A stretch of 64,000 nucleotides of DNA from Acholeplasmatales bacterium. Lineage in GTDB: Bacteria > Bacillota_I > Bacilli_A > Acholeplasmatales > Anaeroplasmataceae. The stretch lies in contig JAILEP010000043.1 of assembly GCA_024697825.1 (NCBI GenBank), positions 9,176 through 73,175 of the forward strand. Direction: 5' to 3'. Under the pieces are notes generated by a model. It did no database searches, was not told the origin of the DNA, and worked only from the letters and a program-made list of their open reading frames with translations. Within the stretch, counting starts at the first letter, position 1; each line of letters begins with the position of its first letter. The position numbers and the translations under genes were made by a program. Positions 1 to 64,000 of this stretch are shown here, piece after piece.

Positions 1-1135
1 TCCTAATGAAAGATCTAAGGATTCTAAGATTAATCCTAAGGATGTAATTGAATCTAAGAAGACTATTGTTAGATTAATTAAGAGCTATAAGGTTGAAATC
101 ATTGCGATAGGTAATGGTACTGCAGGAAGAGAAACAGAAGCCTTTATCGCTGAGGTTATTAAGGAAAATAATTTAAATGCTAAATATGTAATGGTAAGTG
201 AGGCTGGCGCCTCTGTATATTCTGCAAGTGAGCTTGCCATAGAGGAATTCCCTGATTTAACAGTTGAAAAGAGAAGTGCTATTTCAATTGGTAGAAGAAT
301 TCAGGACCCACTTTCAGAGCTTGTAAAGATTGATCCTAAATCAATTGGTGTTGGTCAGTACCAGCATGATGTAACTCAGTCTAAGCTTTCTAAGAGCCTA
401 GATGAGGTTGTTGAGGACGCTGTTAATAAGGTTGGTGTTAATTTAAATACTGCATCAGTATCATTATTATCTTATGTATCAGGCTTATCGAAGACTATTT
501 CTAAGAATATTATTCAGTACCGTGAGGAAAATGGTTTATTTAAATCACGTGAGGATTTAAAGAAGGTATCAAAGCTTGGTCCTAAGACTTATGAGCAGTG
601 TGTAGGATTCTTACGTATTTTAGATGGTAAGAATAAGCTAGATATGACTCCAATTCATCCAGAAAGCTATGATAAGGCCTTAAAGATTTTAAAGAAGATG
701 GGCTTAAGCGCTGATGATTTAGGTAGTGAAGAAATCAAGGCAAAGGTAGCTGAGCTTGATAAGATGGCACTATCTAAGGAATTAGATATTGATATGTATA
801 CCTTAAATGATATCCTAGATGCCTTTATTGCCCCACTAAGAGATATAAGAGATGATTATGATGGTCTAATCCTAAGAAGTGATATTATGCATTTTGAGGA
901 TATTAAGGTTGGCGATGAGCTAGATGGTGTTGTAAGAAACGTAGTAGATTTCGGTGCCTTCGTTGATTGTGGTGTTAAATATGATGGTTTAATTCATATT
1001 TCGAAGATGAGTAATAAGAAGATTAATCACCCAACAGAGGTATTATCAGTTGGTGATAATGTTCATGTTTATGTTATCGATATTGACTACACTAAGCACA
1101 AGATGGGCTTATCATTAGTTAAAGGCAAGATGTAA
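1..1135 (+). CDS. tex: Tex-like RNA-binding transcriptional accessory protein (5' end outside window)
   Basis: Frame open from position 2 (…IIAIGNGTAGRETE…MVSEAGASVYSAS). RRIQDPLSELVKIDPKSIGVGQYQHDV signature, HhH region, C-terminal S1 domain (VRNVVDFGAFVDCG). Confidence 0.95.
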   Translation, partial: PNERSKDSKINPKDVIESKKTIVRLIKSYKVEIIAIGNGTAGRETEAFIAEVIKENNLNAKYVMVSEAGASVYSASELAIEEFPDLTVEKRSAISIGRRIQDPLSELVKIDPKSIGVGQYQHDVTQSKLSKSLDEVVEDAVNKVGVNLNTASVSLLSYVSGLSKTISKNIIQYREENGLFKSREDLKKVSKLGPKTYEQCVGFLRILDGKNKLDMTPIHPESYDKALKILKKMGLSADDLGSEEIKAKVAELDKMALSKELDIDMYTLNDILDAFIAPLRDIRDDYDGLILRSDIMHFEDIKVGDELDGVVRNVVDFGAFVDCGVKYDGLIHISKMSNKKINHPTEVLSVGDNVHVYVIDIDYTKHKMGLSLVKGKM

Positions 1136-1157
1136 ATTAATTATATAATAATTAAAA

Positions 1158-1187
1158 CCCTGTATTTTGACCGATACAGGGCTTTTT
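1158..1187 (+). terminator. Intrinsic terminator of tex
   Basis: ccctgtat-tttgaccg-atacaggg followed by ctttttc. Confidence 0.75.
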
Positions 1188-1229
1188 CTATATAGACGAT
1201 TAATTAATCAATTAAATAAGAATATAAAG

Positions 1230-1255
1230 AAAAAGAGGCAAAATTTGCCTCTTTT
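1230..1255 (-). terminator. Intrinsic terminator of the lipoprotein pair
   Basis: aaaagaggca-aaatt-tgcctctttt hairpin with A/T tracts, just past the stop at 1263. Confidence 0.75.
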
Positions 1256-1262
1256 AGCTTTT

Positions 1263-4200
1263 TTACTTCATGTCTGGTCTCTTCCAAGTAGAGAAGTTTG
1301 CTTCATCTACCCAAGATGCATAATCAGATTCATCATCATAGCCAATTACTAGCTGTGCATAATAATTCTTTTCTGCAGAAATAATTGAAGAATCAACAGT
1401 AGTATCATTAATCTGAATATTTAAATAAGTGATTAATAGATAGTTCTGGAAGTTAGCAGAAGTGTATGTAGAAATAATATCTGAATACATGCTGCTAATT
1501 AATGTTGAAATAGAAGAGTCAAGTGAAGATGACTGACCCATCTTTGTCTGACAGTAGTAAATGAAGAACTGGTTGAATGAAATTTCATCAGTTGCAGTAT
1601 TATAAGAATCCATAGTGATATAGATATTGTTATCATCGTCCTCTGAATCCTCGTAAACTAATACATCAATATTAGCCTGAACACTAGAAGGGTCATCACT
1701 TTCAGTGAAGTCTGTAGCCTCTGGTTCAGAATAGCTATTTAATACGATTAAATGGTAACCGAATGATGTCTTACATAAATTGCTTGCTGTAATATCATCA
1801 ACACTAGAAACTACTTTACCAGTTTCTGTACCATCATCAGCCTTGTTATATACATAGAATGTACCATATTCGAATTCGTCATCGACATTGTTTGCAACAC
1901 AAGTTTCATACATACCGATAACATAATCCTTGAATGGCTCAACGAAGCTTGATACTGAATCCTGGTCAATGTCAGAAGATGATGCAAGCTGTTCAACTGT
2001 TAATAAGAAGTTGAATGTCTTATAATCATCCCAAGACTTTGTAGAATCTGAGAATAATTTTTCACCTAAATCATACTGGTCCTTGATATATGTAAGGATT
2101 TCATATGTAGTCTTAGTTGATGCATAATTAGCTCTAATATATTCAGCCTCTGTATAAATAGCCTTAGCTAAAGCCTCTACAGCTGCCTCATATTCAGCCT
2201 CAGTAACTGTATCATTATTCTTTAAGAAATCATCTGGATCATCTGGAGAGCCATCACCATCATCATCAATGTTGATTAGGATGTGGTCAATGTTAATATT
2301 GAATAAATCTGCGTACTTTTCATTACCAAGAGTAAGCATACTATATAATGCACCAGAAGTTGCTAAAGAAGAATCATAAGTATAAGTACCATCACCATCT
2401 TCATCAACTGCCCATTCGCTAAATACAGACTGTGCTAAATAAGTAGTCTGAGCTGCAGCTGCATCATAATAATACTTTAATACCTCTTCCTTAGTTGAAT
2501 AGCCATAAGCTAATAATAAGAAATTAGATACACCAAGCTTCTTTGAATAAGATGAATTATCACCGCTCTTGAAGTTATCAATTGCATCAGATAATGTATC
2601 CTCATTATCATCATGAGCATCCTCATCAATGTAATTTAATGTAACATATTCATCATACTTAGTATATGCATATTCTAATGAGAAGTAGCTATAAATTGTA
2701 GAAGAACCATTTGCAAGAGTTGCATCATTATAGAAATCCTCTACAGAATAAGTATATGTATAATCATCGCTAACCTTAATAGAGAAGATAGCTGAATTAT
2801 CAAAATACTTCTTATTAATTAATTCATATTCAGAATAAGAATTCTGGAACTTATATTCGAAGAATGGATCATAGATATAAATATCATCTGATGTATCATC
2901 GTTATTAGAACGAGTATAAATCATTTCATTGAAATCAGTATTTACATATGAATTTCTAGAACTCATTAATGTATCATACTTAATTCTTGTAGTATAAGTG
3001 GCATATAAATCAGGATTAGATTCCTCTAAATCATCCCAATCAGTTTCTTCATTTGTTCCACTGATATCAAATGTAGTATCAAAACGAATAGCCATAACGT
3101 ACTTATTGTCGATATTTCTAGGCTCTGTTAAATACTGCTTAGTAATATCCCAATCAGCTTCGTTATCAACGTTTTCTTCAAGAGTTGAAGTAACTAAAGT
3201 CTTAATTGAATCAGATAAATCACTGAATTCATTTTCATCCTTGCTGACAGTATATGTAAATACATCATTTGTCTTAGCTGTAGTTGCATCAACTGCTTTA
3301 TACTGATAATAATCATTATATAAGCTTACATAAGCAGCGATAGCCTCATCAATTGAAGTAGCAGACTCAAGCTGTGTAGCATAAGCATTGTAATATCTGT
3401 TTGCAATCTTTAAAGAATCAAACTGAATAATGATTGCATGGTAAGTACCATATGTCTTATAAGTTGAATCATAAGCTGTTTCTAAGTAATCTCCATCCTC
3501 ATCATAGATATAGTTAGAGTTCTTAGTTAAATCATCATCCTCATCGTCATCATAATTGTGGATGTATTCCTCATCTGCGATATCATATAAAGCATTCTGA
3601 GCTGATAAATAGCTTGCCTGAGTAAGTAATACATCATCAACCATCTTTTCAAAAACATCTGAATCGATATTCTTAATTACAACAGTATGTAGATTATCAC
3701 TTGATTCCTCATAAGCTAAATCAGAAATTGTGAATGTCTGACCAATTCTAGCACGAGCAGTAATAAATGTTTTCTGCTTTGTTAAAATTTCATCAGATTC
3801 ATAATCATCTAGTGTTTCATAATCAGATGTACCATAAATAGAAGTTGAAACAGAAGACATAACAGTCTTTCTTAATTCATTTCTAATATAGTCATAGTTT
3901 GTTACAGTAGAATCATCGCTTAAATCATGACCACCTAGCTCAAATAAAGCAACTCCATCCTTTGTAGGAACAAGCATTGCCTGCTGAGCTGAAGTAAGAT
4001 TTGTGTAGTCTGCATTTTCAAATACAGCCTTATAAGTTTGATATTCTTCATAATATAATGCTTCCTTAATCTTATTAGTAACTAAGGTAGTACTATTAAA
4101 ACGAAGTCTATTGTAGTACATTTCTGTACTCATAGATAGCTCTCCGTCTAATGCAGTTGCATAGACAGAGGACATATCTAAATTACCTGTTGGAGTATCT

Positions 4201-4289
4201 GTGTTTCTTGTGTTACTTCCACAAGATGCTAAAGTTAATGCTGTTAAAGCAGTAAGAGTAGCGCCTAATAAAACTTTTTTAATCTTCAT
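1263..4289 (-). CDS. Large acidic lipoprotein with PrsA/parvulin-like foldase modules (lipoprotein A, about 1008 aa)
   Basis: Start moved to ATG 4289 (RBS aaggagag). MKIKK…LTLASC signal peptide/lipobox. Parvulin-like NIDHILINI and KTSFGYHLIVL. DxDxDG loops. Very D/E/Y/T/S-rich. Confidence 0.7.
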   Translation of the reverse strand: MKIKKVLLGATLTALTALTLASCGSNTRNTDTPTGNLDMSSVYATALDGELSMSTEMYYNRLRFNSTTLVTNKIKEALYYEEYQTYKAVFENADYTNLTSAQQAMLVPTKDGVALFELGGHDLSDDSTVTNYDYIRNELRKTVMSSVSTSIYGTSDYETLDDYESDEILTKQKTFITARARIGQTFTISDLAYEESSDNLHTVVIKNIDSDVFEKMVDDVLLTQASYLSAQNALYDIADEEYIHNYDDDEDDDLTKNSNYIYDEDGDYLETAYDSTYKTYGTYHAIIIQFDSLKIANRYYNAYATQLESATSIDEAIAAYVSLYNDYYQYKAVDATTAKTNDVFTYTVSKDENEFSDLSDSIKTLVTSTLEENVDNEADWDITKQYLTEPRNIDNKYVMAIRFDTTFDISGTNEETDWDDLEESNPDLYATYTTRIKYDTLMSSRNSYVNTDFNEMIYTRSNNDDTSDDIYIYDPFFEYKFQNSYSEYELINKKYFDNSAIFSIKVSDDYTYTYSVEDFYNDATLANGSSTIYSYFSLEYAYTKYDEYVTLNYIDEDAHDDNEDTLSDAIDNFKSGDNSSYSKKLGVSNFLLLAYGYSTKEEVLKYYYDAAAAQTTYLAQSVFSEWAVDEDGDGTYTYDSSLATSGALYSMLTLGNEKYADLFNINIDHILINIDDDGDGSPDDPDDFLKNNDTVTEAEYEAAVEALAKAIYTEAEYIRANYASTKTTYEILTYIKDQYDLGEKLFSDSTKSWDDYKTFNFLLTVEQLASSSDIDQDSVSSFVEPFKDYVIGMYETCVANNVDDEFEYGTFYVYNKADDGTETGKVVSSVDDITASNLCKTSFGYHLIVLNSYSEPEATDFTESDDPSSVQANIDVLVYEDSEDDDNNIYITMDSYNTATDEISFNQFFIYYCQTKMGQSSSLDSSISTLISSMYSDIISTYTSANFQNYLLITYLNIQINDTTVDSSIISAEKNYYAQLVIGYDDESDYASWVDEANFSTWKRPDMK

Positions 4290-4290
4290 A

Positions 4291-7200
4291 TTATTCGCTC
4301 TCCTTTTCATCATCATTTAATAAGAATTCATCAACGATCTGTGCGATCTTTGCCCACCAGTCAACAGTATTACCGTTGTCATCAACATAAGTATAAGGAT
4401 CAGATGTACCAGTGATGTCATCGTAAATATCATTGTAATTATCAGCAATTCTCTGGTTGATTTCAATAATCTTAGCGAATGCACCATCTGCACCATTGTA
4501 ATCCTCATTTGCAAACTTGATTACATCATATAATGCTGTAGAAGAATCTAGGCCAGCTCTATTTCTAATAAAGCTTAATAAGATAATTCTCTGAGTTTCA
4601 CTACCTGTAAATCTTGATACAGCGTCTGCTAAGAATGCTGTATAAGCATCAGATAATGATGAAGGAGCTAATGTTGAAGAACCATTTAAAGCATAATCAA
4701 TGATATAAAGCTTAATCTGGTTTTCATTTAACTGATCTTCACTATTGTAAATATTATCAATTACAACATCGCCATCATTATACTTGAAGTAGATGTTTTC
4801 TAAAATGTTCTCATCATGATCATCCTCAGTCCATTCAGCAGAAGCCTTAGTAGTACCTGAAGTGATTACTAATAAATTGTATCCATCGTCAGACTTAACG
4901 ATATCAGTATTGTTTGCGTCAGTGTCAACTGAAGAATCAGTTAATACTTCCATATAGCTTGTAGGAGTAGTTTCGTTAATGAAATACTGATAAATCTTAG
5001 TCTTAGTTACACCATCATCAGCTAAGCTATAGCCACGAGCGTAATCATAAATTCTCTGCTTAATATTGAAATCAATATCAACAGTTGAGTTTGTAGCTGA
5101 AACATCCTCAGTCTTTACATTGAAACCTAAATGTAAGTACTTAGCCCATCTGTTTTCTGCAACGATTGGGTTAGTTTCGAATTCTGCCTTTGCAGAACCC
5201 TGGATTTCAGTAACTAATGCAGAAATTCTATCTGTATGAGAAGAAGTTGATGCTGCAACTAGCTTATAAATATCATAAACCATTGACTTAGCAACCTCTG
5301 CTCTAGTCTTACCATAGAATTCACTATTAGTATCTGTAATTGTTACATCATACCAATCTTCAACATCATCAGCCTCACCATCATCGTTACCATCGAAGTA
5401 AACAACTAATCTAGTACCTGATAAAGAGAAGTAGTTTTCATAAGCTAAATCAGAATATGTCTTGAAGAAGCTTACTAAATCATCGCTTGAATAATCTGTT
5501 AATAAATTAACTGATGCATAATTAACACGGTAATAATTATCAATAATCTCAGAAATCTTTGATGTATGGAAATATAACATTAAGAAGTTATACTTACCAA
5601 TTGATGAATCATAACCACTTGAAGCATAGCTACCATTAGAGAATGAATATAGAATTGCTTCAATATAATCCTCATAATCGCTTCTATCCTTATTTGTATC
5701 CTTATATGCCTGAGTAGTCTTAATAATCTTCTTAGATAATAAATCTACTGCAGTAGTAGAGCCTGAAGTCTGCTCTAGGTAATCATAAACACCAAATACT
5801 GTATCAGTACCAGGAATCTTAATTGCCTTAGAATCAGTGATGCCCTCACCAGAAATTAATAGCTTATAAGTTGTACCATCATACTTGATAGTAGCTAAAA
5901 CATTGTTATCACTTGAGCTCTTTAAAGTCTTAGAATAATCAGAATTTGCAGTTAGGTATGCAATTTCACATGCCTCATTGTAAATTTTAACCTTTACATC
6001 ATCTAGCTCTTCAGATAAATAATCAGAAATAACTGAATCAGTAATTCTTTCTTCAATTAGATTTCTTTCTAGATAATCCTTTAAATTGTTTTCAGTAATA
6101 TAGCTTAAAATTTCATAATCAGATAAGTCTGAAGAATAGAAATCTAAATGCTTCTGTAATGTTTCATAATCATCACCATTGTCTTCAGCATTTAGCTTTT
6201 CCTCACCAAACTTGAATGCGATATAATAACCACCATTTACAGAAGTAGTAGAAGTTGAATATCTATCACTTGCAGTTTCATGGTCTAATGTAGAATAAAT
6301 TAATGTCTTTAATGAGTTACCAATATCATTTAATTCATCTGGAGAATACATTGTTCTTGTATCTGCATCCTCAGCAGTATAAGTAGTATCACTTAATGCT
6401 GCAACTGCAGTGTTATACTTTGTAGTTGCGTCAGAAGAATAATCCTCGATAACCTCATTTGTTAAGAATCTTAACTTATCTAGACCTAATTCAGTAACTT
6501 CCTTACCATCAACCTTGTATGGACCATTGCCAGTTACGAACTTAGTTCTATATCCACCATAAACATAATTATATATTAATGTATAAATTTCAAGTACTGC
6601 ATCATTATCTACTGTGTAAACATCATAGTCTGGTGTGTACTGAGTAGTAGATAGGTTATCATAATAATCAATATATTCATCATATGTATAACCCATGTTA
6701 TCAGCAATATAATATAATCTCTTGTTATAGAACTTTAAACCGAAGGCTCTTAAAGTGTTTTCGAATTCTTCAGTTGATGTAAACTTGATTAATACAGTGT
6801 CAACCTTCTGTAAATCTGTATATTCACTCTTAAACTGAGTGATATATTCAGATGTTGAGAAGTAACCCCACATATCGTCATCTTCATCATCATCGTCTTC
6901 GTTTGCCTCTTCAACCTCTTCAGTTTTTAAAGCTAAGGCCATTAACTCTTTTGCATAATTAAAGTAATAAACCTGTCTTAAAACGTCGTCTGTTGCGACA
7001 GAAAGATAATTGTCATAATTATCCTCAATGTCTATGTTATTAGCTGTTACTGCAACTAATTCAGCTAATTCCTTTTCACCAACCTTATCAACCTGATAAG
7101 TTGTGTACATTTCATCAATATACTTTTCCTCAAGTGTTCTTTGATTAGATTCGTCTAAAGACTCATAGTCCTCATAGTAATCTTCCATACTGAAGGAGAA

Positions 7201-7599
7201 GTTATATACATCCTGAACTACATAATCAACTAGTCTATCACTATATGTACTATATAGGTCCTTGTACTCTTCTTCAGTACTAATTCCTAGATCCTCCTTG
7301 TCATCATCAGATAGAGCACTATAATCATTATCCATTACATTGGTAAGATTATTAATGTACTTCTGAAGAATTACAACATTGATCTGATTGTCTAAAACAT
7401 CCTTACTTGACCACTGAAGTTCATCCCATAGCTCGCCAACAGTGATGTTGAAATCACTGCTACCAGCAGTAGCATAAACGTCATTCTTGTTAAGATTGCC
7501 ATAGGTGTTTGTTGCACCTGAGCAGGATGCTAAGCCTATCACGAACGCAGAAGCCATGGCTGCAGTGCATGTTCTACGTGCAAATTTACTCTTACTCAT
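4291..7599 (-). CDS. Large acidic lipoprotein, paralog of lipoprotein A, degenerate PrsA/parvulin-like (lipoprotein B, 1102 aa)
   Basis: MSKSK…VIGLASC lipobox. Colinear with lipoprotein A (YF.L/DGNDDG/KSDDGYNLLVI/SETQRIILLSF vs SANFQNYLLITY). RBS aaaggag upstream. Confidence 0.65.
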   Translation of the reverse strand: MSKSKFARRTCTAAMASAFVIGLASCSGATNTYGNLNKNDVYATAGSSDFNITVGELWDELQWSSKDVLDNQINVVILQKYINNLTNVMDNDYSALSDDDKEDLGISTEEEYKDLYSTYSDRLVDYVVQDVYNFSFSMEDYYEDYESLDESNQRTLEEKYIDEMYTTYQVDKVGEKELAELVAVTANNIDIEDNYDNYLSVATDDVLRQVYYFNYAKELMALALKTEEVEEANEDDDDEDDDMWGYFSTSEYITQFKSEYTDLQKVDTVLIKFTSTEEFENTLRAFGLKFYNKRLYYIADNMGYTYDEYIDYYDNLSTTQYTPDYDVYTVDNDAVLEIYTLIYNYVYGGYRTKFVTGNGPYKVDGKEVTELGLDKLRFLTNEVIEDYSSDATTKYNTAVAALSDTTYTAEDADTRTMYSPDELNDIGNSLKTLIYSTLDHETASDRYSTSTTSVNGGYYIAFKFGEEKLNAEDNGDDYETLQKHLDFYSSDLSDYEILSYITENNLKDYLERNLIEERITDSVISDYLSEELDDVKVKIYNEACEIAYLTANSDYSKTLKSSSDNNVLATIKYDGTTYKLLISGEGITDSKAIKIPGTDTVFGVYDYLEQTSGSTTAVDLLSKKIIKTTQAYKDTNKDRSDYEDYIEAILYSFSNGSYASSGYDSSIGKYNFLMLYFHTSKISEIIDNYYRVNYASVNLLTDYSSDDLVSFFKTYSDLAYENYFSLSGTRLVVYFDGNDDGEADDVEDWYDVTITDTNSEFYGKTRAEVAKSMVYDIYKLVAASTSSHTDRISALVTEIQGSAKAEFETNPIVAENRWAKYLHLGFNVKTEDVSATNSTVDIDFNIKQRIYDYARGYSLADDGVTKTKIYQYFINETTPTSYMEVLTDSSVDTDANNTDIVKSDDGYNLLVITSGTTKASAEWTEDDHDENILENIYFKYNDGDVVIDNIYNSEDQLNENQIKLYIIDYALNGSSTLAPSSLSDAYTAFLADAVSRFTGSETQRIILLSFIRNRAGLDSSTALYDVIKFANEDYNGADGAFAKIIEINQRIADNYNDIYDDITGTSDPYTYVDDNGNTVDWWAKIAQIVDEFLLNDDEKESE

Positions 7600-7728
7600 C
7601 GATAATACTCCTTTAATTTAAATTTATGCACATATTATCATAACATTATTAAATATAAAAAGCAAACAAAAACAAAATTTAAATTTATGGGAAATTTTGG
7701 ACGTTTTTTTGGTATGTTATATCTTTTA

Positions 7729-7737
7729 TGATATAAT
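7729..7737 (+). promoter_or_regulatory. Extended -10 promoter (TGn-TATAAT) for yycJ-rlmH
   Basis: tgaTATAAT, ending 19 nt before ATG 7757. Confidence 0.6.
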
Positions 7738-7756
7738 AGGAAATCGAGGTATAAAA

Positions 7757-8593
7757 ATGAAGTTAATGGTTTTTTCATCAGGGTCATCAGGAAACTGTAC
7801 TCTGATTATGACAGATAAAATGAATATATTAGTTGATGTTGGTATCACTAAAAAAGCAATAGATGAAAATTTAGCTAAGGTAGGCTTATCATTAAGAGAT
7901 ATTAGCTATGTTTTTATAACACATGAGCATACAGATCATATTAAAGCTTTACCACAGCTATTAAAGCTTGAAAGATTAAGATTTGTAACAAGCGCAGGTA
8001 CCCTAAATGCTATAAGCCATATTTATTCAGGTGCTAAGGGTAAGGAATTAGAAAATTTGGACAAAAAGGTAGCTAATGACGGCTTTATTATATTAAATAG
8101 GATAGAAGATACTATTATGTATCCAGATTTATCATTTGAGTCATTAGATGTAAAGGTATTGCCTTGTTTCCATGATGCTGCAGAGCCTATTGGATTTGTA
8201 TTTTGTGAAAACGGCAAAAGGATTTGCTATATAACAGATACAGGCTATGTCCATAGAGATTTATATGATTTGATTACAAATTGTGATGCATATATTCTTG
8301 AATCAAATCATGATCCTGAGCTTTTAATGGCATCATCTAGACCATATTATACAAAGCTTAGAATTGTAGGAGATCATGGTCATTTATCTAATGAGGATTC
8401 GATGTGTATTTTAGCAAGTGTAATAGGAGATAATACAAAGCTTATTATGCATGCTCACATTTCTCAGGAATGTAATTTGTCAATTATTATTGAGGGCGTA
8501 AGAAGAGACGTATTTAAAACATATGATATTGATAGACCTGATATTGAATATGTCATTTTAGGTCTTGTCGCTACAAAGGTATACGAGATATGA
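7757..8593 (+). CDS. yycJ: MBL-fold metallo-hydrolase, YycJ/WalJ family
   Basis: SSGSSGNC, THEHTDH, TDTG, ESNHD, GHLSN motifs. Adjacent to rlmH, as in Bacilli. Start moved to ATG 7757 behind gaggt. Confidence 0.85.
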   Translation: MKLMVFSSGSSGNCTLIMTDKMNILVDVGITKKAIDENLAKVGLSLRDISYVFITHEHTDHIKALPQLLKLERLRFVTSAGTLNAISHIYSGAKGKELENLDKKVANDGFIILNRIEDTIMYPDLSFESLDVKVLPCFHDAAEPIGFVFCENGKRICYITDTGYVHRDLYDLITNCDAYILESNHDPELLMASSRPYYTKLRIVGDHGHLSNEDSMCILASVIGDNTKLIMHAHISQECNLSIIIEGVRRDVFKTYDIDRPDIEYVILGLVATKVYEI

Positions 8594-9069
8594 AAATAAC
8601 TATTTTAAGTGTTGGCGCGATTAAAGAAAAATACTTTAATGACGCCATAAATGAATATTCTAAAAGACTTTCGAAATTCACTAAAGTTGATTTTATCAAA
8701 GTAAATGATGAGCCTATTCCTGATAACGCATCCCTTAAGGAAGAGGAGGCTATTAAGATTAAAGAAGGCGAAAAGCTATTAAAGGCTATGCCATCTAATT
8801 CTTATAAAATTGCCTTAGATTTAAAGGGTGAAATGCTTACTAGTGAGGGTCTTGCTAAAAAGATAAGTGAAATATTTACATATGGAAATTCAAATATAGT
8901 TTTTATTATTGGTGGTTCACTTGGGCTATCACCAGATGTGATTAAGGCCTGTGATTATAAATTATGCTTTTCTAAAATGACATTTCCACATAAGCTTATG
9001 CAGGTAATCCTACTTGAACAGGTATATCGAGCATTTAAAATCAATGCCAACGAGGCATATCACAAATAA
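8590..9069 (+). CDS. rlmH: 23S rRNA (pseudouridine1915-N3)-methyltransferase
   Basis: SPOUT motifs FIIGGSLGL, FSKMTFPHKLMQVILLEQVYRAFKI…YHK. ATGA overlap with the upstream gene. Confidence 0.97.
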   Translation: MKITILSVGAIKEKYFNDAINEYSKRLSKFTKVDFIKVNDEPIPDNASLKEEEAIKIKEGEKLLKAMPSNSYKIALDLKGEMLTSEGLAKKISEIFTYGNSNIVFIIGGSLGLSPDVIKACDYKLCFSKMTFPHKLMQVILLEQVYRAFKINANEAYHK

Positions 9070-9090
9070 ACCGGTACACAACCGGTTTTT
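9068..9090 (+). terminator. Intrinsic terminator of yycJ-rlmH
   Basis: aaaccggt-acaca-accggttttt. Confidence 0.75.
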
Positions 9091-9171
9091 CTGTTTTCTA
9101 GAGGTAAAAATGAAAAAGATTTCAAAATTCATATTATTTATAAAATAATAATGCTTAAATTTAGAATTAAA

Positions 9172-9200
9172 TTGACTATCATTTTGATAAGTGTTAAAAT
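9172..9200 (+). promoter_or_regulatory. Sigma-A promoter of uxaBAC
   Basis: TTGACT-17 bp-TAAAAT with TGn extension. Confidence 0.7.
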
Positions 9201-9256
9201 TACAATATAAATTTGTGCACCTAAGACGAAAGGCGCGTTAATGGAGGTAAAATAAA

Positions 9257-10756
9257 GTGACACAAGTAAAAGACTTACCTTTAATTCAAGAGGTAGAAAA
9301 GACAGTAAAGAGACCTGTAAAGATTTTACAGTTTGGTGAAGGAAATTTCCTTCGTGCATTCATTGATTGGATTATCAATTCAGCTAACAAGGCTGGTTCA
9401 TTCGATGGTGGCGTTGCAATCGTTCAGCCAATTGCTCAGTTCGGTAGAGCAAAGGAATTAGCTGATGCTAATTGCTTATACACATTATACTTACAGGGTT
9501 TACAGGATGGTAAGGCAGTAAGACAGCATGAGGTAATCAAGACTGTTCAGGATGCTTTCAATCCATATACAGATTATGAAAAGTTCTTAGCATATGCTGT
9601 ATCTGATGATTTACAGTGTGTTATTTCTAACACAACTGAGGCTGGTATCGCATTCGATCCAACTGATACAAATTTCTCTAAGACTCCAAATTCTTATCCA
9701 GGTAAGCTATTAGCTTTATTAAAGGCTAGATATGAAGCTGGTAAGAAGGGTATCTTCATCGTTCCATGTGAGTTAATTGACCACAATGGTGAAACATTAA
9801 AGGAAGTAATGGTTAAGCTAGCTAAGCACAATAACTTTGATGCTAAGTTCATTAACTATGTTGAAAATGAAAACATGTATTTCAATACATTAGTAGATAG
9901 AATTGTTCCAGGTTATCCAAGAGACAACGCTGAGCAGTTCCAGTTAGATTTAGGCTACCAGGATCAGAACATGGTTGTTGGTGAAATCTTCCACTTATGG
10001 TGTATTGATGCTCAGACAGTTGCTGACCAGAAGGTTGCTAAGGCTAATCTTGAAGCTTTAAAGAAGTTCTTAGGTACTGAAGCTGCTGGCTTAAATGTAT
10101 TATTCGTAGATTCAATCGTTCCTTACAAGCAGAGAAAGGTTAAGATTCTTAACGGTTCTCATACTACATTAGTTCCAGTTTCTTATTTAGCTGGTATCGA
10201 TGCAGTTAAGGAAACTATTGAAGATCCACAGTTAGGTAAGTTCGTTAAGGAATTCATCTTCGACGAAGTTATCCCTACAATTGACATTCCAAGAGATCAG
10301 ATGGAAGCATATTCTAATTCAGTATTAGAAAGATATATGAACCCATATGTTCATCATTTATTAATGTCAATCGCATTAAACTCTTCAACTAAGTATAAGG
10401 AAAGAGTATTACCTTCTGTATTACAGAACATCCAGAACCTAAATACTTTACCTAAGCATGCATTATTCTCATTAGCTGCTTTAATGGTATTCTATAGAGG
10501 TACTAGATTATCTGATAATGCACAGATTGCTATCCAGGATACTAACCAGCCATTCTTAGATTTAATCAACGGCTTATGGGCTCAGTATGATAAGGATAAG
10601 AATGCTAACGCATTAGTAACTGCAGTGCTAGGATATAAGGCTCACTGGGGTGTTGACTTAAATGAATTCGATGATGTTAACGAATATGTTACTGCATCAT
10701 TAGAAGCAATCTTAGCTAAGGGCATTAGAGAAGCAATTAAGGAAATTGTTGATTAA
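9257..10756 (+). CDS. uxaB: Tagaturonate reductase (altronate oxidoreductase)
   Basis: ILQFGEGNFLRAF, SNTTEAGI, PCELI, TLVDRIVPGYP, KVKILNGSHT. GTG start behind ggaggt. Confidence 0.95.
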   Translation: MTQVKDLPLIQEVEKTVKRPVKILQFGEGNFLRAFIDWIINSANKAGSFDGGVAIVQPIAQFGRAKELADANCLYTLYLQGLQDGKAVRQHEVIKTVQDAFNPYTDYEKFLAYAVSDDLQCVISNTTEAGIAFDPTDTNFSKTPNSYPGKLLALLKARYEAGKKGIFIVPCELIDHNGETLKEVMVKLAKHNNFDAKFINYVENENMYFNTLVDRIVPGYPRDNAEQFQLDLGYQDQNMVVGEIFHLWCIDAQTVADQKVAKANLEALKKFLGTEAAGLNVLFVDSIVPYKQRKVKILNGSHTTLVPVSYLAGIDAVKETIEDPQLGKFVKEFIFDEVIPTIDIPRDQMEAYSNSVLERYMNPYVHHLLMSIALNSSTKYKERVLPSVLQNIQNLNTLPKHALFSLAALMVFYRGTRLSDNAQIAIQDTNQPFLDLINGLWAQYDKDKNANALVTAVLGYKAHWGVDLNEFDDVNEYVTASLEAILAKGIREAIKEIVD

Positions 10757-10810
10757 TTTTGAGTAAATAATAAAAAACATAAGAAAATATTGTTAGGATA
10801 GGTGATTAAA

Positions 10811-12298
10811 ATGAAGGATTATATCATTATTAACCCGCTTGATAATGTTGCCGTATGTCTTCGTGAGCATAAAGCTGGCGAAGTTATTGAAGGGGTTACA
10901 TTATTACAGGCTGTTCCAAGAGCACACAAGGTTGCTCTAAGAGACATCAAAAAAGGAGAAAACATCATAAAGTATGGCTGCCCAATCGGTCATGCAACTG
11001 CTGACATTGTAACAGGTGAATGGGTACATACTCATAATGTTGCTACAAACCTTGATGATGTAATCACCTATAAGTATGAACCTGAATATCCACCAGTACT
11101 AGGTTATAAGGATACTAAGAGAACTGTTGACGTTTATGAGCGTAAGAACGGTCAGTATGGTGTAAGAAATGAGCTTTGGATTGTCCAGACTGTTGGATGT
11201 ATCTCTGGTAATGCTCATAGAATTATTCAGGAATTTAAGAAGAGACATGATGCATCAGATATCGATGGTGTATTTACATTCAATCATCCATTTGGCTGTA
11301 GCCAGATGGGTGGTGACCTTGACATGACTCGTACAATCTTGACTGATATGACTATCCATCCAAATGCTGGTGGTGTATTAGTATTGGGTTTAGGTTGCGA
11401 GGAAAACCAGATGCCTAAGTTCATTGAAACTTTAGAAAAGCTTGGTTATGACAAGGAAAGAACTAGATTCTTAGTTTCTCAGGAAACAGAAGATGAAATT
11501 GAAGACGGTGTTAAGCTATTAGAAGAGCTTTATGAGAAGATGAGGTACGATAAGCGTGTCACACGTCCTCTATCTGTATTAAAGATTGGTCTTAAGTGTG
11601 GTGGTTCTGATGGTATGTCAGGTATCACTGCGAACCCATTACTTGGTAGACTTTCTGACTTCTTATCAATTAATGGCGCTACAACTTGTTTAGGTGAAGT
11701 ACCTGAAATGTTCGGTGCTGAGCAGCTATTAATGGCTCGTGCTAAGGACCAGGCAACTTTCGACGAGATTGTAAAGCTTATCAACGATTTCAAGATTTAT
11801 TTTAAGAATCATCATCAGGTTATTTATGATAACCCATCTCCAGGTAATAAGGCTGGAGGTATCACAACTCTAGAGGATAAGTCTCTTGGATGTACACAAA
11901 AGGGTGGTGCATCTAAGGTTAATGGTGTTATTGAAATGGGTGGTTTAATCAAGGAAAAGGGATTAAATCTAATTTCTACTCCAGGTAATGACCTATGTGC
12001 TTGTACAACATTAGCTGCAGCAGGCGTACAGATGGTATTATTCACAACTGGTAGAGGTACACCATTCGGAACATTCGTTCCTACAATGAAGATTGCAACT
12101 AATACAGATCTTGCAACAAAGAAGTCTAACTGGATTGATTACAATGCAGGCGACCTTGTTGATAAGAAGGATATGGATCAGTTACTTGAGGACTTCATTG
12201 ATTTAGTTTGCGATGTTGCATCAGGCAAGAAGCAGGCTAAGAATGAACAGAATGAATTCAGAGAAATTTCTATCTTCAAAGATGGAGTTATGTTATAA
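10811..12298 (+). CDS. uxaA: Altronate dehydratase
   Basis: N-terminal SAF domain (HKVAL…KYG.PIG…HTHN), HPFGCSQ, GLKCGGSDG, NPSPGNKAGGITTLEDKSLG, FTTGRGTP. Confidence 0.95.
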   Translation: MKDYIIINPLDNVAVCLREHKAGEVIEGVTLLQAVPRAHKVALRDIKKGENIIKYGCPIGHATADIVTGEWVHTHNVATNLDDVITYKYEPEYPPVLGYKDTKRTVDVYERKNGQYGVRNELWIVQTVGCISGNAHRIIQEFKKRHDASDIDGVFTFNHPFGCSQMGGDLDMTRTILTDMTIHPNAGGVLVLGLGCEENQMPKFIETLEKLGYDKERTRFLVSQETEDEIEDGVKLLEELYEKMRYDKRVTRPLSVLKIGLKCGGSDGMSGITANPLLGRLSDFLSINGATTCLGEVPEMFGAEQLLMARAKDQATFDEIVKLINDFKIYFKNHHQVIYDNPSPGNKAGGITTLEDKSLGCTQKGGASKVNGVIEMGGLIKEKGLNLISTPGNDLCACTTLAAAGVQMVLFTTGRGTPFGTFVPTMKIATNTDLATKKSNWIDYNAGDLVDKKDMDQLLEDFIDLVCDVASGKKQAKNEQNEFREISIFKDGVML

Positions 12299-12328
12299 AA
12301 GAAAGTTAAAATAAAAGGAGAATATCAA

Positions 12329-13762
12329 ATGAAAGACTTTATGGATAAGGACTTCTTATTAACTACTGAAACAGCTAAGAAGTTATATCATGAACATGCA
12401 GAAAACATGCCAATTATTGACTATCACTGCCATCTTCAGCCAAAGGAAATCGCTGAAGACAAGAAGTTCCGTAACCTTGCAGAAGCTTGGTTAGGTGCTG
12501 GTGATAGATATGGTGATCACTATAAGTGGAGAGCACTTCGTGCTAGAGGTTATCAGGAAGATTCTATTTCTGGTAATATCCCTGGTAAGTCACTTGAGGA
12601 ATCTGATTATCAGAAGTATTTACAGTTCTGCGAATCTATGCCTTATTTCGTAGGTAACCCACTATATCATTGGTCTCACCTAGAATTAAGAAGATATTTC
12701 GGTATCGATGACATCATCAATGCTGAAAATGCAAAGACAATTTGGGACAAGGCAAACAAGAAGCTTGAAACTTTAACAGCAAGAGAAATGCTTTATAAGT
12801 TCAAGGTTGATACAGTTTGTACAACAGATGACCCAGTTGATGATTTACATTGGCATAAGCAGATGAATGCTGATAAGACTTTAAAGGTTAAGGTTAGACC
12901 TGCATTCCGTCCTGATAAGGCTATTAATGTTGAATTAGATTGGTTCCCTACTTGGGTTAACCAGTTATCTACAGTTGTTGGTTATAAGATTGAATCATTA
13001 AATGATTTAACTAAGGCCTTAGCTGAAAGAATTGATTTCTTCCATTCTATGGGTTCTCGTTTATCTGATCACGCTCTAGATACAGTAAACTACGCTCCAG
13101 CTACATATGATGAGGCTAACGCTGTATTCTTAAAGGGTATGAAGAACGAGCCAGTTTCTATCGAAGAACAGGATAAGTATAAGGGTTATATCTTATTATT
13201 CTTAGGTAAGGAATATACAAAGCATGGCTGGACTCAGCAGTACCATATCGGTGCTTTAAGAAACAACTCTAAGTCTATGCTTAAGAAGATCGGACCAGAT
13301 ACTGGTTTCGATGCAATTGAAGATTCAGTATTTATCGAAAAGTTATCTGCATTACTTGGTGCTTTAGACGCTGCAGATTCTCTTCCTAAGACTATTCTTT
13401 ACAACTTAAATCCACGTGATAACTATGCATTAATGGTATTAGCTGGATGCTTCCAGAAGGAAGGCGTTCAGAACCGTGTTCAGGTTGGTACAGCTTGGTG
13501 GTTCTTAGATCAGCAGGATGGTATGAGACAGAATATGGAAACAATGATGCAGGTTGCTATCATTTCACAGACAGTAGGTATGTTAACTGACTCTCGTTCA
13601 TTCTTAGCATATCCTCGTCATGAATACTATAGACGTTTATTATGTCAGATGTTAGGTAACTTAGTTGAATCTGGTCAGTATCCAGCTTCTGAATTACCTA
13701 GACTTGGACAGATTGTAGAAGATATCTGCTACAATAACGCTAAGAAGTATTTCGGATTCTAA
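12329..13762 (+). CDS. uxaC: Glucuronate/galacturonate isomerase
   Basis: PIIDYHCHL, GDHYKWR, CTTDDP, WWFLDQ, GMLTDSRSFLAYPRHEYYRR. Confidence 0.97.
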   Translation: MKDFMDKDFLLTTETAKKLYHEHAENMPIIDYHCHLQPKEIAEDKKFRNLAEAWLGAGDRYGDHYKWRALRARGYQEDSISGNIPGKSLEESDYQKYLQFCESMPYFVGNPLYHWSHLELRRYFGIDDIINAENAKTIWDKANKKLETLTAREMLYKFKVDTVCTTDDPVDDLHWHKQMNADKTLKVKVRPAFRPDKAINVELDWFPTWVNQLSTVVGYKIESLNDLTKALAERIDFFHSMGSRLSDHALDTVNYAPATYDEANAVFLKGMKNEPVSIEEQDKYKGYILLFLGKEYTKHGWTQQYHIGALRNNSKSMLKKIGPDTGFDAIEDSVFIEKLSALLGALDAADSLPKTILYNLNPRDNYALMVLAGCFQKEGVQNRVQVGTAWWFLDQQDGMRQNMETMMQVAIISQTVGMLTDSRSFLAYPRHEYYRRLLCQMLGNLVESGQYPASELPRLGQIVEDICYNNAKKYFGF

Positions 13763-13774
13763 TAAAGCAAACAT

Positions 13775-13800
13775 GAGTCTATCTTTGGGTAGACTCTTTT
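13775..13800 (+). terminator. Intrinsic terminator of uxaBAC
   Basis: gagtcta-tctttggg-tagactctttt. Confidence 0.75.
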
Positions 13801-13848
13801 GTTTTTGTTATGATATAATAGTTATGTATTTTTTTGGAGGTAGTAGGT

Positions 13849-15012
13849 ATGTTTATCACAGATGATGTTAAATATATTGGTGTTGATGACCACAAGATTG
13901 ATTTATTTGAGGGACAGTATATTGTACCAGAGGGTATGTCATATAATTCATATGTAATTATGGATGAAAAAATTGCGGTTTTAGACACAGTTGATTGGGA
14001 TTTTAGAGAAGAATGGCTTAATAATTTAAAAGCTGTTTTAAACGGAAAAAAACCTGATTATTTAGTTGTTCACCATATGGAGTGTGATCACTCTTCAGTA
14101 ATTGGTGATTTTGTAAAGGAATATCCAGATGCTACAGTAGTTTCATCTAATGCAGCATTTAATATGATGAAAAATATTTATGGTGCTACATTTGAGCCTA
14201 AGAAGCAGGTTGTAAAGGATGGCGATATCCTAGAATTAGGTAAGCATTCATTACAGTTTGTAACTGCTCCTAATGTTCATTGGCCTGAGGTTATTTTCTC
14301 TTATGATAAGACAGATAAAATTTTATTCTCAGCTGATGCCTTTGGTAAATTTGGTGCATTAGATTTTGATGACCCAGAGGGCTGGGCTTGTGAAGCTAGA
14401 AGATATTATTTTGGTATTGTAGGTAAGTTTGGTGTCAATGTTCAGGCAGCCTTAAAGAAGGTTTCTGCCTTTGATATTAAGACAATCTGCTCACTACATG
14501 GCCCAATTTTAAATGATGATATTAGCTATTATGTTAATTTATATGATACTTGGTCTAAGTATGAGCCAGAGGAAAAGGGTGTAACTATTGCTTATTCTTC
14601 AGTATATGGCAATACTAAGGAAGCTGTTTTATTTCTAGAAGAGGAATTAAAGAAGAGAAATGTGGAGGTTTCTGTATTTGATTTAGCTCGTGATGATCAA
14701 GCAGAGGCTGTTGAGGACGCATTCAAATTAGATAGACTTGTCCTTGCTACAACTACATATAATGGTGGTATTTTCCCTTGTATGAAGACATTTATTGACC
14801 ATTTACTTGATCATAATTATCAAAATAGAACCATTTCATTCATTGAAAATGGTATGTGGGCACCACAGGCTATGAAGCATATGAAGGCTTTAACTGATAC
14901 ATTAAAGAATATCACTTACACAGCTAATAATGTAACTATTAAGGGTGCAACTAATGATTTAGTTAAGGAAAATCTTTCTAAGCTTGCAGATGAATTAAAG
15001 GAATTAAATTAA
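13849..15012 (+). CDS. fprA: FprA-family flavodiiron protein (A-type flavoprotein)
   Basis: FEGQY…GMSYNSY, HMECDH, HWPE, SADAFGKFG, HG, then a flavodoxin domain (AYSSVYGNT). Extended -10 at 13811-13819. Confidence 0.9.
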   Translation: MFITDDVKYIGVDDHKIDLFEGQYIVPEGMSYNSYVIMDEKIAVLDTVDWDFREEWLNNLKAVLNGKKPDYLVVHHMECDHSSVIGDFVKEYPDATVVSSNAAFNMMKNIYGATFEPKKQVVKDGDILELGKHSLQFVTAPNVHWPEVIFSYDKTDKILFSADAFGKFGALDFDDPEGWACEARRYYFGIVGKFGVNVQAALKKVSAFDIKTICSLHGPILNDDISYYVNLYDTWSKYEPEEKGVTIAYSSVYGNTKEAVLFLEEELKKRNVEVSVFDLARDDQAEAVEDAFKLDRLVLATTTYNGGIFPCMKTFIDHLLDHNYQNRTISFIENGMWAPQAMKHMKALTDTLKNITYTANNVTIKGATNDLVKENLSKLADELKELN

Positions 15013-15014
15013 TT

Positions 15015-15485
15015 ATGGATGAACGTGATTTAGTTAATTTATTAATTGAAAAAAAGTTGTTTATTACAACTGCAGAATCATGTACAGGTGGTTTAGTTGC
15101 CGCATCTATTGTCAGTGTACCTGATGCCTCTAAGGTTTTAAAGGAGGCCTATGTTACCTACGCAGCTGAATCTAAAACTAAGCTTTTAGGAGTAGATCCT
15201 AAAACTATTGAAAAATACAATGTTGTTTCAGAAGAGGTAGCGAAGGAAATGGCCTTTGGGGCTAAGCTTTCATCAAATAGTGATGTTGCAATATCAGTTA
15301 CAGGTATGGCCGGACCATCAAGTGATGGAATAATTGATGTAGGTACTGTATGCTTCGGTGTAGTAACTAATAAGACATATAAGACTACTACCGTAAAATT
15401 TGGCAATTTAGGACGTAATGTTGTTCGTGCTAAGGCTACAGTTTTTGCCATAGAATTTGCTTATCAGGTATTAAAGGATGAATAA
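15015..15485 (+). CDS. pncC: CinA C-terminal domain protein (nicotinamide-mononucleotide amidohydrolase)
   Basis: TAESCTGG, VVSEEVAKEMA, ISVTGMAGP. Confidence 0.85.
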   Translation: MDERDLVNLLIEKKLFITTAESCTGGLVAASIVSVPDASKVLKEAYVTYAAESKTKLLGVDPKTIEKYNVVSEEVAKEMAFGAKLSSNSDVAISVTGMAGPSSDGIIDVGTVCFGVVTNKTYKTTTVKFGNLGRNVVRAKATVFAIEFAYQVLKDE

Positions 15486-15894
15486 ATTACAAAAGATATT
15501 AGTTATTACAATAAGTGCATTATTATCCCTTGGAATTATCATTTTAAATATCGTAATGAATTTTTCAGAATTAGCTTATAAAATATCATTATGGATCATT
15601 CCAGGTATTGCCTTTATTAATCTAATTTTAATTGCAATATTTGAATATAAAACTGATTACAAATCTAAAAGATTTACACTTATGATGCATATATCATATG
15701 CAGTAGTAGCTGTATTATTTCAGTATTTAGAAAAATACTTAGAACGCTTTGATTCTTTAAAGGTAATGTATTATTGCTTAACTCTTGGGCTTGTTTTAAT
15801 AGTTATTATTTTATTCAATATTTTGAATGCTAAATTACCTGAGAAAAAGCCTGAAATTAATCCTAATAATTTAAAAAATAGGGGACAGAAATAG
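15478..15894 (+). CDS. Hypothetical membrane protein (about 4 TM)
   Basis: Four hydrophobic stretches. Overlaps the pncC stop. Confidence 0.7.
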   Translation: MNKLQKILVITISALLSLGIIILNIVMNFSELAYKISLWIIPGIAFINLILIAIFEYKTDYKSKRFTLMMHISYAVVAVLFQYLEKYLERFDSLKVMYYCLTLGLVLIVIILFNILNAKLPEKKPEINPNNLKNRGQK

Positions 15895-15913
15895 TTGATT
15901 TCTGTCTCTTTTT
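15883..15913 (+). terminator. Intrinsic terminator
   Basis: ggacagaaat-agttg-atttctgtct followed by ctttttt. Confidence 0.65.
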
Positions 15914-15984
15914 AAATCTCTAGTGGAAATTAATTCCGTTTTGTATTAAAATGGTTATACGTATTGAAAGAAAGGAGTGGTAGT

Positions 15985-16941
15985 ATGCCAATCATTATAC
16001 CAAAGGATATTCCCGCATATGACATTTTAAATGGAGAGAATGTCTTTGTCATGCATACAGAGCGTGCTAGCACTCAGGATATCAGACCCGTTGATATTTT
16101 AATACTTAATCTAATGCCTACAAAGATTGTGACAGAAACACAATTTGCTAGACTTTTAGCAAATACATGCTTACAGGTAAATCTTACATTTATTATGCCA
16201 AGTGAGCATGTTTCTAAGAATACTGACAAGTCACATTTAGACAAGTTCTATACAACCTTTGATAAGGTAAAAAATAAGCATTTCGACGGCATGGTTGTGA
16301 CTGGTGCGCCAGTTGAGCAGATGCCATTTGAGGACGTTGATTATTGGAAGGAATTAACTGAGATTTTCGAATTCTCAAAGACTAATGTAACTTCAACTAT
16401 TTTTGTTTGCTGGGGAGCACAGGCAGCTCTATATTATTTCTATGGCATCCAAAAGCATCCACTTGATAAGAAGCTTTTTGGTATTTATCCTCATAGAAAG
16501 GCTGTTATTAATGAAGTTTTATTAAACGGAATTGATGATGTTTTCTATATTCCTCAGTCTAGACACACTTATAATTATGATGCAGATTTAAGAGGAAATG
16601 AGCATTTAATTCCTCTTGCACATTCTGAATTATGCGGAACAACTATCCTAAAAAGTGATAAGTATAATCAATTCTTTATTACTGGTCATTTAGAATATGA
16701 TAAGGATACATTAAAGAACGAATACGAAAGAGATTTAAATAAGGGCTTACCAATTGAAAAGCCATTTAATTATTTCTCTGAAAATGGTGATATTGATGTA
16801 AAGTGGAGAAGCACTGCGAATATTTTATATTCTAACTGGTTAAATTATTATGTTTACCAGATTACTCCATTTAAATTTAAGGCACCTAAGCTTAAGAAAA
16901 AGGAATTTAATAGTGAGCTTGAGAATAGTGGACGTGAATAG
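15985..16941 (+). CDS. metA: Homoserine O-acyltransferase (MetA family), probably acetyl-specific
   Basis: ILNLMPTK, TGAPVE (Glu at the acetyl/succinyl determinant position), VCWGAQA, PQSRH, GHLEYD. Start moved to ATG 15985 behind aaggag. Confidence 0.93.
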   Translation: MPIIIPKDIPAYDILNGENVFVMHTERASTQDIRPVDILILNLMPTKIVTETQFARLLANTCLQVNLTFIMPSEHVSKNTDKSHLDKFYTTFDKVKNKHFDGMVVTGAPVEQMPFEDVDYWKELTEIFEFSKTNVTSTIFVCWGAQAALYYFYGIQKHPLDKKLFGIYPHRKAVINEVLLNGIDDVFYIPQSRHTYNYDADLRGNEHLIPLAHSELCGTTILKSDKYNQFFITGHLEYDKDTLKNEYERDLNKGLPIEKPFNYFSENGDIDVKWRSTANILYSNWLNYYVYQITPFKFKAPKLKKKEFNSELENSGRE

Positions 16942-16953
16942 CACGTCCATTTT
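16929..16953 (+). terminator. Intrinsic terminator of metA
   Basis: tggacgtg-aatag-cacgtcca-tttt. Confidence 0.7.
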
Positions 16954-17117
16954 CGTTTTGTAAAGTCAAACTAATTGCGATATTTTGCCTATTAAATAAT
17001 AAATTATTTAAGTAAGTTAATTATAACTTACGAAATTTTGCGTAAATACTACAAAAAAGCAAACTTTTATGATAAAATGCTAAAAGGAGTTTTATTATAT
17101 TCCGGAGGTATTTAGGT

Positions 17118-19541
17118 ATGAGTGAATTCAATCATAAGAAAATTGAAAAGAAGTGGCAGGAATACTGGGCTGAGCATGAGACATTCAAAACAGATGTTTG
17201 GGATTTCTCTAAGCCAAAGTTCTATGCTTTAGATATGTTCCCATATCCATCAGGAGTTGGTCTTCACGCAGGTCATCCAGAGGGATATACAGCAACAGAT
17301 ATAATCTCAAGAATGAAGAGAATGCAGGGCTATAATGTATTACACCCAATGGGCTATGATTCATTTGGTCTTCCTGCAGAGCAGTATGCAATCAATACTG
17401 GTAACCATCCAGAAGGATTTACACAGAAGAATATTGAGACATTTACTAAGCAGCTTAAGGAATTAGGCTTTGACTATGACTGGTCAAAGTGTATTTCTAC
17501 ATCTGATCCTAAGTTCTATCACTGGACACAGTGGATTTTTAAGAACCTATATGAGGATGGATATGCTAAGTATATCGATATGCCAGTTAACTGGTGTGAG
17601 GAGTTAGGTACAGTTTTATCTAACGATGAGGTTATCGATGGCAAGTCAGAGCGTGGTGGCTTCCCTGTAGTAAGAAAGAATATGAAGCAGTGGGTTATTG
17701 ACCAGCCTGCATTTGCAGAGCAGCTTTTAGAGGGCTTAAATGAAATTGACTGGCCAGAATCTACAAAGGAAATGCAGAGAAACTGGATTGGTAAGTCTAC
17801 TGGTGTAGAGGTTGATTTTGAAATCGTTGATGGTGGCAAGTTCTCAATTTATACAACATGTATTGAAACAATCTATGGTATCACATTCATGGTTTTAGCA
17901 CCAGAGGGTGATATTGTTAAACAGCTAATGCCTAGAATTGAAAACAAGGAAGAGGTTTTAGCTTATATTGATGCAGCATCTAAGAAGAGTGAGCTTGAAA
18001 GAACAGAGCTTAATAAGACTAAGACAGGCTGTCAGCTAAAGGGTCTTTACTGTATTAACCCAGTTAATGGTAAGAAGGTACCACTTTTTATTGGTGACTT
18101 CGTACTTGCTAACTATGGTACAGGTGCAGTTATGGCAGTTCCAAGCCATGACCAAAGAGACTTTGAATATGCAGTCGCACATAATATTCCAATGATTCAG
18201 GTTATTGATGGTGCTGATGTATCAGAGCATGCATTTGAAAAGCAGGATTATTTAGGTAAGGGTTGCAAGCTTTTAAATTCAGAAGAATTCACAGGCTTAA
18301 CTGTAGAAGAGGCAAAGGAAGCAATTACTGCTAAGCTTGAAAAGCAGGGTGTTGCAAGACGTACTGTTAATTACAAGTTCCGTGAATGGATTTTTGCAAG
18401 ACAGAGATATTGGGGTGAGCCAGTTCCAGTAGTTCATACAGAGGATGGTAAGATTTATACATTACCTGATGATGAATTACCTTTAATTCTTCCTGAGCTT
18501 GAGGATTATAAGGGTAAGAATGGTAAGGCACCTCTTGAAAATGCAGAAGAGTGGAAGCATTATAACGCTCATGGTGTTAAGGGCTTAAGAGAAACATCAA
18601 CTATGCCAGGTTCAGCTGGTTCAAGCTGGTATTTCTTAAGATATATTGATCCAGATAATGATAAGGAACTAGCTAATAAGGAATTATTAAAGCACTGGAT
18701 GCCAGTTGATTTATATATTGGTGGTCCTGAGCATGCAGTAGGTCATTTAATGTATTCTAGAATCTGGAATAGATATTTATATGACAAGGGTATCGCTCCA
18801 ACTAAGGAACCATTTAAGAAGCTAGTTCATCAGGGTATGATTTTAGGCTCAAATGGTATTAAGATGGGTAAGAGATTCCCTGAATTCGTAGTAAACCCTA
18901 GTGATATCGTAAGAGAATACGGCGCAGATACATTACGTTTATATGAAATGTTCATGGGTCCACTTGAGGCATCAAAGCCTTGGAGCCAGGAAGGTGTAGA
19001 AGGCGCTAGACGTTTCATTGACCGTGTATTTAGACTTGTAGTTGATTATAAGGACAAGTTCACTAAGGAATATGATGCAGGATTAGAAAAGATTTATCAT
19101 AAGACTGTAAAGAAGGTTACAGAGGATTATGAAGCTTTAGCATTTAATACAGCAATTTCTCAGCTAATGATTTTTGTAAATGAATGCTATAAGGCAGAAA
19201 AGATTTATATTGGATTTATCGAAGGCTTAGTACAGCTATTATCACCTGTTACTCCTCATATTTGTGAGGAATTATGGCAGGAGCTTGGTCATAATGAAAC
19301 TATCGCTTATTCAAAGTGGCCTGAATTTGATGAAGCTAAGACAGTAGATAATGAAATCACTTATGCAGTATCAACTAATGGTAAGTTTAGAGATAAGCTT
19401 ATGGTACCAGCTGATATGGCTAAGGATGAAATTCTTGCAAAGGCTAAGGCTTTACCAAAGGTTCTAGCTCAGCTAGAAGGAAAGACAATCGTTAAGGAAA
19501 TTGTTGTTCCAGGAAAGATTGTAAATATCGTAATTAAGTAA
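17118..19541 (+). CDS. leuS: Leucine--tRNA ligase
   Basis: LDMFPYPSGVGLHAGH (HIGH), GTGAVMAVPSHDQRD, RQRYWG, YIGGPEHAVGHL. KMSKS position reads KMGKR. Confidence 0.97.
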   Translation: MSEFNHKKIEKKWQEYWAEHETFKTDVWDFSKPKFYALDMFPYPSGVGLHAGHPEGYTATDIISRMKRMQGYNVLHPMGYDSFGLPAEQYAINTGNHPEGFTQKNIETFTKQLKELGFDYDWSKCISTSDPKFYHWTQWIFKNLYEDGYAKYIDMPVNWCEELGTVLSNDEVIDGKSERGGFPVVRKNMKQWVIDQPAFAEQLLEGLNEIDWPESTKEMQRNWIGKSTGVEVDFEIVDGGKFSIYTTCIETIYGITFMVLAPEGDIVKQLMPRIENKEEVLAYIDAASKKSELERTELNKTKTGCQLKGLYCINPVNGKKVPLFIGDFVLANYGTGAVMAVPSHDQRDFEYAVAHNIPMIQVIDGADVSEHAFEKQDYLGKGCKLLNSEEFTGLTVEEAKEAITAKLEKQGVARRTVNYKFREWIFARQRYWGEPVPVVHTEDGKIYTLPDDELPLILPELEDYKGKNGKAPLENAEEWKHYNAHGVKGLRETSTMPGSAGSSWYFLRYIDPDNDKELANKELLKHWMPVDLYIGGPEHAVGHLMYSRIWNRYLYDKGIAPTKEPFKKLVHQGMILGSNGIKMGKRFPEFVVNPSDIVREYGADTLRLYEMFMGPLEASKPWSQEGVEGARRFIDRVFRLVVDYKDKFTKEYDAGLEKIYHKTVKKVTEDYEALAFNTAISQLMIFVNECYKAEKIYIGFIEGLVQLLSPVTPHICEELWQELGHNETIAYSKWPEFDEAKTVDNEITYAVSTNGKFRDKLMVPADMAKDEILAKAKALPKVLAQLEGKTIVKEIVVPGKIVNIVIK

Positions 19542-19566
19542 AATAATTTGAATTGAGGCGTTATTC

Positions 19567-21111
19567 ATGAAGCACAGCAACAAAGGAATTGGTATGAGAG
19601 CGGTCAAAACCTCGATTGCCGTACTAATATGTATTGCAATATATTTACTAATAGTAGTAGTATTACATGCATTTGGTGTTACTACAGATTCACTTACAAC
19701 TAATAACACAGACTTTAGCGGTGTAAAATTCACAGGCTGGAAGGCAGCATTTAAGCTTGCAACAGAGGCTTATACTCCATTCTTTGCATGTATCGCAACA
19801 GCTTATTCACTTTCTTCAACTAGAAAGTCATCTATTAAGCTTGCAAACACAAGAATTCTTGCATCATTAATTGGTGGTTTATTTGGTGTATTATTAGTAT
19901 TCCTATATATTTCAATTACTAATCAGGATTGGGCATTCCAGTTCGTTTCTGCAACTGGTAATCCAACAGGTGGTATTTACGCTGCTGAATCTGGTGTAGA
20001 TTTCAAGGACTCTTATATATTAACTTACATTGGACCAATGATTTTAACTGCGGCAGCGTCTTTAGTTACTATTTGGGTATGTAAGCTAATTAAAAAGCCT
20101 GAGGCAGTATTTGCATCAGTTTTAACATTAACTGCTGTAATGACTTCCCTAGGTACAAATCCAATTGTTTATGGCTTCAATAGAATATTCTCAACTATTA
20201 TTGGTGTTGTTGTTGCACTTGGAGTTAATTTATTTAGACTTCCACATAGAACAAAGAACCAGGATATATTATTTACTATTGATATTGAAGGTGTTGTAAG
20301 AGAGGATAAGTCAACTCTTACAGGCTATATGAACTATAAGATTAATGATATGGTTGATAGAGGTGCGAATGTAACATTATTTACAACTCGTATCCCTAGA
20401 ACATTTATGCATATGTTTGGTACTGTTGAAATCAACAATCCAATCGTATGTATGAGTGGTGCCGCATTATATGATCCTAAGAAGCTTACTTATTTAGCAG
20501 TAGAAACTATTCCAGCTGATAAGGCTAAGCTACTTGATGTTGAGCTTGATAAGCTTGATGTTTCACCTTTTAAGAATTATATAATTGATGATTGCTTAAC
20601 AGTTTTCAATTCAAATATTTCTAACCTAGGTGAAAGATTAATGGCTGATAAGATGAAAAATGGTGGCTATGGTAATTTCTTTATTGGTGAAAATCCAAAT
20701 AAGGATATGGACGTTTTATTCTATATGATGATTGAACGTAAGGAAAAGATTGAAGCCATTAAGAAGGCTTTAGCTGATTCAGGACTAGATGAATATGTAG
20801 TTCTTCAATATTATGATTATTTTGATGAAAACTCAAAGGTTGTACCAGAATTAGTATACGTAAAGCTTTATAGCAAAAAGATTCTAGAGCTTAATGTTTT
20901 AAAGAATTACGTTCAAGAAAAGAAGCTACGTGTTGCTGGTTTAACAACAAATGTTATGGCAAATCATTTATTAGATAATGCTGATATTAAAATAACATCA
21001 GTTGAATGTAATGATGAGAATGTAATAAAGATGAATTCATACGATGATATATTTGCTCGTATGTCTAAAATTTACTATAGCAGTAAATATACAAGAAAGG
21101 ATGATAAATAA
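19567..21111 (+). CDS. FUSC/aromatic-acid-exporter-like membrane domain fused to a degenerate Cof-type HAD domain
   Basis: IGMRAVKTSIAV, PFFACI, NRIFSTIIG..VAL.VN, then ILFTIDIEG, LFTTR, PIVCMSGAALYDP. Confidence 0.75.
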   Translation: MKHSNKGIGMRAVKTSIAVLICIAIYLLIVVVLHAFGVTTDSLTTNNTDFSGVKFTGWKAAFKLATEAYTPFFACIATAYSLSSTRKSSIKLANTRILASLIGGLFGVLLVFLYISITNQDWAFQFVSATGNPTGGIYAAESGVDFKDSYILTYIGPMILTAAASLVTIWVCKLIKKPEAVFASVLTLTAVMTSLGTNPIVYGFNRIFSTIIGVVVALGVNLFRLPHRTKNQDILFTIDIEGVVREDKSTLTGYMNYKINDMVDRGANVTLFTTRIPRTFMHMFGTVEINNPIVCMSGAALYDPKKLTYLAVETIPADKAKLLDVELDKLDVSPFKNYIIDDCLTVFNSNISNLGERLMADKMKNGGYGNFFIGENPNKDMDVLFYMMIERKEKIEAIKKALADSGLDEYVVLQYYDYFDENSKVVPELVYVKLYSKKILELNVLKNYVQEKKLRVAGLTTNVMANHLLDNADIKITSVECNDENVIKMNSYDDIFARMSKIYYSSKYTRKDDK

Positions 21112-21935
21112 TGGGTAACGTATTAAAGGTTAGCGGAGTTTACGCACGTGTACCTGAAAAGGAAATTTTAAAGGGTCTTGATCTAGAAATTAAGACTGGT
21201 GAGGTTCACGCAATTATGGGTCCTAATGGAACTGGTAAGTCTACACTTTCTTCAGTTATTATGGGACAGAGACGTTACGAGGTTACAGCTGGTGATGTAA
21301 CACTTGATGGTGTTTCATTATTAGATAAGGAAGTTGATGAGCGTGCTAGAATGGGATTGTTCCTAGCATACCAGAATCCATCTGAGGTTCCTGGTGTTAC
21401 AAATTCTGATTTTATTAGAGCCGCTATGAAGGCTACAAGTGGTCAGAATCCATCCCTATTCAAGTTCATTAAGGAATATGACAAGGCAATCACAGATTTA
21501 AAGATGCCTGAGGATTTAGGACAGAGATATTTAAATGATGGCTTTTCTGGTGGTGAAAAGAAGAAAAATGAAATTCTTCAGCTAAAGATGCTAAAGCCTA
21601 AGTTTGCAATTTTAGATGAAATTGACTCTGGTCTAGATGTAGATGCATTACGTATCGTTGGTGAAAATGTATATAACATGGTTAATGAAAATATGGGTGT
21701 ATTATTAATCACTCATTACCAGAGATTATTAGATTATATTAAGCCTAATTACGTTCATATCATGATTAATGGTAGAATCGTAAAGACAGGTGGTCCTGAG
21801 CTAATCGAAAAGATTGACCAGCAGGGCTATGACTGGGTTAGAGAAGAGCTTGGCATTGAGATTGAGGCTAATACAGAACAAAAGACCCGTGTTCTATTAG
21901 GTGCTTGTGCCAATAATCCAAAGAAGCAGATTTAG
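21111..21935 (+). CDS. sufC: Fe-S cluster assembly ATPase
   Basis: GPNGTGKST, YLNDGFSGGEKK, ILDEIDSGLDVDAL, ITHYQRLL. Confidence 0.97.
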   Translation: MGNVLKVSGVYARVPEKEILKGLDLEIKTGEVHAIMGPNGTGKSTLSSVIMGQRRYEVTAGDVTLDGVSLLDKEVDERARMGLFLAYQNPSEVPGVTNSDFIRAAMKATSGQNPSLFKFIKEYDKAITDLKMPEDLGQRYLNDGFSGGEKKKNEILQLKMLKPKFAILDEIDSGLDVDALRIVGENVYNMVNENMGVLLITHYQRLLDYIKPNYVHIMINGRIVKTGGPELIEKIDQQGYDWVREELGIEIEANTEQKTRVLLGACANNPKKQI

Positions 21936-21937
21936 CT

Positions 21938-22708
21938 ATGTCTGAGACAAAGCTAATTAAGGTTTCTGATTTGGGTCAGTTGGAAATTAAGAAAACTGAA
22001 GACGTCATTTATCTTATTGATAGCAGTATTGAAATAGCTGTTAAGGCTGGGGTTAATGCTAAAATCATTGATACAGTTAATAATGGTAAAGTGCATATGA
22101 TTACTGAAGAGGATTCAGTAGTTAATTATTTCATTTTAGATAGCTCAAATACAGCTAGAGTATTTGATGTATTTGGTGAGGTTATAGCTAACGAGATTAA
22201 TGTAGAGCTTACTAAGGAAAGCCTTCACGTTAATTTATTAAAGCCAAATGCGTCATTTGATTTAAAGTGCTTATCATTTGCGATTTCATTTGATTCAGTG
22301 TTTGATATTTACGCAGATCATAAGGCTAAAGAGACGGTTTCAAATATTTCAAATGTTGGTATTGCCAAGAATAAGGGCAAGCTAGTATTTAATGTAACAG
22401 GTAAGATTCAAAAGGGTATGGCTAAGTCACATTGTGCTCAGCTTACTCGTGGTGTCGTTATGGATGATTATTCTAGAATTGACGCAATGCCTATTTTATT
22501 AATTGATGAATATGATTGTTTCGCAAATCATGGTGCATCAATTGGTAAGGTTTCAGATGAGGATTTATTCTATCTAATGAGCCGTGGTTTAACTAAGGAT
22601 CAGGCATTCCTATTAATTCTAGAGGGCATTATTAAGCCATTCATTGATAGAATCCCTGTTGAAGATTTAAAGGAAAAGATAAGTGAAGAGGTAGATCACT
22701 TACTTTAA
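21938..22708 (+). CDS. sufD: Fe-S cluster assembly protein SufD (short)
   Basis: PILLIDEYDCFANHGASIGKV…LFYLMSRG. Position in the suf operon. Confidence 0.9.
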   Translation: MSETKLIKVSDLGQLEIKKTEDVIYLIDSSIEIAVKAGVNAKIIDTVNNGKVHMITEEDSVVNYFILDSSNTARVFDVFGEVIANEINVELTKESLHVNLLKPNASFDLKCLSFAISFDSVFDIYADHKAKETVSNISNVGIAKNKGKLVFNVTGKIQKGMAKSHCAQLTRGVVMDDYSRIDAMPILLIDEYDCFANHGASIGKVSDEDLFYLMSRGLTKDQAFLLILEGIIKPFIDRIPVEDLKEKISEEVDHLL

Positions 22709-22723
22709 AAGGTGGTATTAATT

Positions 22724-23929
22724 ATGGATGTTAATAAAATTAGAGCAGACTTCCCTGTGTTTAGAAAAGAACCAGGCTTAGCCTATCTAGATAGTGCCGC
22801 AATGGCATTAAAGCCTGATTGTGTTATTAATGCATTAAATGATTATTATTGTAATTTAGGTGTTAATGTACACAGAGGTGTTTATAGATTAAGCTATGAA
22901 GCAACTGATAAATATGAACAAGCAAGAACAACTATTGCGAAATTCTTAAATTGTGATTTTGAAGAGGTAGTATTTACAAGAGGCTCTTCATCAGCACTAA
23001 ATTTAGTTGCCCAAAGCTATGGTATGACATTCCTAAAGCCAGGTGATGAGGTTATCACATCTGAGCTTGAGCATCATTCATCACATATGCCTTGGTTTAA
23101 TGTTTGCGAAAAGAAGGGTGCTACATTAAAATATGTTCCACTTGATGAGGAAAATAGAATAACAGTAGAAAACTTCAAGAAGGTTTTAACTCCAAAGACA
23201 AAGGTTGTAGCTTTAACCTATGTTTCTAATGTAATGGGTTATATTACACCTATTAAGGAAATAATAAAGCTTGCACACGAGGTTGGTGCAATTGTTACAG
23301 TAGATGGTGCTCAATCAGTTCCTCATATGAAGACTGATGTAAAAGACCTTGATTGTGATTTCATTTCATTTTCAGGTCATAAGCTATGTGGACCTACAGG
23401 TATTGGTGTTTTATATGGTAAGCGTGCCTTATTAGAAAAGATGCCTCCTGTTGAATTCGGTGGCGATATGGCAGATACTGTACTATTAGATTCACAGACT
23501 TATAAGGCAGCCCCTTACAAGTTTGAAACAGGTACACCTATTATTGCAGGAGCTATTGGCTTAGCAGCTGCATGTGAATATATTGAATCTATTGGTTTTG
23601 ATAATATTATTAAGCATGAGCATGATTTAAAGGAAAAGGCTATTGCAGAATTAAAGAAGATTCCAGGAGTTATTATTTATAATCCTACTGGTGAAACTGG
23701 AACAATTGCCTTTAATTTAGATGGTGTTCATCCACATGATGCAGCATCAGTATTTGATAATAATGATGTATGTATTAGAGCAGGTCACCACTGTGCTCAG
23801 CTTATTACTAAAAAGCTTGGTACAATAGGTACTGTTAGAGCTTCATTCTATTTTTATAATACTGAGGCTGATATTGATAAATTTATAAAGGCTGTTAAGG
23901 AAGCAAAGGATTTCTTTGGACAGTTTTAA
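22724..23929 (+). CDS. sufS: Cysteine desulfurase
   Basis: YLDSAA, VHRG, EHHS, DGAQS, FSGHK (PLP Lys), RAGHHCAQ. Confidence 0.97.
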   Translation: MDVNKIRADFPVFRKEPGLAYLDSAAMALKPDCVINALNDYYCNLGVNVHRGVYRLSYEATDKYEQARTTIAKFLNCDFEEVVFTRGSSSALNLVAQSYGMTFLKPGDEVITSELEHHSSHMPWFNVCEKKGATLKYVPLDEENRITVENFKKVLTPKTKVVALTYVSNVMGYITPIKEIIKLAHEVGAIVTVDGAQSVPHMKTDVKDLDCDFISFSGHKLCGPTGIGVLYGKRALLEKMPPVEFGGDMADTVLLDSQTYKAAPYKFETGTPIIAGAIGLAAACEYIESIGFDNIIKHEHDLKEKAIAELKKIPGVIIYNPTGETGTIAFNLDGVHPHDAASVFDNNDVCIRAGHHCAQLITKKLGTIGTVRASFYFYNTEADIDKFIKAVKEAKDFFGQF

Positions 23930-23968
23930 TTCATAATTTAAGTCGAAGAGACTTTGGAGGTATAGAGT

Positions 23969-24412
23969 ATGGATTTAAATACATTATACAGAACAGTAAT
24001 CATGGATAATTATAAGAATCCAAAGAATAAGGGTTTGACTAATAGAGATGATTATCACTTCGTTCATTTAAATAATCCATCATGTGGTGATGAGATGAAT
24101 GTTGAAGTGAAGGTAGAAAATGGTATAATAAAAGATATAAGACAGGATGGTCATGGATGTTCAATATCTATGTCAAGTGCATCTGTTATGTCAGATCTTT
24201 TAATTGGTAAAACTGTTGAAGAGGCTAGAAAGCTAATCACTGATTTTTATGGTGTAGTAATTGGCCAGACTCCAGAGGATGAGGATGCCTTAGGTGAGGC
24301 AATCGCATATATGGGTGTTAGACAGTTCCCTGCCAGAGTAAAATGTGCCACATTAGCCTGGAAGGCAATAGAAAAAGGATTAGATGAGGTGAGCGGAGAT
24401 GGCAGACAGTAA
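23969..24412 (+). CDS. sufU: SUF system sulfur-transfer/scaffold protein
   Basis: [29 protein letters not shown]. Confidence 0.95.
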
Positions 24413-25808
24413 GCACATTGCCAATGAAATTGTTGGTGATTATAAATATGGCTTTACTACTGATGCTGAAACTGTTTTATCATCAGGTAAGGGTCTTAAT
24501 GAAGATGTAGTCAGATTCATTTCAAAGGCTAAGAATGAGCCTGATTGGATGTTAGATATCCGTTTAAAGGCTTATAGAGCATTCGTAAAGATGGAAAATC
24601 CTAAGTGGGGTCCTGATTTATCTGGAATTGATTTTCAGGAATACACTTATTATATTAAGTCTAGTGAAAAGGCTGAGGATAAATGGGAGGATGTACCAGA
24701 GGCTATCAAGGAAACATTTGATAAGCTAGGTATTCCTGAGGCTGAAAGAAAATATTTAGCTGGTACCTCAACACAGTTTGAGTCTGAGGTTGTTTACCAC
24801 AAGAATTTAAAGGAGCTTGAGGATCAGGGTGTAATCTTCTGTGATACAGATACTGGTTTAAGAGAATATCCTGAAATTTTTAAGGAATACTTTGGTAAGC
24901 TTGTCCCATATACAGATAATAAATATGCAGCCTTAAATACTGCAGTATGGAGTGGTGGTTCATTCATTTATGTTCCAAAGGGCGTAGTATTAACTAAGCC
25001 TGTTCAGTCATATTTCAGAATTAATTCTGAAAGAATGGGACAGTTTGAAAGAACATTAATCATTGTTGAGGATGATGCGGATGTACATTATGTAGAAGGA
25101 TGTACAGCTCCAATTTATTCTAAGGATTCCTTACATGCAGCTGTAGTAGAAATATTCGTTAAGAAGAGAGCACATTGTAGATATTCTACAATTCAGAACT
25201 GGTCTAATAATATCGTTAACCTAGTTACAAAGAGAACTTTAGTTGAGGATTATGGCCATATGGAATGGATTGATGGAAATGTCGGCTCTGGTTTAAATAT
25301 GAAGTATCCTGCCTGTGTACTTAAGGGCAAGGGTGCAAAGGGTACAACTATTAGTATCGCATTTGCATCTGAGGGCCAGCTTCAGGACGCAGGTGCTAAG
25401 ATGATTCATCTTGGTGAAAACACAACTTCAACAATTATTTCTAAGTCAATCTGCCGAGGCGGTGGAAAGGTTAACTATCGTGGTATGGTTAAGTTTAATC
25501 CAACTGCTAAGGGCTCTAGATCGCACGTAGAATGTGATACTCTAATCTTAGATGACAAGTCTACATCTGATACTATTCCATTAAATTCAAGTGAGAATAG
25601 CGATATGTATATCGAGCATGAGGCTACAGTATCTAAGGTAAACGAGGATCAGCTATTCTATCTAATGAGCCGAGGCTTAACTGAAGCAGAAGCAACTGAA
25701 ATGATTGTCATGGGATTCATTGAGCCATTCTCAAGAGAATTACCAATGGAGTATGCGGTAGAGCTAAACCGTTTAATTAAGCTCGAAATGACAGATTCAG
25801 TAGGCTAG
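24399..25808 (+). CDS. sufB: Fe-S cluster assembly protein SufB
   Basis: [29 protein letters not shown]-like [21 protein letters not shown]. Confidence 0.97.
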
Positions 25809-25821
25809 GAGGGTTAAGAAT

Positions 25822-26154
25822 ATGTTAAAGGTTTTTATTCAGGTTTTATTTCATTTAGTAGTAACTGCAGTCGGAGTATTATTAATTGTATTTGGTATTC
25901 TAGACGAAAAGCAGGCAATGTGGGTTGCAGGTATCATTGTATTAGTTACAGGTAATATCGCAGCTTACGTATTATTATTCCTATTAGGTTTAATAATGAT
26001 TCCATTTGCACGTTCAGTAGATTCAGAAACTGGTGTTAATGCAAATAGAATTCAAAACAGAAAGAAAACTTGTAATGCTTGTGGCGAGACAGTAGATTTT
26101 TCAGTAATCGAATGTCCTAAGTGCAAAGGCAAGCTATTTACAGAAGTTAAGTAG
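25822..26154 (+). CDS. Small 2-TM protein with C-terminal zinc ribbon
   Basis: Two hydrophobic helices, then CNAC…CPKC. Confidence 0.75.
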   Translation: MLKVFIQVLFHLVVTAVGVLLIVFGILDEKQAMWVAGIIVLVTGNIAAYVLLFLLGLIMIPFARSVDSETGVNANRIQNRKKTCNACGETVDFSVIECPKCKGKLFTEVK

Positions 26155-26178
26155 TAGATTATAAGAGGGATTGAAAAA

Positions 26179-26508
26179 ATGAAGAGATTTTGTCGTGCGC
26201 AAATAATTACACATATTGTTTTAGCAATTATTGGTGTTGCTTTAATTGTCTTTGGCATTGTTCAAATAGCAAGAGGAGAAACAGGGTTTGGTGCAACTAT
26301 ATATATTTTTTTAGGAATTGCGGCAAGCTTATTGCTTAATATGATTGTATTCTTCGTATTTGCCTTACATCATAATATGAAGAATTATAATACTCATTCT
26401 TCTGATATTGATGATGAGCTAAAGGCAGCTGAGGCTCAAGGTAGAGAACCTGAGCCAGTGGTTTCAGATTCATTAAATAATAAGATTAATAATCTTAATA
26501 ACGATTAG
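26179..26508 (+). CDS. Small 2-TM protein, paralog of the downstream gene, no zinc ribbon
   Basis: Two TM. AEAQGREPEPVVSDSL matches AKAEGREPEPTVSETL in the next gene. Confidence 0.75.
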   Translation: MKRFCRAQIITHIVLAIIGVALIVFGIVQIARGETGFGATIYIFLGIAASLLLNMIVFFVFALHHNMKNYNTHSSDIDDELKAAEAQGREPEPVVSDSLNNKINNLNND

Positions 26509-26523
26509 AAGAGGATATATTTT

Positions 26524-27015
26524 ATGAAACCATTGAGAATTGTTGAAATAATATTACATATTTTAATTATTGCTATAGGTGTTTTCCTATTAGTAAAGGG
26601 CTTTAGGGCATTTAATAGTGATGATTTTGAAACAGCATCATCTGGCGGAGGATATATCTTTGGAGGCTTTGCGCTAATAACATTTGCAAATGTGGTGGTA
26701 TTCATCATATTTAGTGCTATATGTGCAGCTCAAGATAATATCAAATTAAAGGAAGCTAGACAGGCTGAAATCGAAAAGGCTAAGGCTGAGGGTAGAGAAC
26801 CTGAACCAACAGTATCTGAAACCTTAAGCAAGGAATTAGAAAATTTAAGTAATAACTTAAAAAATGCTTTTGCATCAGTTAATCCTAATACTAAAAATGC
26901 TAATCCTAAAAAGAGGTATAAATACTGTACATTTTGTGATAGCCGAGTAGAAGAAAGTGTCAATGAATGTCCTTATTGTGGTGCTCACGATTTCACAGAA
27001 TCAAAAATTGAGTAA
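26524..27015 (+). CDS. Small 2-TM protein with C-terminal zinc ribbon
   Basis: Two TM, GREPEP linker, CTFC…CPYCG. Confidence 0.75.
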   Translation: MKPLRIVEIILHILIIAIGVFLLVKGFRAFNSDDFETASSGGGYIFGGFALITFANVVVFIIFSAICAAQDNIKLKEARQAEIEKAKAEGREPEPTVSETLSKELENLSNNLKNAFASVNPNTKNANPKKRYKYCTFCDSRVEESVNECPYCGAHDFTESKIE

Positions 27016-27020
27016 TTAAT

Positions 27021-27049
27021 AACAGAACTGAATTATTCAGTTCTGTTTT
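27021..27049 (+). terminator. Intrinsic terminator after the suf/zinc-ribbon run
   Basis: aacagaactgaa-tta-ttcagttctgtt-tt. Confidence 0.8.
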
Positions 27050-27247
27050 CTTTTAATCTAAGACGCTGAAATCAGTCAAAAATAGCCTCTATAATTAGTT
27101 TTTTAGGAATAATTGTATAATTATACAAAAATGCTTAAAACTTATAAAAAATAATAAATTTTGGACATTTACAGTTATTGTAATTATGTAATAATTAATC
27201 TAATTGTAGTATAATAGTTCTATAGTTTGAAAAAAGGAGATAATAAT

Positions 27248-28711
27248 ATGGCATGTACAACAATTTTAGTAGGTAAAAAGGCTAGCTATAATGGTTCTAC
27301 AATGATTGCAAGAAATGATGATGGTCATTTCGATGTAAAAAAGCTAATTGTAGTAGAACCAAAGAATCAGCCTAGAAAATATAAGAGTAAAATAGGTCAT
27401 TTAGAAATTGAATTACCAGATAATCCACTTAGATATACATCTAATCCAAGTGTTGATCCAACAGATGGCATTTGGCCAGCTAATGGTATTAATGAGCTTA
27501 ATGTTGCGATGACTGCAACTGAAACTATTACAACTAATTCAAGAGTTGCAGGAGCTGACCCACTTGTTAAATATCAAAAGGCTAAAACAAAGAAGGAAAA
27601 GGATATTCCTGGCGGAATTGGTGAAGAGGATTTAGTCGCAATCGTTCTTCCTTATATTCATTCTGCAAGAGAAGGCGTAGAAAGATTAGGTATGTTACTA
27701 GAAAAATATGGTACATACGAAAACAATGGTATTGCCTTTAGTGATCAGGATGAAATTTGGTGGTTAGAATCAATTGGTGGTCATCACTGGATCGCAAGAA
27801 GAGTTAAGGATGATGAATATGTATTAATGCCTAATCAGTTTGGCTTAGATAGATTTGATTTTGATGATGCATATGGTGCTAAAAAGGAAAATATGTGTTC
27901 ATCTGATTTAAAGGAATTTGTTGAAAAATATCATTTAGATTTAAATACTGATGGTAAATTTAATCCAAGATATTGTTTTGGTAGCCGTACAGATTCAGAT
28001 CATGTCTATAACACACCAAGAGGCTGGTTTATCGCAAGATATTTTAATCCTAATACATATAAATGGGATGGACCTAATGCCGATTTCACACCTGAAAGTG
28101 ATGATATTCCTTGGGCTTTAGTACCTGAAAAGAAGATTACTGAGGATGATATTAAATATATCCTATCATCATATTATCAAGGAACACCTTATAATCCATA
28201 TACTAAGGCCGATAATCCACTTAAAGGAATCTACCGTCCAATTGGAATTTCTCGTACTGGTGTTATGGAAATCCTTCAAATTAGAAATGATGTACCAGAT
28301 GAAATTAAGGCAATTACATGGTTATCATTTGGAGCTAATCCATTTAATTCAAGCCTTGCACTTTATGCAAATGTAGCTAAATTCCCTAAATATGTTTCTG
28401 ATGTAACATTAGATACATCTACAGAAAATTTCTATTGGGTAAATAGATTAATTGGCGCCTTAGCTGATCCTAATTTTGGCGCATCTATTCAGTGGATTGA
28501 GCGTTATCAGGCTGCAGTTGCTAACCAAAGCCATGAGCTAATTAATAAATTTGATAAGAAGTTCTTAGAAACTCGTGATTTAAAGGTATTAGTAGAAGCT
28601 AATGAAGCTTTATGCAAGATGGCTAAAAAGGAAGCTACATTTACTTTAAATAAGGTATTAGCTGTATCAAGCCAGGCTATGAAGTGTGGCTATTCAAGAA
28701 GTGATAATTAA
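27248..28711 (+). CDS. pepD: C69-family dipeptidase (PepD-like)
   Basis: MACTTILVGK N-terminus (Cys nucleophile), IARNDD, NVAMTATET, HSAREGV, YRPIG. Confidence 0.9.
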   Translation: MACTTILVGKKASYNGSTMIARNDDGHFDVKKLIVVEPKNQPRKYKSKIGHLEIELPDNPLRYTSNPSVDPTDGIWPANGINELNVAMTATETITTNSRVAGADPLVKYQKAKTKKEKDIPGGIGEEDLVAIVLPYIHSAREGVERLGMLLEKYGTYENNGIAFSDQDEIWWLESIGGHHWIARRVKDDEYVLMPNQFGLDRFDFDDAYGAKKENMCSSDLKEFVEKYHLDLNTDGKFNPRYCFGSRTDSDHVYNTPRGWFIARYFNPNTYKWDGPNADFTPESDDIPWALVPEKKITEDDIKYILSSYYQGTPYNPYTKADNPLKGIYRPIGISRTGVMEILQIRNDVPDEIKAITWLSFGANPFNSSLALYANVAKFPKYVSDVTLDTSTENFYWVNRLIGALADPNFGASIQWIERYQAAVANQSHELINKFDKKFLETRDLKVLVEANEALCKMAKKEATFTLNKVLAVSSQAMKCGYSRSDN

Positions 28712-28721
28712 GAGGTAGAAT

Positions 28722-28895
28722 ATGGTAAAGGATCCAAATATAATACTTAGTATTATCAATCTAAAGCTTAGAGACTATTATCCTAGCTTAGATGAGCTAT
28801 TATATGATTTAGAGGACGCAGAGGAAATGATTAAAATTCTAACTGATGCAGGCTATAAATACGATAGTAGCACAAATCAATTTAAGAGCTGTTAA
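28722..28895 (+). CDS. Small protein, DUF4250-like (57 aa; not in the ORF track)
   Basis: MVKDPNIILSIINLKLRDYYPSLDELLYDL…AGYKYDSSTNQFKSC. RBS agaggt. Confidence 0.8.
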   Translation: MVKDPNIILSIINLKLRDYYPSLDELLYDLEDAEEMIKILTDAGYKYDSSTNQFKSC

Positions 28896-28923
28896 AAAAT
28901 GGTGGTCAAATGACCACCATTTT
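28894..28923. terminator. Bidirectional terminator between convergent peptidase loci
   Basis: aaaaatggtggtca-aa-tgaccaccatttt. Confidence 0.8.
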
Positions 28924-28931
28924 ACTTTATA

Positions 28932-30275
28932 TTAGTCTGCTAAAGAACCCATTGGATCCCAAGGCTTTAAAGAAATAGGCTTAGAATTTTCATAAGCATC
29001 TAATTCCTCATAAGATAAATATTTCTTATCAATAACTGCCTGGTAAACATATTCGTCAAACCAAGTATCACTCATTGCAAAATAGCCCTTCTTAGCGATA
29101 TCATCACCCCAAGAATTTTCAATCTTCCATTTTAAAGCCTTACCATTATTATCTAAGCATACACCTGTAATACACATTGCATGATTCATCTGAGAAATAT
29201 GATAATCTAAGGCTTTAGCCTTATCTGCATAATAAGAAATGCCAAATGGAGTCTGATAATCAAATGATCTATCATCCCAAGCATAAGATGCTCTATCTCT
29301 ATAGAATGATACATCTGAACCAAACCAAACAATGTTACCATCCTTTAGCTGATTGATGATTAATTCCTTGATTCTTTCCATTTCAAGATTTAAATGCTTA
29401 ACTCCCTTACCACCAACAACATTACCTAAGTATTCAACAGTAAATGTATGATTAAATGGCTTATCCTTAGTAGGAGCGTTAATTAATGATACATATGATA
29501 ATGCCTCACTCTTAACATACTTTTCAAAGAATGAAAGAGGTGTGAAACCTTCCTCCTTATGATATACCTTATTAGCGTCTACATATTCAAAATCAAATGT
29601 CTTAGGTGCGATACCATAGGTAGAAATAATTAAATGATATAGCTTTTTAAATAGCTTATCCTTTTCAGCACGAATTAATTCCATACCACCCTTTTTATCT
29701 AATTCCTTAATATCACTTGCAAACTTCTCTAATGTAACTGATACTAAATGGTTTAAACCACGAGTATTAGAAGAAGTATATGTTTCAGGGAAAACATTCT
29801 TAGGAACGATACCATATTTAGTTACGATATCGATAAACATATCCCACTGACCACCATCAGAAATAGTATTTAATAGAACATAAGTTAATGTTCTATCATC
29901 TGCGTCCTTATCCTTTAAATCGATAATTGCCTCAAGCTCAAAATTAATCTTTTCAAGCTTATCATACATTCCAATATAAGACTGAGATAATTCAAAATTA
30001 TCTAGGTTAAGCTTCTTTGCAATAATTTCTCTTAATACATTAGTTGCCGCAAAGATCCAGCATCTACCTGATGCCTTCTGATTTGTAACAGGCATAGTCT
30101 TAACCTCTACGTTAAAGCTATAGTCTATTTTAGATGCATTATCTAATGTCTTAGAAAAATCATCAATAGAAGTATGAGATAATGCATGTCTTGTAATATG
30201 ATGAGCAATTTTTTCATTGTAAACAGCTAGCTCATCATTTAAAAAATCATATGTTATTTCTTTAATATTTGCCAT
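28932..30275 (-). CDS. pepC: Aminopeptidase C (bleomycin hydrolase, C1B)
   Basis: TNQKASGRCWIFA, DGGQWDM, MNHAM, WKIENSWG, LKPWDPMGSLA. Confidence 0.95.
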   Translation of the reverse strand: MANIKEITYDFLNDELAVYNEKIAHHITRHALSHTSIDDFSKTLDNASKIDYSFNVEVKTMPVTNQKASGRCWIFAATNVLREIIAKKLNLDNFELSQSYIGMYDKLEKINFELEAIIDLKDKDADDRTLTYVLLNTISDGGQWDMFIDIVTKYGIVPKNVFPETYTSSNTRGLNHLVSVTLEKFASDIKELDKKGGMELIRAEKDKLFKKLYHLIISTYGIAPKTFDFEYVDANKVYHKEEGFTPLSFFEKYVKSEALSYVSLINAPTKDKPFNHTFTVEYLGNVVGGKGVKHLNLEMERIKELIINQLKDGNIVWFGSDVSFYRDRASYAWDDRSFDYQTPFGISYYADKAKALDYHISQMNHAMCITGVCLDNNGKALKWKIENSWGDDIAKKGYFAMSDTWFDEYVYQAVIDKKYLSYEELDAYENSKPISLKPWDPMGSLAD

Positions 30276-30510
30276 AATATAATCCTCCTTGCGAACATTA
30301 TAGTACTTTATAGAGTTTTGTTCAACTAACTCATTGATTTAAGTTACATAATAAATGCTTGTGTATCTTTAAATTTTCGTGTAAAGTAGTAAATAGCTGA
30401 CTGTTATATAAATATATTTATATAAAGGGTCAATTGTACCGTTATAGTACGAATTTGTGCTTGAGTATGAAAAAAATTAGTCGAAATTCGATATAAATGG
30501 CTTGAATTCG

Positions 30511-30539
30511 TTGACTATATATTTCTAAATTGGTAAAAT
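30511..30539 (+). promoter_or_regulatory. Sigma-A promoter of the SNF2/Zn-finger/adhesin operon
   Basis: TTGACT-17 bp-TAAAAT with TGn. It overlaps the TTG at 30530 used by the ORF track, so the real start is likely ATG 30611. Confidence 0.7.
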
Positions 30540-30610
30540 ATTCTTATGGGAAAAGTCGATACAAATTTAAACACAAATGGGAGAGTCTTTTGTGGAAGGG
30601 GCGTATTAAT

Positions 30611-33600
30611 ATGCTTAAGGTCTATAGTGATAACCTTAATCAGATATGTGATTTAATTAAGCAGGTTTTAGGTGTAAAGAATTCATCTAAAATTTCTTTT
30701 AAGCAGCTTAATGATTATTTCGATTCTGATATGGAGGAAAATAAATTAGTTAAGAAGATTTCTGATGTAATAAAGGATAATCCAAAGAAAATCTTACCAG
30801 CTGCCTTATTACTTATGATGGCAGAATCATTTGAATATCTTGTAAAGTATGAGGATAAGTATAATGCAATTAAGAATATGCTTATGAATACTAAGAGCCT
30901 AAATGAGGTAGGCGGAGCTTTAAAGGAGGATATGTGGCCATTTTATCCATTCTTCCAGGAAGCATTAACAGCCTTTGCGACACTTCATAATCCCGAGGTG
31001 TTCTCAGGTCTTGAGGCCGAGGGCTTAGTATTTGAATCATCAGTAAGAGATATTGTATTTTCAGATGCGGAAGGTTATGTTATCCCTATTTCATTTGAGT
31101 CTTTTTTTGATACCCTAACAAGCTTCTTTGATAAGGCTAATAGCATTAAAGAAAAGCTTGTATTAGATGATAAGATTAGCTTCCATGAGATTTCTGATTT
31201 ATTTATAGAATTAAATAATTCATATCAAATTTATACATATGACTTTATGGATAATTATTCAGGCCTTAAGGAATTAGCAGAGGGCTATTATAATGAGGTA
31301 TCTGAAAAGCTTAATGCTATATCTACATCAAGCATCCTACCTGATATCAATGCCTTAGTAAGATATACTAACGATAAGATTAAGGTATTAAGATTTAAGA
31401 TTAAGGATGTTAAGAGATTAGATGATCTAGAGGCAGTTAATGAAGAGGTTAATGATCTTAAGGTTTATGCTGTAACTAGATATAATGAATTCGTTGAATA
31501 TTTCACAAAGAGTGGAATTGATGTTCCTGAGCAATTTAATAAGCTTAGTGAGCTTGTGATTGAAAATCCAGAATCTAATGACAATATTGATTCATTATAC
31601 ACATTAATTGATGAAATGATTAAGGGCTTAGAGGCTAAATACGAAAGAAAGAAGAGAGCCCAGCTAGTTAGAGATTTATCTATTAAGATTAAGAATTTTG
31701 ATGAATTCCTAATTGGTCTTAAAACTGAAATTGGTGATACTTCAGTTATAACTAAGAGAAAGATGGGTAATTTTACATCTAAGGATTTAGCTGAGCTATT
31801 ATTAAAGAGATTAAAGCTTCAGAAGAATGCTTATTTTAAGCGAGTAAGAGTATTCGATTATTTATCAATGGCTATTGATTTAGAGGATACAGGCTTTAAG
31901 ATTTATACACGTCATGAATTTGAAAGAATTGGCGCATCTATTAGAGAGATGGAAAAATTCTTAAATTCAGTTTTAGAAAGCATGTTACCAGAAAAGGATT
32001 CTAAGGAAGAATCCGATTTTGAAAATGAAGGACGTGTAGTAGATATTAATGGCAATAATATTAAGATTGCATTAATGAATGAGGATTTTTCTGAAATCTC
32101 ATTCAATGAAGAAAATAATGGTCATACATTTAATATCCATGATTATTCTGCATATCATAATTTAGTTGATTATGCAGTAGATGTAAGAAGACAGCCAGTC
32201 TTCCAGGATTATGGTGATATTTCTGAATATCCATATTTTAAGCCTTTTAAATATCAGGTTGATTCTGTTAGAACAATGCTACAAAGATTTGAAGGCCGTG
32301 GTGTATTTGGTGACCAGGTTGGTTTAGGTAAAACGTTAGAGGCTTTAATGACTGCCGATGTTATGTTTAGATGTGCAACTATTAAAAATGCGGTAGTTGT
32401 AACGACTAAATCAACTATTAGACAGTGGAGAAGTGAGGCAATGACTAAATTCCGTCACGCTGATGGCTCTCCAATGTTTGAAATTTATCCTAAGCATGAT
32501 TCTTATTCATTTGTAGAATTAATGAATGAGCTTGTTAAGGATAAGGAAACTAAGGATTCTAATGCTTTAAAGCTATATTTAGTTTCAACTGAACAAATAA
32601 AGAGTGAGGAAACTCTTGAATTTATTAAATCAAGTGGTGAATATTTTGGTATTAAGAATGCGGCTTATAATCCAAGCCCAGAGGTACCAACAGATCAGCT
32701 TGTAATCGATACTAAGATGAAGGATATCAATGCCTTAAAGGCTTTGGATATTTTAAAGAAGAGATTACCTAATGAGCTATCAAGAGAAATTAAGAAATCA
32801 CTTGATGCAAATGAAAAATATAAAAAGCTAACTGCATATAATGTATATGGATTCTTTGATTATGAATATGATGAGGCAAAAAAGGCCTTTGTTATAACTA
32901 ATCATCAGCTATATAATCCAAAGAAGCCTACTGAATCTTCAGTTAATGAAGAGGTTAAGATGCTTAAGAAATATACTAAGAAGCTTAACGAGATTGAAGA
33001 AAGAAGACAGGAAATATTAAATACATTAGATGAATTAAAGAAAAAATATTCAATTGCCGATATGAGACTTGTCGATTTATTAATTTTCGATGAGGTTCAG
33101 GATTTATTATATGATTTCAATAATAAGGGTAATAAGGAGCAGCTACTTCAGGAATTTATTGCCAATATTCAAAAGAAGTATTGTGTATTAATTTCTGCAA
33201 CTCCTATTAAGAATGACTTAAGTGATATTTTTAATCTTTTATACATGGTAGATAAGAATAGACTTGGTGAAACTAAGGAAAAGGCTGAGGCTAAATTCTA
33301 TAATGCATATTGTGGTGGGGCTAGATCATTATCAGAAATGGCAGCCTCAAAGGATGCGTCTGAGAAATTTAAAAAGCTTAATGGTCTAATCAATTCAATG
33401 TTTACTAGAAAGAGATTATACGATAAGGATGTAACTGAATCTATTAGACGTCATTCTGCAACTATAGAAGAAATAAATAAGGCAAATGAGCATAATAGAG
33501 ATGATTATGGTGGACAGGCGTTTATGAAGCTTGTTGGGGCAATTAGACGTTCTCCTGATATGCTAAATCCTGATAATGATCCACATACATTCTTAGATAA

Positions 33601-35065
33601 ATATGTTAGACCACTATTCCCTAAATATGATTTACCAGATGAAATTATGTTTGATGCCTTTAAGAAGCTAAGTGAGGCAGTAAATGATTCAGCTAAGATT
33701 TGCTTAAATAGACTTGAATATGAGCTAAGAATGAAGCTCGATGGCTTTAATGTATATGATAAATTTACTGAAAATTATCGTATTGTATTAAAGTATGAAT
33801 CTGAAGGTATTAAGAATGAGGTTTATGAAACTGCAGTTAAAACATGTAATTTATTATGTAGCTATATAAACCGTGGCTTAATGAAATTCTATAAATCATA
33901 TCAGGAATATTCTACAGTATTCCTAAGTGATTATATTGACTGGAGAAGACCTCGTAAGAGAGGTGAAAGAATCAATGTTTCAACTGATCCAGGTAAGCTT
34001 CAGATATTTAAGGATTTACTTGTTGTAAAGGATGGTAAAAATAATCAGTATGATATTAATTCTGATAATATTACAGCCCTTGAAACAGGTAAGGTATTAT
34101 TCTATGAAAAATCTCCAGCCCTAAGAGGAGAAATCTATAGAGCTGTAAGAGATTCTAAGCCTGAATTTGGTAATAATAGAAGATTCTATTTAAATTTATT
34201 CCAGGGCGAGGAAAAGGAATATGAGCTTAAGGATTTCATCCATTTAGGATATTTTCCTAAGGGTGAAAAGAATAAGGAAATGAAGGCTTATATGGCTGAA
34301 ATTTCTAATAAGAATTATGATTCTCTTGGCTATGAGGATAAGAGATTATTAGATACATATACATTAAATGGTACATTAAAGAGAGCAGATACAGAAGAGG
34401 ATACATTTAAGGGTGTTACATTTAAGTGGTTTACTGAATATACATCTGAAAATGAGAATTGGAATGCCGTATATTTTATGGATAGAACAATGCTTGCAGG
34501 TACTGACTTCAATGCCGCAAATGTGCTAGTAATTGGTCAGCTTGATAAGGCTAATGGTGGCTATATGGACCCACTAGAGCTTGAACAGCTAATTGGTCGT
34601 ATTTCAAGAATGGGTCAAACAGAGGAATGTATTGTATTTACATGTCTTTATAATGGCAACAATGAGGAAGAAAACGATAAGGAATTTAATAATGTATATT
34701 ACGATATTATGACTGATGAGGATGGCTTTGATTTATACGGAGTATGTCAGACAGAGGTTGATTTCGTAATGCCAGTAGTTATGGCCTGTGGTAATCGATT
34801 ATTTAGCCTAGAATATTCTTATTCTAAGGATAAAATGGATGGTTTTAATGAGGATACATCTGATTTTAAGGCTATTTATAAGAATGAATATATTCCTTAT
34901 GAAATTAAGAGATTCCCTGATTTAGTAAGATATGCTTATACCAATAAAGACAATATTACCGTTTGTTATAATGGTAATGAATATAATCCTTTAGATGCAT
35001 TAAAGGAAATGATTAGATTATATTCAAAGGTATTAAGACCAGAAAATAAGAAAGTGAAAGAGTAG
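30611..35065 (+). CDS. Large SNF2/RapA(YqhH)-like helicase-fold ATPase (about 1484 aa)
   Basis: Motif I GDQVGLGKT (32309-32335), Ia TTKSTIRQW, II LLIFDEVQ (DEVQ at 33089), III ISATPIKN, VI EQLIGRISRMGQ (Gln at 34586). RBS ggaagggg. Confidence 0.85.
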   Translation: MLKVYSDNLNQICDLIKQVLGVKNSSKISFKQLNDYFDSDMEENKLVKKISDVIKDNPKKILPAALLLMMAESFEYLVKYEDKYNAIKNMLMNTKSLNEVGGALKEDMWPFYPFFQEALTAFATLHNPEVFSGLEAEGLVFESSVRDIVFSDAEGYVIPISFESFFDTLTSFFDKANSIKEKLVLDDKISFHEISDLFIELNNSYQIYTYDFMDNYSGLKELAEGYYNEVSEKLNAISTSSILPDINALVRYTNDKIKVLRFKIKDVKRLDDLEAVNEEVNDLKVYAVTRYNEFVEYFTKSGIDVPEQFNKLSELVIENPESNDNIDSLYTLIDEMIKGLEAKYERKKRAQLVRDLSIKIKNFDEFLIGLKTEIGDTSVITKRKMGNFTSKDLAELLLKRLKLQKNAYFKRVRVFDYLSMAIDLEDTGFKIYTRHEFERIGASIREMEKFLNSVLESMLPEKDSKEESDFENEGRVVDINGNNIKIALMNEDFSEISFNEENNGHTFNIHDYSAYHNLVDYAVDVRRQPVFQDYGDISEYPYFKPFKYQVDSVRTMLQRFEGRGVFGDQVGLGKTLEALMTADVMFRCATIKNAVVVTTKSTIRQWRSEAMTKFRHADGSPMFEIYPKHDSYSFVELMNELVKDKETKDSNALKLYLVSTEQIKSEETLEFIKSSGEYFGIKNAAYNPSPEVPTDQLVIDTKMKDINALKALDILKKRLPNELSREIKKSLDANEKYKKLTAYNVYGFFDYEYDEAKKAFVITNHQLYNPKKPTESSVNEEVKMLKKYTKKLNEIEERRQEILNTLDELKKKYSIADMRLVDLLIFDEVQDLLYDFNNKGNKEQLLQEFIANIQKKYCVLISATPIKNDLSDIFNLLYMVDKNRLGETKEKAEAKFYNAYCGGARSLSEMAASKDASEKFKKLNGLINSMFTRKRLYDKDVTESIRRHSATIEEINKANEHNRDDYGGQAFMKLVGAIRRSPDMLNPDNDPHTFLDKYVRPLFPKYDLPDEIMFDAFKKLSEAVNDSAKICLNRLEYELRMKLDGFNVYDKFTENYRIVLKYESEGIKNEVYETAVKTCNLLCSYINRGLMKFYKSYQEYSTVFLSDYIDWRRPRKRGERINVSTDPGKLQIFKDLLVVKDGKNNQYDINSDNITALETGKVLFYEKSPALRGEIYRAVRDSKPEFGNNRRFYLNLFQGEEKEYELKDFIHLGYFPKGEKNKEMKAYMAEISNKNYDSLGYEDKRLLDTYTLNGTLKRADTEEDTFKGVTFKWFTEYTSENENWNAVYFMDRTMLAGTDFNAANVLVIGQLDKANGGYMDPLELEQLIGRISRMGQTEECIVFTCLYNGNNEEENDKEFNNVYYDIMTDEDGFDLYGVCQTEVDFVMPVVMACGNRLFSLEYSYSKDKMDGFNEDTSDFKAIYKNEYIPYEIKRFPDLVRYAYTNKDNITVCYNGNEYNPLDALKEMIRLYSKVLRPENKKVKE

Positions 35066-35074
35066 GTGATTCCT

Positions 35075-37177
35075 ATGGATAAGAAGTCATTAGAAAATTT
35101 ACTTCTATATGCATCTTATTCAGGCGCTTTGATGAAGCTTGATTCAGAGGGCTTACCCAACTTAATAGAAAATGAATCACCAGTGTCATTCACTTTAAAT
35201 GGTGAGGATTATACAATTGATTTTAGTGATAATTTAGAAAGGGATGCCGTAATTAAGATGGTTAAGCGTGCAGTACCTATCACTAGTGTAATTGATTTAA
35301 CAGATGAGGCTTTAAAGCTTGGTATAGTTACAGATGTAAGTAGTGATTATAAAAAGGCTGAGTTTGAAAGCTTTAATGACTATATTGGTGTAGTTGAGGC
35401 AGATTATTTCTGCTTCAAAATAAATAGTGAATCATTTGATGATACAGTTTATAAAATAACATATAAGCGTGAAAACCATGATATTAAAAAGAAGATAGAA
35501 TATGCGAGCCGTACTTCATTATTTATTGATACATTAATCAAGAGAATTATGGCTAAGTATAATATTTTATTAGTAAGAAAGGCATCATTAAATAGTGAAA
35601 TGCTGCCAGAATTACCAGTAGAGGAAAATACTTACGCAGAATATGAGGATACAGCTGATTCAAGCTTTGATACTGATATGATTCAAAACCAGCTAAAGCT
35701 TTTGATTAATTATCGTGATAATTTCAATAACGCTTCATGTAGTGAAAATGTTATTGATGATATCTTTATTAGTATCACAGATAATCAGGTTTCATATGGC
35801 TTTTATAATATCGGTCAAAGTGATGAGGAGCCTGTTTATGATGTAATTAATGAGACTGTATCTGCAGATGATATTGATTCATTGCTAAGAATAAGAAGCT
35901 TAATAAATGATAATGATGTTAAGTTTAAGATGTTTGAAACATTAAGAGCTAATAAGAATACACATTTATCAAGATTAATAGAAGAAAGAATCGCTCAATA
36001 TGATAGTGAATTAAATTCTGATCCAAAGATTGAATTTACAGTAACTCCATTATCTATTTACTGTAATCATATCGTAAAGAAGACAGTTCATTACCATATT
36101 GGTATAAAGAGCGAGCAATATAAAAATTATATAGTTCCATTTACTGTTATATTTAATCCAGCAGATCCTAGCTCAACAGAATATGAAATATATGCAGATG
36201 GCGAAATGGAAATGCTAAAGCCTGGTAGACATTTAGTTTTAGCATTTGATGGTATTAATGATGGTACTCATGATTTAAACCCAATGGTTACTAGTGAGGA
36301 TTATGCAACTAAGCTATATGGCTTAGCTGATAGATATAATAATAAATATTATAAGGATATTTATTTCCTTAATGAGGATTTAGTTAAGGTAATTGATGGT
36401 AATTTAGTACCTTATGATGGTAAGCCTGATGAATTTACTTATTTAAAGAATCAGGTTGTTAAGGGTGAAATATCTGGTAAATATTATTTTATTAAGGATA
36501 CAATTAAGATTAAATCTAATGATATATTAGGTGTTGATTTTATTTCTGATCAAATCGAGGATAAATATATTCATACCTCATATGCAAGAAAGTGTGATGT
36601 ATGTGGTCATGTTTTTGGCGCAACTGATGATGTATGGAATATGTATAAGGCTCAGCATAAGTTAATCAATGTTGGAAATGGTGCTTCTTGTTGTAATCAC
36701 TGTGCTGGTACAGTTGTAAATGAGGATCAGGTTATCCTATATTCTAAGGGATATAAGGAATATTATTTTGATGATTATAAGAATCCTTCACGTACTGCAA
36801 TATGTATTACATGTGATGAGCCTAGTGAGGCATTAATCTATGTAAAGAAGGGCTCTAAGCGTGGTAAATGTAAGGTTTGTGGCAAATATTATTGTCCTGA
36901 CCATATTAACCCAGAAACTAATATTTGTGTAAATTGTAGTGGTGAATTAGAGCGTAATGATACATTAAGCGATGGCTTAAGAAAGAATGTAATTAAAAGC
37001 TTAAGCCCTAAGGATATGCTTGTTAAGGATATTAGCTTTAATTATTACAAGGCGGCTAATTCCGTTTGGGCAATAGTAAAGAAGGAGAAGAAAACATCGA
37101 TATATTATTTCGCAGTAGATGATAACGAGCTATTCGTTCATTTACTTGGAAAGAATGTTAAGAGAGGTGGTAAGTAA
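35075..37177 (+). CDS. Hypothetical cytoplasmic protein with C-terminal Cys/His zinc-finger cluster (possibly YqhG-related)
   Basis: CDVC, CCNHC, CITC, CKVC…CPDH, CVNC at 36593-36937. RBS aggtga overlaps the SNF2 stop. Confidence 0.75.
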   Translation: MDKKSLENLLLYASYSGALMKLDSEGLPNLIENESPVSFTLNGEDYTIDFSDNLERDAVIKMVKRAVPITSVIDLTDEALKLGIVTDVSSDYKKAEFESFNDYIGVVEADYFCFKINSESFDDTVYKITYKRENHDIKKKIEYASRTSLFIDTLIKRIMAKYNILLVRKASLNSEMLPELPVEENTYAEYEDTADSSFDTDMIQNQLKLLINYRDNFNNASCSENVIDDIFISITDNQVSYGFYNIGQSDEEPVYDVINETVSADDIDSLLRIRSLINDNDVKFKMFETLRANKNTHLSRLIEERIAQYDSELNSDPKIEFTVTPLSIYCNHIVKKTVHYHIGIKSEQYKNYIVPFTVIFNPADPSSTEYEIYADGEMEMLKPGRHLVLAFDGINDGTHDLNPMVTSEDYATKLYGLADRYNNKYYKDIYFLNEDLVKVIDGNLVPYDGKPDEFTYLKNQVVKGEISGKYYFIKDTIKIKSNDILGVDFISDQIEDKYIHTSYARKCDVCGHVFGATDDVWNMYKAQHKLINVGNGASCCNHCAGTVVNEDQVILYSKGYKEYYFDDYKNPSRTAICITCDEPSEALIYVKKGSKRGKCKVCGKYYCPDHINPETNICVNCSGELERNDTLSDGLRKNVIKSLSPKDMLVKDISFNYYKAANSVWAIVKKEKKTSIYYFAVDDNELFVHLLGKNVKRGGK

Positions 37178-40100
37178 TGTCAGTTTATGACGAGGTCTCT
37201 AGTAGTGTAAAAGCGAATAATAAGGCCAAGAACACAAAGTTCATAAAGAATCAGAAGACAATGAACATTCTTACCATGGTTCTTTGTCTTATCATGCTTA
37301 TTGCGGATACAATTTATGTTATAAAGGAATCCTCAGTAGGTATATTAATGTTTACAAGGGTTGTTTTAGATTTTGCGATTGTAGCAGAGGCTATAATGGT
37401 TGTTATTCTTGCAATATTTAAATTCAACACTGAAAATAAAATAATTAAGATATTAACTGCAGTTGCATTCTCTATATCTGTAATTGGATATATTGCAATG
37501 TTTAAATATGCAGATGCATATAGTATTATATTATTTATTTTTAGAATTCCTTTAAGTGCTATTTTTATCGTAATAGCAGTTAAATCATTAGTGAGCCCTA
37601 AATCATTTATTCTTCGTTGGGCAGTTGGTGGTGGAGTTGGAGCAGTAGTATTAATTACTGCATTAATTCTATTATTTTCTGCAAATGAAAGAAGAGCAAT
37701 TTATGATAATGGAACTCTTGTTAATATTTTAGATGGTACAGCTAAGGTTAAAATCGAGGATGGTACAACTACAATTGGTGCTAGCTCCTTAAAGAATGCT
37801 GGTGAAAAGGTAGAATTTCCATCATCTGTAAAAACAGTTGATAAGGATGCCTTCTTAGATTCAGAGGTTAATACATTAACTGTTTCATCTTCAAGTATTT
37901 CAGTAGTTAGTGCTCTAAAGAATACTGATGTAGATACAATCTATATTGAAAATGATTCAGTTATTACAATTGATGATTTAAAGGGTACAATTGAGAATTC
38001 TGATTTTGAATTTATAGTATCAAGAGATTTAGTTGATGCTTATAGACAAAAATATTCTAAATATGATTATTTATTTGCACCAAAGCTTGATGATAATGAA
38101 TTCTATATTGCATTTAATGGTACAAGCCTTCCTGTAGTAATTTATACTAAGGATCAGCTACCAAAGACAGTCTTAAATCCATATTCTTCATCTCAGAATG
38201 TTAAGACTGAAAATAATATCAAATATATTTTGACTTCTTGGGATGTAAATGGAGAAGCTATTTCATATCCATTTACAGCAACAGGCAGTACAGAATTTAA
38301 TGCAAATTGGGAAAGAATTTATACTGTAACATATGATTATGATGGTGGTACTCCAGCTGATGGAAGTGCAGTACTTGAAACAGAAGAATTCTATTCTAGC
38401 CGTGCTAATAAGACATTGCCAGAGCTTGAAAAGAGTGGTTATGATTTTACAGGCTGGTATTTATTAGATTCAAATGGTAATTTTACTAATACTAAGATTC
38501 AGTTTATTGATACAGATAATTTAGCTGATATGACTATTAAGGCAAGATTCGTTAAGAATTATGTTTTAACATATCATTTAAATGGCGGTACTATGACTGA
38601 TGATGAAACTACAGTCTTTAACGAGGATGGTTCAGTAATCGTGCCTCCAACTCCTACAAAGGAAGGCTATAGCTTTGATGGCTGGTATGATAATGCAGAA
38701 TTTAGTGGAAGCAGTATAGCGGTAGTAGCAAGTACTAGTCAAAATGATATCGAATTATATGCTAAGTGGGTTTTAGACAATCCAACTATTACATTATCAA
38801 ATGACATTAACAAGACATTTGATAATCAGTATTCAGAATTAAAGGTGACTCCAAGCCATGCCTTATCAACTATAGCTTATACATATGCATGGTATAAGAG
38901 TGGTAGTAGTGATGCATTAGGTAAGACATCATCTTATAAGGTAAGATATGTTAATGAATCTGGTGCTTATTATTGTGTTGTCACTGCAACTGATACTGCA
39001 ACAGGTGAAACTGCAACAGTAACATCAAGCAATATCAATGTGACAATTCATAAGGCTAATTATGAATTACCTACTATTTTAAATACTTATTCATACGAAT
39101 ATGATGGTAATGCTAAGACTCCAAATATTGGAACAATTCCTACAGGCCTTGATGGTTCAGTATTAAATGTTTCTTATAGTAACACAGCTATTAAGAATGT
39201 TGGTGATGATGATTATGTGACTATTTCATTTAGTACAGAATCAGATAATTATAATACTCCATCATCAGCTAAGGTTTATGTTAGAGTAACTCCTAAGACA
39301 TTAACAATTACATGGCCAGAGTCGTTAGAATTTACTTATAATGGCAGTGCTCAATATCCTCTTCCTACAATTACAGGATTAATTAGTGGTGATGAATGTA
39401 CATTCACTTATTCAGATACTACTAATAATATTAATGTAGGTACATATAGTATTGAGGTTACTGGTCTATCAAATGAAAATTATCAGCTTCCTACAAATAC
39501 TAGTGTCGAATATACAATTGTTAAGGCAACTGAGACAATAACTGGTATTACAGTTTCTGATGTAGAAGCTACATATGATGGTAATGCTCATTATCCTGCA
39601 ATTACAGGTGATTTACCTTCAGGTATTAAGGCTTTATATTCAGAAGAGCCAGTAAATGTAGGTACATATAATGTAAAAGTAACATTTACTTATGAATCTG
39701 ATAATTATGAAATAAATGATTCTTATATAAGTACAGTTACTATTATTCAAAAGAAAGTAACAGTAGCTAGTAGTTCAGTATTAACTTATAATGGTAGCTT
39801 ACAAGCACCTACACTTACCGTTTCAGGCTTAGTTGGTAGTGATACATGTCAAGCAACAATTAGTGGTAATACTAATGCTGGTGAATATACAGAAGATGTA
39901 ACATTATCTAATAATAATTATGTATTATCTTCAAATACATTCACTTATACAATTAATAAGGCTACATATGATTTATCTGGAATTACATTTAGTGATACAT
40001 CAGTAACATATGATGGAAAAGCTCATGGTATTACAATTAAGGGTACATTACCTATTGGAAAGGATGATGTACAAATTAGTGTTTCTTATTCAGATACAAC

Positions 40101-43100
40101 AAATAATATTAATGTTGGTTCATATGAAGTAGTAGCATCATTTGTAGGTTCTACAAATTATGAGACTATTTCAGACATGACTGCAAATATTACAATTAAT
40201 GCTAAGCAGGTATCTGTTTTATTCGATGATTCTAATTTAACTTATAATGGAAATGCTCAGGCTCCAACAGCCACAGTTTCAGGTTTAATTGAAGGTGATG
40301 CATGTTCAGTAACAATTACTAAGAATACAGTTGCTGGAACATATTCAACTTCTGATTCTACATTAACAGTAGAATTAAATAATTCAAATTATGTATTACG
40401 TTCTACAGATGTTTATACATATACAATCAATAAGGCTGATTATGATATTTTAGGTATTACATATGAAGGCATAGAAACTACATATACAGGTAATGCTCAA
40501 ACTATTACAATTGATGATTTACCTACAGGTAAAGATGGCTATGAATTAAGTGCTACATATTATATTGATGATGTAGCTAACGCAAGTAGAACTAATGCAG
40601 GTTCTTACACAATTGTTGTTAAATTTAGTTCTGAATCTCCTAATTATAATGACGTTTCAGATATTGAAAAGACATTTGTTATTAATCCAAAGACTTTAAC
40701 AGTTACATGGAATTCAGTAGCATTTGAGTACGATGGTACAGCTAAGGCTCCAACTGCAACAGTATCAGGATATGTAAATAGTGATACTGCTACATTTGAA
40801 TATAGTGATACATCTAATAATATTAATGTTGGTACATATACAATTTCTATTATCAATTTATCTAATAGCAATTATACATTACCAGCTAATGCAACAACTT
40901 CATATACAATTGCAAAGGGTGTTATGACATTAGATGGCGTATCTGTTTCAGATTTAGAAACAGTATATGATGGAAATGTTCATTATCCTACAGTTAATGG
41001 CACTTTACCTGATGGTGTAACTGCAGTTTATTCAGTTGATCCTAAGAATGTAGGTACTTATAGCGTTACAGTAACATTTGAATATGATTCAGATGATTAT
41101 GCAATTTCTGAAAGCTATACTGCAAATGTTACTATTACTCAAAAGACAGTTACAGTTTCTAGTGAATCAGTATTAACTTATAATGCTAATGAGCAAGCAC
41201 CTACACTTACAGTTTCTGGTTTAGTTGATGGTGATACTTGTACAGCAGAAGTTAATGGTAATACTTTAGCAGGTACATATACAGAAGATGTCACATTATC
41301 TAATACTAATTATGTATTAGCATCTAGTACATTTACTTATACAATTAATAAGGCTACTTATAGTTATTCATTAACATTTACTGATGAAACAGTGACATAT
41401 GATGGTAGCTTACATGGAATTGTAGTTGCCGGAACATTACCTACAGGCTTAGATGGTGTTCAGGTTAGCGTTTCTTATTCATCTACAGGTATTACTGATG
41501 TTGGCTCACTTTTAATTACAGCAACATTCACAGTTTCTTCAAATTATGAAGCAATTGATTCAATGACTGCAACAATTACAGTTAGTGCTAAGACAGTAAC
41601 ACTTACATATAGTAATGAAAGCTTAACTTATAATGGTAGTCAGCAGGCACCAACAGCCACAATTTCAGGCTTAATTGGTACTGATACTTGTACTGCAACA
41701 ATTCAGGCAAATACTGATGCAGGTACATATTCAACAGCTGATTCTACATTAACAGTTACATTATCAAATTCTAATTATAAGCTAGCAGATGATTATTCTT
41801 ATTCATATACAATCGCTAAGGCTGATTATGATATTTCAGGTATTGCATATTCAGGCTTAGAGGCTACATATTCAGGCTCTGCCTTAAGCATTTCAATTTC
41901 AGGCTTACCTACAGGTCTAGATAATTATAAGCTTTCTGCAAGCTATTATATTGGCGGAGTAGAAAATGCGACTGTAAAGAATGCAGGTACATATGATGTA
42001 ACAGTTAAGTTTACTTCAAGCTCAAATAATTATAATGATGTAGAAGATGCAGCATTAACAATGGTTGTTTCAGCTAAGACTATAACAGTTACATTTAATG
42101 ATGATTTAGTTTATACAGGAGAAGCTCAGGCTCCAACTGTTAATACAATAACTGGTGTTGTTTCAGGCGATACTGTTAATGTAACAGTAACAGCAATGAC
42201 TAACGCTGGTACATATTCAACATCAGCTGGTGATATAACAGTTACACTTGATAATTCTAATTATCAGCTAGGTGATGATTTTGAATATTCTTATACAATT
42301 AGCCCTAAGACAGTAAGTATTGTTTGGGGTACTACAACATTTACATATGATGGTAGCGAGCATGTGCCAACAGCAACACTTGGTGATTCTGCATTAACAT
42401 TAGAGGTAACTGCAAATGAAACATCAATTAATGCGGGTACATATACAGCAACAGCTACAATCACTGATACAAATTATGATGTTGAATCTGATAAGACAAT
42501 TGAATTTACAATTGAAAAGGCAACATTTGAAAGTAATAAGACAGTAACAAATGTAGAAGCTACATATGATGGTGAAACTCATGATCCATCAGTAAGTGGC
42601 TCTAGCCAGTATGTTGATGAAACATTAGTTACTTGGACATTCAGCAGTAGTGAAAGTGCAGTTGGTATTTATACAATTACAGTTACATTCCACGCTACAG
42701 ATAATTATGAGGATGTAGAAGTAACTGCAACAGTAACAATAGAAGCATTAGAATTATCATTAGAATTTGATTCAACAGAATTTACATTCAATAATGAAAT
42801 ACAAAAGCCAACTGTTACATCAAGCAATGTTCTTGATGGTGATACAGTAACATTTACTGTTAAGAATACATCAGTAGATGCTGGTACATATACTGCAAGT
42901 ATTACATTAGAAGGCGCTGATGCAGGTAATTATGCATTACCTTCAGCAGGCTATACTTATAAAATTAATAAGGCTGATTATGATATGTCTTCAGTAACAT
43001 ATTCTAATACTACAGTAAGTTATACTGGTGATGCACAATCTCCAGTAGTAGCAGGCTTACCTACAGGTGCAGATAATATTACTGTTACATATTCGGCTGG

Positions 43101-46100
43101 TACAGTAACAAATGTTACAGCAGGTACAGCAGTAACTATTACATTTGCGACAACATCAACTAATTACAATGTTCCAGCAAGTGTAGAAGTAACAATGATT
43201 GTAAATCCAGCTGAATTAACAATTAGCTTTGATTCAAGCTCATTTACATATGATGGTTCAGCTCATACTCCAACAGCATCTATTTCTGGTGTTATTGGAT
43301 CTGAGGATGTAGATTTCACAATTAATGCTAATAATATTAATGCTGGTACATATACATTGACAGAGAGTGATATTACATTATCTGGTAGTGATATGGCAAA
43401 TTATACAGTAGCAGAATTTGAATATTCTTATACAATTAGCCCTAAGACAGTAAGTATTGTTTGGGGTACTACAACATTTACATATGATGGTAGCGAGCAT
43501 GTGCCAACAGCAACACTTGGTGATTCTGCATTAACATTAGAGGTTACTGCAAATGAAACATCAATTAATGCGGGTACATATACAGCAACAGCTACAATCA
43601 CTGATACAAATTATGATGTTGAATCTGATAAGACAATTGAATTTACAATTGAAAAGGCAACATTTGATTGTGATAAGACAGTAACAAATGTTGAAGTAAC
43701 ATATAATGGTAGCGAACAGTATCCATCAGTTACAGGTGCAAGCCAGTATGTTGATGGAACAGCAATAACTTGGACTTATAGTGGTGCAGCAGCAGCTGTT
43801 GGTAGCCATACAGTTACAGTTATCTTCCATGCAACAGATAATTATGAGGATGTAGAGGTAACTGCAATAGTTACTATTACAAAATTAGAATTATCATTAG
43901 AATTTGATTCAACAGAATTCACATTCAATGATGAAATTCAAAAGCCAACAGTTACATCAAGTAATGTAATTGATGGCGATACAGTAACATTTACTGTTAA
44001 TAATAACTCAGTATCTGCAGGTACATATACTGTAAGCATTACATTATCAGGTACTGATGCTGGAAATTATGCATTACCTTCAACAGGCTATACTTATAAA
44101 ATTAATAAGGCTGATTATGATATGACTTCTGTAATATATTCTAATACTGAAGTAAGCTATACAGGAGAGGGTCAATCTCCGGTAGTATCTAACTTACCTA
44201 CAGGTGTAGATAATATTACTGTTACATATTCGGCTGGTACAGTAACAGATGTTACAGCAGGTACAGCAGTAACTATTACATTTGCGACAACATCAACTAA
44301 TTACAATGTTCCAGCAAGTGTAGAAGTAACAATGATTGTAAATCCAGCTGAATTAGCTATTAGCTTTGATTCAAGCTCATTTACATATGATGGAACTGCA
44401 AAGACTCCAACAGGTACACTTTCAGGTGTAATTGATGGCGATACAGTAACAGTTACAATTAATGCTAATAATATTGATGCAGGTACATATACATTAACAG
44501 AGAGTGATATTACATTATCTGGTAGTGATATGGCAAATTATACAGTAGCAGAATTTGATTATGAATATACTATTAATCAGGCTACTATGGATTTAACTGG
44601 TGTTACAGTTTCTGATGTAGAAGCTACATATGATGGTAATTCACATAATCCTGTACCTACAGGTGATCTACCAGTTTATGATAGTGAAACAGTATCTTAT
44701 ACAATTTCTGGTGAAACTATTACAGCTGGTACGCATACAGTTTATGTAGTATTTAGTGTATCAACTGGTAATTATGAGGATTATACAATTGAAGCAACAG
44801 TTACAATTAATGCTTTAGCTATTACTGTTACATATGATTCACTTGAATTTACTTATAATGGTAGTGTTCAGGTTCCTACAATTACATCTAATAATTTAAT
44901 TACTGGTGATGATGTTACATTATCTGTATCTAATACAAGCAAGAGTGCTGGTACATATACAGTAAGTCTTACATTAGAAGGTACTGATGCAGGTAATTAT
45001 AATTTACCAACATCATCTACAACTTATAAAATTAATAAGGCTAATTATGATATGACTTCCGTAACATATTCTAATACTGAGGTAACTTATACTGGTGAGG
45101 CACAATCTCCAGTAGTATCAGGCTTACCTACAGGCTTAGATAATATTACAGTAACTTATACAGCAGAGACAGTAACTGATGTAACAAGTAGCACAGATGT
45201 AACTATTACATTTGCGACAACTTCAACTAATTATAATGTTCCTGATTCAGTAACAGTAACAATGGTTGTTAAGGCTGCAACATTAACAGTTTCTGGTGAT
45301 TCATTCTCAGTTGCATATACTGGTAGTGAGGTAGCACCTACAATTACATTATCTGGAATTTATGGTACTGATGATGTTTCAGTCACAGTCAATAATAAGA
45401 ATTCAGCAGTTGGTAGCTATACATTAACAAAGGATGATGTATCATTAACTGGTGATGATGCCGGTAATTATGTTCTTGAAAGCTTCTCAGTTTCTTATGA
45501 AATTACTAAGGGTGAATATGATACTACAGGTATAGTATTCGAGGATACTTCATTAATTTATAATGGTGAGGCTCAAACAATTACAGTAAGTGGTTCATTT
45601 ACTAATACAGGTGCAGATGGTACAACACCTAATATGAGCAATATTACATATTCAGGTTCAGGTACAAATGTTGGTGAATATACAATTACAGCAACTATTC
45701 CATCTGAGTCTGATAATTATAATGATGTTGTATTAACAGCAACATTAACAATTACAGCAGCAACAGTAGATGCAATCTTCTATATTGATTCAACTGAAAT
45801 TACTAATTCTTCAACTAGTGTAAAATATACAGGTAATAGTCATACATTAGTAGTTGAGGCTGATTCATCTGATTTATATAATGGTGATACAGTTACTCTA
45901 GAGGTAGTTATTACTTATAGTGGTACAGCAGTATCTTCAATTAAGAAGGCGGGTACATATTCAATTACTGCATATGTTACAGATAATGATAATTACGAGG
46001 CTAGTGATACTGCATATACTATTGCTATTTCTAGTACATATTTATGGTGGCTAGGTTGGAGCAAAGACCATTTAAGCAATTCGATTAATTTATCTAATAA

Positions 46101-46707
46101 TGTGATTATTACAGCTGATGAGGTATTAAATGGTGAAAATGAGGATTTCTATTTCATCTATTCAGTTACATCAACTGGCGAGGAATTAGATGCTTATCCA
46201 ACTGAAGCTGGTTCATATACTGTAACACTTCATTATGATTCTGATTCAGTTACAATGGGTGATAATACTAAGACTTACAATACCTTTACTTTATCTGAAT
46301 CTTCAGGAACAACAACTGTTGATTTCTCATCAGGTTGGACTTTAAGTGGTACTGATACATCTACAGCATTCTCAGGAACTACTTATTCAGCTAATTCTTT
46401 AATTGCAATATCTAATAGCACATATAGTAATTTAACTAGTGTATCATTAACTTATACAGTAGATGATAAGAGCTCAACTAGTATAAAAGTATACACATCT
46501 ACAGATGGACAAACATGGACGTTAGAGGGTACTATAACACCTACTAAGAATAATGAATCACAAACTGGTACAGTAAATATTTCTACAAATAATACTGGTG
46601 ATGTTTACGTTAAGATTGAAATTACTTGTACAAAGGGTATAGGCAATGCTAAGACTGCATCAATTTCTAGTGCTACATTAGCATGTGTTGTATTAAAGGT
46701 TTCATAA
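37177..46707 (+). CDS. Giant surface protein/adhesin: 5 N-terminal TM, BspA-like LRR, 2 InlB B-repeats, Ig-like domain, about 30 MBG-like modules (3176 aa)
   Basis: Five hydrophobic segments in aa ~30-170. TTIGASSL/FPSSVKTVDKDAF. KSGYDFTGWY and KEGYSFDGWY. Recurrent TY[DN]G…[NV]AGTY modules. TAATG overlap with the upstream gene. Confidence 0.85.
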   Translation: MSVYDEVSSSVKANNKAKNTKFIKNQKTMNILTMVLCLIMLIADTIYVIKESSVGILMFTRVVLDFAIVAEAIMVVILAIFKFNTENKIIKILTAVAFSISVIGYIAMFKYADAYSIILFIFRIPLSAIFIVIAVKSLVSPKSFILRWAVGGGVGAVVLITALILLFSANERRAIYDNGTLVNILDGTAKVKIEDGTTTIGASSLKNAGEKVEFPSSVKTVDKDAFLDSEVNTLTVSSSSISVVSALKNTDVDTIYIENDSVITIDDLKGTIENSDFEFIVSRDLVDAYRQKYSKYDYLFAPKLDDNEFYIAFNGTSLPVVIYTKDQLPKTVLNPYSSSQNVKTENNIKYILTSWDVNGEAISYPFTATGSTEFNANWERIYTVTYDYDGGTPADGSAVLETEEFYSSRANKTLPELEKSGYDFTGWYLLDSNGNFTNTKIQFIDTDNLADMTIKARFVKNYVLTYHLNGGTMTDDETTVFNEDGSVIVPPTPTKEGYSFDGWYDNAEFSGSSIAVVASTSQNDIELYAKWVLDNPTITLSNDINKTFDNQYSELKVTPSHALSTIAYTYAWYKSGSSDALGKTSSYKVRYVNESGAYYCVVTATDTATGETATVTSSNINVTIHKANYELPTILNTYSYEYDGNAKTPNIGTIPTGLDGSVLNVSYSNTAIKNVGDDDYVTISFSTESDNYNTPSSAKVYVRVTPKTLTITWPESLEFTYNGSAQYPLPTITGLISGDECTFTYSDTTNNINVGTYSIEVTGLSNENYQLPTNTSVEYTIVKATETITGITVSDVEATYDGNAHYPAITGDLPSGIKALYSEEPVNVGTYNVKVTFTYESDNYEINDSYISTVTIIQKKVTVASSSVLTYNGSLQAPTLTVSGLVGSDTCQATISGNTNAGEYTEDVTLSNNNYVLSSNTFTYTINKATYDLSGITFSDTSVTYDGKAHGITIKGTLPIGKDDVQISVSYSDTTNNINVGSYEVVASFVGSTNYETISDMTANITINAKQVSVLFDDSNLTYNGNAQAPTATVSGLIEGDACSVTITKNTVAGTYSTSDSTLTVELNNSNYVLRSTDVYTYTINKADYDILGITYEGIETTYTGNAQTITIDDLPTGKDGYELSATYYIDDVANASRTNAGSYTIVVKFSSESPNYNDVSDIEKTFVINPKTLTVTWNSVAFEYDGTAKAPTATVSGYVNSDTATFEYSDTSNNINVGTYTISIINLSNSNYTLPANATTSYTIAKGVMTLDGVSVSDLETVYDGNVHYPTVNGTLPDGVTAVYSVDPKNVGTYSVTVTFEYDSDDYAISESYTANVTITQKTVTVSSESVLTYNANEQAPTLTVSGLVDGDTCTAEVNGNTLAGTYTEDVTLSNTNYVLASSTFTYTINKATYSYSLTFTDETVTYDGSLHGIVVAGTLPTGLDGVQVSVSYSSTGITDVGSLLITATFTVSSNYEAIDSMTATITVSAKTVTLTYSNESLTYNGSQQAPTATISGLIGTDTCTATIQANTDAGTYSTADSTLTVTLSNSNYKLADDYSYSYTIAKADYDISGIAYSGLEATYSGSALSISISGLPTGLDNYKLSASYYIGGVENATVKNAGTYDVTVKFTSSSNNYNDVEDAALTMVVSAKTITVTFNDDLVYTGEAQAPTVNTITGVVSGDTVNVTVTAMTNAGTYSTSAGDITVTLDNSNYQLGDDFEYSYTISPKTVSIVWGTTTFTYDGSEHVPTATLGDSALTLEVTANETSINAGTYTATATITDTNYDVESDKTIEFTIEKATFESNKTVTNVEATYDGETHDPSVSGSSQYVDETLVTWTFSSSESAVGIYTITVTFHATDNYEDVEVTATVTIEALELSLEFDSTEFTFNNEIQKPTVTSSNVLDGDTVTFTVKNTSVDAGTYTASITLEGADAGNYALPSAGYTYKINKADYDMSSVTYSNTTVSYTGDAQSPVVAGLPTGADNITVTYSAGTVTNVTAGTAVTITFATTSTNYNVPASVEVTMIVNPAELTISFDSSSFTYDGSAHTPTASISGVIGSEDVDFTINANNINAGTYTLTESDITLSGSDMANYTVAEFEYSYTISPKTVSIVWGTTTFTYDGSEHVPTATLGDSALTLEVTANETSINAGTYTATATITDTNYDVESDKTIEFTIEKATFDCDKTVTNVEVTYNGSEQYPSVTGASQYVDGTAITWTYSGAAAAVGSHTVTVIFHATDNYEDVEVTAIVTITKLELSLEFDSTEFTFNDEIQKPTVTSSNVIDGDTVTFTVNNNSVSAGTYTVSITLSGTDAGNYALPSTGYTYKINKADYDMTSVIYSNTEVSYTGEGQSPVVSNLPTGVDNITVTYSAGTVTDVTAGTAVTITFATTSTNYNVPASVEVTMIVNPAELAISFDSSSFTYDGTAKTPTGTLSGVIDGDTVTVTINANNIDAGTYTLTESDITLSGSDMANYTVAEFDYEYTINQATMDLTGVTVSDVEATYDGNSHNPVPTGDLPVYDSETVSYTISGETITAGTHTVYVVFSVSTGNYEDYTIEATVTINALAITVTYDSLEFTYNGSVQVPTITSNNLITGDDVTLSVSNTSKSAGTYTVSLTLEGTDAGNYNLPTSSTTYKINKANYDMTSVTYSNTEVTYTGEAQSPVVSGLPTGLDNITVTYTAETVTDVTSSTDVTITFATTSTNYNVPDSVTVTMVVKAATLTVSGDSFSVAYTGSEVAPTITLSGIYGTDDVSVTVNNKNSAVGSYTLTKDDVSLTGDDAGNYVLESFSVSYEITKGEYDTTGIVFEDTSLIYNGEAQTITVSGSFTNTGADGTTPNMSNITYSGSGTNVGEYTITATIPSESDNYNDVVLTATLTITAATVDAIFYIDSTEITNSSTSVKYTGNSHTLVVEADSSDLYNGDTVTLEVVITYSGTAVSSIKKAGTYSITAYVTDNDNYEASDTAYTIAISSTYLWWLGWSKDHLSNSINLSNNVIITADEVLNGENEDFYFIYSVTSTGEELDAYPTEAGSYTVTLHYDSDSVTMGDNTKTYNTFTLSESSGTTTVDFSSGWTLSGTDTSTAFSGTTYSANSLIAISNSTYSNLTSVSLTYTVDDKSSTSIKVYTSTDGQTWTLEGTITPTKNNESQTGTVNISTNNTGDVYVKIEITCTKGIGNAKTASISSATLACVVLKVS
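39424..41350 (+). repeat. Diverged six-module block duplication, period 1392 bp (464 aa)
   Basis: Anchors 39424/40816 (aataatattaatgt) and 39778/41170 (gtattaacttataatg) both give offset 1392. Confidence 0.75.
42280..44557 (+). repeat. Five-module tandem duplication, period 1137 bp (379 aa)
   Basis: 42280-42530 vs 43417-43667 differ at 1 of 251 nt. 43071-43218 vs 44208-44355 differ at 1 of 148 nt. Confidence 0.9.
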
Positions 46708-46714
46708 TAAAAAT

Positions 46715-46746
46715 AGGTCTATTTCGAAAAGAAATAGGCCTTTTTT
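46715..46746 (+). terminator. Intrinsic terminator closing the three-gene operon
   Basis: aggtctatttc-gaaaa-gaaataggcct-ttttt. Confidence 0.75.
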
Positions 46747-46805
46747 ATCGTTATATTACATTTGTAATGTCTTATATGATATAATTGTTATAGGTGATGT
46801 ATTAT

Positions 46806-47630
46806 ATGAATATTTGGTTTATATTATTAATTCTATTTGGACTTGCAGTAATAATATCATCCGTTGGATATAAGAAGTATGTCTGGTTTATTTCAATAGG
46901 CTATGGCTTTTCAATAGTTGGTATTGGTATTGCAATAATTGTTATATATTTAATTAATGGAACACTTAATATTACATCGTTAATAGCTTGTATTTTGTTT
47001 ATAATTTATGGTTTTAGATTAGGTGGATTCTTATTAATAAGAGAATTAAAAAACGCAAATTATAGAAAAACATTAAATGAGGTCGCAAAGGATGGTAAAA
47101 CAGTTCCATTTGGTGTAAAGATTGCAATCCATTTAACAGTTGCCCTACTTTATGTGGCAGAGACATCTGGTGTTACATTCTCCCTTTATGTATCAGCTTA
47201 TAGCTCATTTTTTGATTTTAAGTGGACTGAAATAATAGGATTAAGTATTATGGCATTTGGTATTTTCTTAGAATCCTTTGCAGACCATCAAAAGACTAAA
47301 TTTAAAAAAGAAGAGCCTAATAAGCCTGCAATGAGAGGAATCTATAAATTATGTAGATGTCCTAATTATTATGGTGAAATGCTATTTTGGACTGGTACAG
47401 TAACATTTTCAGTATTATCTCTTAATACCTGGTGGATGTGGGTTATTGTAATAGCTGGATATTTATGTATTTTATATGTAATGTTAAATTCTTCTAAGAG
47501 ATTAGAAAAAAGACAAAATAAAAATTATGGTGATTTGGTTGAATTTCAGGAATATAAGAAGAAGACTCCTCTTATTATTCTAGTATTCATCCCAATTAGG
47601 TCACTCGAAAATTCAAAGATTATAATGTAA
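46806..47630 (+). CDS. DUF1295 family membrane protein (steroid 5-alpha-reductase/ICMT-like)
   Basis: YGFRLG.FLL.R, ESFADHQK..FK, GIYKLCRCPNYYGEMLFW. Multi-TM. Start uncertain (46794, 46797 or 46806). Extended -10 at 46777-46785. Confidence 0.85.
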   Translation: MNIWFILLILFGLAVIISSVGYKKYVWFISIGYGFSIVGIGIAIIVIYLINGTLNITSLIACILFIIYGFRLGGFLLIRELKNANYRKTLNEVAKDGKTVPFGVKIAIHLTVALLYVAETSGVTFSLYVSAYSSFFDFKWTEIIGLSIMAFGIFLESFADHQKTKFKKEEPNKPAMRGIYKLCRCPNYYGEMLFWTGTVTFSVLSLNTWWMWVIVIAGYLCILYVMLNSSKRLEKRQNKNYGDLVEFQEYKKKTPLIILVFIPIRSLENSKIIM

Positions 47631-47662
47631 AAAAAATAGTGAGTTTTAGGACTCACTATTTT
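47629..47662. terminator. Bidirectional terminator
   Basis: aaaatagtgagt-tttagg-actcactatttt. Confidence 0.8.
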
Positions 47663-48860
47663 CATTATTATTCTTATTATTTGTTGGGTCTAAATCATAA
47701 AAATCATCTTCATTATCCTCACCATCATCATTTACTGCCGCTTTAGCAATAAAGAATGATAAATTAGATGGATAATATAGATTTTCATGCTTAAGAACAT
47801 AACGCTTATTTATTAGCTTTGTTAAACGTCTTCTTAATTGTGGCATTTCAATATCACAATCAGTAATTGTTAATAAATCTAATAGCTTTTTAGCATCAAT
47901 TCCATCCTCCTGAGATAGAAGAATTGTAATAATTGAGATATCCTCAGGTGGTAGTGCAATTAATGCATTGATCATCTTAGGAAAGTATTCAGCGTAATAG
48001 CCATCTAGCTTAGGGAATTCAGCACTTACAAAGTCGGCAATCTTGTTTATAAAATATACTGCCTCCTCATAAGATTCTCTTTTGAATTCACTCATATCTA
48101 AAATATCATTGATTTCATCTGAATCAATATCAAGCATTCCACAGATAAATACACAATAATAAGGGTTATATTTTAATAACCATCTATATACTCTATAAGC
48201 ATATTTATTTTGTCCTGTACATGCATAGCAATAGAAGACAATTAATAAATATCTACCTGATAAATTATCTAATTCTGTAATTAGCTTAATTGCAAGCTGA
48301 TATTTATGATTATATAGAATGCATATTAAATAATCGAATAGAGAATCAACCTGATTTTCAAAATCTAGGCGATATTCCATTTCGGCATATTTTCTCGCTT
48401 CATTATATTTTTTAGTTTTAAGACATAGCTCTACTAAAACAGAAAGAAGTCTAATATAAGCTCTTCCTTCTAAATGATTCCAAATGTCATCCTCTAAATT
48501 ATTAACATCGATATTCTTTGTTAAAAGCCAGTCCTTATATTCCTCTCTAATTTCCTCTAAGGCATCAATTGCCTTAAAGTCATCATCAGTTTCTAAAACT
48601 GTCTTTAATATCTTAGAATCGTAATGATATGGGCAAACCTTAATTGCCTCATTTAAAATGGCAATAGCCTCATCCCTATCCTCGCTATTTGATACCTCCT
48701 GATAAAGGTTTTCTGCCTTCTCATAAGCATCATCTAGCTTGTATAAGCCTTTATTATAAATATCATTAAATTCTTCAATTGCAACATCGATATCAACACC
48801 AGGATTATCATCTAAGAATCTATTTAGAGCTCGTCTATAGTTATCCTGTGAAATTGACAT
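47646..48860 (-). CDS. TPR-like helical protein with a C-terminal winged-helix-like segment
   Basis: EAIAILNEAIKVCP, WNHLEGRAYIRLL…EARKY TPR-like pattern. LRRRLTKLINKRYV…LYYP wHTH-like. Acidic tail. Confidence 0.6.
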   Translation of the reverse strand: MSISQDNYRRALNRFLDDNPGVDIDVAIEEFNDIYNKGLYKLDDAYEKAENLYQEVSNSEDRDEAIAILNEAIKVCPYHYDSKILKTVLETDDDFKAIDALEEIREEYKDWLLTKNIDVNNLEDDIWNHLEGRAYIRLLSVLVELCLKTKKYNEARKYAEMEYRLDFENQVDSLFDYLICILYNHKYQLAIKLITELDNLSGRYLLIVFYCYACTGQNKYAYRVYRWLLKYNPYYCVFICGMLDIDSDEINDILDMSEFKRESYEEAVYFINKIADFVSAEFPKLDGYYAEYFPKMINALIALPPEDISIITILLSQEDGIDAKKLLDLLTITDCDIEMPQLRRRLTKLINKRYVLKHENLYYPSNLSFFIAKAAVNDDGEDNEDDFYDLDPTNNKNNNENSES

Positions 48861-48863
48861 ATT

Positions 48864-49706
48864 TTACTCCTTAATAGCTTCGTATCCAGTAATATTTAAT
48901 GTTGTTTCACCATCAACCTGGATGGCGTTTGGTCTATTGAATTCAACCTTTATATGCTTGCCTGTAAATACAGTACAAATATCTGGGTGCTTCTTAATAT
49001 GCTCACCAGTAAAGATTGTTTTAAATGCTAAAATAGTTTTAAGTCTACTAGAACCATGTAAAACAACTAATGTTATTTTATCTGATAATCTATCCTGATC
49101 TGGGGCAATCATCATACCGCCACCATAAAATCTACCATTCATAGTAGCAGCAAGCCAAACCTTTTTAAATTTATACTCAACTCCATCAACTGTGACAGTT
49201 GCGGAAGTGCGTCTGTATTTATAAAGAAGAAGCTTTGCGGCAATAGTAGTATAATTAATCTTTTTACCCTGAGACTTTCTTTTATCAGCTATTTCACATA
49301 CAGTACCATCAAGACCATATCCAACATTATTTACAAAATACATTTCCTTATGCTTGATTTTAACCTTTGGCAAATGATTAGAATATTTATGTAATTCAAC
49401 TAAGCCCTCAGGCTTATTTAAATCATTTAAAAAATCATTACCAGTACCACCACCATAAAAGAATACCTTTCCTCTAAGTGGATATTGCTTCGATAGATTA
49501 CAGTAAAAATGCATTGTACCATCTCCACCAGTAAGCACAGTAGTATCATCATCAGTAGTATTAGCTGCAAATTCCTTAAAATCTAGCTTAGTAAAGTCAA
49601 AGGTCTTAATATCATGATATGTCTTTTCATATTCACTTATAAATTTATCCCTAGCCTTCATTCCCTGATTATTATCAGATGTAGGGTTATAAAGTAAATA
49701 AACCAT
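48864..49706 (-). CDS. Diacylglycerol kinase family lipid kinase
   Basis: LLYNPTS, GGDGT, GGTGNDF, YGGGM, QVDGE. Confidence 0.9.
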   Translation of the reverse strand: MVYLLYNPTSDNNQGMKARDKFISEYEKTYHDIKTFDFTKLDFKEFAANTTDDDTTVLTGGDGTMHFYCNLSKQYPLRGKVFFYGGGTGNDFLNDLNKPEGLVELHKYSNHLPKVKIKHKEMYFVNNVGYGLDGTVCEIADKRKSQGKKINYTTIAAKLLLYKYRRTSATVTVDGVEYKFKKVWLAATMNGRFYGGGMMIAPDQDRLSDKITLVVLHGSSRLKTILAFKTIFTGEHIKKHPDICTVFTGKHIKVEFNRPNAIQVDGETTLNITGYEAIKE

Positions 49707-50533
49707 TAAGCCTTTGTCCTTTCAAGATATTTTTCTTTAATCTTTTCCTGAATCATAGAAGAAAGCTCCTGAGTATTCATATCCTTATAATCCTCATACT
49801 TATAAACACCAACAACATCCATATAAACAGTTGTAGGCTTAAATGGCCATCTCTTATGAATCTCATCTGTATTAGCAAGTGATACTGCAACAATAGGGCA
49901 CTTAGCCTTTGTTGCGATCTTAAATGAGCCACTCTTAAATTCTAAAATAGGATCCTCAGTTTTATTTCTAGTACCCTCTGGGAAGATTACAACTGAAGTA
50001 ATTTGATTCTTAATAAAATTAGCTGCTTTAACAATTGATTTAACAGCTGCGAAGTCATCATCTCTAGGCATTGAAATATACCCACATCTCTTAATAAAAT
50101 TACCATAAACAGGCATCTTTAAATTAGATGGCTTAGATACATTGGCAATATTACCCTTAAAATAATAGCTAATAGGGAAAGGATCAAAATTTGATTTATG
50201 ATTAGAAATAATTAAGAACTTAGTATCATTTGGAACATTTTCCATTCCAGTTCTTTTAACTCTAATAAATGATAAGCCCATAATAACTCTAAAAGACTGC
50301 TTAATAAAAAATGCAGAAATAGGCTTTGGCTTAGTTATTTCCTTATCACTATAGAAGAATAATGAAATAAATGCCACTATTGCGATATAAATGCCAACTA
50401 CTAAAAGATAAGTAATAGGCAATAAAGCTACCATAATTAAATCCCAGTACCATAAATTATAGATACCAGTAAAATATGTTATAGAACCATTGACACAAAG
50501 TGCAATAATCCAAAAAATAATTACTAAAATCAT
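49706..50533 (-). CDS. plsC: 1-acyl-sn-glycerol-3-phosphate acyltransferase
   Basis: SNHKSNFD (HX4D), IFPEGTR, FKSGSFKIA. Confidence 0.9.
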   Translation of the reverse strand: MILVIIFWIIALCVNGSITYFTGIYNLWYWDLIMVALLPITYLLVVGIYIAIVAFISLFFYSDKEITKPKPISAFFIKQSFRVIMGLSFIRVKRTGMENVPNDTKFLIISNHKSNFDPFPISYYFKGNIANVSKPSNLKMPVYGNFIKRCGYISMPRDDDFAAVKSIVKAANFIKNQITSVVIFPEGTRNKTEDPILEFKSGSFKIATKAKCPIVAVSLANTDEIHKRWPFKPTTVYMDVVGVYKYEDYKDMNTQELSSMIQEKIKEKYLERTKA

Positions 50534-50635
50534 ATAATGATTTCCCCTTTAACAATAAACTGATTATATTCTAGCATTTTTTATTTAATTTTTCCATAAT
50601 TAGTGTATAATTGAGGAAAATGAGGTGTTTAGGAA

Positions 50636-51838
50636 ATGTTTTATATTTTTAATAATATTAAAGAAAAGGAAATCCTAGATTCTGTTTTAAGAGCTAGTGA
50701 AACATTAATACAATCTGATATTGATATAGCTATTTCTAATTTAGTAAGCTTTTCTACTAAGTGGAAAATGACAGGAAATCTATGGAAGAAATATGTTCTA
50801 TACACATTAGTTATGAATGATAATCCATATACTCGTGCAATTGAAAGAGGACAAAAGACAGAAGGCGAATCAGAATTTGCAGAGCATGACTTAAAGGAAT
50901 TTTATAATTTATATAATTTAAATGTTGATTTCTTAAATAAGGTAGCTAATTATAATTTCTTAAAGCTTACAGGAAGCCATCATTTAAGAGATTTAATTGA
51001 AGAAATTACAAATGATATTACTGATAATTCATTTGAAGCATTTAAAAAGGCTATTATTAAATTCTATACAGAAAAGGGATTAGCTGAAATGGCTATTTAT
51101 AAGGCATTTAGAGTAGAAGATGGTAATTTAATTCCTATTAAGCATGTCTTAGATGTTAATTTTATGGATTTAATTGGTTATGATTATCAAAAGGATTTAT
51201 TGAGAGCTAATACAGAAGCCTTCCTATCTGATAAGCCATTTAATAATGTTTTATTATATGGAGATGCAGGTACAGGTAAGTCTACATCTATTAAGGCATT
51301 AATTAATGAATATTATCCAAGAGGCTTAAGAATTATTGAGGTATATAAGCATCAGATGCAAGAAATTGCAAAGATTATTAATACCTTAAAGTCTAGACCA
51401 TATTATTATATTATTTATATGGATGATTTAAGCTTTGAGGAAAATGAAATTGGTTATAAATATTTAAAGAGCATCATTGAAGGTGGTATTGAGCCAAAGC
51501 CTGCTAATGTTGCAGTATATGCAACAAGTAACCGTAAGCATTTAATCAAGGAAACTACAGCTGATAATGGTGGCGTATTTGATGATTTACATAGAAATGA
51601 AACACAGGCAGAAAAGCTTTCTCTTGCCTATAGATTTGGTCTTCAAATTTTCTATTCTTCACTATCTCCAATGGAGTTTAAGAATATGGTATTAGAGCTT
51701 GCAAAGCGTAATGATATTGAGCTTGATGAAAAGACTTTATTAATGGAGGCTAATCGTTTCCAGATGTCTAATGGTACATTATCTGGTAGAACTGCAAGCC
51801 AGTTTATATCATATATTTCTGAAGCTTATAAAAATTAA
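50636..51838 (+). CDS. DUF815-family AAA+ ATPase
   Basis: NNVLLYGDAGTGKSTSIK, YMDDLSFE, YATSNRKHL, EKLSLAYRFGL, SGRTA.QF. Confidence 0.9.
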   Translation: MFYIFNNIKEKEILDSVLRASETLIQSDIDIAISNLVSFSTKWKMTGNLWKKYVLYTLVMNDNPYTRAIERGQKTEGESEFAEHDLKEFYNLYNLNVDFLNKVANYNFLKLTGSHHLRDLIEEITNDITDNSFEAFKKAIIKFYTEKGLAEMAIYKAFRVEDGNLIPIKHVLDVNFMDLIGYDYQKDLLRANTEAFLSDKPFNNVLLYGDAGTGKSTSIKALINEYYPRGLRIIEVYKHQMQEIAKIINTLKSRPYYYIIYMDDLSFEENEIGYKYLKSIIEGGIEPKPANVAVYATSNRKHLIKETTADNGGVFDDLHRNETQAEKLSLAYRFGLQIFYSSLSPMEFKNMVLELAKRNDIELDEKTLLMEANRFQMSNGTLSGRTASQFISYISEAYKN

Positions 51839-51855
51839 ATTTGTTTAAAAACACA

Positions 51856-51884
51856 AATTACCGAAGAAAATTCGGTAATTTTTT
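51856..51884 (+). terminator. Intrinsic terminator
   Basis: aattaccgaa-gaaaa-ttcggtaatt-tttt. Confidence 0.75.
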
Positions 51885-51916
51885 ATTAATTTCTTGAAAA
51901 AATATTCAAAAAGCGG

Positions 51917-51944
51917 TTGACACGAATAAAATTTTGATTATAAT
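51917..51944 (+). promoter_or_regulatory. Sigma-A promoter of the T-box/asnB leader
   Basis: TTGACA-16 bp-TATAAT. Confidence 0.75.
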
Positions 51945-51949
51945 TTGAA

Positions 51950-52218
51950 GCATAAAGACGAAGAAAAGGAAAAGTAACCTTGATACTTATCTTTAGCGAG
52001 CTGCGTATGGTGGAAGGCAGCAGATGAGCCATGGTGAAGAACACCTTTGAGTCGCATACTGAAATTCTTAAAGTAGGATATGCCGGGTAGCCCGTTACAG
52101 CTTATATCTTTGTTAGAAGATGAAAAAGGGGATCATTTGAACATAGTGATCAAGTTAGGTGGCACCGCGGATATACAGCTATTCGTCCTATATTTTAGGA
52201 TAGATAGCTGTTTTTTTT
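51950..52218 (+). ncRNA. T-box riboswitch, Asn specifier (AAC)
   Basis: gagctg and gtggaag stem I motifs, GAAG-AAC-ACC (AAC at 52040-52042), gcccgtta, T-box AGGTGGCACCGCG (52157-52169), 3' ttcgtcc antiterminator arm, terminator 52175-52218. Confidence 0.9.
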
Positions 52219-52240
52219 ATTATTTCGGAGGGGGATTAAT

Positions 52241-53821
52241 ATGTGTTCAATTTTAGGTTTAGAAAAAAGAGAAAAGGATATGACAGAGGTTGCAGAATAT
52301 TTTGCAAGAAGTGATTCTAGAGGTCCAGATGGAACTAGATTCTTTGAAAAGGATTCTGTCGTATTAGGATTTAAGAGACTATCAATTATGGGTCTTAATA
52401 TCTTAGGTATGCAGCCATTTGTAATGGATGAATCTGCAGTTGTATGTAATGGTGAATTATACGGCTTTAGAAAAATGAAGGACGAATTAATTTCTAAGGG
52501 CTATAAATTTAAGAGTGATTCAGATTGTGAAATCATTTTACCTTTATATAAGGAATATGGCTTAAAATTCTTCTCAATGCTTGATGCAGAATTTGCAATG
52601 GTTATTTATGATGCAGAAAAGAAGCTATTAATTGCAGGTAGAGACCCTATTGGTATTAGACCACTTTATTATGGATATTCAAAGGAAACTGGCGGTATTG
52701 TGTTTGGTTCAGAGCCAAAGATTATTGTCGATATCGTTGATAAGGTTTTACCTTTCCCACCAGGACATTTCTATGTAGATGGTGAATTTGTTCAGTATGC
52801 AAACCTTACTGATGTAGAGCCTATTCATACTGATATGGATGAGATTTTAACATCTATTCATGATAAGCTTGAGGCTGGTGTATTAAAGAGACTTGATGCC
52901 GATGCAAAGGTAGGATACTTATTATCAGGCGGTCTTGATTCAAGCTTAGTATGCTCAATTGCTCAGAAGCATTCCTCTAAGCCAATTGAGACTTTTGCAA
53001 TTGGTATGAAGAAGGACGCAATCGACCTTAAGTATGCTAAGGAGGTTGCAGATTACCTACATTCTAACCATCATGAAATTATTATTACAAGAGAAGATGT
53101 ATTATCATCACTTGAAAAGGTAATTCAGGTTTTAGGTACATATGATATTACAACTATTCGTGCATCTATGGGTATGTATTTAATTTGTAAGGCTATTTCT
53201 GAAACTACAGATATTAGAGTATTATTAACTGGTGAAATTTCAGATGAGCTATTTGGCTATAAATATACAGATTTCGCTCCAAACGCAGAGGAATTTCAAA
53301 AGGAAGCTAAGAAGAGAATTGATGAAATTCATATGTATGATGTACTTCGTGCAGATAGATGTATTTCAGCTAACTCTTTAGAGGCTAGAGTCCCATTTGG
53401 TGATTTAGATTTCGTTAAATATGTAATGGAAATTGATCCTGAAATTAAGATGAATAAATATGGCAAGGGTAAATATTTATTAAGAAAGGCCTTTGAGGGT
53501 GATTATTTACCTCATGATATTCTATTTAGAGAAAAGGCAGCCTTTAGTGATGCCGTAGGTCATTCAATGGTTGATGATTTAAAGGAATATGCAGAAAGTC
53601 AGTATACAGATCAAGAATTTGAAGAAAAGTGTAAGAAGTATACTCATGCTAGACCATTTACTAAGGAATCATTATTATATAGAGAAATTTTTGAAAAATA
53701 TTATCCTGGTCAGTCTGAAATGGTTAAGGATTTCTGGATGCCTAACAAGTCTTGGGAGGGCTGTGATGTAAATGACCCATCAGCTAGAGTATTATCTAAC
53801 TATGGTGATTCAGCTAAGTAA
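52241..53821 (+). CDS. asnB: Asparagine synthase (glutamine-hydrolysing)
   Basis: MCS N-terminal Cys, RGPD, NGELY, RDPIGIRPL, LSGGLDSS, TGEISDELFGY, LEARVPF. Confidence 0.95.
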   Translation: MCSILGLEKREKDMTEVAEYFARSDSRGPDGTRFFEKDSVVLGFKRLSIMGLNILGMQPFVMDESAVVCNGELYGFRKMKDELISKGYKFKSDSDCEIILPLYKEYGLKFFSMLDAEFAMVIYDAEKKLLIAGRDPIGIRPLYYGYSKETGGIVFGSEPKIIVDIVDKVLPFPPGHFYVDGEFVQYANLTDVEPIHTDMDEILTSIHDKLEAGVLKRLDADAKVGYLLSGGLDSSLVCSIAQKHSSKPIETFAIGMKKDAIDLKYAKEVADYLHSNHHEIIITREDVLSSLEKVIQVLGTYDITTIRASMGMYLICKAISETTDIRVLLTGEISDELFGYKYTDFAPNAEEFQKEAKKRIDEIHMYDVLRADRCISANSLEARVPFGDLDFVKYVMEIDPEIKMNKYGKGKYLLRKAFEGDYLPHDILFREKAAFSDAVGHSMVDDLKEYAESQYTDQEFEEKCKKYTHARPFTKESLLYREIFEKYYPGQSEMVKDFWMPNKSWEGCDVNDPSARVLSNYGDSAK

Positions 53822-53824
53822 TAG

Positions 53825-53844
53825 AAAGCGCAAATGCGCTTTTT
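53825..53844 (+). terminator. Intrinsic terminator of asnB
   Basis: aaagcgca-aa-tgcgcttt-tt. Confidence 0.7.
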
Positions 53845-53907
53845 ATTTTTTGATAAAGAAAAATATGATATAATAGAATAAAGATTTAAACGTTAGGTGG
53901 TTTTATT

Positions 53908-54789
53908 ATGGTATTTTTAGAAAATGATCTATTAAAGATTCAAATTAATTTAGAGGGAGGATGTCTACATTCAATTTATGATAAGGCTCGAAATACAGAG
54001 CTTTTATATCAGCCAGATGGAAGAGGCTGGTTGGGTCAGGATGTTGTAATATTCCCTTTTATTGCGCGTCTTAAGAATGGTTCATATACAGTTAATGGTA
54101 ATGAATATGAAATGAAGAACCATGGTATTGTTAGATATTCTAAGATGAGCATTAAAGAGGCAAAGCCAACTGAGGCAATTTTATATTTAGATTCTAGTGA
54201 TGAAACATTAGCTCAATACCCTTATAAATTTCATTTTGAGGTTAAATATGTTCTAGATGAAAATACATTATCAGTAAGATATAAGATTGTAAATACTGAT
54301 GATAAGCCTATTTATTATGAATTTGGTGGTCATCCAGCAATTCAGGTAGATGGCCATAATACTGAGCATGATTTCGTTATTGAAAATACTATTTTAGAAA
54401 TATCAGCTGATACTGAAACAGACCGTTATTTCTTAGAGGATTCAGGTTCATATATTACAAGCAAATCTAAGGTTATGGTGCCTTCAGAGCTTGTTATTAA
54501 TAAAAAGCTTATTGAGGATGCTAAAACATTTATTATAGATGCTAGAAATATCAATGAATGTATTTTAAAAACTAGAGGCTATCGTTTCTTTTTTGACATC
54601 AAGGAGGCTCAGGTTTTAGCTCTTTGGACTTCTCCAGGCTTTGGCGATTTCTTATGCGTAGAGCCTTGGTGGGGTATTCCTGATATTTTAAATCCAAACA
54701 CAGAATTAAAGCTTAAGCCAATGATTCACTCTCTAAAGCCAGAAGAAAGTGAGGAAAAGGGATATTCAGTAAGTATATCTCTTGAATAG
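53908..54789 (+). CDS. Aldose 1-epimerase family (LacX-like)
   Basis: ELLYQPD…W.GQ…IFP…RLK, HG..R, YPYKFHFEVKY, GGHP, FLCVEPWWG. Confidence 0.9.
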   Translation: MVFLENDLLKIQINLEGGCLHSIYDKARNTELLYQPDGRGWLGQDVVIFPFIARLKNGSYTVNGNEYEMKNHGIVRYSKMSIKEAKPTEAILYLDSSDETLAQYPYKFHFEVKYVLDENTLSVRYKIVNTDDKPIYYEFGGHPAIQVDGHNTEHDFVIENTILEISADTETDRYFLEDSGSYITSKSKVMVPSELVINKKLIEDAKTFIIDARNINECILKTRGYRFFFDIKEAQVLALWTSPGFGDFLCVEPWWGIPDILNPNTELKLKPMIHSLKPEESEEKGYSVSISLE

Positions 54790-54793
54790 TGTT

Positions 54794-55882
54794 ATGAAAG
54801 ATTTAATTAGTCAATACGAAAAAAAGGTCGAAAAATTTGATTATAAATATTTTTTAGATCGTAAGCAATATCAAATTGCAAGTGCACTTTCTGCACTGCT
54901 TGCGACAATATCTATTACCAATGCTTATTATGAGGAAGAAGGAAATTTAACTGAGGATGAATATATTTTAAGATTATATGCCTTACTTCAGGGCTTATTT
55001 GTCTCTGTCGATGCTTTATATTCATTAGCATATTCATTAACCAATTCTAAGAATTTCATCAATATCAACAATAACCCTCATATGAGAAATTTAAGATATG
55101 TTAGAAATAATGTTGTAGGTCATCCTGCCAATAGAATTATTGGAGTAAAGGAGGTAGCCTATTGTATTTTAGATATGAATAGGGTATCTAAAAATTTCTT
55201 TACATACAATATTTATACAAAGGACAATATTAAGACTGTCACAATCGATATTAATGAGCTTGTGGCATCATTCTTTAAGGAATCAAATACCTTACTAGAT
55301 GAATTATATAATATCTCTCTTAAGAGCCTTAATTCAGCACCTCTTAAGACTGCAATTACTCAAACTTTAGATGGCTATTATCGAAATGGTCATTTTATAG
55401 AGAATTTAAATAAATTTATTGATGCGTATGTCAAGGAATATCCTAAGGCAAAGAAGGAGCAGCACCGTATTTTATGGCGTTATGAGCTTATTTTAAAGCT
55501 TGATGCAATTTCTAATAAGAATCAGAATTTAACTGATGTAATTGATTATTGTATAGGTCTTGAATTAAATAAGATTTATAAGCTAATTTATGGTAAGGAT
55601 TATAAGCATAGAGCTGATTTTGAATTACCATCAATGATTTTATCTCTTTATAGATTCTTTAATAGAAATCCTGAATTTATTCCATATATTGACCATTTAA
55701 AGGATAGTGATGATCCGTTATTCTTTGAATCACTTAAGGCAGTATATGAGGGTGCTTCATTAAAGAAAATGCAGGGGGCAATGGACTACTTAGGCTTCCT
55801 TATTACCTTGTTCATGGGTAATGCCTGGGACATGATTTATGCCATTGCACTACCTATATCAGAGTATAAAAAGAAAAAATAG
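54794..55882 (+). CDS. Hypothetical protein with HEPN-like RxxxxxH motif
   Basis: LYALLQGLFVSVDAL…LRYVRNNVVGHP (RNNVVGH at 55103-55123). Predicted helical. Alternative TTG start at 54782. Confidence 0.6.
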   Translation: MKDLISQYEKKVEKFDYKYFLDRKQYQIASALSALLATISITNAYYEEEGNLTEDEYILRLYALLQGLFVSVDALYSLAYSLTNSKNFININNNPHMRNLRYVRNNVVGHPANRIIGVKEVAYCILDMNRVSKNFFTYNIYTKDNIKTVTIDINELVASFFKESNTLLDELYNISLKSLNSAPLKTAITQTLDGYYRNGHFIENLNKFIDAYVKEYPKAKKEQHRILWRYELILKLDAISNKNQNLTDVIDYCIGLELNKIYKLIYGKDYKHRADFELPSMILSLYRFFNRNPEFIPYIDHLKDSDDPLFFESLKAVYEGASLKKMQGAMDYLGFLITLFMGNAWDMIYAIALPISEYKKKK

Positions 55883-55989
55883 CGTTTTCCTAACAAAATA
55901 AGTTGTGTTTTCCACTTTACAAGGTTTTTACTAGTTTGATATAATATTCAAGGTTTTTTTAAAAATATAATGCAAGGGGAAATTAAAAA

Positions 55990-57822
55990 ATGGAAATTAG
56001 AAATGTTGCAATCATTGCCCATGTTGACCATGGTAAAACTACATTAGTTGATAAGCTATTATATTCATCTCATACATTTAGAGAGAATCAGGTAGTAGAT
56101 GTAAGAGTTATGGATTCAAATGCCATCGAAAAGGAAAGAGGTATTACAATCCTAGCTAAGAATACAGCTATCACTTATAAGGACACTAAAATCAATATCC
56201 TAGATACACCAGGACATGCCGACTTCTCAGGTGAGGTTGAGCGAATCATGAAGATGGTAGATGGTGTAGTATTAGTTGTTGATGCATATGAAGGTACAAT
56301 GCCACAGACTAGATTCGTTTTAAAGAAGGCTTTCGAGGCTAACTTAAAGCCAATCGTAGTTATCAATAAGGTAGATAAGCCAAGTGCTAGACCTTTAGAG
56401 GTTATTGATGAGGTTTTAGAGCTTTTCATCGACTTAGGATGCGATGAGGATGCATTAGATTTCCCTGTTTGCTTTGCAAGTGCCGTAAATAATACATGCT
56501 CACTTGACCCAGATCCTTCAACTCAGAAGGAGGGTATGGAGCCACTTCTTGATATGATTATTAAGGAGATTCCTGCACCAGCTCATGATGAAGAGGCACC
56601 TTTACAGCTTCAGCCAGCATTACTTGATTATACAGATTTCGTTGGTCGTATCGGTATTGGTAGAATTACTCGTGGTACAGTTCATAATGGTGAGGTTGTA
56701 TCTTGCTGCAGACTAGATGGTTCAATTAAGCAGTTTAGAATCCAGAAGCTATTTGGCTTCCAGGGCCTAGATAGAATTGAAATTCAGGAAGGCAAGGCTG
56801 GTGATATCGTTGCAGTTTCAGGCTTAGGCGATATTTCAGTTGGTGAAACAATTTGTACAGTTGGTAAGGAAGAGCCACTTGAGAAGATCAATATCTCTGA
56901 GCCAACAGTTCAGATGACATTCGGTACTAATACATCTCCATTCTGTGGTAAGGATGGTAAGCTAGTTACAGCATCTAAGATTGAAGAAAGATTATTCCGT
57001 GAGGTTCAAAAGGATGTATCCCTTAAGGTTACAAGAATTGATAAGGCTGAGGAATGGATCGTTGCTGGACGTGGTGAGCTTCATTTAGGTATTTTAATTG
57101 AAAACATGAGAAGAGAAGGATATGAATTCCAGGTATCTCGTCCTCATGTAATTTATAAGACTATCGATGGTGTTGAATGTGAGCCATACGAGGAGTGCGT
57201 AATTGACTGTCCAAATGAATATTCTGGTGCAGTTATCGAAATGATGGGTAACCGTCATGGTATTATGGAAACTATGTCTAATACTGAGACACAGACAAGA
57301 GTTATTTACTCAATTCCATCTCGTGGCTTAATCGGCTTCAATACTGATTTCATGACTATTACTAAGGGTTATGGTATTATTAACCACAGCTTCTCTGAAT
57401 ATAGACCTGTTGAGGCAGTAAATGTTGCAGAAAGAGTATCAGGTGTACTTGTTTCTATGGCTGCAGGTCAGTCAACTGCTTATGCAATTGGCCATCTAGA
57501 GGATAGAGGTCAGATGTTCATCGCTCCAGGTGAGCAGATTTATGAGGGTATGATTGTTGGTTGGGCTAATAAGGATATCGATTTAGCTATCAATGTTGTA
57601 CAGGCTAAGCAGCAGACAAATACTCGTTCATCTAACAAGGATAATACTGTAGTATTAAAGAAGCCTTTAGTATTCTCACTTGAGGCATGCCTTGAGTTCA
57701 TTAATGAGGATGAATTAGTTGAGGTTACTCCTAACCACATCAGATTAAGAAAGAAGATTCTTGATACTGTTGAGCGTAAGAAGTATGATGCAAAGCAGAG
57801 AGCTTTAAAGGAAGAAAATTAA
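55990..57822 (+). CDS. typA: Translational GTPase TypA/BipA
   Basis: IAHVDHGKTT, EKERGITILAKNT, DTPGHADF, NKVD, GRGELHL, VEVTP..IRLRK. Confidence 0.98.
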   Translation: MEIRNVAIIAHVDHGKTTLVDKLLYSSHTFRENQVVDVRVMDSNAIEKERGITILAKNTAITYKDTKINILDTPGHADFSGEVERIMKMVDGVVLVVDAYEGTMPQTRFVLKKAFEANLKPIVVINKVDKPSARPLEVIDEVLELFIDLGCDEDALDFPVCFASAVNNTCSLDPDPSTQKEGMEPLLDMIIKEIPAPAHDEEAPLQLQPALLDYTDFVGRIGIGRITRGTVHNGEVVSCCRLDGSIKQFRIQKLFGFQGLDRIEIQEGKAGDIVAVSGLGDISVGETICTVGKEEPLEKINISEPTVQMTFGTNTSPFCGKDGKLVTASKIEERLFREVQKDVSLKVTRIDKAEEWIVAGRGELHLGILIENMRREGYEFQVSRPHVIYKTIDGVECEPYEECVIDCPNEYSGAVIEMMGNRHGIMETMSNTETQTRVIYSIPSRGLIGFNTDFMTITKGYGIINHSFSEYRPVEAVNVAERVSGVLVSMAAGQSTAYAIGHLEDRGQMFIAPGEQIYEGMIVGWANKDIDLAINVVQAKQQTNTRSSNKDNTVVLKKPLVFSLEACLEFINEDELVEVTPNHIRLRKKILDTVERKKYDAKQRALKEEN

Positions 57823-57833
57823 TAGACAAAATT

Positions 57834-57881
57834 AAAAGAACTGATTTCATTAGCATATTATGCAGAAATCAGTTCTTTTTT
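57834..57881 (+). terminator. Intrinsic terminator of typA
   Basis: aaaagaactgatttc…gaaatcagttcttttt. Confidence 0.8.
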
Positions 57882-57966
57882 CTTTTTGGACGCTTTACCT
57901 TTATTGAAATAAAGGTTAAGATTTGGTATAATATTGTAAAGTTTCTGTTTATTGGAGGAAAAGGTT

Positions 57967-59679
57967 ATGGCTATAGTTGGAGAACGTAATATAATTAACG
58001 CAGAATTTAAAATGGATAAGGATTTTAATATCACTTCAGGAAATAGAGAATTCTTGAGATTTTTAAATATTGTCGATGCGACAGGATCATTCCTAGATTA
58101 CTTAGATGATTATGATATTAATAAGCTAACAGATTTTGTTAAGGACTTTAAGCCAAGCAACAATACTAAGTCAATCATCGTAACACTTGATGTTGATGCA
58201 GAATTTGTTCCTGCACTTTTAACATATAAGTCTTCTGATGATAAGTCTTATGCATTTAGTATTGAAAATGTAGATTTCGCTGGTGATTTTATGAGCGATG
58301 CTTTAGCTACAAGAAGTACTTATGAAATCCTACTTTCAGCCTTTGACTGTGAATTTATGGAATTCAATTATAAGACAGAGGAGCTAATCCTTAAGAATAC
58401 AAAGAATCTTCAGCCAATTTATGGAACAACTATTGAGGGCTTAGCTCATTTCCTAGAAAACAGATATGATGTTAATACTGATTCTGATTTCACTCATGAG
58501 GCAATGGAAAAGCTTGAGGCTGATTTAATTGCTAAAAATGGTGGTAAGAGATATAGCTTATTATTAAAGAACAGAAGATATATTATTTTAACTGGTCATT
58601 TCATCAAAGCTGAAAATGGTGCAGATAAATATATCATCACTATTAATAATGAAAATTCTTTAAAGGAATCTAGCCCTTCATATAAGGAAACTCATGATGC
58701 CTTAACTGGCTTATTAAATAGAGAAACAATCCAAGAAACTGCAAAGAGAAGAATTGATACATTAAAGAGTGAAACATCTATTATGATTTTAGATGTTGAT
58801 AGATTTAAGGAATATAATGATTCTTTAGGTCATCAGTATGGTGATTTAGTTCTATCTAAGGTTGGTAAGGCGATTAAGAATGCTGTTGTTCAGTATGGTG
58901 AAGCCGGAAGAATTGGTGGCGATGAATTCTTAATTGTTATTAATTCAGCTGATGAGGAAATCGTTAGAAATGTATGCCGTAATATCCGTTTAGGTGTTCA
59001 GTGGTGTATGGAGGTTGACAATCCTGATTTCGTAATCACTTGCTCAATGGGTGTTGCAAGATACCCATTAAATGGTGATGATTATGATAAGCTATTTGGT
59101 ATTGCAGATAAGTGCTTATATATCGCTAAGGGTAAGGGTCGTAACTGCTATGTAATTTATAGACCTAATATCCATGATAAGATCTTTGTTAACCAGTCTA
59201 TTTTAAATGATGCATTCATTACTGGTAAGTATTATTCAGATAAGGCAATTGCAGAAAAGAAAATATTAGATGCAGTTGAGGCTGAAGAATTTAATGTTGC
59301 ATTAGATAGATTATTAAATTATTTAGAAATTACTCAGATTACTGTATTTGATAAGCATTTACTTGCTAGATATAAGGTTGGTGGTACTCAAAACTTTAGA
59401 ATTGAGGCTATCAGAGATGAGGATTATTTCAGATATTATAATGAATATGGATTCTTCCTATTAGATAACGTAAGTGTACTTGATTCATTAAATAAGGAAG
59501 TTCATTCATTATATAAGAATGCAAATATTGCGAGTGTGTTAGAGGTAAAGGTAACTGATGAGAGCGGAAATCTTATGGGTGTAATTGCATATGATGTAGT
59601 TAAGCCTGCTAAGACTTTTGATAAGGCAAAGGTATCATTTGTATTAATGGTATCTAAGATGATATTGGAAAAGATGTAA
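57967..59679 (+). CDS. Cytoplasmic GGDEF diguanylate cyclase with N-terminal PAS-like and C-terminal GAF-like regions
   Basis: HDALTGLLNR, DVDRFKEYNDSLGHQYGD, RIGGDEF, ADKCLYIAK. Promoter TTGAAA-17-TATAAT (57904-57932). Confidence 0.9.
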   Translation: MAIVGERNIINAEFKMDKDFNITSGNREFLRFLNIVDATGSFLDYLDDYDINKLTDFVKDFKPSNNTKSIIVTLDVDAEFVPALLTYKSSDDKSYAFSIENVDFAGDFMSDALATRSTYEILLSAFDCEFMEFNYKTEELILKNTKNLQPIYGTTIEGLAHFLENRYDVNTDSDFTHEAMEKLEADLIAKNGGKRYSLLLKNRRYIILTGHFIKAENGADKYIITINNENSLKESSPSYKETHDALTGLLNRETIQETAKRRIDTLKSETSIMILDVDRFKEYNDSLGHQYGDLVLSKVGKAIKNAVVQYGEAGRIGGDEFLIVINSADEEIVRNVCRNIRLGVQWCMEVDNPDFVITCSMGVARYPLNGDDYDKLFGIADKCLYIAKGKGRNCYVIYRPNIHDKIFVNQSILNDAFITGKYYSDKAIAEKKILDAVEAEEFNVALDRLLNYLEITQITVFDKHLLARYKVGGTQNFRIEAIRDEDYFRYYNEYGFFLLDNVSVLDSLNKEVHSLYKNANIASVLEVKVTDESGNLMGVIAYDVVKPAKTFDKAKVSFVLMVSKMILEKM

Positions 59680-59693
59680 GAGGTGTAGTAAAA

Positions 59694-60176
59694 ATGAAAA
59701 TCAAAGAGAACGCTGTAGAGGCATTAACAAAATTTACAGAGGAGGAAAAGCTAATTAGAGTATTAGATGCTCTAAAGGTTGGTGTTGAAAAGGATAATTT
59801 AGTTATCGTTGATACATTCCTTCAGAATGTTCTTAACCAGCTATTTTTAGAGGTAGCTAAGACAGTTGAGGCTGAGGATTCAGACTTCAAGGAGAATAAT
59901 CAAAAGACAGAATCTATTAAGAAGTTCTTAAAGGGCGATGATAAGAGATTCGGTGTAGGTCTTGATTTAGTATGTAATTATTTAATCAAGTCAAAGAAGC
60001 TATGGTTTAATTTCCAGGGCTTATCTGTAAATGAAAATGCTAATGCAATTAAGTTCTTTGAGGATAAGGAGCTTGAATATTCATCATCTGAAGAGACTAA
60101 GGATATTTATAATTCAATTATTGATGGTTTAAATAAGTTCTATTCAACTGATGTATTAGATTCAATTAAGCTTTAA
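59694..60176 (+). CDS. Hypothetical protein
   Basis: 160-aa ORF with RBS agaggtg and host-like codon usage. Confidence 0.75.
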   Translation: MKIKENAVEALTKFTEEEKLIRVLDALKVGVEKDNLVIVDTFLQNVLNQLFLEVAKTVEAEDSDFKENNQKTESIKKFLKGDDKRFGVGLDLVCNYLIKSKKLWFNFQGLSVNENANAIKFFEDKELEYSSSEETKDIYNSIIDGLNKFYSTDVLDSIKL

Positions 60177-60178
60177 TT

Positions 60179-61033
60179 ATGGATGGTATTAAGGATCTTG
60201 AGAAGAAAGAATCTCAAGAAATTGATGAGTTATTAAATAATCAGAAGGCTGAAAGAAAGGCTCTTAAGGAAGAACAAAAGAGAATCCGTAAGGAAGAAAA
60301 GAAAAGATTAAAGGCAGAACAAAAGGAAATAGAAAAAAATCGTCCTCTAACTGAAAAGGAATTGCTTATTAAAAAAAGAAATGAGCCACCTAAATTAACA
60401 GTTTTAGAGGAGGTTGGTAATTCTATTACACATGGTGTTGGTGCTATTTTTGCGATAGTGGCTTTAATATTAATGCTACTAAAATCAACTACGCCTGCTA
60501 TGGTAACATCAAGCATTGTCTATGGAGCATGTATGTTCATTATGATGCTTATGAGCTGTCTATATCATGCCTGGAGAAGTGGTTCAACAGTTAAGAGAGT
60601 ATGGAGAAGATTTGATTATATCTCTATCTATTTATTAATTGGTGGTACCTTTACTCCACTTCAGCTTATTGAATTATCAAGAAATAATGTTCCACAGTAC
60701 TGGGGTATTATTTGGTTTACTATTATGTGGGTATTAATTGTTGTTGGTATAACAATGACTAGTATCTTTGGACCTGGCCGTGTAAGATGGATTAATTATC
60801 CATTATATTTCACAATTGGCTGGGCAGGATTAATCTTCCTTCCTATTTGGATTGTTCATGGAAGAATTAATTTATTACTTTGGATTTTAATTGGTGGTAT
60901 AGTATATACACTTGGTATGATTCCTTTTGCTAAAAGAGGCTTGAAGGGTGCACATTTCATTTGGCATTTCTTTGTTTTAGCTGGTGCATTTGTACAGTGG
61001 CTTGGAATCTATCTTTTGGTATTCTGTGCATAG
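60179..61033 (+). CDS. Hemolysin III / PAQR family membrane protein with a charged N-terminal extension
   Basis: EEVGNSITHGVG, SCLYH, RRFDYISIYLLIGGTFTP, YTLG, HFIWHFFVLAG. Confidence 0.92.
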   Translation: MDGIKDLEKKESQEIDELLNNQKAERKALKEEQKRIRKEEKKRLKAEQKEIEKNRPLTEKELLIKKRNEPPKLTVLEEVGNSITHGVGAIFAIVALILMLLKSTTPAMVTSSIVYGACMFIMMLMSCLYHAWRSGSTVKRVWRRFDYISIYLLIGGTFTPLQLIELSRNNVPQYWGIIWFTIMWVLIVVGITMTSIFGPGRVRWINYPLYFTIGWAGLIFLPIWIVHGRINLLLWILIGGIVYTLGMIPFAKRGLKGAHFIWHFFVLAGAFVQWLGIYLLVFCA

Positions 61034-61043
61034 GAGGTAAAGC

Positions 61044-62153
61044 ATGAAGACAATATTTGAACAAATCTTTGATTCATTTAAGGATGGAAAAGCTGATTAT
61101 AAATTTATTATGGATAATCTTGATGCCGTAAGAGAGGTAAAGGATTATTTAGTTAATGAATTTAATTCAATTATTGATGAAGGTGAAGAAAGTGATAATA
61201 TTATGCCTATCCTTGTTTTACTTACATTAATTGATGCTAAGGAAATCTTCCCTGCCTTAACTGATGTATTTAACCTAAGTCAGACAAAGCTAATGAATAT
61301 GCTTGGTGATTTAGTATATGAAATTATGCCATATTCATTAAATTATACATTCAATGGTGATTATTCATTATTTGAAGAAACATTATTAAATAAGAAAAGA
61401 CATTATCTTGAAAGAGGTGTTCTTTTTGAGGCTTACGCAGATGTATGTATAAAGAATAAAAAGACATCTAGATTAATTAATTTTATTAAGGCTAATTTAG
61501 AGGATGAATTATTCGAAAATTATTATGATTCTATTACAACTGTTTATTTAAACCATAAGCTTGATAGCTTAACAGTAGTTGTTAAGGAATTAAATTTAAA
61601 GGGTAAGCTTGATGTGATGACTAATGGCCCTTATTTTGAAATTCTTGATGATTATTTATTAGATCCAAAGAAAGATGAAAGCTCTAAGGAATTCATGTTT
61701 GCTCATTTAAAGAATTTCATTCAAATTGATAATTTGCCAGAAAATGACATGGTATATGATGGCTATTATGAGCATTCAGATGCAGTTAGAGATAAGATTG
61801 CATATTATGTTTTAAATAATAAATATAATGGTGACATTAATGCATATGTAAATGCCTTAGCTAAATATGTAGGATTTGAATCTTTATATCCAAAAGAGGA
61901 AATTAAAAATGAAATCACAACTGTAGAAAAGGATATTGATATTGATTATGAATTATATCAATATATATTAACAGCTGATGTCATTTTAGCTGATGAGGAA
62001 TTTGCAGAATGTGATGAATTCCTAGAGGATTTTTATAATGCAGTAATTGATAATTTTGAGGATTATCTAAAGAAGGGTAATTTTACTTACGATGATTATG
62101 ATAATTCTAGATCAATTCATTTTGTCACAAGAGATTTATACGAAGAAGAGTAA
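61044..62153 (+). CDS. Acidic hypothetical protein, DUF1186-like N-terminus
   Basis: Helical-repeat region (…LLTLIDAKEIFPAL…LGDLVYE…Y.ERG..FEAY) resembles DUF1186 proteins, from memory. Confidence 0.5.
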   Translation: MKTIFEQIFDSFKDGKADYKFIMDNLDAVREVKDYLVNEFNSIIDEGEESDNIMPILVLLTLIDAKEIFPALTDVFNLSQTKLMNMLGDLVYEIMPYSLNYTFNGDYSLFEETLLNKKRHYLERGVLFEAYADVCIKNKKTSRLINFIKANLEDELFENYYDSITTVYLNHKLDSLTVVVKELNLKGKLDVMTNGPYFEILDDYLLDPKKDESSKEFMFAHLKNFIQIDNLPENDMVYDGYYEHSDAVRDKIAYYVLNNKYNGDINAYVNALAKYVGFESLYPKEEIKNEITTVEKDIDIDYELYQYILTADVILADEEFAECDEFLEDFYNAVIDNFEDYLKKGNFTYDDYDNSRSIHFVTRDLYEEE

Positions 62154-62192
62154 AAAAATAAGACCTAAGATTTAATATCTTGGGTCTTTTTT
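62152..62192. terminator. Bidirectional terminator
   Basis: aagacctaagat-tta-atatcttgggtcttttt with A-tract on the left. Confidence 0.75.
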
Positions 62193-63011
62193 ATCTATAT
62201 AATCCTTTAAAAGCTCTTCGTATTTAACACCATAATCATGGAATGGATCCTCAACTGTATTATCGATAGCGTCAATAATAAAATCTGTTGAATAATCTAA
62301 GGCTTCCTTAATTCCCTTACCATTTAATAGATAACCAATAACCATAGAAGAGAAGATATCTCCTGTACCATGATATGATTTATCTTCCTTTTCCTTAAGG
62401 ATAGTAGTTTTAGTTAAACCATCATAAGCTACTGCACCAATTGAATATTCATCATCCTGATATCCTGTAAGAATAACATTCTTAGCACCCATACTGATTA
62501 AATCAGCAATTAAATCATTGATGAATGAATCATCCTGAATAGGTTGGTATTCCTTACGTGTTAGGAAGCAGGCTTCAGTGATATTAGGTAAGATATAGTC
62601 TGCAATAGAGCAGATATCCATCATACCTACAATGATATCCTCATCTAAGCCAGGATACATCTTACCATCATCAGCCATCGCAGGGTCAACAATGAATAAA
62701 CCATCATCAGCTAGTAGGTAGTCCTTACATTGCTTGATATATTCAAATTGTTCCTTATTAGCTACATAGCCTGTGTAGATACAATCAAATTGAATTCTTT
62801 CACTTCTCCAGTGCTCAATTATCTTAGGCATTTCATCAGTTAAATCTAAGAATGTATAATCTGTAAATCCTGATGTATGTGTAGATAATAGGCCTGTAGG
62901 AAGTATCGCTGTTTCGTGGCCAAACGCAGAAAGTATTGGCAACGCTACAGTAGTAGAACACTGGCCGTAACATGAAATATCTTGAATTGTTAATACTTTC
63001 TTGTTAGACAT
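62172..63011 (-). CDS. pdxK: Pyridoxal/pyridoxamine kinase
   Basis: IQDISCYGQCS, LLSTHT, IYTGY, VDPAMADDG, LPNITEA, HGTGDIFSS. Start moved to ATG 63011 behind gaggtg. Confidence 0.9.
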   Translation of the reverse strand: MSNKKVLTIQDISCYGQCSTTVALPILSAFGHETAILPTGLLSTHTSGFTDYTFLDLTDEMPKIIEHWRSERIQFDCIYTGYVANKEQFEYIKQCKDYLLADDGLFIVDPAMADDGKMYPGLDEDIIVGMMDICSIADYILPNITEACFLTRKEYQPIQDDSFINDLIADLISMGAKNVILTGYQDDEYSIGAVAYDGLTKTTILKEKEDKSYHGTGDIFSSMVIGYLLNGKGIKEALDYSTDFIIDAIDNTVEDPFHDYGVKYEELLKDYIDKKDPRY

Positions 63012-63293
63012 AGAAAACACCTCGAATGTATTATACTACAATTTTAAAATAATAGATATATTTAATAGTATTCAAAGTCCAATTCTTGAAATTTTGAACA
63101 AATTAACTTATTGTGTTTAAATTATCACTTTCGTATGTTATAATAATATCCTTGGCTAATTATGGCGTAAGTAAAAGATTAATTAATCTATATTACGATA
63201 TGTATACTAGTTCAAATATGAACTAACATTTAAAATCAATTTGATTTTACAAACTAGACCTTAAATGGTACAATAAATTAAAGGGTGATGTCT

Positions 63294-64000
63294 ATGCGAA
63301 TACTACAGGAAATTGAAAAGAAATATAATTCTCCAACTATGTGTGGTGAATCTGCTAAGGCGGATTCAAAATACATAATGAACCATTATAAATTTAAAAC
63401 AAAGACTGATTATATAACTCCAACAGTATTAATCTTAGGTGCTATCCTTGTTATTTTAGGAATAATAATGGTATTTAATGTATTAATTGCAGGTATTGTT
63501 TCAATGGTACTTGGTGTAATTGCGATTATTGCGGGTGTTTTCCTATTTATTAAGAATAGAAATGTTAAAAAAGCAGAATTCTTAAAATATTATGAGGGGG
63601 CCATTGCTCAAAATGGTAAAATTAAATATTCAACTTCAAAGGCAATCAGTGGCCTATATCCTGTTTATATAGAAGTAGATAATGAAATGAAAACCTTTAA
63701 GCTTATTTATCAGGATAAGGATACAATCTTCTGTGAATATGATGATATTTTAAATTATCGCTTATTAATTAATAAGGAAGAGATTGAAGAAACAAGATTA
63801 CCTGATGAATCTAAGGATACTGATTTATCATATTCCTTAGAAATTACATTTAATAATAAGAAGAAATCTGAAATTATTTTCTGTAATGAAAACCCTTTGT
63901 TTAAATTAAATGGTAAAAATGTATATTCTCAAAAATCAAACACAAAGGCTATTAATAATTTAGCTCAAATAATGGATATGATTATTATGAAGAATATTGT
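63294..64000 (+). CDS. Hypothetical 2-TM membrane protein (3' end outside window; not in the ORF track)
   Basis: ATG behind aagggtga. MRILQEIEKKYNSP…PTVLILGAILVILGIIMVF…AGVFLFIKNR. Frame open to the window end. Promoter TTTACA-17-TACAAT (63246-63274). Confidence 0.8.
   Translation, partial: MRILQEIEKKYNSPTMCGESAKADSKYIMNHYKFKTKTDYITPTVLILGAILVILGIIMVFNVLIAGIVSMVLGVIAIIAGVFLFIKNRNVKKAEFLKYYEGAIAQNGKIKYSTSKAISGLYPVYIEVDNEMKTFKLIYQDKDTIFCEYDDILNYRLLINKEEIEETRLPDESKDTDLSYSLEITFNNKKKSEIIFCNENPLFKLNGKNVYSQKSNTKAINNLAQIMDMIIMKNI

What the first reader, a model, noticed from the sequence alone, without database searches (positions are those of the whole stretch)
30511..46746. Candidate undescribed system: SNF2 ATPase, multi-zinc-finger protein and giant TM-anchored surface protein in one coupled operon
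Seen: one promoter (30511-30539) and three genes with no real spacers. The SNF2 TAG overlaps the next RBS, and the Zn-finger TAA overlaps the adhesin ATG (TAATG). One terminator closes the unit (46715-46746). This couples two apparently cytoplasmic, nucleic-acid-associated proteins to a 3176-aa surface protein held by a five-helix membrane bundle. Established: SNF2-like ATPases occur in bacterial defence systems (DISARM DrmD, Zorya ZorD) and as the RNA polymerase recycler RapA; B. subtilis has an uncharacterised yqhH (SNF2)-yqhG pair. I know of no described system linking such a pair to an LRR/MBG surface protein. Inference, as alternatives: (a) a surface-sensing conflict/defence module signalling through the TM bundle to the ATPase/Zn-finger complex; (b) a transcription/processivity module for expressing very long adhesin genes; (c) incidental co-transcription.
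Basis: partly seen in the sequence, partly recalled or inferred. Interest (0 to 1): 0.85.

Follow-up and report, generated by a model that had tools for sequence, protein, structure and literature searches.

The report
Conserved SNF2, zinc-ribbon, membrane-LRR operon
A three-gene operon that joins a DNA-motor ATPase and an orphan zinc-binding protein to a membrane-anchored surface protein is real, travels as one unit in about twenty gut and rumen bacterial lineages, matches no described system, and may link events at the cell surface to the cell's DNA, possibly as a phage defence.

Summary
One promoter, three tightly coupled genes and one terminator lie at 30511-46746.

The genes encode a divergent SNF2 ATPase (1484 aa), a Cys-rich protein with no known relatives (700 aa), and a 3176-aa protein. 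The third protein has five N-terminal membrane helices, then BspA-type LRR, Flg_new and MBG/YDG repeats.

The linkage is not incidental:
- Every one of 32 related loci keeps the order SNF2, Zn protein, 5TM-LRR protein. These fall into about 21 distinct systems with G+C from 25 to 59% and at least 8 unrelated flank contexts.
- Gaps between the genes are -8 to +21 nt, and the three proteins diverge in step.
- The giant ectodomain is dispensable. Some systems carry a 323-aa TM-LRR protein or a stand-alone 138-aa TM bundle. This argues against a "long-gene expression" role.

The Zn protein family is very rare (35 clusters among 1.84 billion representatives). It has no Pfam, PDB or Foldseek match. 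No known defence system fits, and I found no paper describing the trio.

Outside the Acholeplasmatales clade, four loci sit beside TIR, AAA+, trypsin or DO-GTPase-like genes. Acholeplasmatales flanks are housekeeping.

Best reading, inferred and not shown: a surface-anchored sensor or anchor coupled to a DNA-acting SNF2/Zn pair, probably a conflict system analogous to Zorya or Kiwa.

The parts
30511..30539 (+). Sigma-70-type promoter, TTGACT-17 nt-TAAAAT with a TG extension. It lies in the divergent intergenic region shared with the minus-strand peptidase C1 gene.
   Evidence: 10 of 12 matches, the only TG-extended site; sequence. Function as a promoter is inferred.
30611..35065 (+). Gene 1: divergent SNF2-family ATPase, 1484 aa. 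It has an N-terminal helical extension of about 500 aa (present only in 'long' systems). The split SNF2 core carries motif I DQVGLGKT, motif II DEVQ, motif III SATPI and motif VI QLIGRISRMGQT.
   Evidence: Pfam SNF2-rel_dom 3.5e-14 and ResIII. Motifs are invariant across relatives at 30-69% identity. AF2 plus Foldseek gives RapA as the top hit at E 1.8e-3, then SWR1, INO80 and ISWI. No TM segment.
35075..37177 (+). Gene 2: orphan Cys-rich protein, 700 aa. Its N-terminal domain has the invariant motif EYASRxSxFxDxLxKRIMxKYNxLxV (R146, Y162). Its C-terminal part has two invariant 4-Cys zinc ribbons (C507/C510/C540/C543 and C599/C602/C618/C621) and a third site (C577/C580/C607/H610).
   Evidence: No hit in Pfam, NCBIfam, PADLOC or PDB sequences. 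AF2 pLDDT 78, with no Foldseek hit at E<1e-3 in PDB or BFVD. Its RBS overlaps the SNF2 stop codon.
37177..37689 (+). Gene 3, N-terminal anchor: a basic cytoplasmic tail (aa 1-27) and five membrane helices (aa 28-170). Intramembrane D44 (TM1), E72 (TM2) and R123 (TM4) are conserved. This is the part of gene 3 conserved in all systems.
   Evidence: Hydropathy. Alignments A1 and A5. An HMM of this part hits exactly one ORF per family locus, always directly after the Zn gene. The start codon overlaps the Zn gene stop codon as TAATG.
37732..38100 (+). Gene 3, membrane-proximal BspA-type leucine-rich-repeat region (about aa 186-308). It is extracellular by the predicted topology.
   Evidence: LRR_5 E 2.3e-4 in the window protein, below the Pfam cut-off. 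Found in 11 of 13 homologous N-termini, best 1.2e-7.
38100..46707 (+). Gene 3, variable giant ectodomain (3176 aa in total): Flg_new (Listeria-Bacteroides) repeats, then many MBG_2/MBG_3/YDG modules, then a C-terminal beta-rich domain. It contains long-period internal duplications (units of 1137 and about 1386 nt, up to 96% identical).
   Evidence: Pfam; repeats. Length and domain content vary between homologues, from 0 to about 3000 aa, and some carry CBM77 or Ig domains.
46715..46746 (+). Intrinsic terminator closing the unit: an 11-bp stem, a 5-nt loop and a T-run.
   Evidence: sequence.

Best explanation
Shown: this is one member of a rare, conserved and so far undescribed three-component system. 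The components are a divergent but catalytically intact SNF2 ATPase, an orphan zinc-ribbon protein, and a membrane protein. The conserved core of the membrane protein is a short basic cytoplasmic tail, a five-helix bundle with buried Asp/Glu/Arg residues, and a membrane-proximal BspA-type LRR outside the cell. The rest of the ectodomain is variable and dispensable. In this window it is a 3000-aa Flg_new/MBG/YDG array.

Inferred mechanism: the membrane protein is the sensor and anchor. Its ectodomain engages something at the cell surface, such as an adsorbing phage or another cell or surface. The TM bundle passes this on, or simply localises the partners. The Zn-ribbon protein is the adaptor that docks on the tail and loops and binds nucleic acid. 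The SNF2 motor then acts on double-stranded DNA at the membrane, translocating on incoming foreign DNA, stripping proteins from it or blocking it.

I read it as a surface-coupled conflict or defence module. It would be functionally analogous to, but not homologous with, Zorya type I (ZorAB with ZorC/ZorD) and Kiwa (KwaA with KwaB).

Confidence that the three genes form one functional module is about 0.9. Confidence in the defence-type mechanism is about 0.45, which is the figure given for this field.
For: Module:
- The trio occurs in the same order in all 32 loci that hold enough sequence.
- G+C ranges from 25 to 59%, and there are at least 8 unrelated flank contexts.
- Only the trio is shared between the window and the other loci.
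- Gene gaps are -8 to +21 nt in 16 loci, and pairwise identities of the three proteins correlate at r = 0.88-0.98.
- The TM-anchor HMM finds nothing in 75 unrelated SNF2 loci or elsewhere in the window.

Core of gene 3: systems exist with a 323-aa TM-LRR protein (L106) or a separate 138-aa TM bundle (L023). D44, E72 and R123 in the helices are conserved.

Active motor: SNF2 motifs I, II, III and VI are invariant down to 30% identity.

Conflict flavour:
- L108 continues, with gaps of 16 nt or less, into HTH, Band7, an IetA/TRIP13-like AAA+ (9e-25) and a ZnR-TIR protein.
- In L110 the trio is preceded, tightly packed, by an AAA-trypsin fusion.
- In L020 and L023 the TM gene is followed by homologous ZnR plus P-loop proteins (E 1e-33). 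They have a DVAGE Walker B motif and a weak DO-GTPase1 hit. DO-GTPases are predicted conflict-system switches (PMC7159879).

Precedent: membrane sensors that recruit DNA-acting soluble partners are established for Zorya (PMC11946911) and Kiwa (PMC11785009).
Against: - No experiment or expression data exist, and no RNA run was found.
- No nuclease or other effector domain is detectable in the trio.
- No PADLOC family matches the Zn or TM proteins. The SNF2 hits are generic.
- In the Acholeplasmatales clade, including this window, the flanks are housekeeping genes: Suf, peptidases, GcpE, MutS, RelA/SpoT and others.
- The trio is not found on phages, plasmids or IMG/VR contigs.
- The SNF2 protein is well conserved (57-69% identity), which is less typical of fast-turnover defence genes.
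- Ectodomains made of adhesin-type modules, with CBM77 in some relatives, fit adhesion at least as well as phage sensing.
- Only four loci have conflict-type neighbours, and adjacency may be coincidental.
- A 5TM bundle with a 27-aa tail is a small platform for signalling.
Confidence: 0.45

Rival explanations
1. Adhesion- or substrate-coupled gene regulation. The ectodomain binds plant polymer, host or partner-cell surfaces. The TM bundle relays occupancy to the Zn protein. The SNF2 ATPase acts on RNA polymerase or on nucleoid proteins, as RapA does, to reprogram transcription. The logic is analogous to RsgI/SigI polysaccharide sensing.
For: Ectodomains are built of adhesin and carbohydrate-binding modules: Flg_new, MBG, YDG, and CBM77 in L001 and L004. 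Acholeplasmatales loci have housekeeping flanks and stable positions. The trio was found in only 10 of the 185,579 species genomes scanned, all rumen or goat Acholeplasmatales-like MAGs. Every one of these loci long enough to judge keeps the full trio. The search patterns reach only close relatives. The best structural match of the SNF2 core is E. coli RapA (E 1.8e-3), and there is a weak RapA hit at motif I.
Against: The RapA matches are marginal, and the NCBIfam score is 37.5 against a cut-off of 576. No sigma factor, anti-sigma factor or DNA-binding HTH domain is conserved in the module. The neighbours in L108, L110, L020 and L023 are conflict-type, not regulatory targets. The ectodomain can be nearly absent.
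Confidence: 0.2
2. Membrane-tethered DNA handling at contact sites. The TM protein anchors an SNF2 translocase and a Zn-ribbon DNA binder under a surface adhesin. There they pull, hold or process DNA for uptake, cell-to-cell exchange or chromosome-membrane attachment. The wall-less host may favour this.
For: SNF2 enzymes are double-stranded-DNA translocases (established knowledge). The trio pairs such a motor with a membrane anchor in a strict 1:1:1 ratio. Giant adhesin-like ectodomains suggest cell or surface contact.
Against: No channel-forming or competence or conjugation proteins are conserved nearby. A 5-helix bundle is unlikely to be a DNA pore. The trio is absent from plasmids and phage collections. 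There is no direct evidence.
Confidence: 0.1
3. Dedicated expression or biogenesis helper for the giant adhesin. The SNF2/Zn pair would keep transcription or insertion of a very long, repeat-rich, membrane-inserted gene product going.
For: The genes are translationally coupled. The giant gene is 9.5 kb and repeat-rich. RapA-like similarity exists.
Against: The same SNF2/Zn pair is coupled to third genes of only 138 aa (L023), 323 aa (L106) and 1126 aa (L108). What is conserved in gene 3 is the TM bundle plus LRR, not its length.
Confidence: 0.06
4. Incidental co-transcription, or synteny kept only by close relatedness.
For: Most loci come from one order of rumen and gut Mollicutes-like bacteria.
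Against: The trio is retained at Zn-protein identity of about 18-30%, across G+C of 25-59%, and in at least 8 flank contexts with no other shared gene.
Confidence: 0.02

Closest known systems
Zorya type I (ZorA/ZorB membrane complex with ZorC and the SNF2-like ZorD)
   Same: A membrane-embedded component is coupled in one operon to soluble DNA-directed proteins, one of them an SNF2-type ATPase. The membrane part has conserved charged residues in its helices. The proposed logic is the same: sensing at the envelope, then action on DNA near the entry site (PMC11946911).
   Different: There is no MotAB-like ZorA/ZorB, no long coiled-coil tail, no peptidoglycan-binding domain and no nuclease domain. 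PADLOC ZorD hits are only generic SNF2 similarity (E 7e-16 for L108, none for the window protein), and nothing matches ZorA, ZorB or ZorC. The membrane protein here has an extracellular LRR or adhesin domain.
Kiwa (KwaA membrane sensor with KwaB)
   Same: A small multi-helix membrane protein is paired with a cytoplasmic DNA-associated partner, and it is activated by changes at the membrane (PMC11785009).
   Different: No sequence match to KwaA or KwaB in PADLOC. Kiwa has no SNF2 ATPase, no Zn-ribbon protein and no ectodomain.
SNF2 ATPases of DISARM (DrmD), Dpd (DpdE) and BREX (BrxH)
   Same: All are SNF2-superfamily motors in multi-gene systems. These are the best PADLOC and NCBIfam hits of gene 1.
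   Different: The hits cover only about 70 residues around motif I. Scores are 30-43 bits against equivalog cut-offs of 500-610. None of the partner genes of those systems is present.
RapA/HepA (RNA polymerase-associated SNF2 ATPase)
   Same: Bacterial SNF2 ATPase and the top Foldseek match of the modelled core (8so8, E 1.8e-3, probability 0.97).
   Different: The NCBIfam RapA score is 37.5 against a cut-off of 576. The model is of modest quality (pLDDT 67). RapA has no Zn-ribbon or membrane partner.
DO-GTPase conflict systems (Kaur et al. 2020, PMC7159879)
   Same: A ZnR plus P-loop protein with a Glu-containing Walker B motif follows the trio in L020 and L023. DO-GTPase systems are often membrane-proximal and coupled to variable non-enzymatic sensor modules.
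   Different: The Pfam DO-GTPase1 hit is below threshold (E 0.0065). No GAP1 was recognised. The window has no such gene. SNF2 is not a described DO-GTPase partner.
BspA-like LRR / Listeria-Bacteroides-repeat / MBG surface proteins of gut bacteria
   Same: The ectodomain of gene 3 is built of these modules.
   Different: It is anchored by a family-specific 5-helix bundle rather than a signal peptide, LPXTG motif or lipobox. It is always encoded after the SNF2/Zn pair.

Membership tests
SNF2 (SWI2/SNF2) ATPase superfamily | Two RecA-like lobes with helicase motifs I (GxGKT), II (DExx), III and VI (QxxGRxxRxGQ), and a match to Pfam SNF2-rel_dom | tested here: met
   SNF2-rel_dom scores 53 bits against a cut-off of 24.9, and ResIII 26.4 against 22.5. 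DQVGLGKT, DEVQ, SATPI and QLIGRISRMGQT are invariant in the family. Foldseek hits are RapA, SWR1, INO80, ISWI, CSB and Chd1.
RapA (NCBIfam PRK04914) | Full-length equivalog score of at least 576 bits | tested here: not met
   37.5 bits, covering residues 555-615 only.
DISARM | DrmD equivalog score of at least 610 bits, plus DrmA, DrmB and a methyltransferase or DrmC neighbours | tested here: not met
   DrmD scores 42.5 bits on motif I only. No DISARM partners in the flanks.
Zorya type I | ZorA/ZorB (MotAB-like 5:2 motor) with ZorC and ZorD | tested here: not met
   PADLOC gives no hit for the TM N-terminus or the Zn protein, and no ZorD hit for the window SNF2. Weak generic ZorD hits occur only for the short SNF2 proteins.
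Kiwa | KwaA (4TM) with KwaB (DUF4868) | tested here: not met
   No PADLOC or Pfam hit.
B. subtilis YqhH-YqhG pair | The partner protein belongs to the YqhG family. That a Pfam family exists for YqhG is my recollection, not checked here. | tested here: not met
   The Zn protein has no Pfam or NCBIfam hit at E<=0.01. No direct comparison with YqhG was run.
BspA-type LRR surface proteins (Pfam LRR_5) | LRR_5 match at or above the gathering score of 27.7 bits | tested here: inconclusive
   The window protein scores 21.5 bits (E 2.3e-4). 11 of 13 homologous N-termini match at E<0.1, best 1.2e-7.
Listeria-Bacteroides repeat / MBG / YDG repeat proteins | Pfam Flg_new, MBG_2, MBG_3 and YDG above their cut-offs | tested here: met
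   Flg_new 69.6, YDG 52.1, MBG_3 42.4 and MBG_2 26.3 bits, all above their cut-offs.
DO-GTPase system | A DO-GTPase (TRAFAC GTPase with Glu in Walker B, often with an N-terminal ZnR) plus GAP1 | tested here: not met
   No such gene in the window. In L020 and L023 the candidate GTPase is below the Pfam cut-off (16.2 against 27 bits), and GAP1 was not recognised.
Mobile element (phage, plasmid or ICE cargo) | Homologues on phage or plasmid records, or integrase or transfer genes in the flanks | tested here: not met
   No tblastn hit in the phage or plasmid collections, and no relative in IMG/VR. Flanks are housekeeping.

The most novel reading that the evidence does not exclude
A bacterial 'Toll-like' arrangement. 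An extracellular LRR receptor is anchored by a charged five-helix bundle. It signals directly, through an orphan zinc-ribbon adaptor, to a chromatin-remodeller-type SNF2 motor. Contact at the cell surface, such as phage adsorption or cell or substrate binding, is thereby converted into ATP-driven action on DNA. This would be a new class of outside-in, surface-to-DNA immune or signalling system. In some lineages it is wired to TIR, protease or GTPase effectors.
Probability: 0.3. Interest if true: 0.9.

Novelty: categorically new. Interest (0 to 1): 0.72.

Why it matters
If the three proteins work together as the genomics indicates, this is a previously unrecognised way of coupling the cell surface to a DNA motor.

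It would add a third, non-homologous example to the emerging theme of membrane-sensing defence (Zorya, Kiwa). It would be the first with a true extracellular recognition domain, and LRRs are the recognition modules of animal and plant innate immune receptors.

It would also give a function to an orphan zinc-ribbon family and to a divergent SNF2 clade. And it would explain why a genome-reduced, wall-less gut or rumen bacterium spends 16 kb on one operon.

The short versions (SNF2 of about 800 aa, Zn protein of about 600 aa, TM-LRR protein of 323-1126 aa) make the idea directly testable in standard hosts.

If it is instead an adhesion-to-transcription relay, it would be a new signalling route in gut commensals.

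Tried and rejected
I replaced it with a local HMM search over all fetched loci.
No model of the TM bundle exists.
- Foldseek of the Zn-protein model against PDB and BFVD gave no hit at E<1e-3. The top rows are noise with TM-scores below 0.1.
- PDB sequence and profile searches gave only a weak Rad54-like hit for the SNF2 protein and nothing for the Zn protein.
- The AF2 model of the SNF2 core is mediocre (pLDDT 67, with the first 93 residues disordered). It supports only fold-level statements.
- No RNA-seq run was available. Laying DNA runs used assembler contigs only, so the repeat-unit deletion seen in X1 may be assembly collapse.
- The metagenome scan with the SNF2 alignment returned mostly generic SNF2 loci. 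Only 5 were true family members. The rest served as negative controls.
- I considered and rejected a phage, plasmid or ICE origin. I also rejected membership of DISARM, Dpd, BREX, Zorya or Kiwa, a YqhG relationship, and an accessory-Sec-like export system (no SecA2/SecY2-type neighbours, and the ectodomain is dispensable).
- BLAST did not show the beta-rich proteins upstream of the short SNF2 genes (L025, L030, L110) to be homologous.
Full report
**1. What is in the window**

The window has low G+C (about 32%) and is chromosomal. It carries Tex, LeuRS, the Suf operon, peptidases C69 and C1, a T-box-controlled asparagine synthase, BipA and GGDEF proteins. The closest database proteins are labelled 'MAG: Acholeplasmatales bacterium', from rumen and goat gut.

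Three + strand ORFs fill positions 30530-46707. The promoter TTGACT-17-(TG)TAAAAT at 30511-30539 is the best + strand site in the divergent intergenic region. A strong terminator lies at 46715-46741, and no credible terminator lies in between.

- The SNF2 gene must begin at ATG 30611. The TTG at 30530 sits in the -10 box, and the 98%-identical P0036 is also 1484 aa.
- The SNF2 TAG overlaps the AGGTGA ribosome-binding site of gene 2, which starts at ATG 35075.
- The TAA of gene 2 overlaps the ATG of gene 3 as TAATG.

**2. The three proteins**

*Gene 1.* This is a very divergent SNF2 ATPase.
- Pfam finds a split SNF2-rel_dom plus ResIII.
- NCBIfam and PADLOC match DrmD, DpdE, RapA and BrxH only over about 70 residues at motif I, with scores more than ten-fold below the equivalog cut-offs.
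- PDB sequence searches find almost nothing.
- Motifs I, II, III and VI are invariant in all relatives down to 30% identity, so the motor is under selection.
- An AF2 model of the core (pLDDT 67) matches RapA best, weakly (E 1.8e-3), followed by eukaryotic remodellers. No extra known domain, such as a nuclease, appears.

*Gene 2.* This protein has no hit in Pfam, NCBIfam, PADLOC or PDB.
- Its AF2 model (pLDDT 78) has no Foldseek match in PDB or BFVD.
- Across 20 diverse members the invariant residues are R146 and Y162, in a strongly conserved N-terminal helix motif, plus eight cysteines that form two 4-Cys ribbons. A third Cys/His site is conserved in most members.

*Gene 3.* The protein has a basic 27-aa tail and five hydrophobic helices (aa 28-170). 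The positive-inside rule puts the N-terminus in and the rest out.
- Next come a weak BspA-type LRR, Flg_new repeats, a long MBG/YDG array and a C-terminal beta-rich domain.
- The gene contains recent long-period duplications (1137-nt units, 91-96% identical).

**3. Is the linkage real?**

Yes. The Zn protein has only 35 word-indexed homologues. It matches only 35 clusters at 50% identity among 1.84 billion representatives in an exhaustive profile search.

I inspected contexts for close, intermediate and very distant members (Zn-protein identity down to about 18-20%). Every locus that extends far enough has SNF2, then Zn protein, then a multi-TM protein.

- An HMM of the TM anchor hits exactly one ORF in each of 32 family loci, always the gene right after the Zn gene. 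It hits nothing in 75 unrelated SNF2 loci or elsewhere in the window.
- An all-against-all BLAST of flank ORFs shows the trio is the only thing shared between the window and the other loci. There are at least 8 different flank contexts.
- Gaps are -8 to +21 nt (SNF2 to Zn) and -8 to +10 nt (Zn to TM) in 16 loci. Pairwise identities of the three proteins are tightly correlated (r = 0.88-0.98).
- G+C ranges from 25% to 59%, so the module is not confined to one lineage.

Incidental co-transcription is therefore rejected.

**4. What is conserved and what is not**

There are 'long' systems (SNF2 of 1476-1755 aa with a helical N-terminal extension; Zn protein of 690-864 aa). There are also 'short' systems (SNF2 of 797-945 aa; Zn protein of 538-648 aa).

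Gene 3 ranges widely in size:
- a stand-alone 138-aa TM bundle (L023);
- a 323-aa TM-LRR protein (L106);
- an 1126-aa protein (L108);
- proteins of 2082-3176 aa.

The constant part is the tail, the helix bundle with D44 (TM1), E72 (TM2) and R123 (TM4), and the membrane-proximal LRR. The giant adhesin-like array is a lineage-specific elaboration. This disfavours the idea that the SNF2/Zn pair exists to express very long genes.

**5. Context as a clue to function**

In the Acholeplasmatales clade the flanks are housekeeping genes, and the PADLOC hits there are generic ABC- or SMC-type ATPases.

Outside that clade, the few loci with informative flanks look like conflict loci:
- L108 runs on without spacers into HTH, Band7, an IetA/TRIP13-like AAA+ and a ZnR-TIR protein.
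- In L110 an AAA-trypsin fusion and other unknown genes precede the trio, tightly packed.
- In L020 and L023 the TM gene is followed by homologous ZnR plus P-loop proteins with a Glu-containing Walker B motif (E 1e-33). These resemble DO-GTPases, which are described as switches of predicted conflict systems.

The trio is absent from the phage, plasmid and IMG/VR collections.

**6. Mechanism (inference)**

The most economical model has three roles:
- The membrane protein acts as surface sensor and anchor.
- The Zn-ribbon protein acts as adaptor and nucleic-acid binder.
- The SNF2 motor acts as the DNA-directed output at the membrane.

This mirrors, without homology, Zorya and Kiwa. In Zorya, ZorAB senses invasion and recruits the DNA-binding ZorC and the nuclease ZorD (PMC11946911). 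In Kiwa, KwaA senses membrane changes and KwaB acts on DNA (PMC11785009).

I give this about 0.45. The main rival, at about 0.2, is an adhesion- or substrate-sensing relay to transcription, with RapA-like action and RsgI-like logic. It is favoured by the adhesin and CBM modules and by the housekeeping context in Acholeplasmatales. Membrane-tethered DNA handling gets 0.1, adhesin expression 0.06 and coincidence 0.02.

- Shown: the anatomy, the conservation, the coupling, intact ATPase motifs, the zinc-ribbon cysteines, and the absence of matches to known systems.
- Inferred: the topology, the protein-protein contacts, the direction of signalling, the DNA substrate and the biological role.

**7. 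Novelty**

Full-text searches for combinations of SNF2, LRR, transmembrane, zinc ribbon, Acholeplasma, MBG and Listeria-Bacteroides repeat found no description of this trio.

No defining feature of DISARM, Dpd, BREX, Zorya, Kiwa, RapA or YqhG-type pairs is met beyond SNF2 superfamily membership.

I therefore rate it as a new kind of system whose function is still unproven. It is interesting mainly because it is compact, strictly conserved and experimentally tractable.

Noticed in passing
window 42277-45505 (within gene 3): Long-period tandem duplications: 1137-nt units 91-96% identical, and an older duplication of about 1386 nt at 39510-41993. One public run (X1) has a contig that skips exactly 1137 nt (43070 to 44208). 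This is either repeat-number variation or assembly collapse.
   Followed up: partly
window 1263-4316 and 4291-7599 (- strand): Two adjacent large ORFs (1017 and 1102 aa) overlap by 26 nt and have no Pfam match at E<=1e-5. They are another uncharacterised gene pair.
   Followed up: no
window 25822-27015: Three small ORFs (110, 109 and 163 aa) follow the Suf genes. They have weak zinc-ribbon matches and a weak SLATT_5 match, all below the Pfam cut-offs.
   Followed up: no
window 51952-52193: A T-box leader (131 bits) lies directly upstream of an asparagine synthase gene (52241-53821), not an aminoacyl-tRNA synthetase gene.
   Followed up: no
L020 16939-18420 and L023 2904-4133: Homologous proteins (28% identity, E 1e-33) with two zinc ribbons, a P-loop GxxxxGKS and a DVAGE Walker B motif lie directly after the TM gene. 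They are DO-GTPase-like but below the Pfam cut-off. They may be an optional fourth component.
   Followed up: partly
L108 674-4212 and 11972-18577: Upstream of the short trio are four small membrane proteins. Three of them share a C-terminal motif (..KYxKLIEKHExxxxKGLL). Downstream, without spacers, are HTH_3, Band_7_1, two coiled-coil proteins, an IetA/TRIP13-like AAA+ and a ZnR-TIR protein.
   Followed up: partly
L110 904-7588: An AAA+/trypsin fusion (941 aa), two unknown proteins and a ZnR plus beta-rich protein (449 aa) are packed directly upstream of the short SNF2 gene. Beta-rich proteins also precede the SNF2 gene in L025 and L030, but BLAST detects no homology between them.
   Followed up: partly
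L002 4592-9034: In one metagenome contig the SNF2 gene is split into 1133-aa and 334-aa ORFs. In the otherwise matching L001 it is an intact 1480-aa gene. This is a frameshift or inactivated allele, or an assembly error.
   Followed up: no
window 30400-46800, laid on run X2: A related strain (about 97% identical) carries the whole operon at the same position. Divergence is fairly even (1.5-3%) and rises to about 5% in the last 2.3 kb of gene 3. The sequence just upstream of the promoter (30434-30486) has several small deletions.
   Followed up: no
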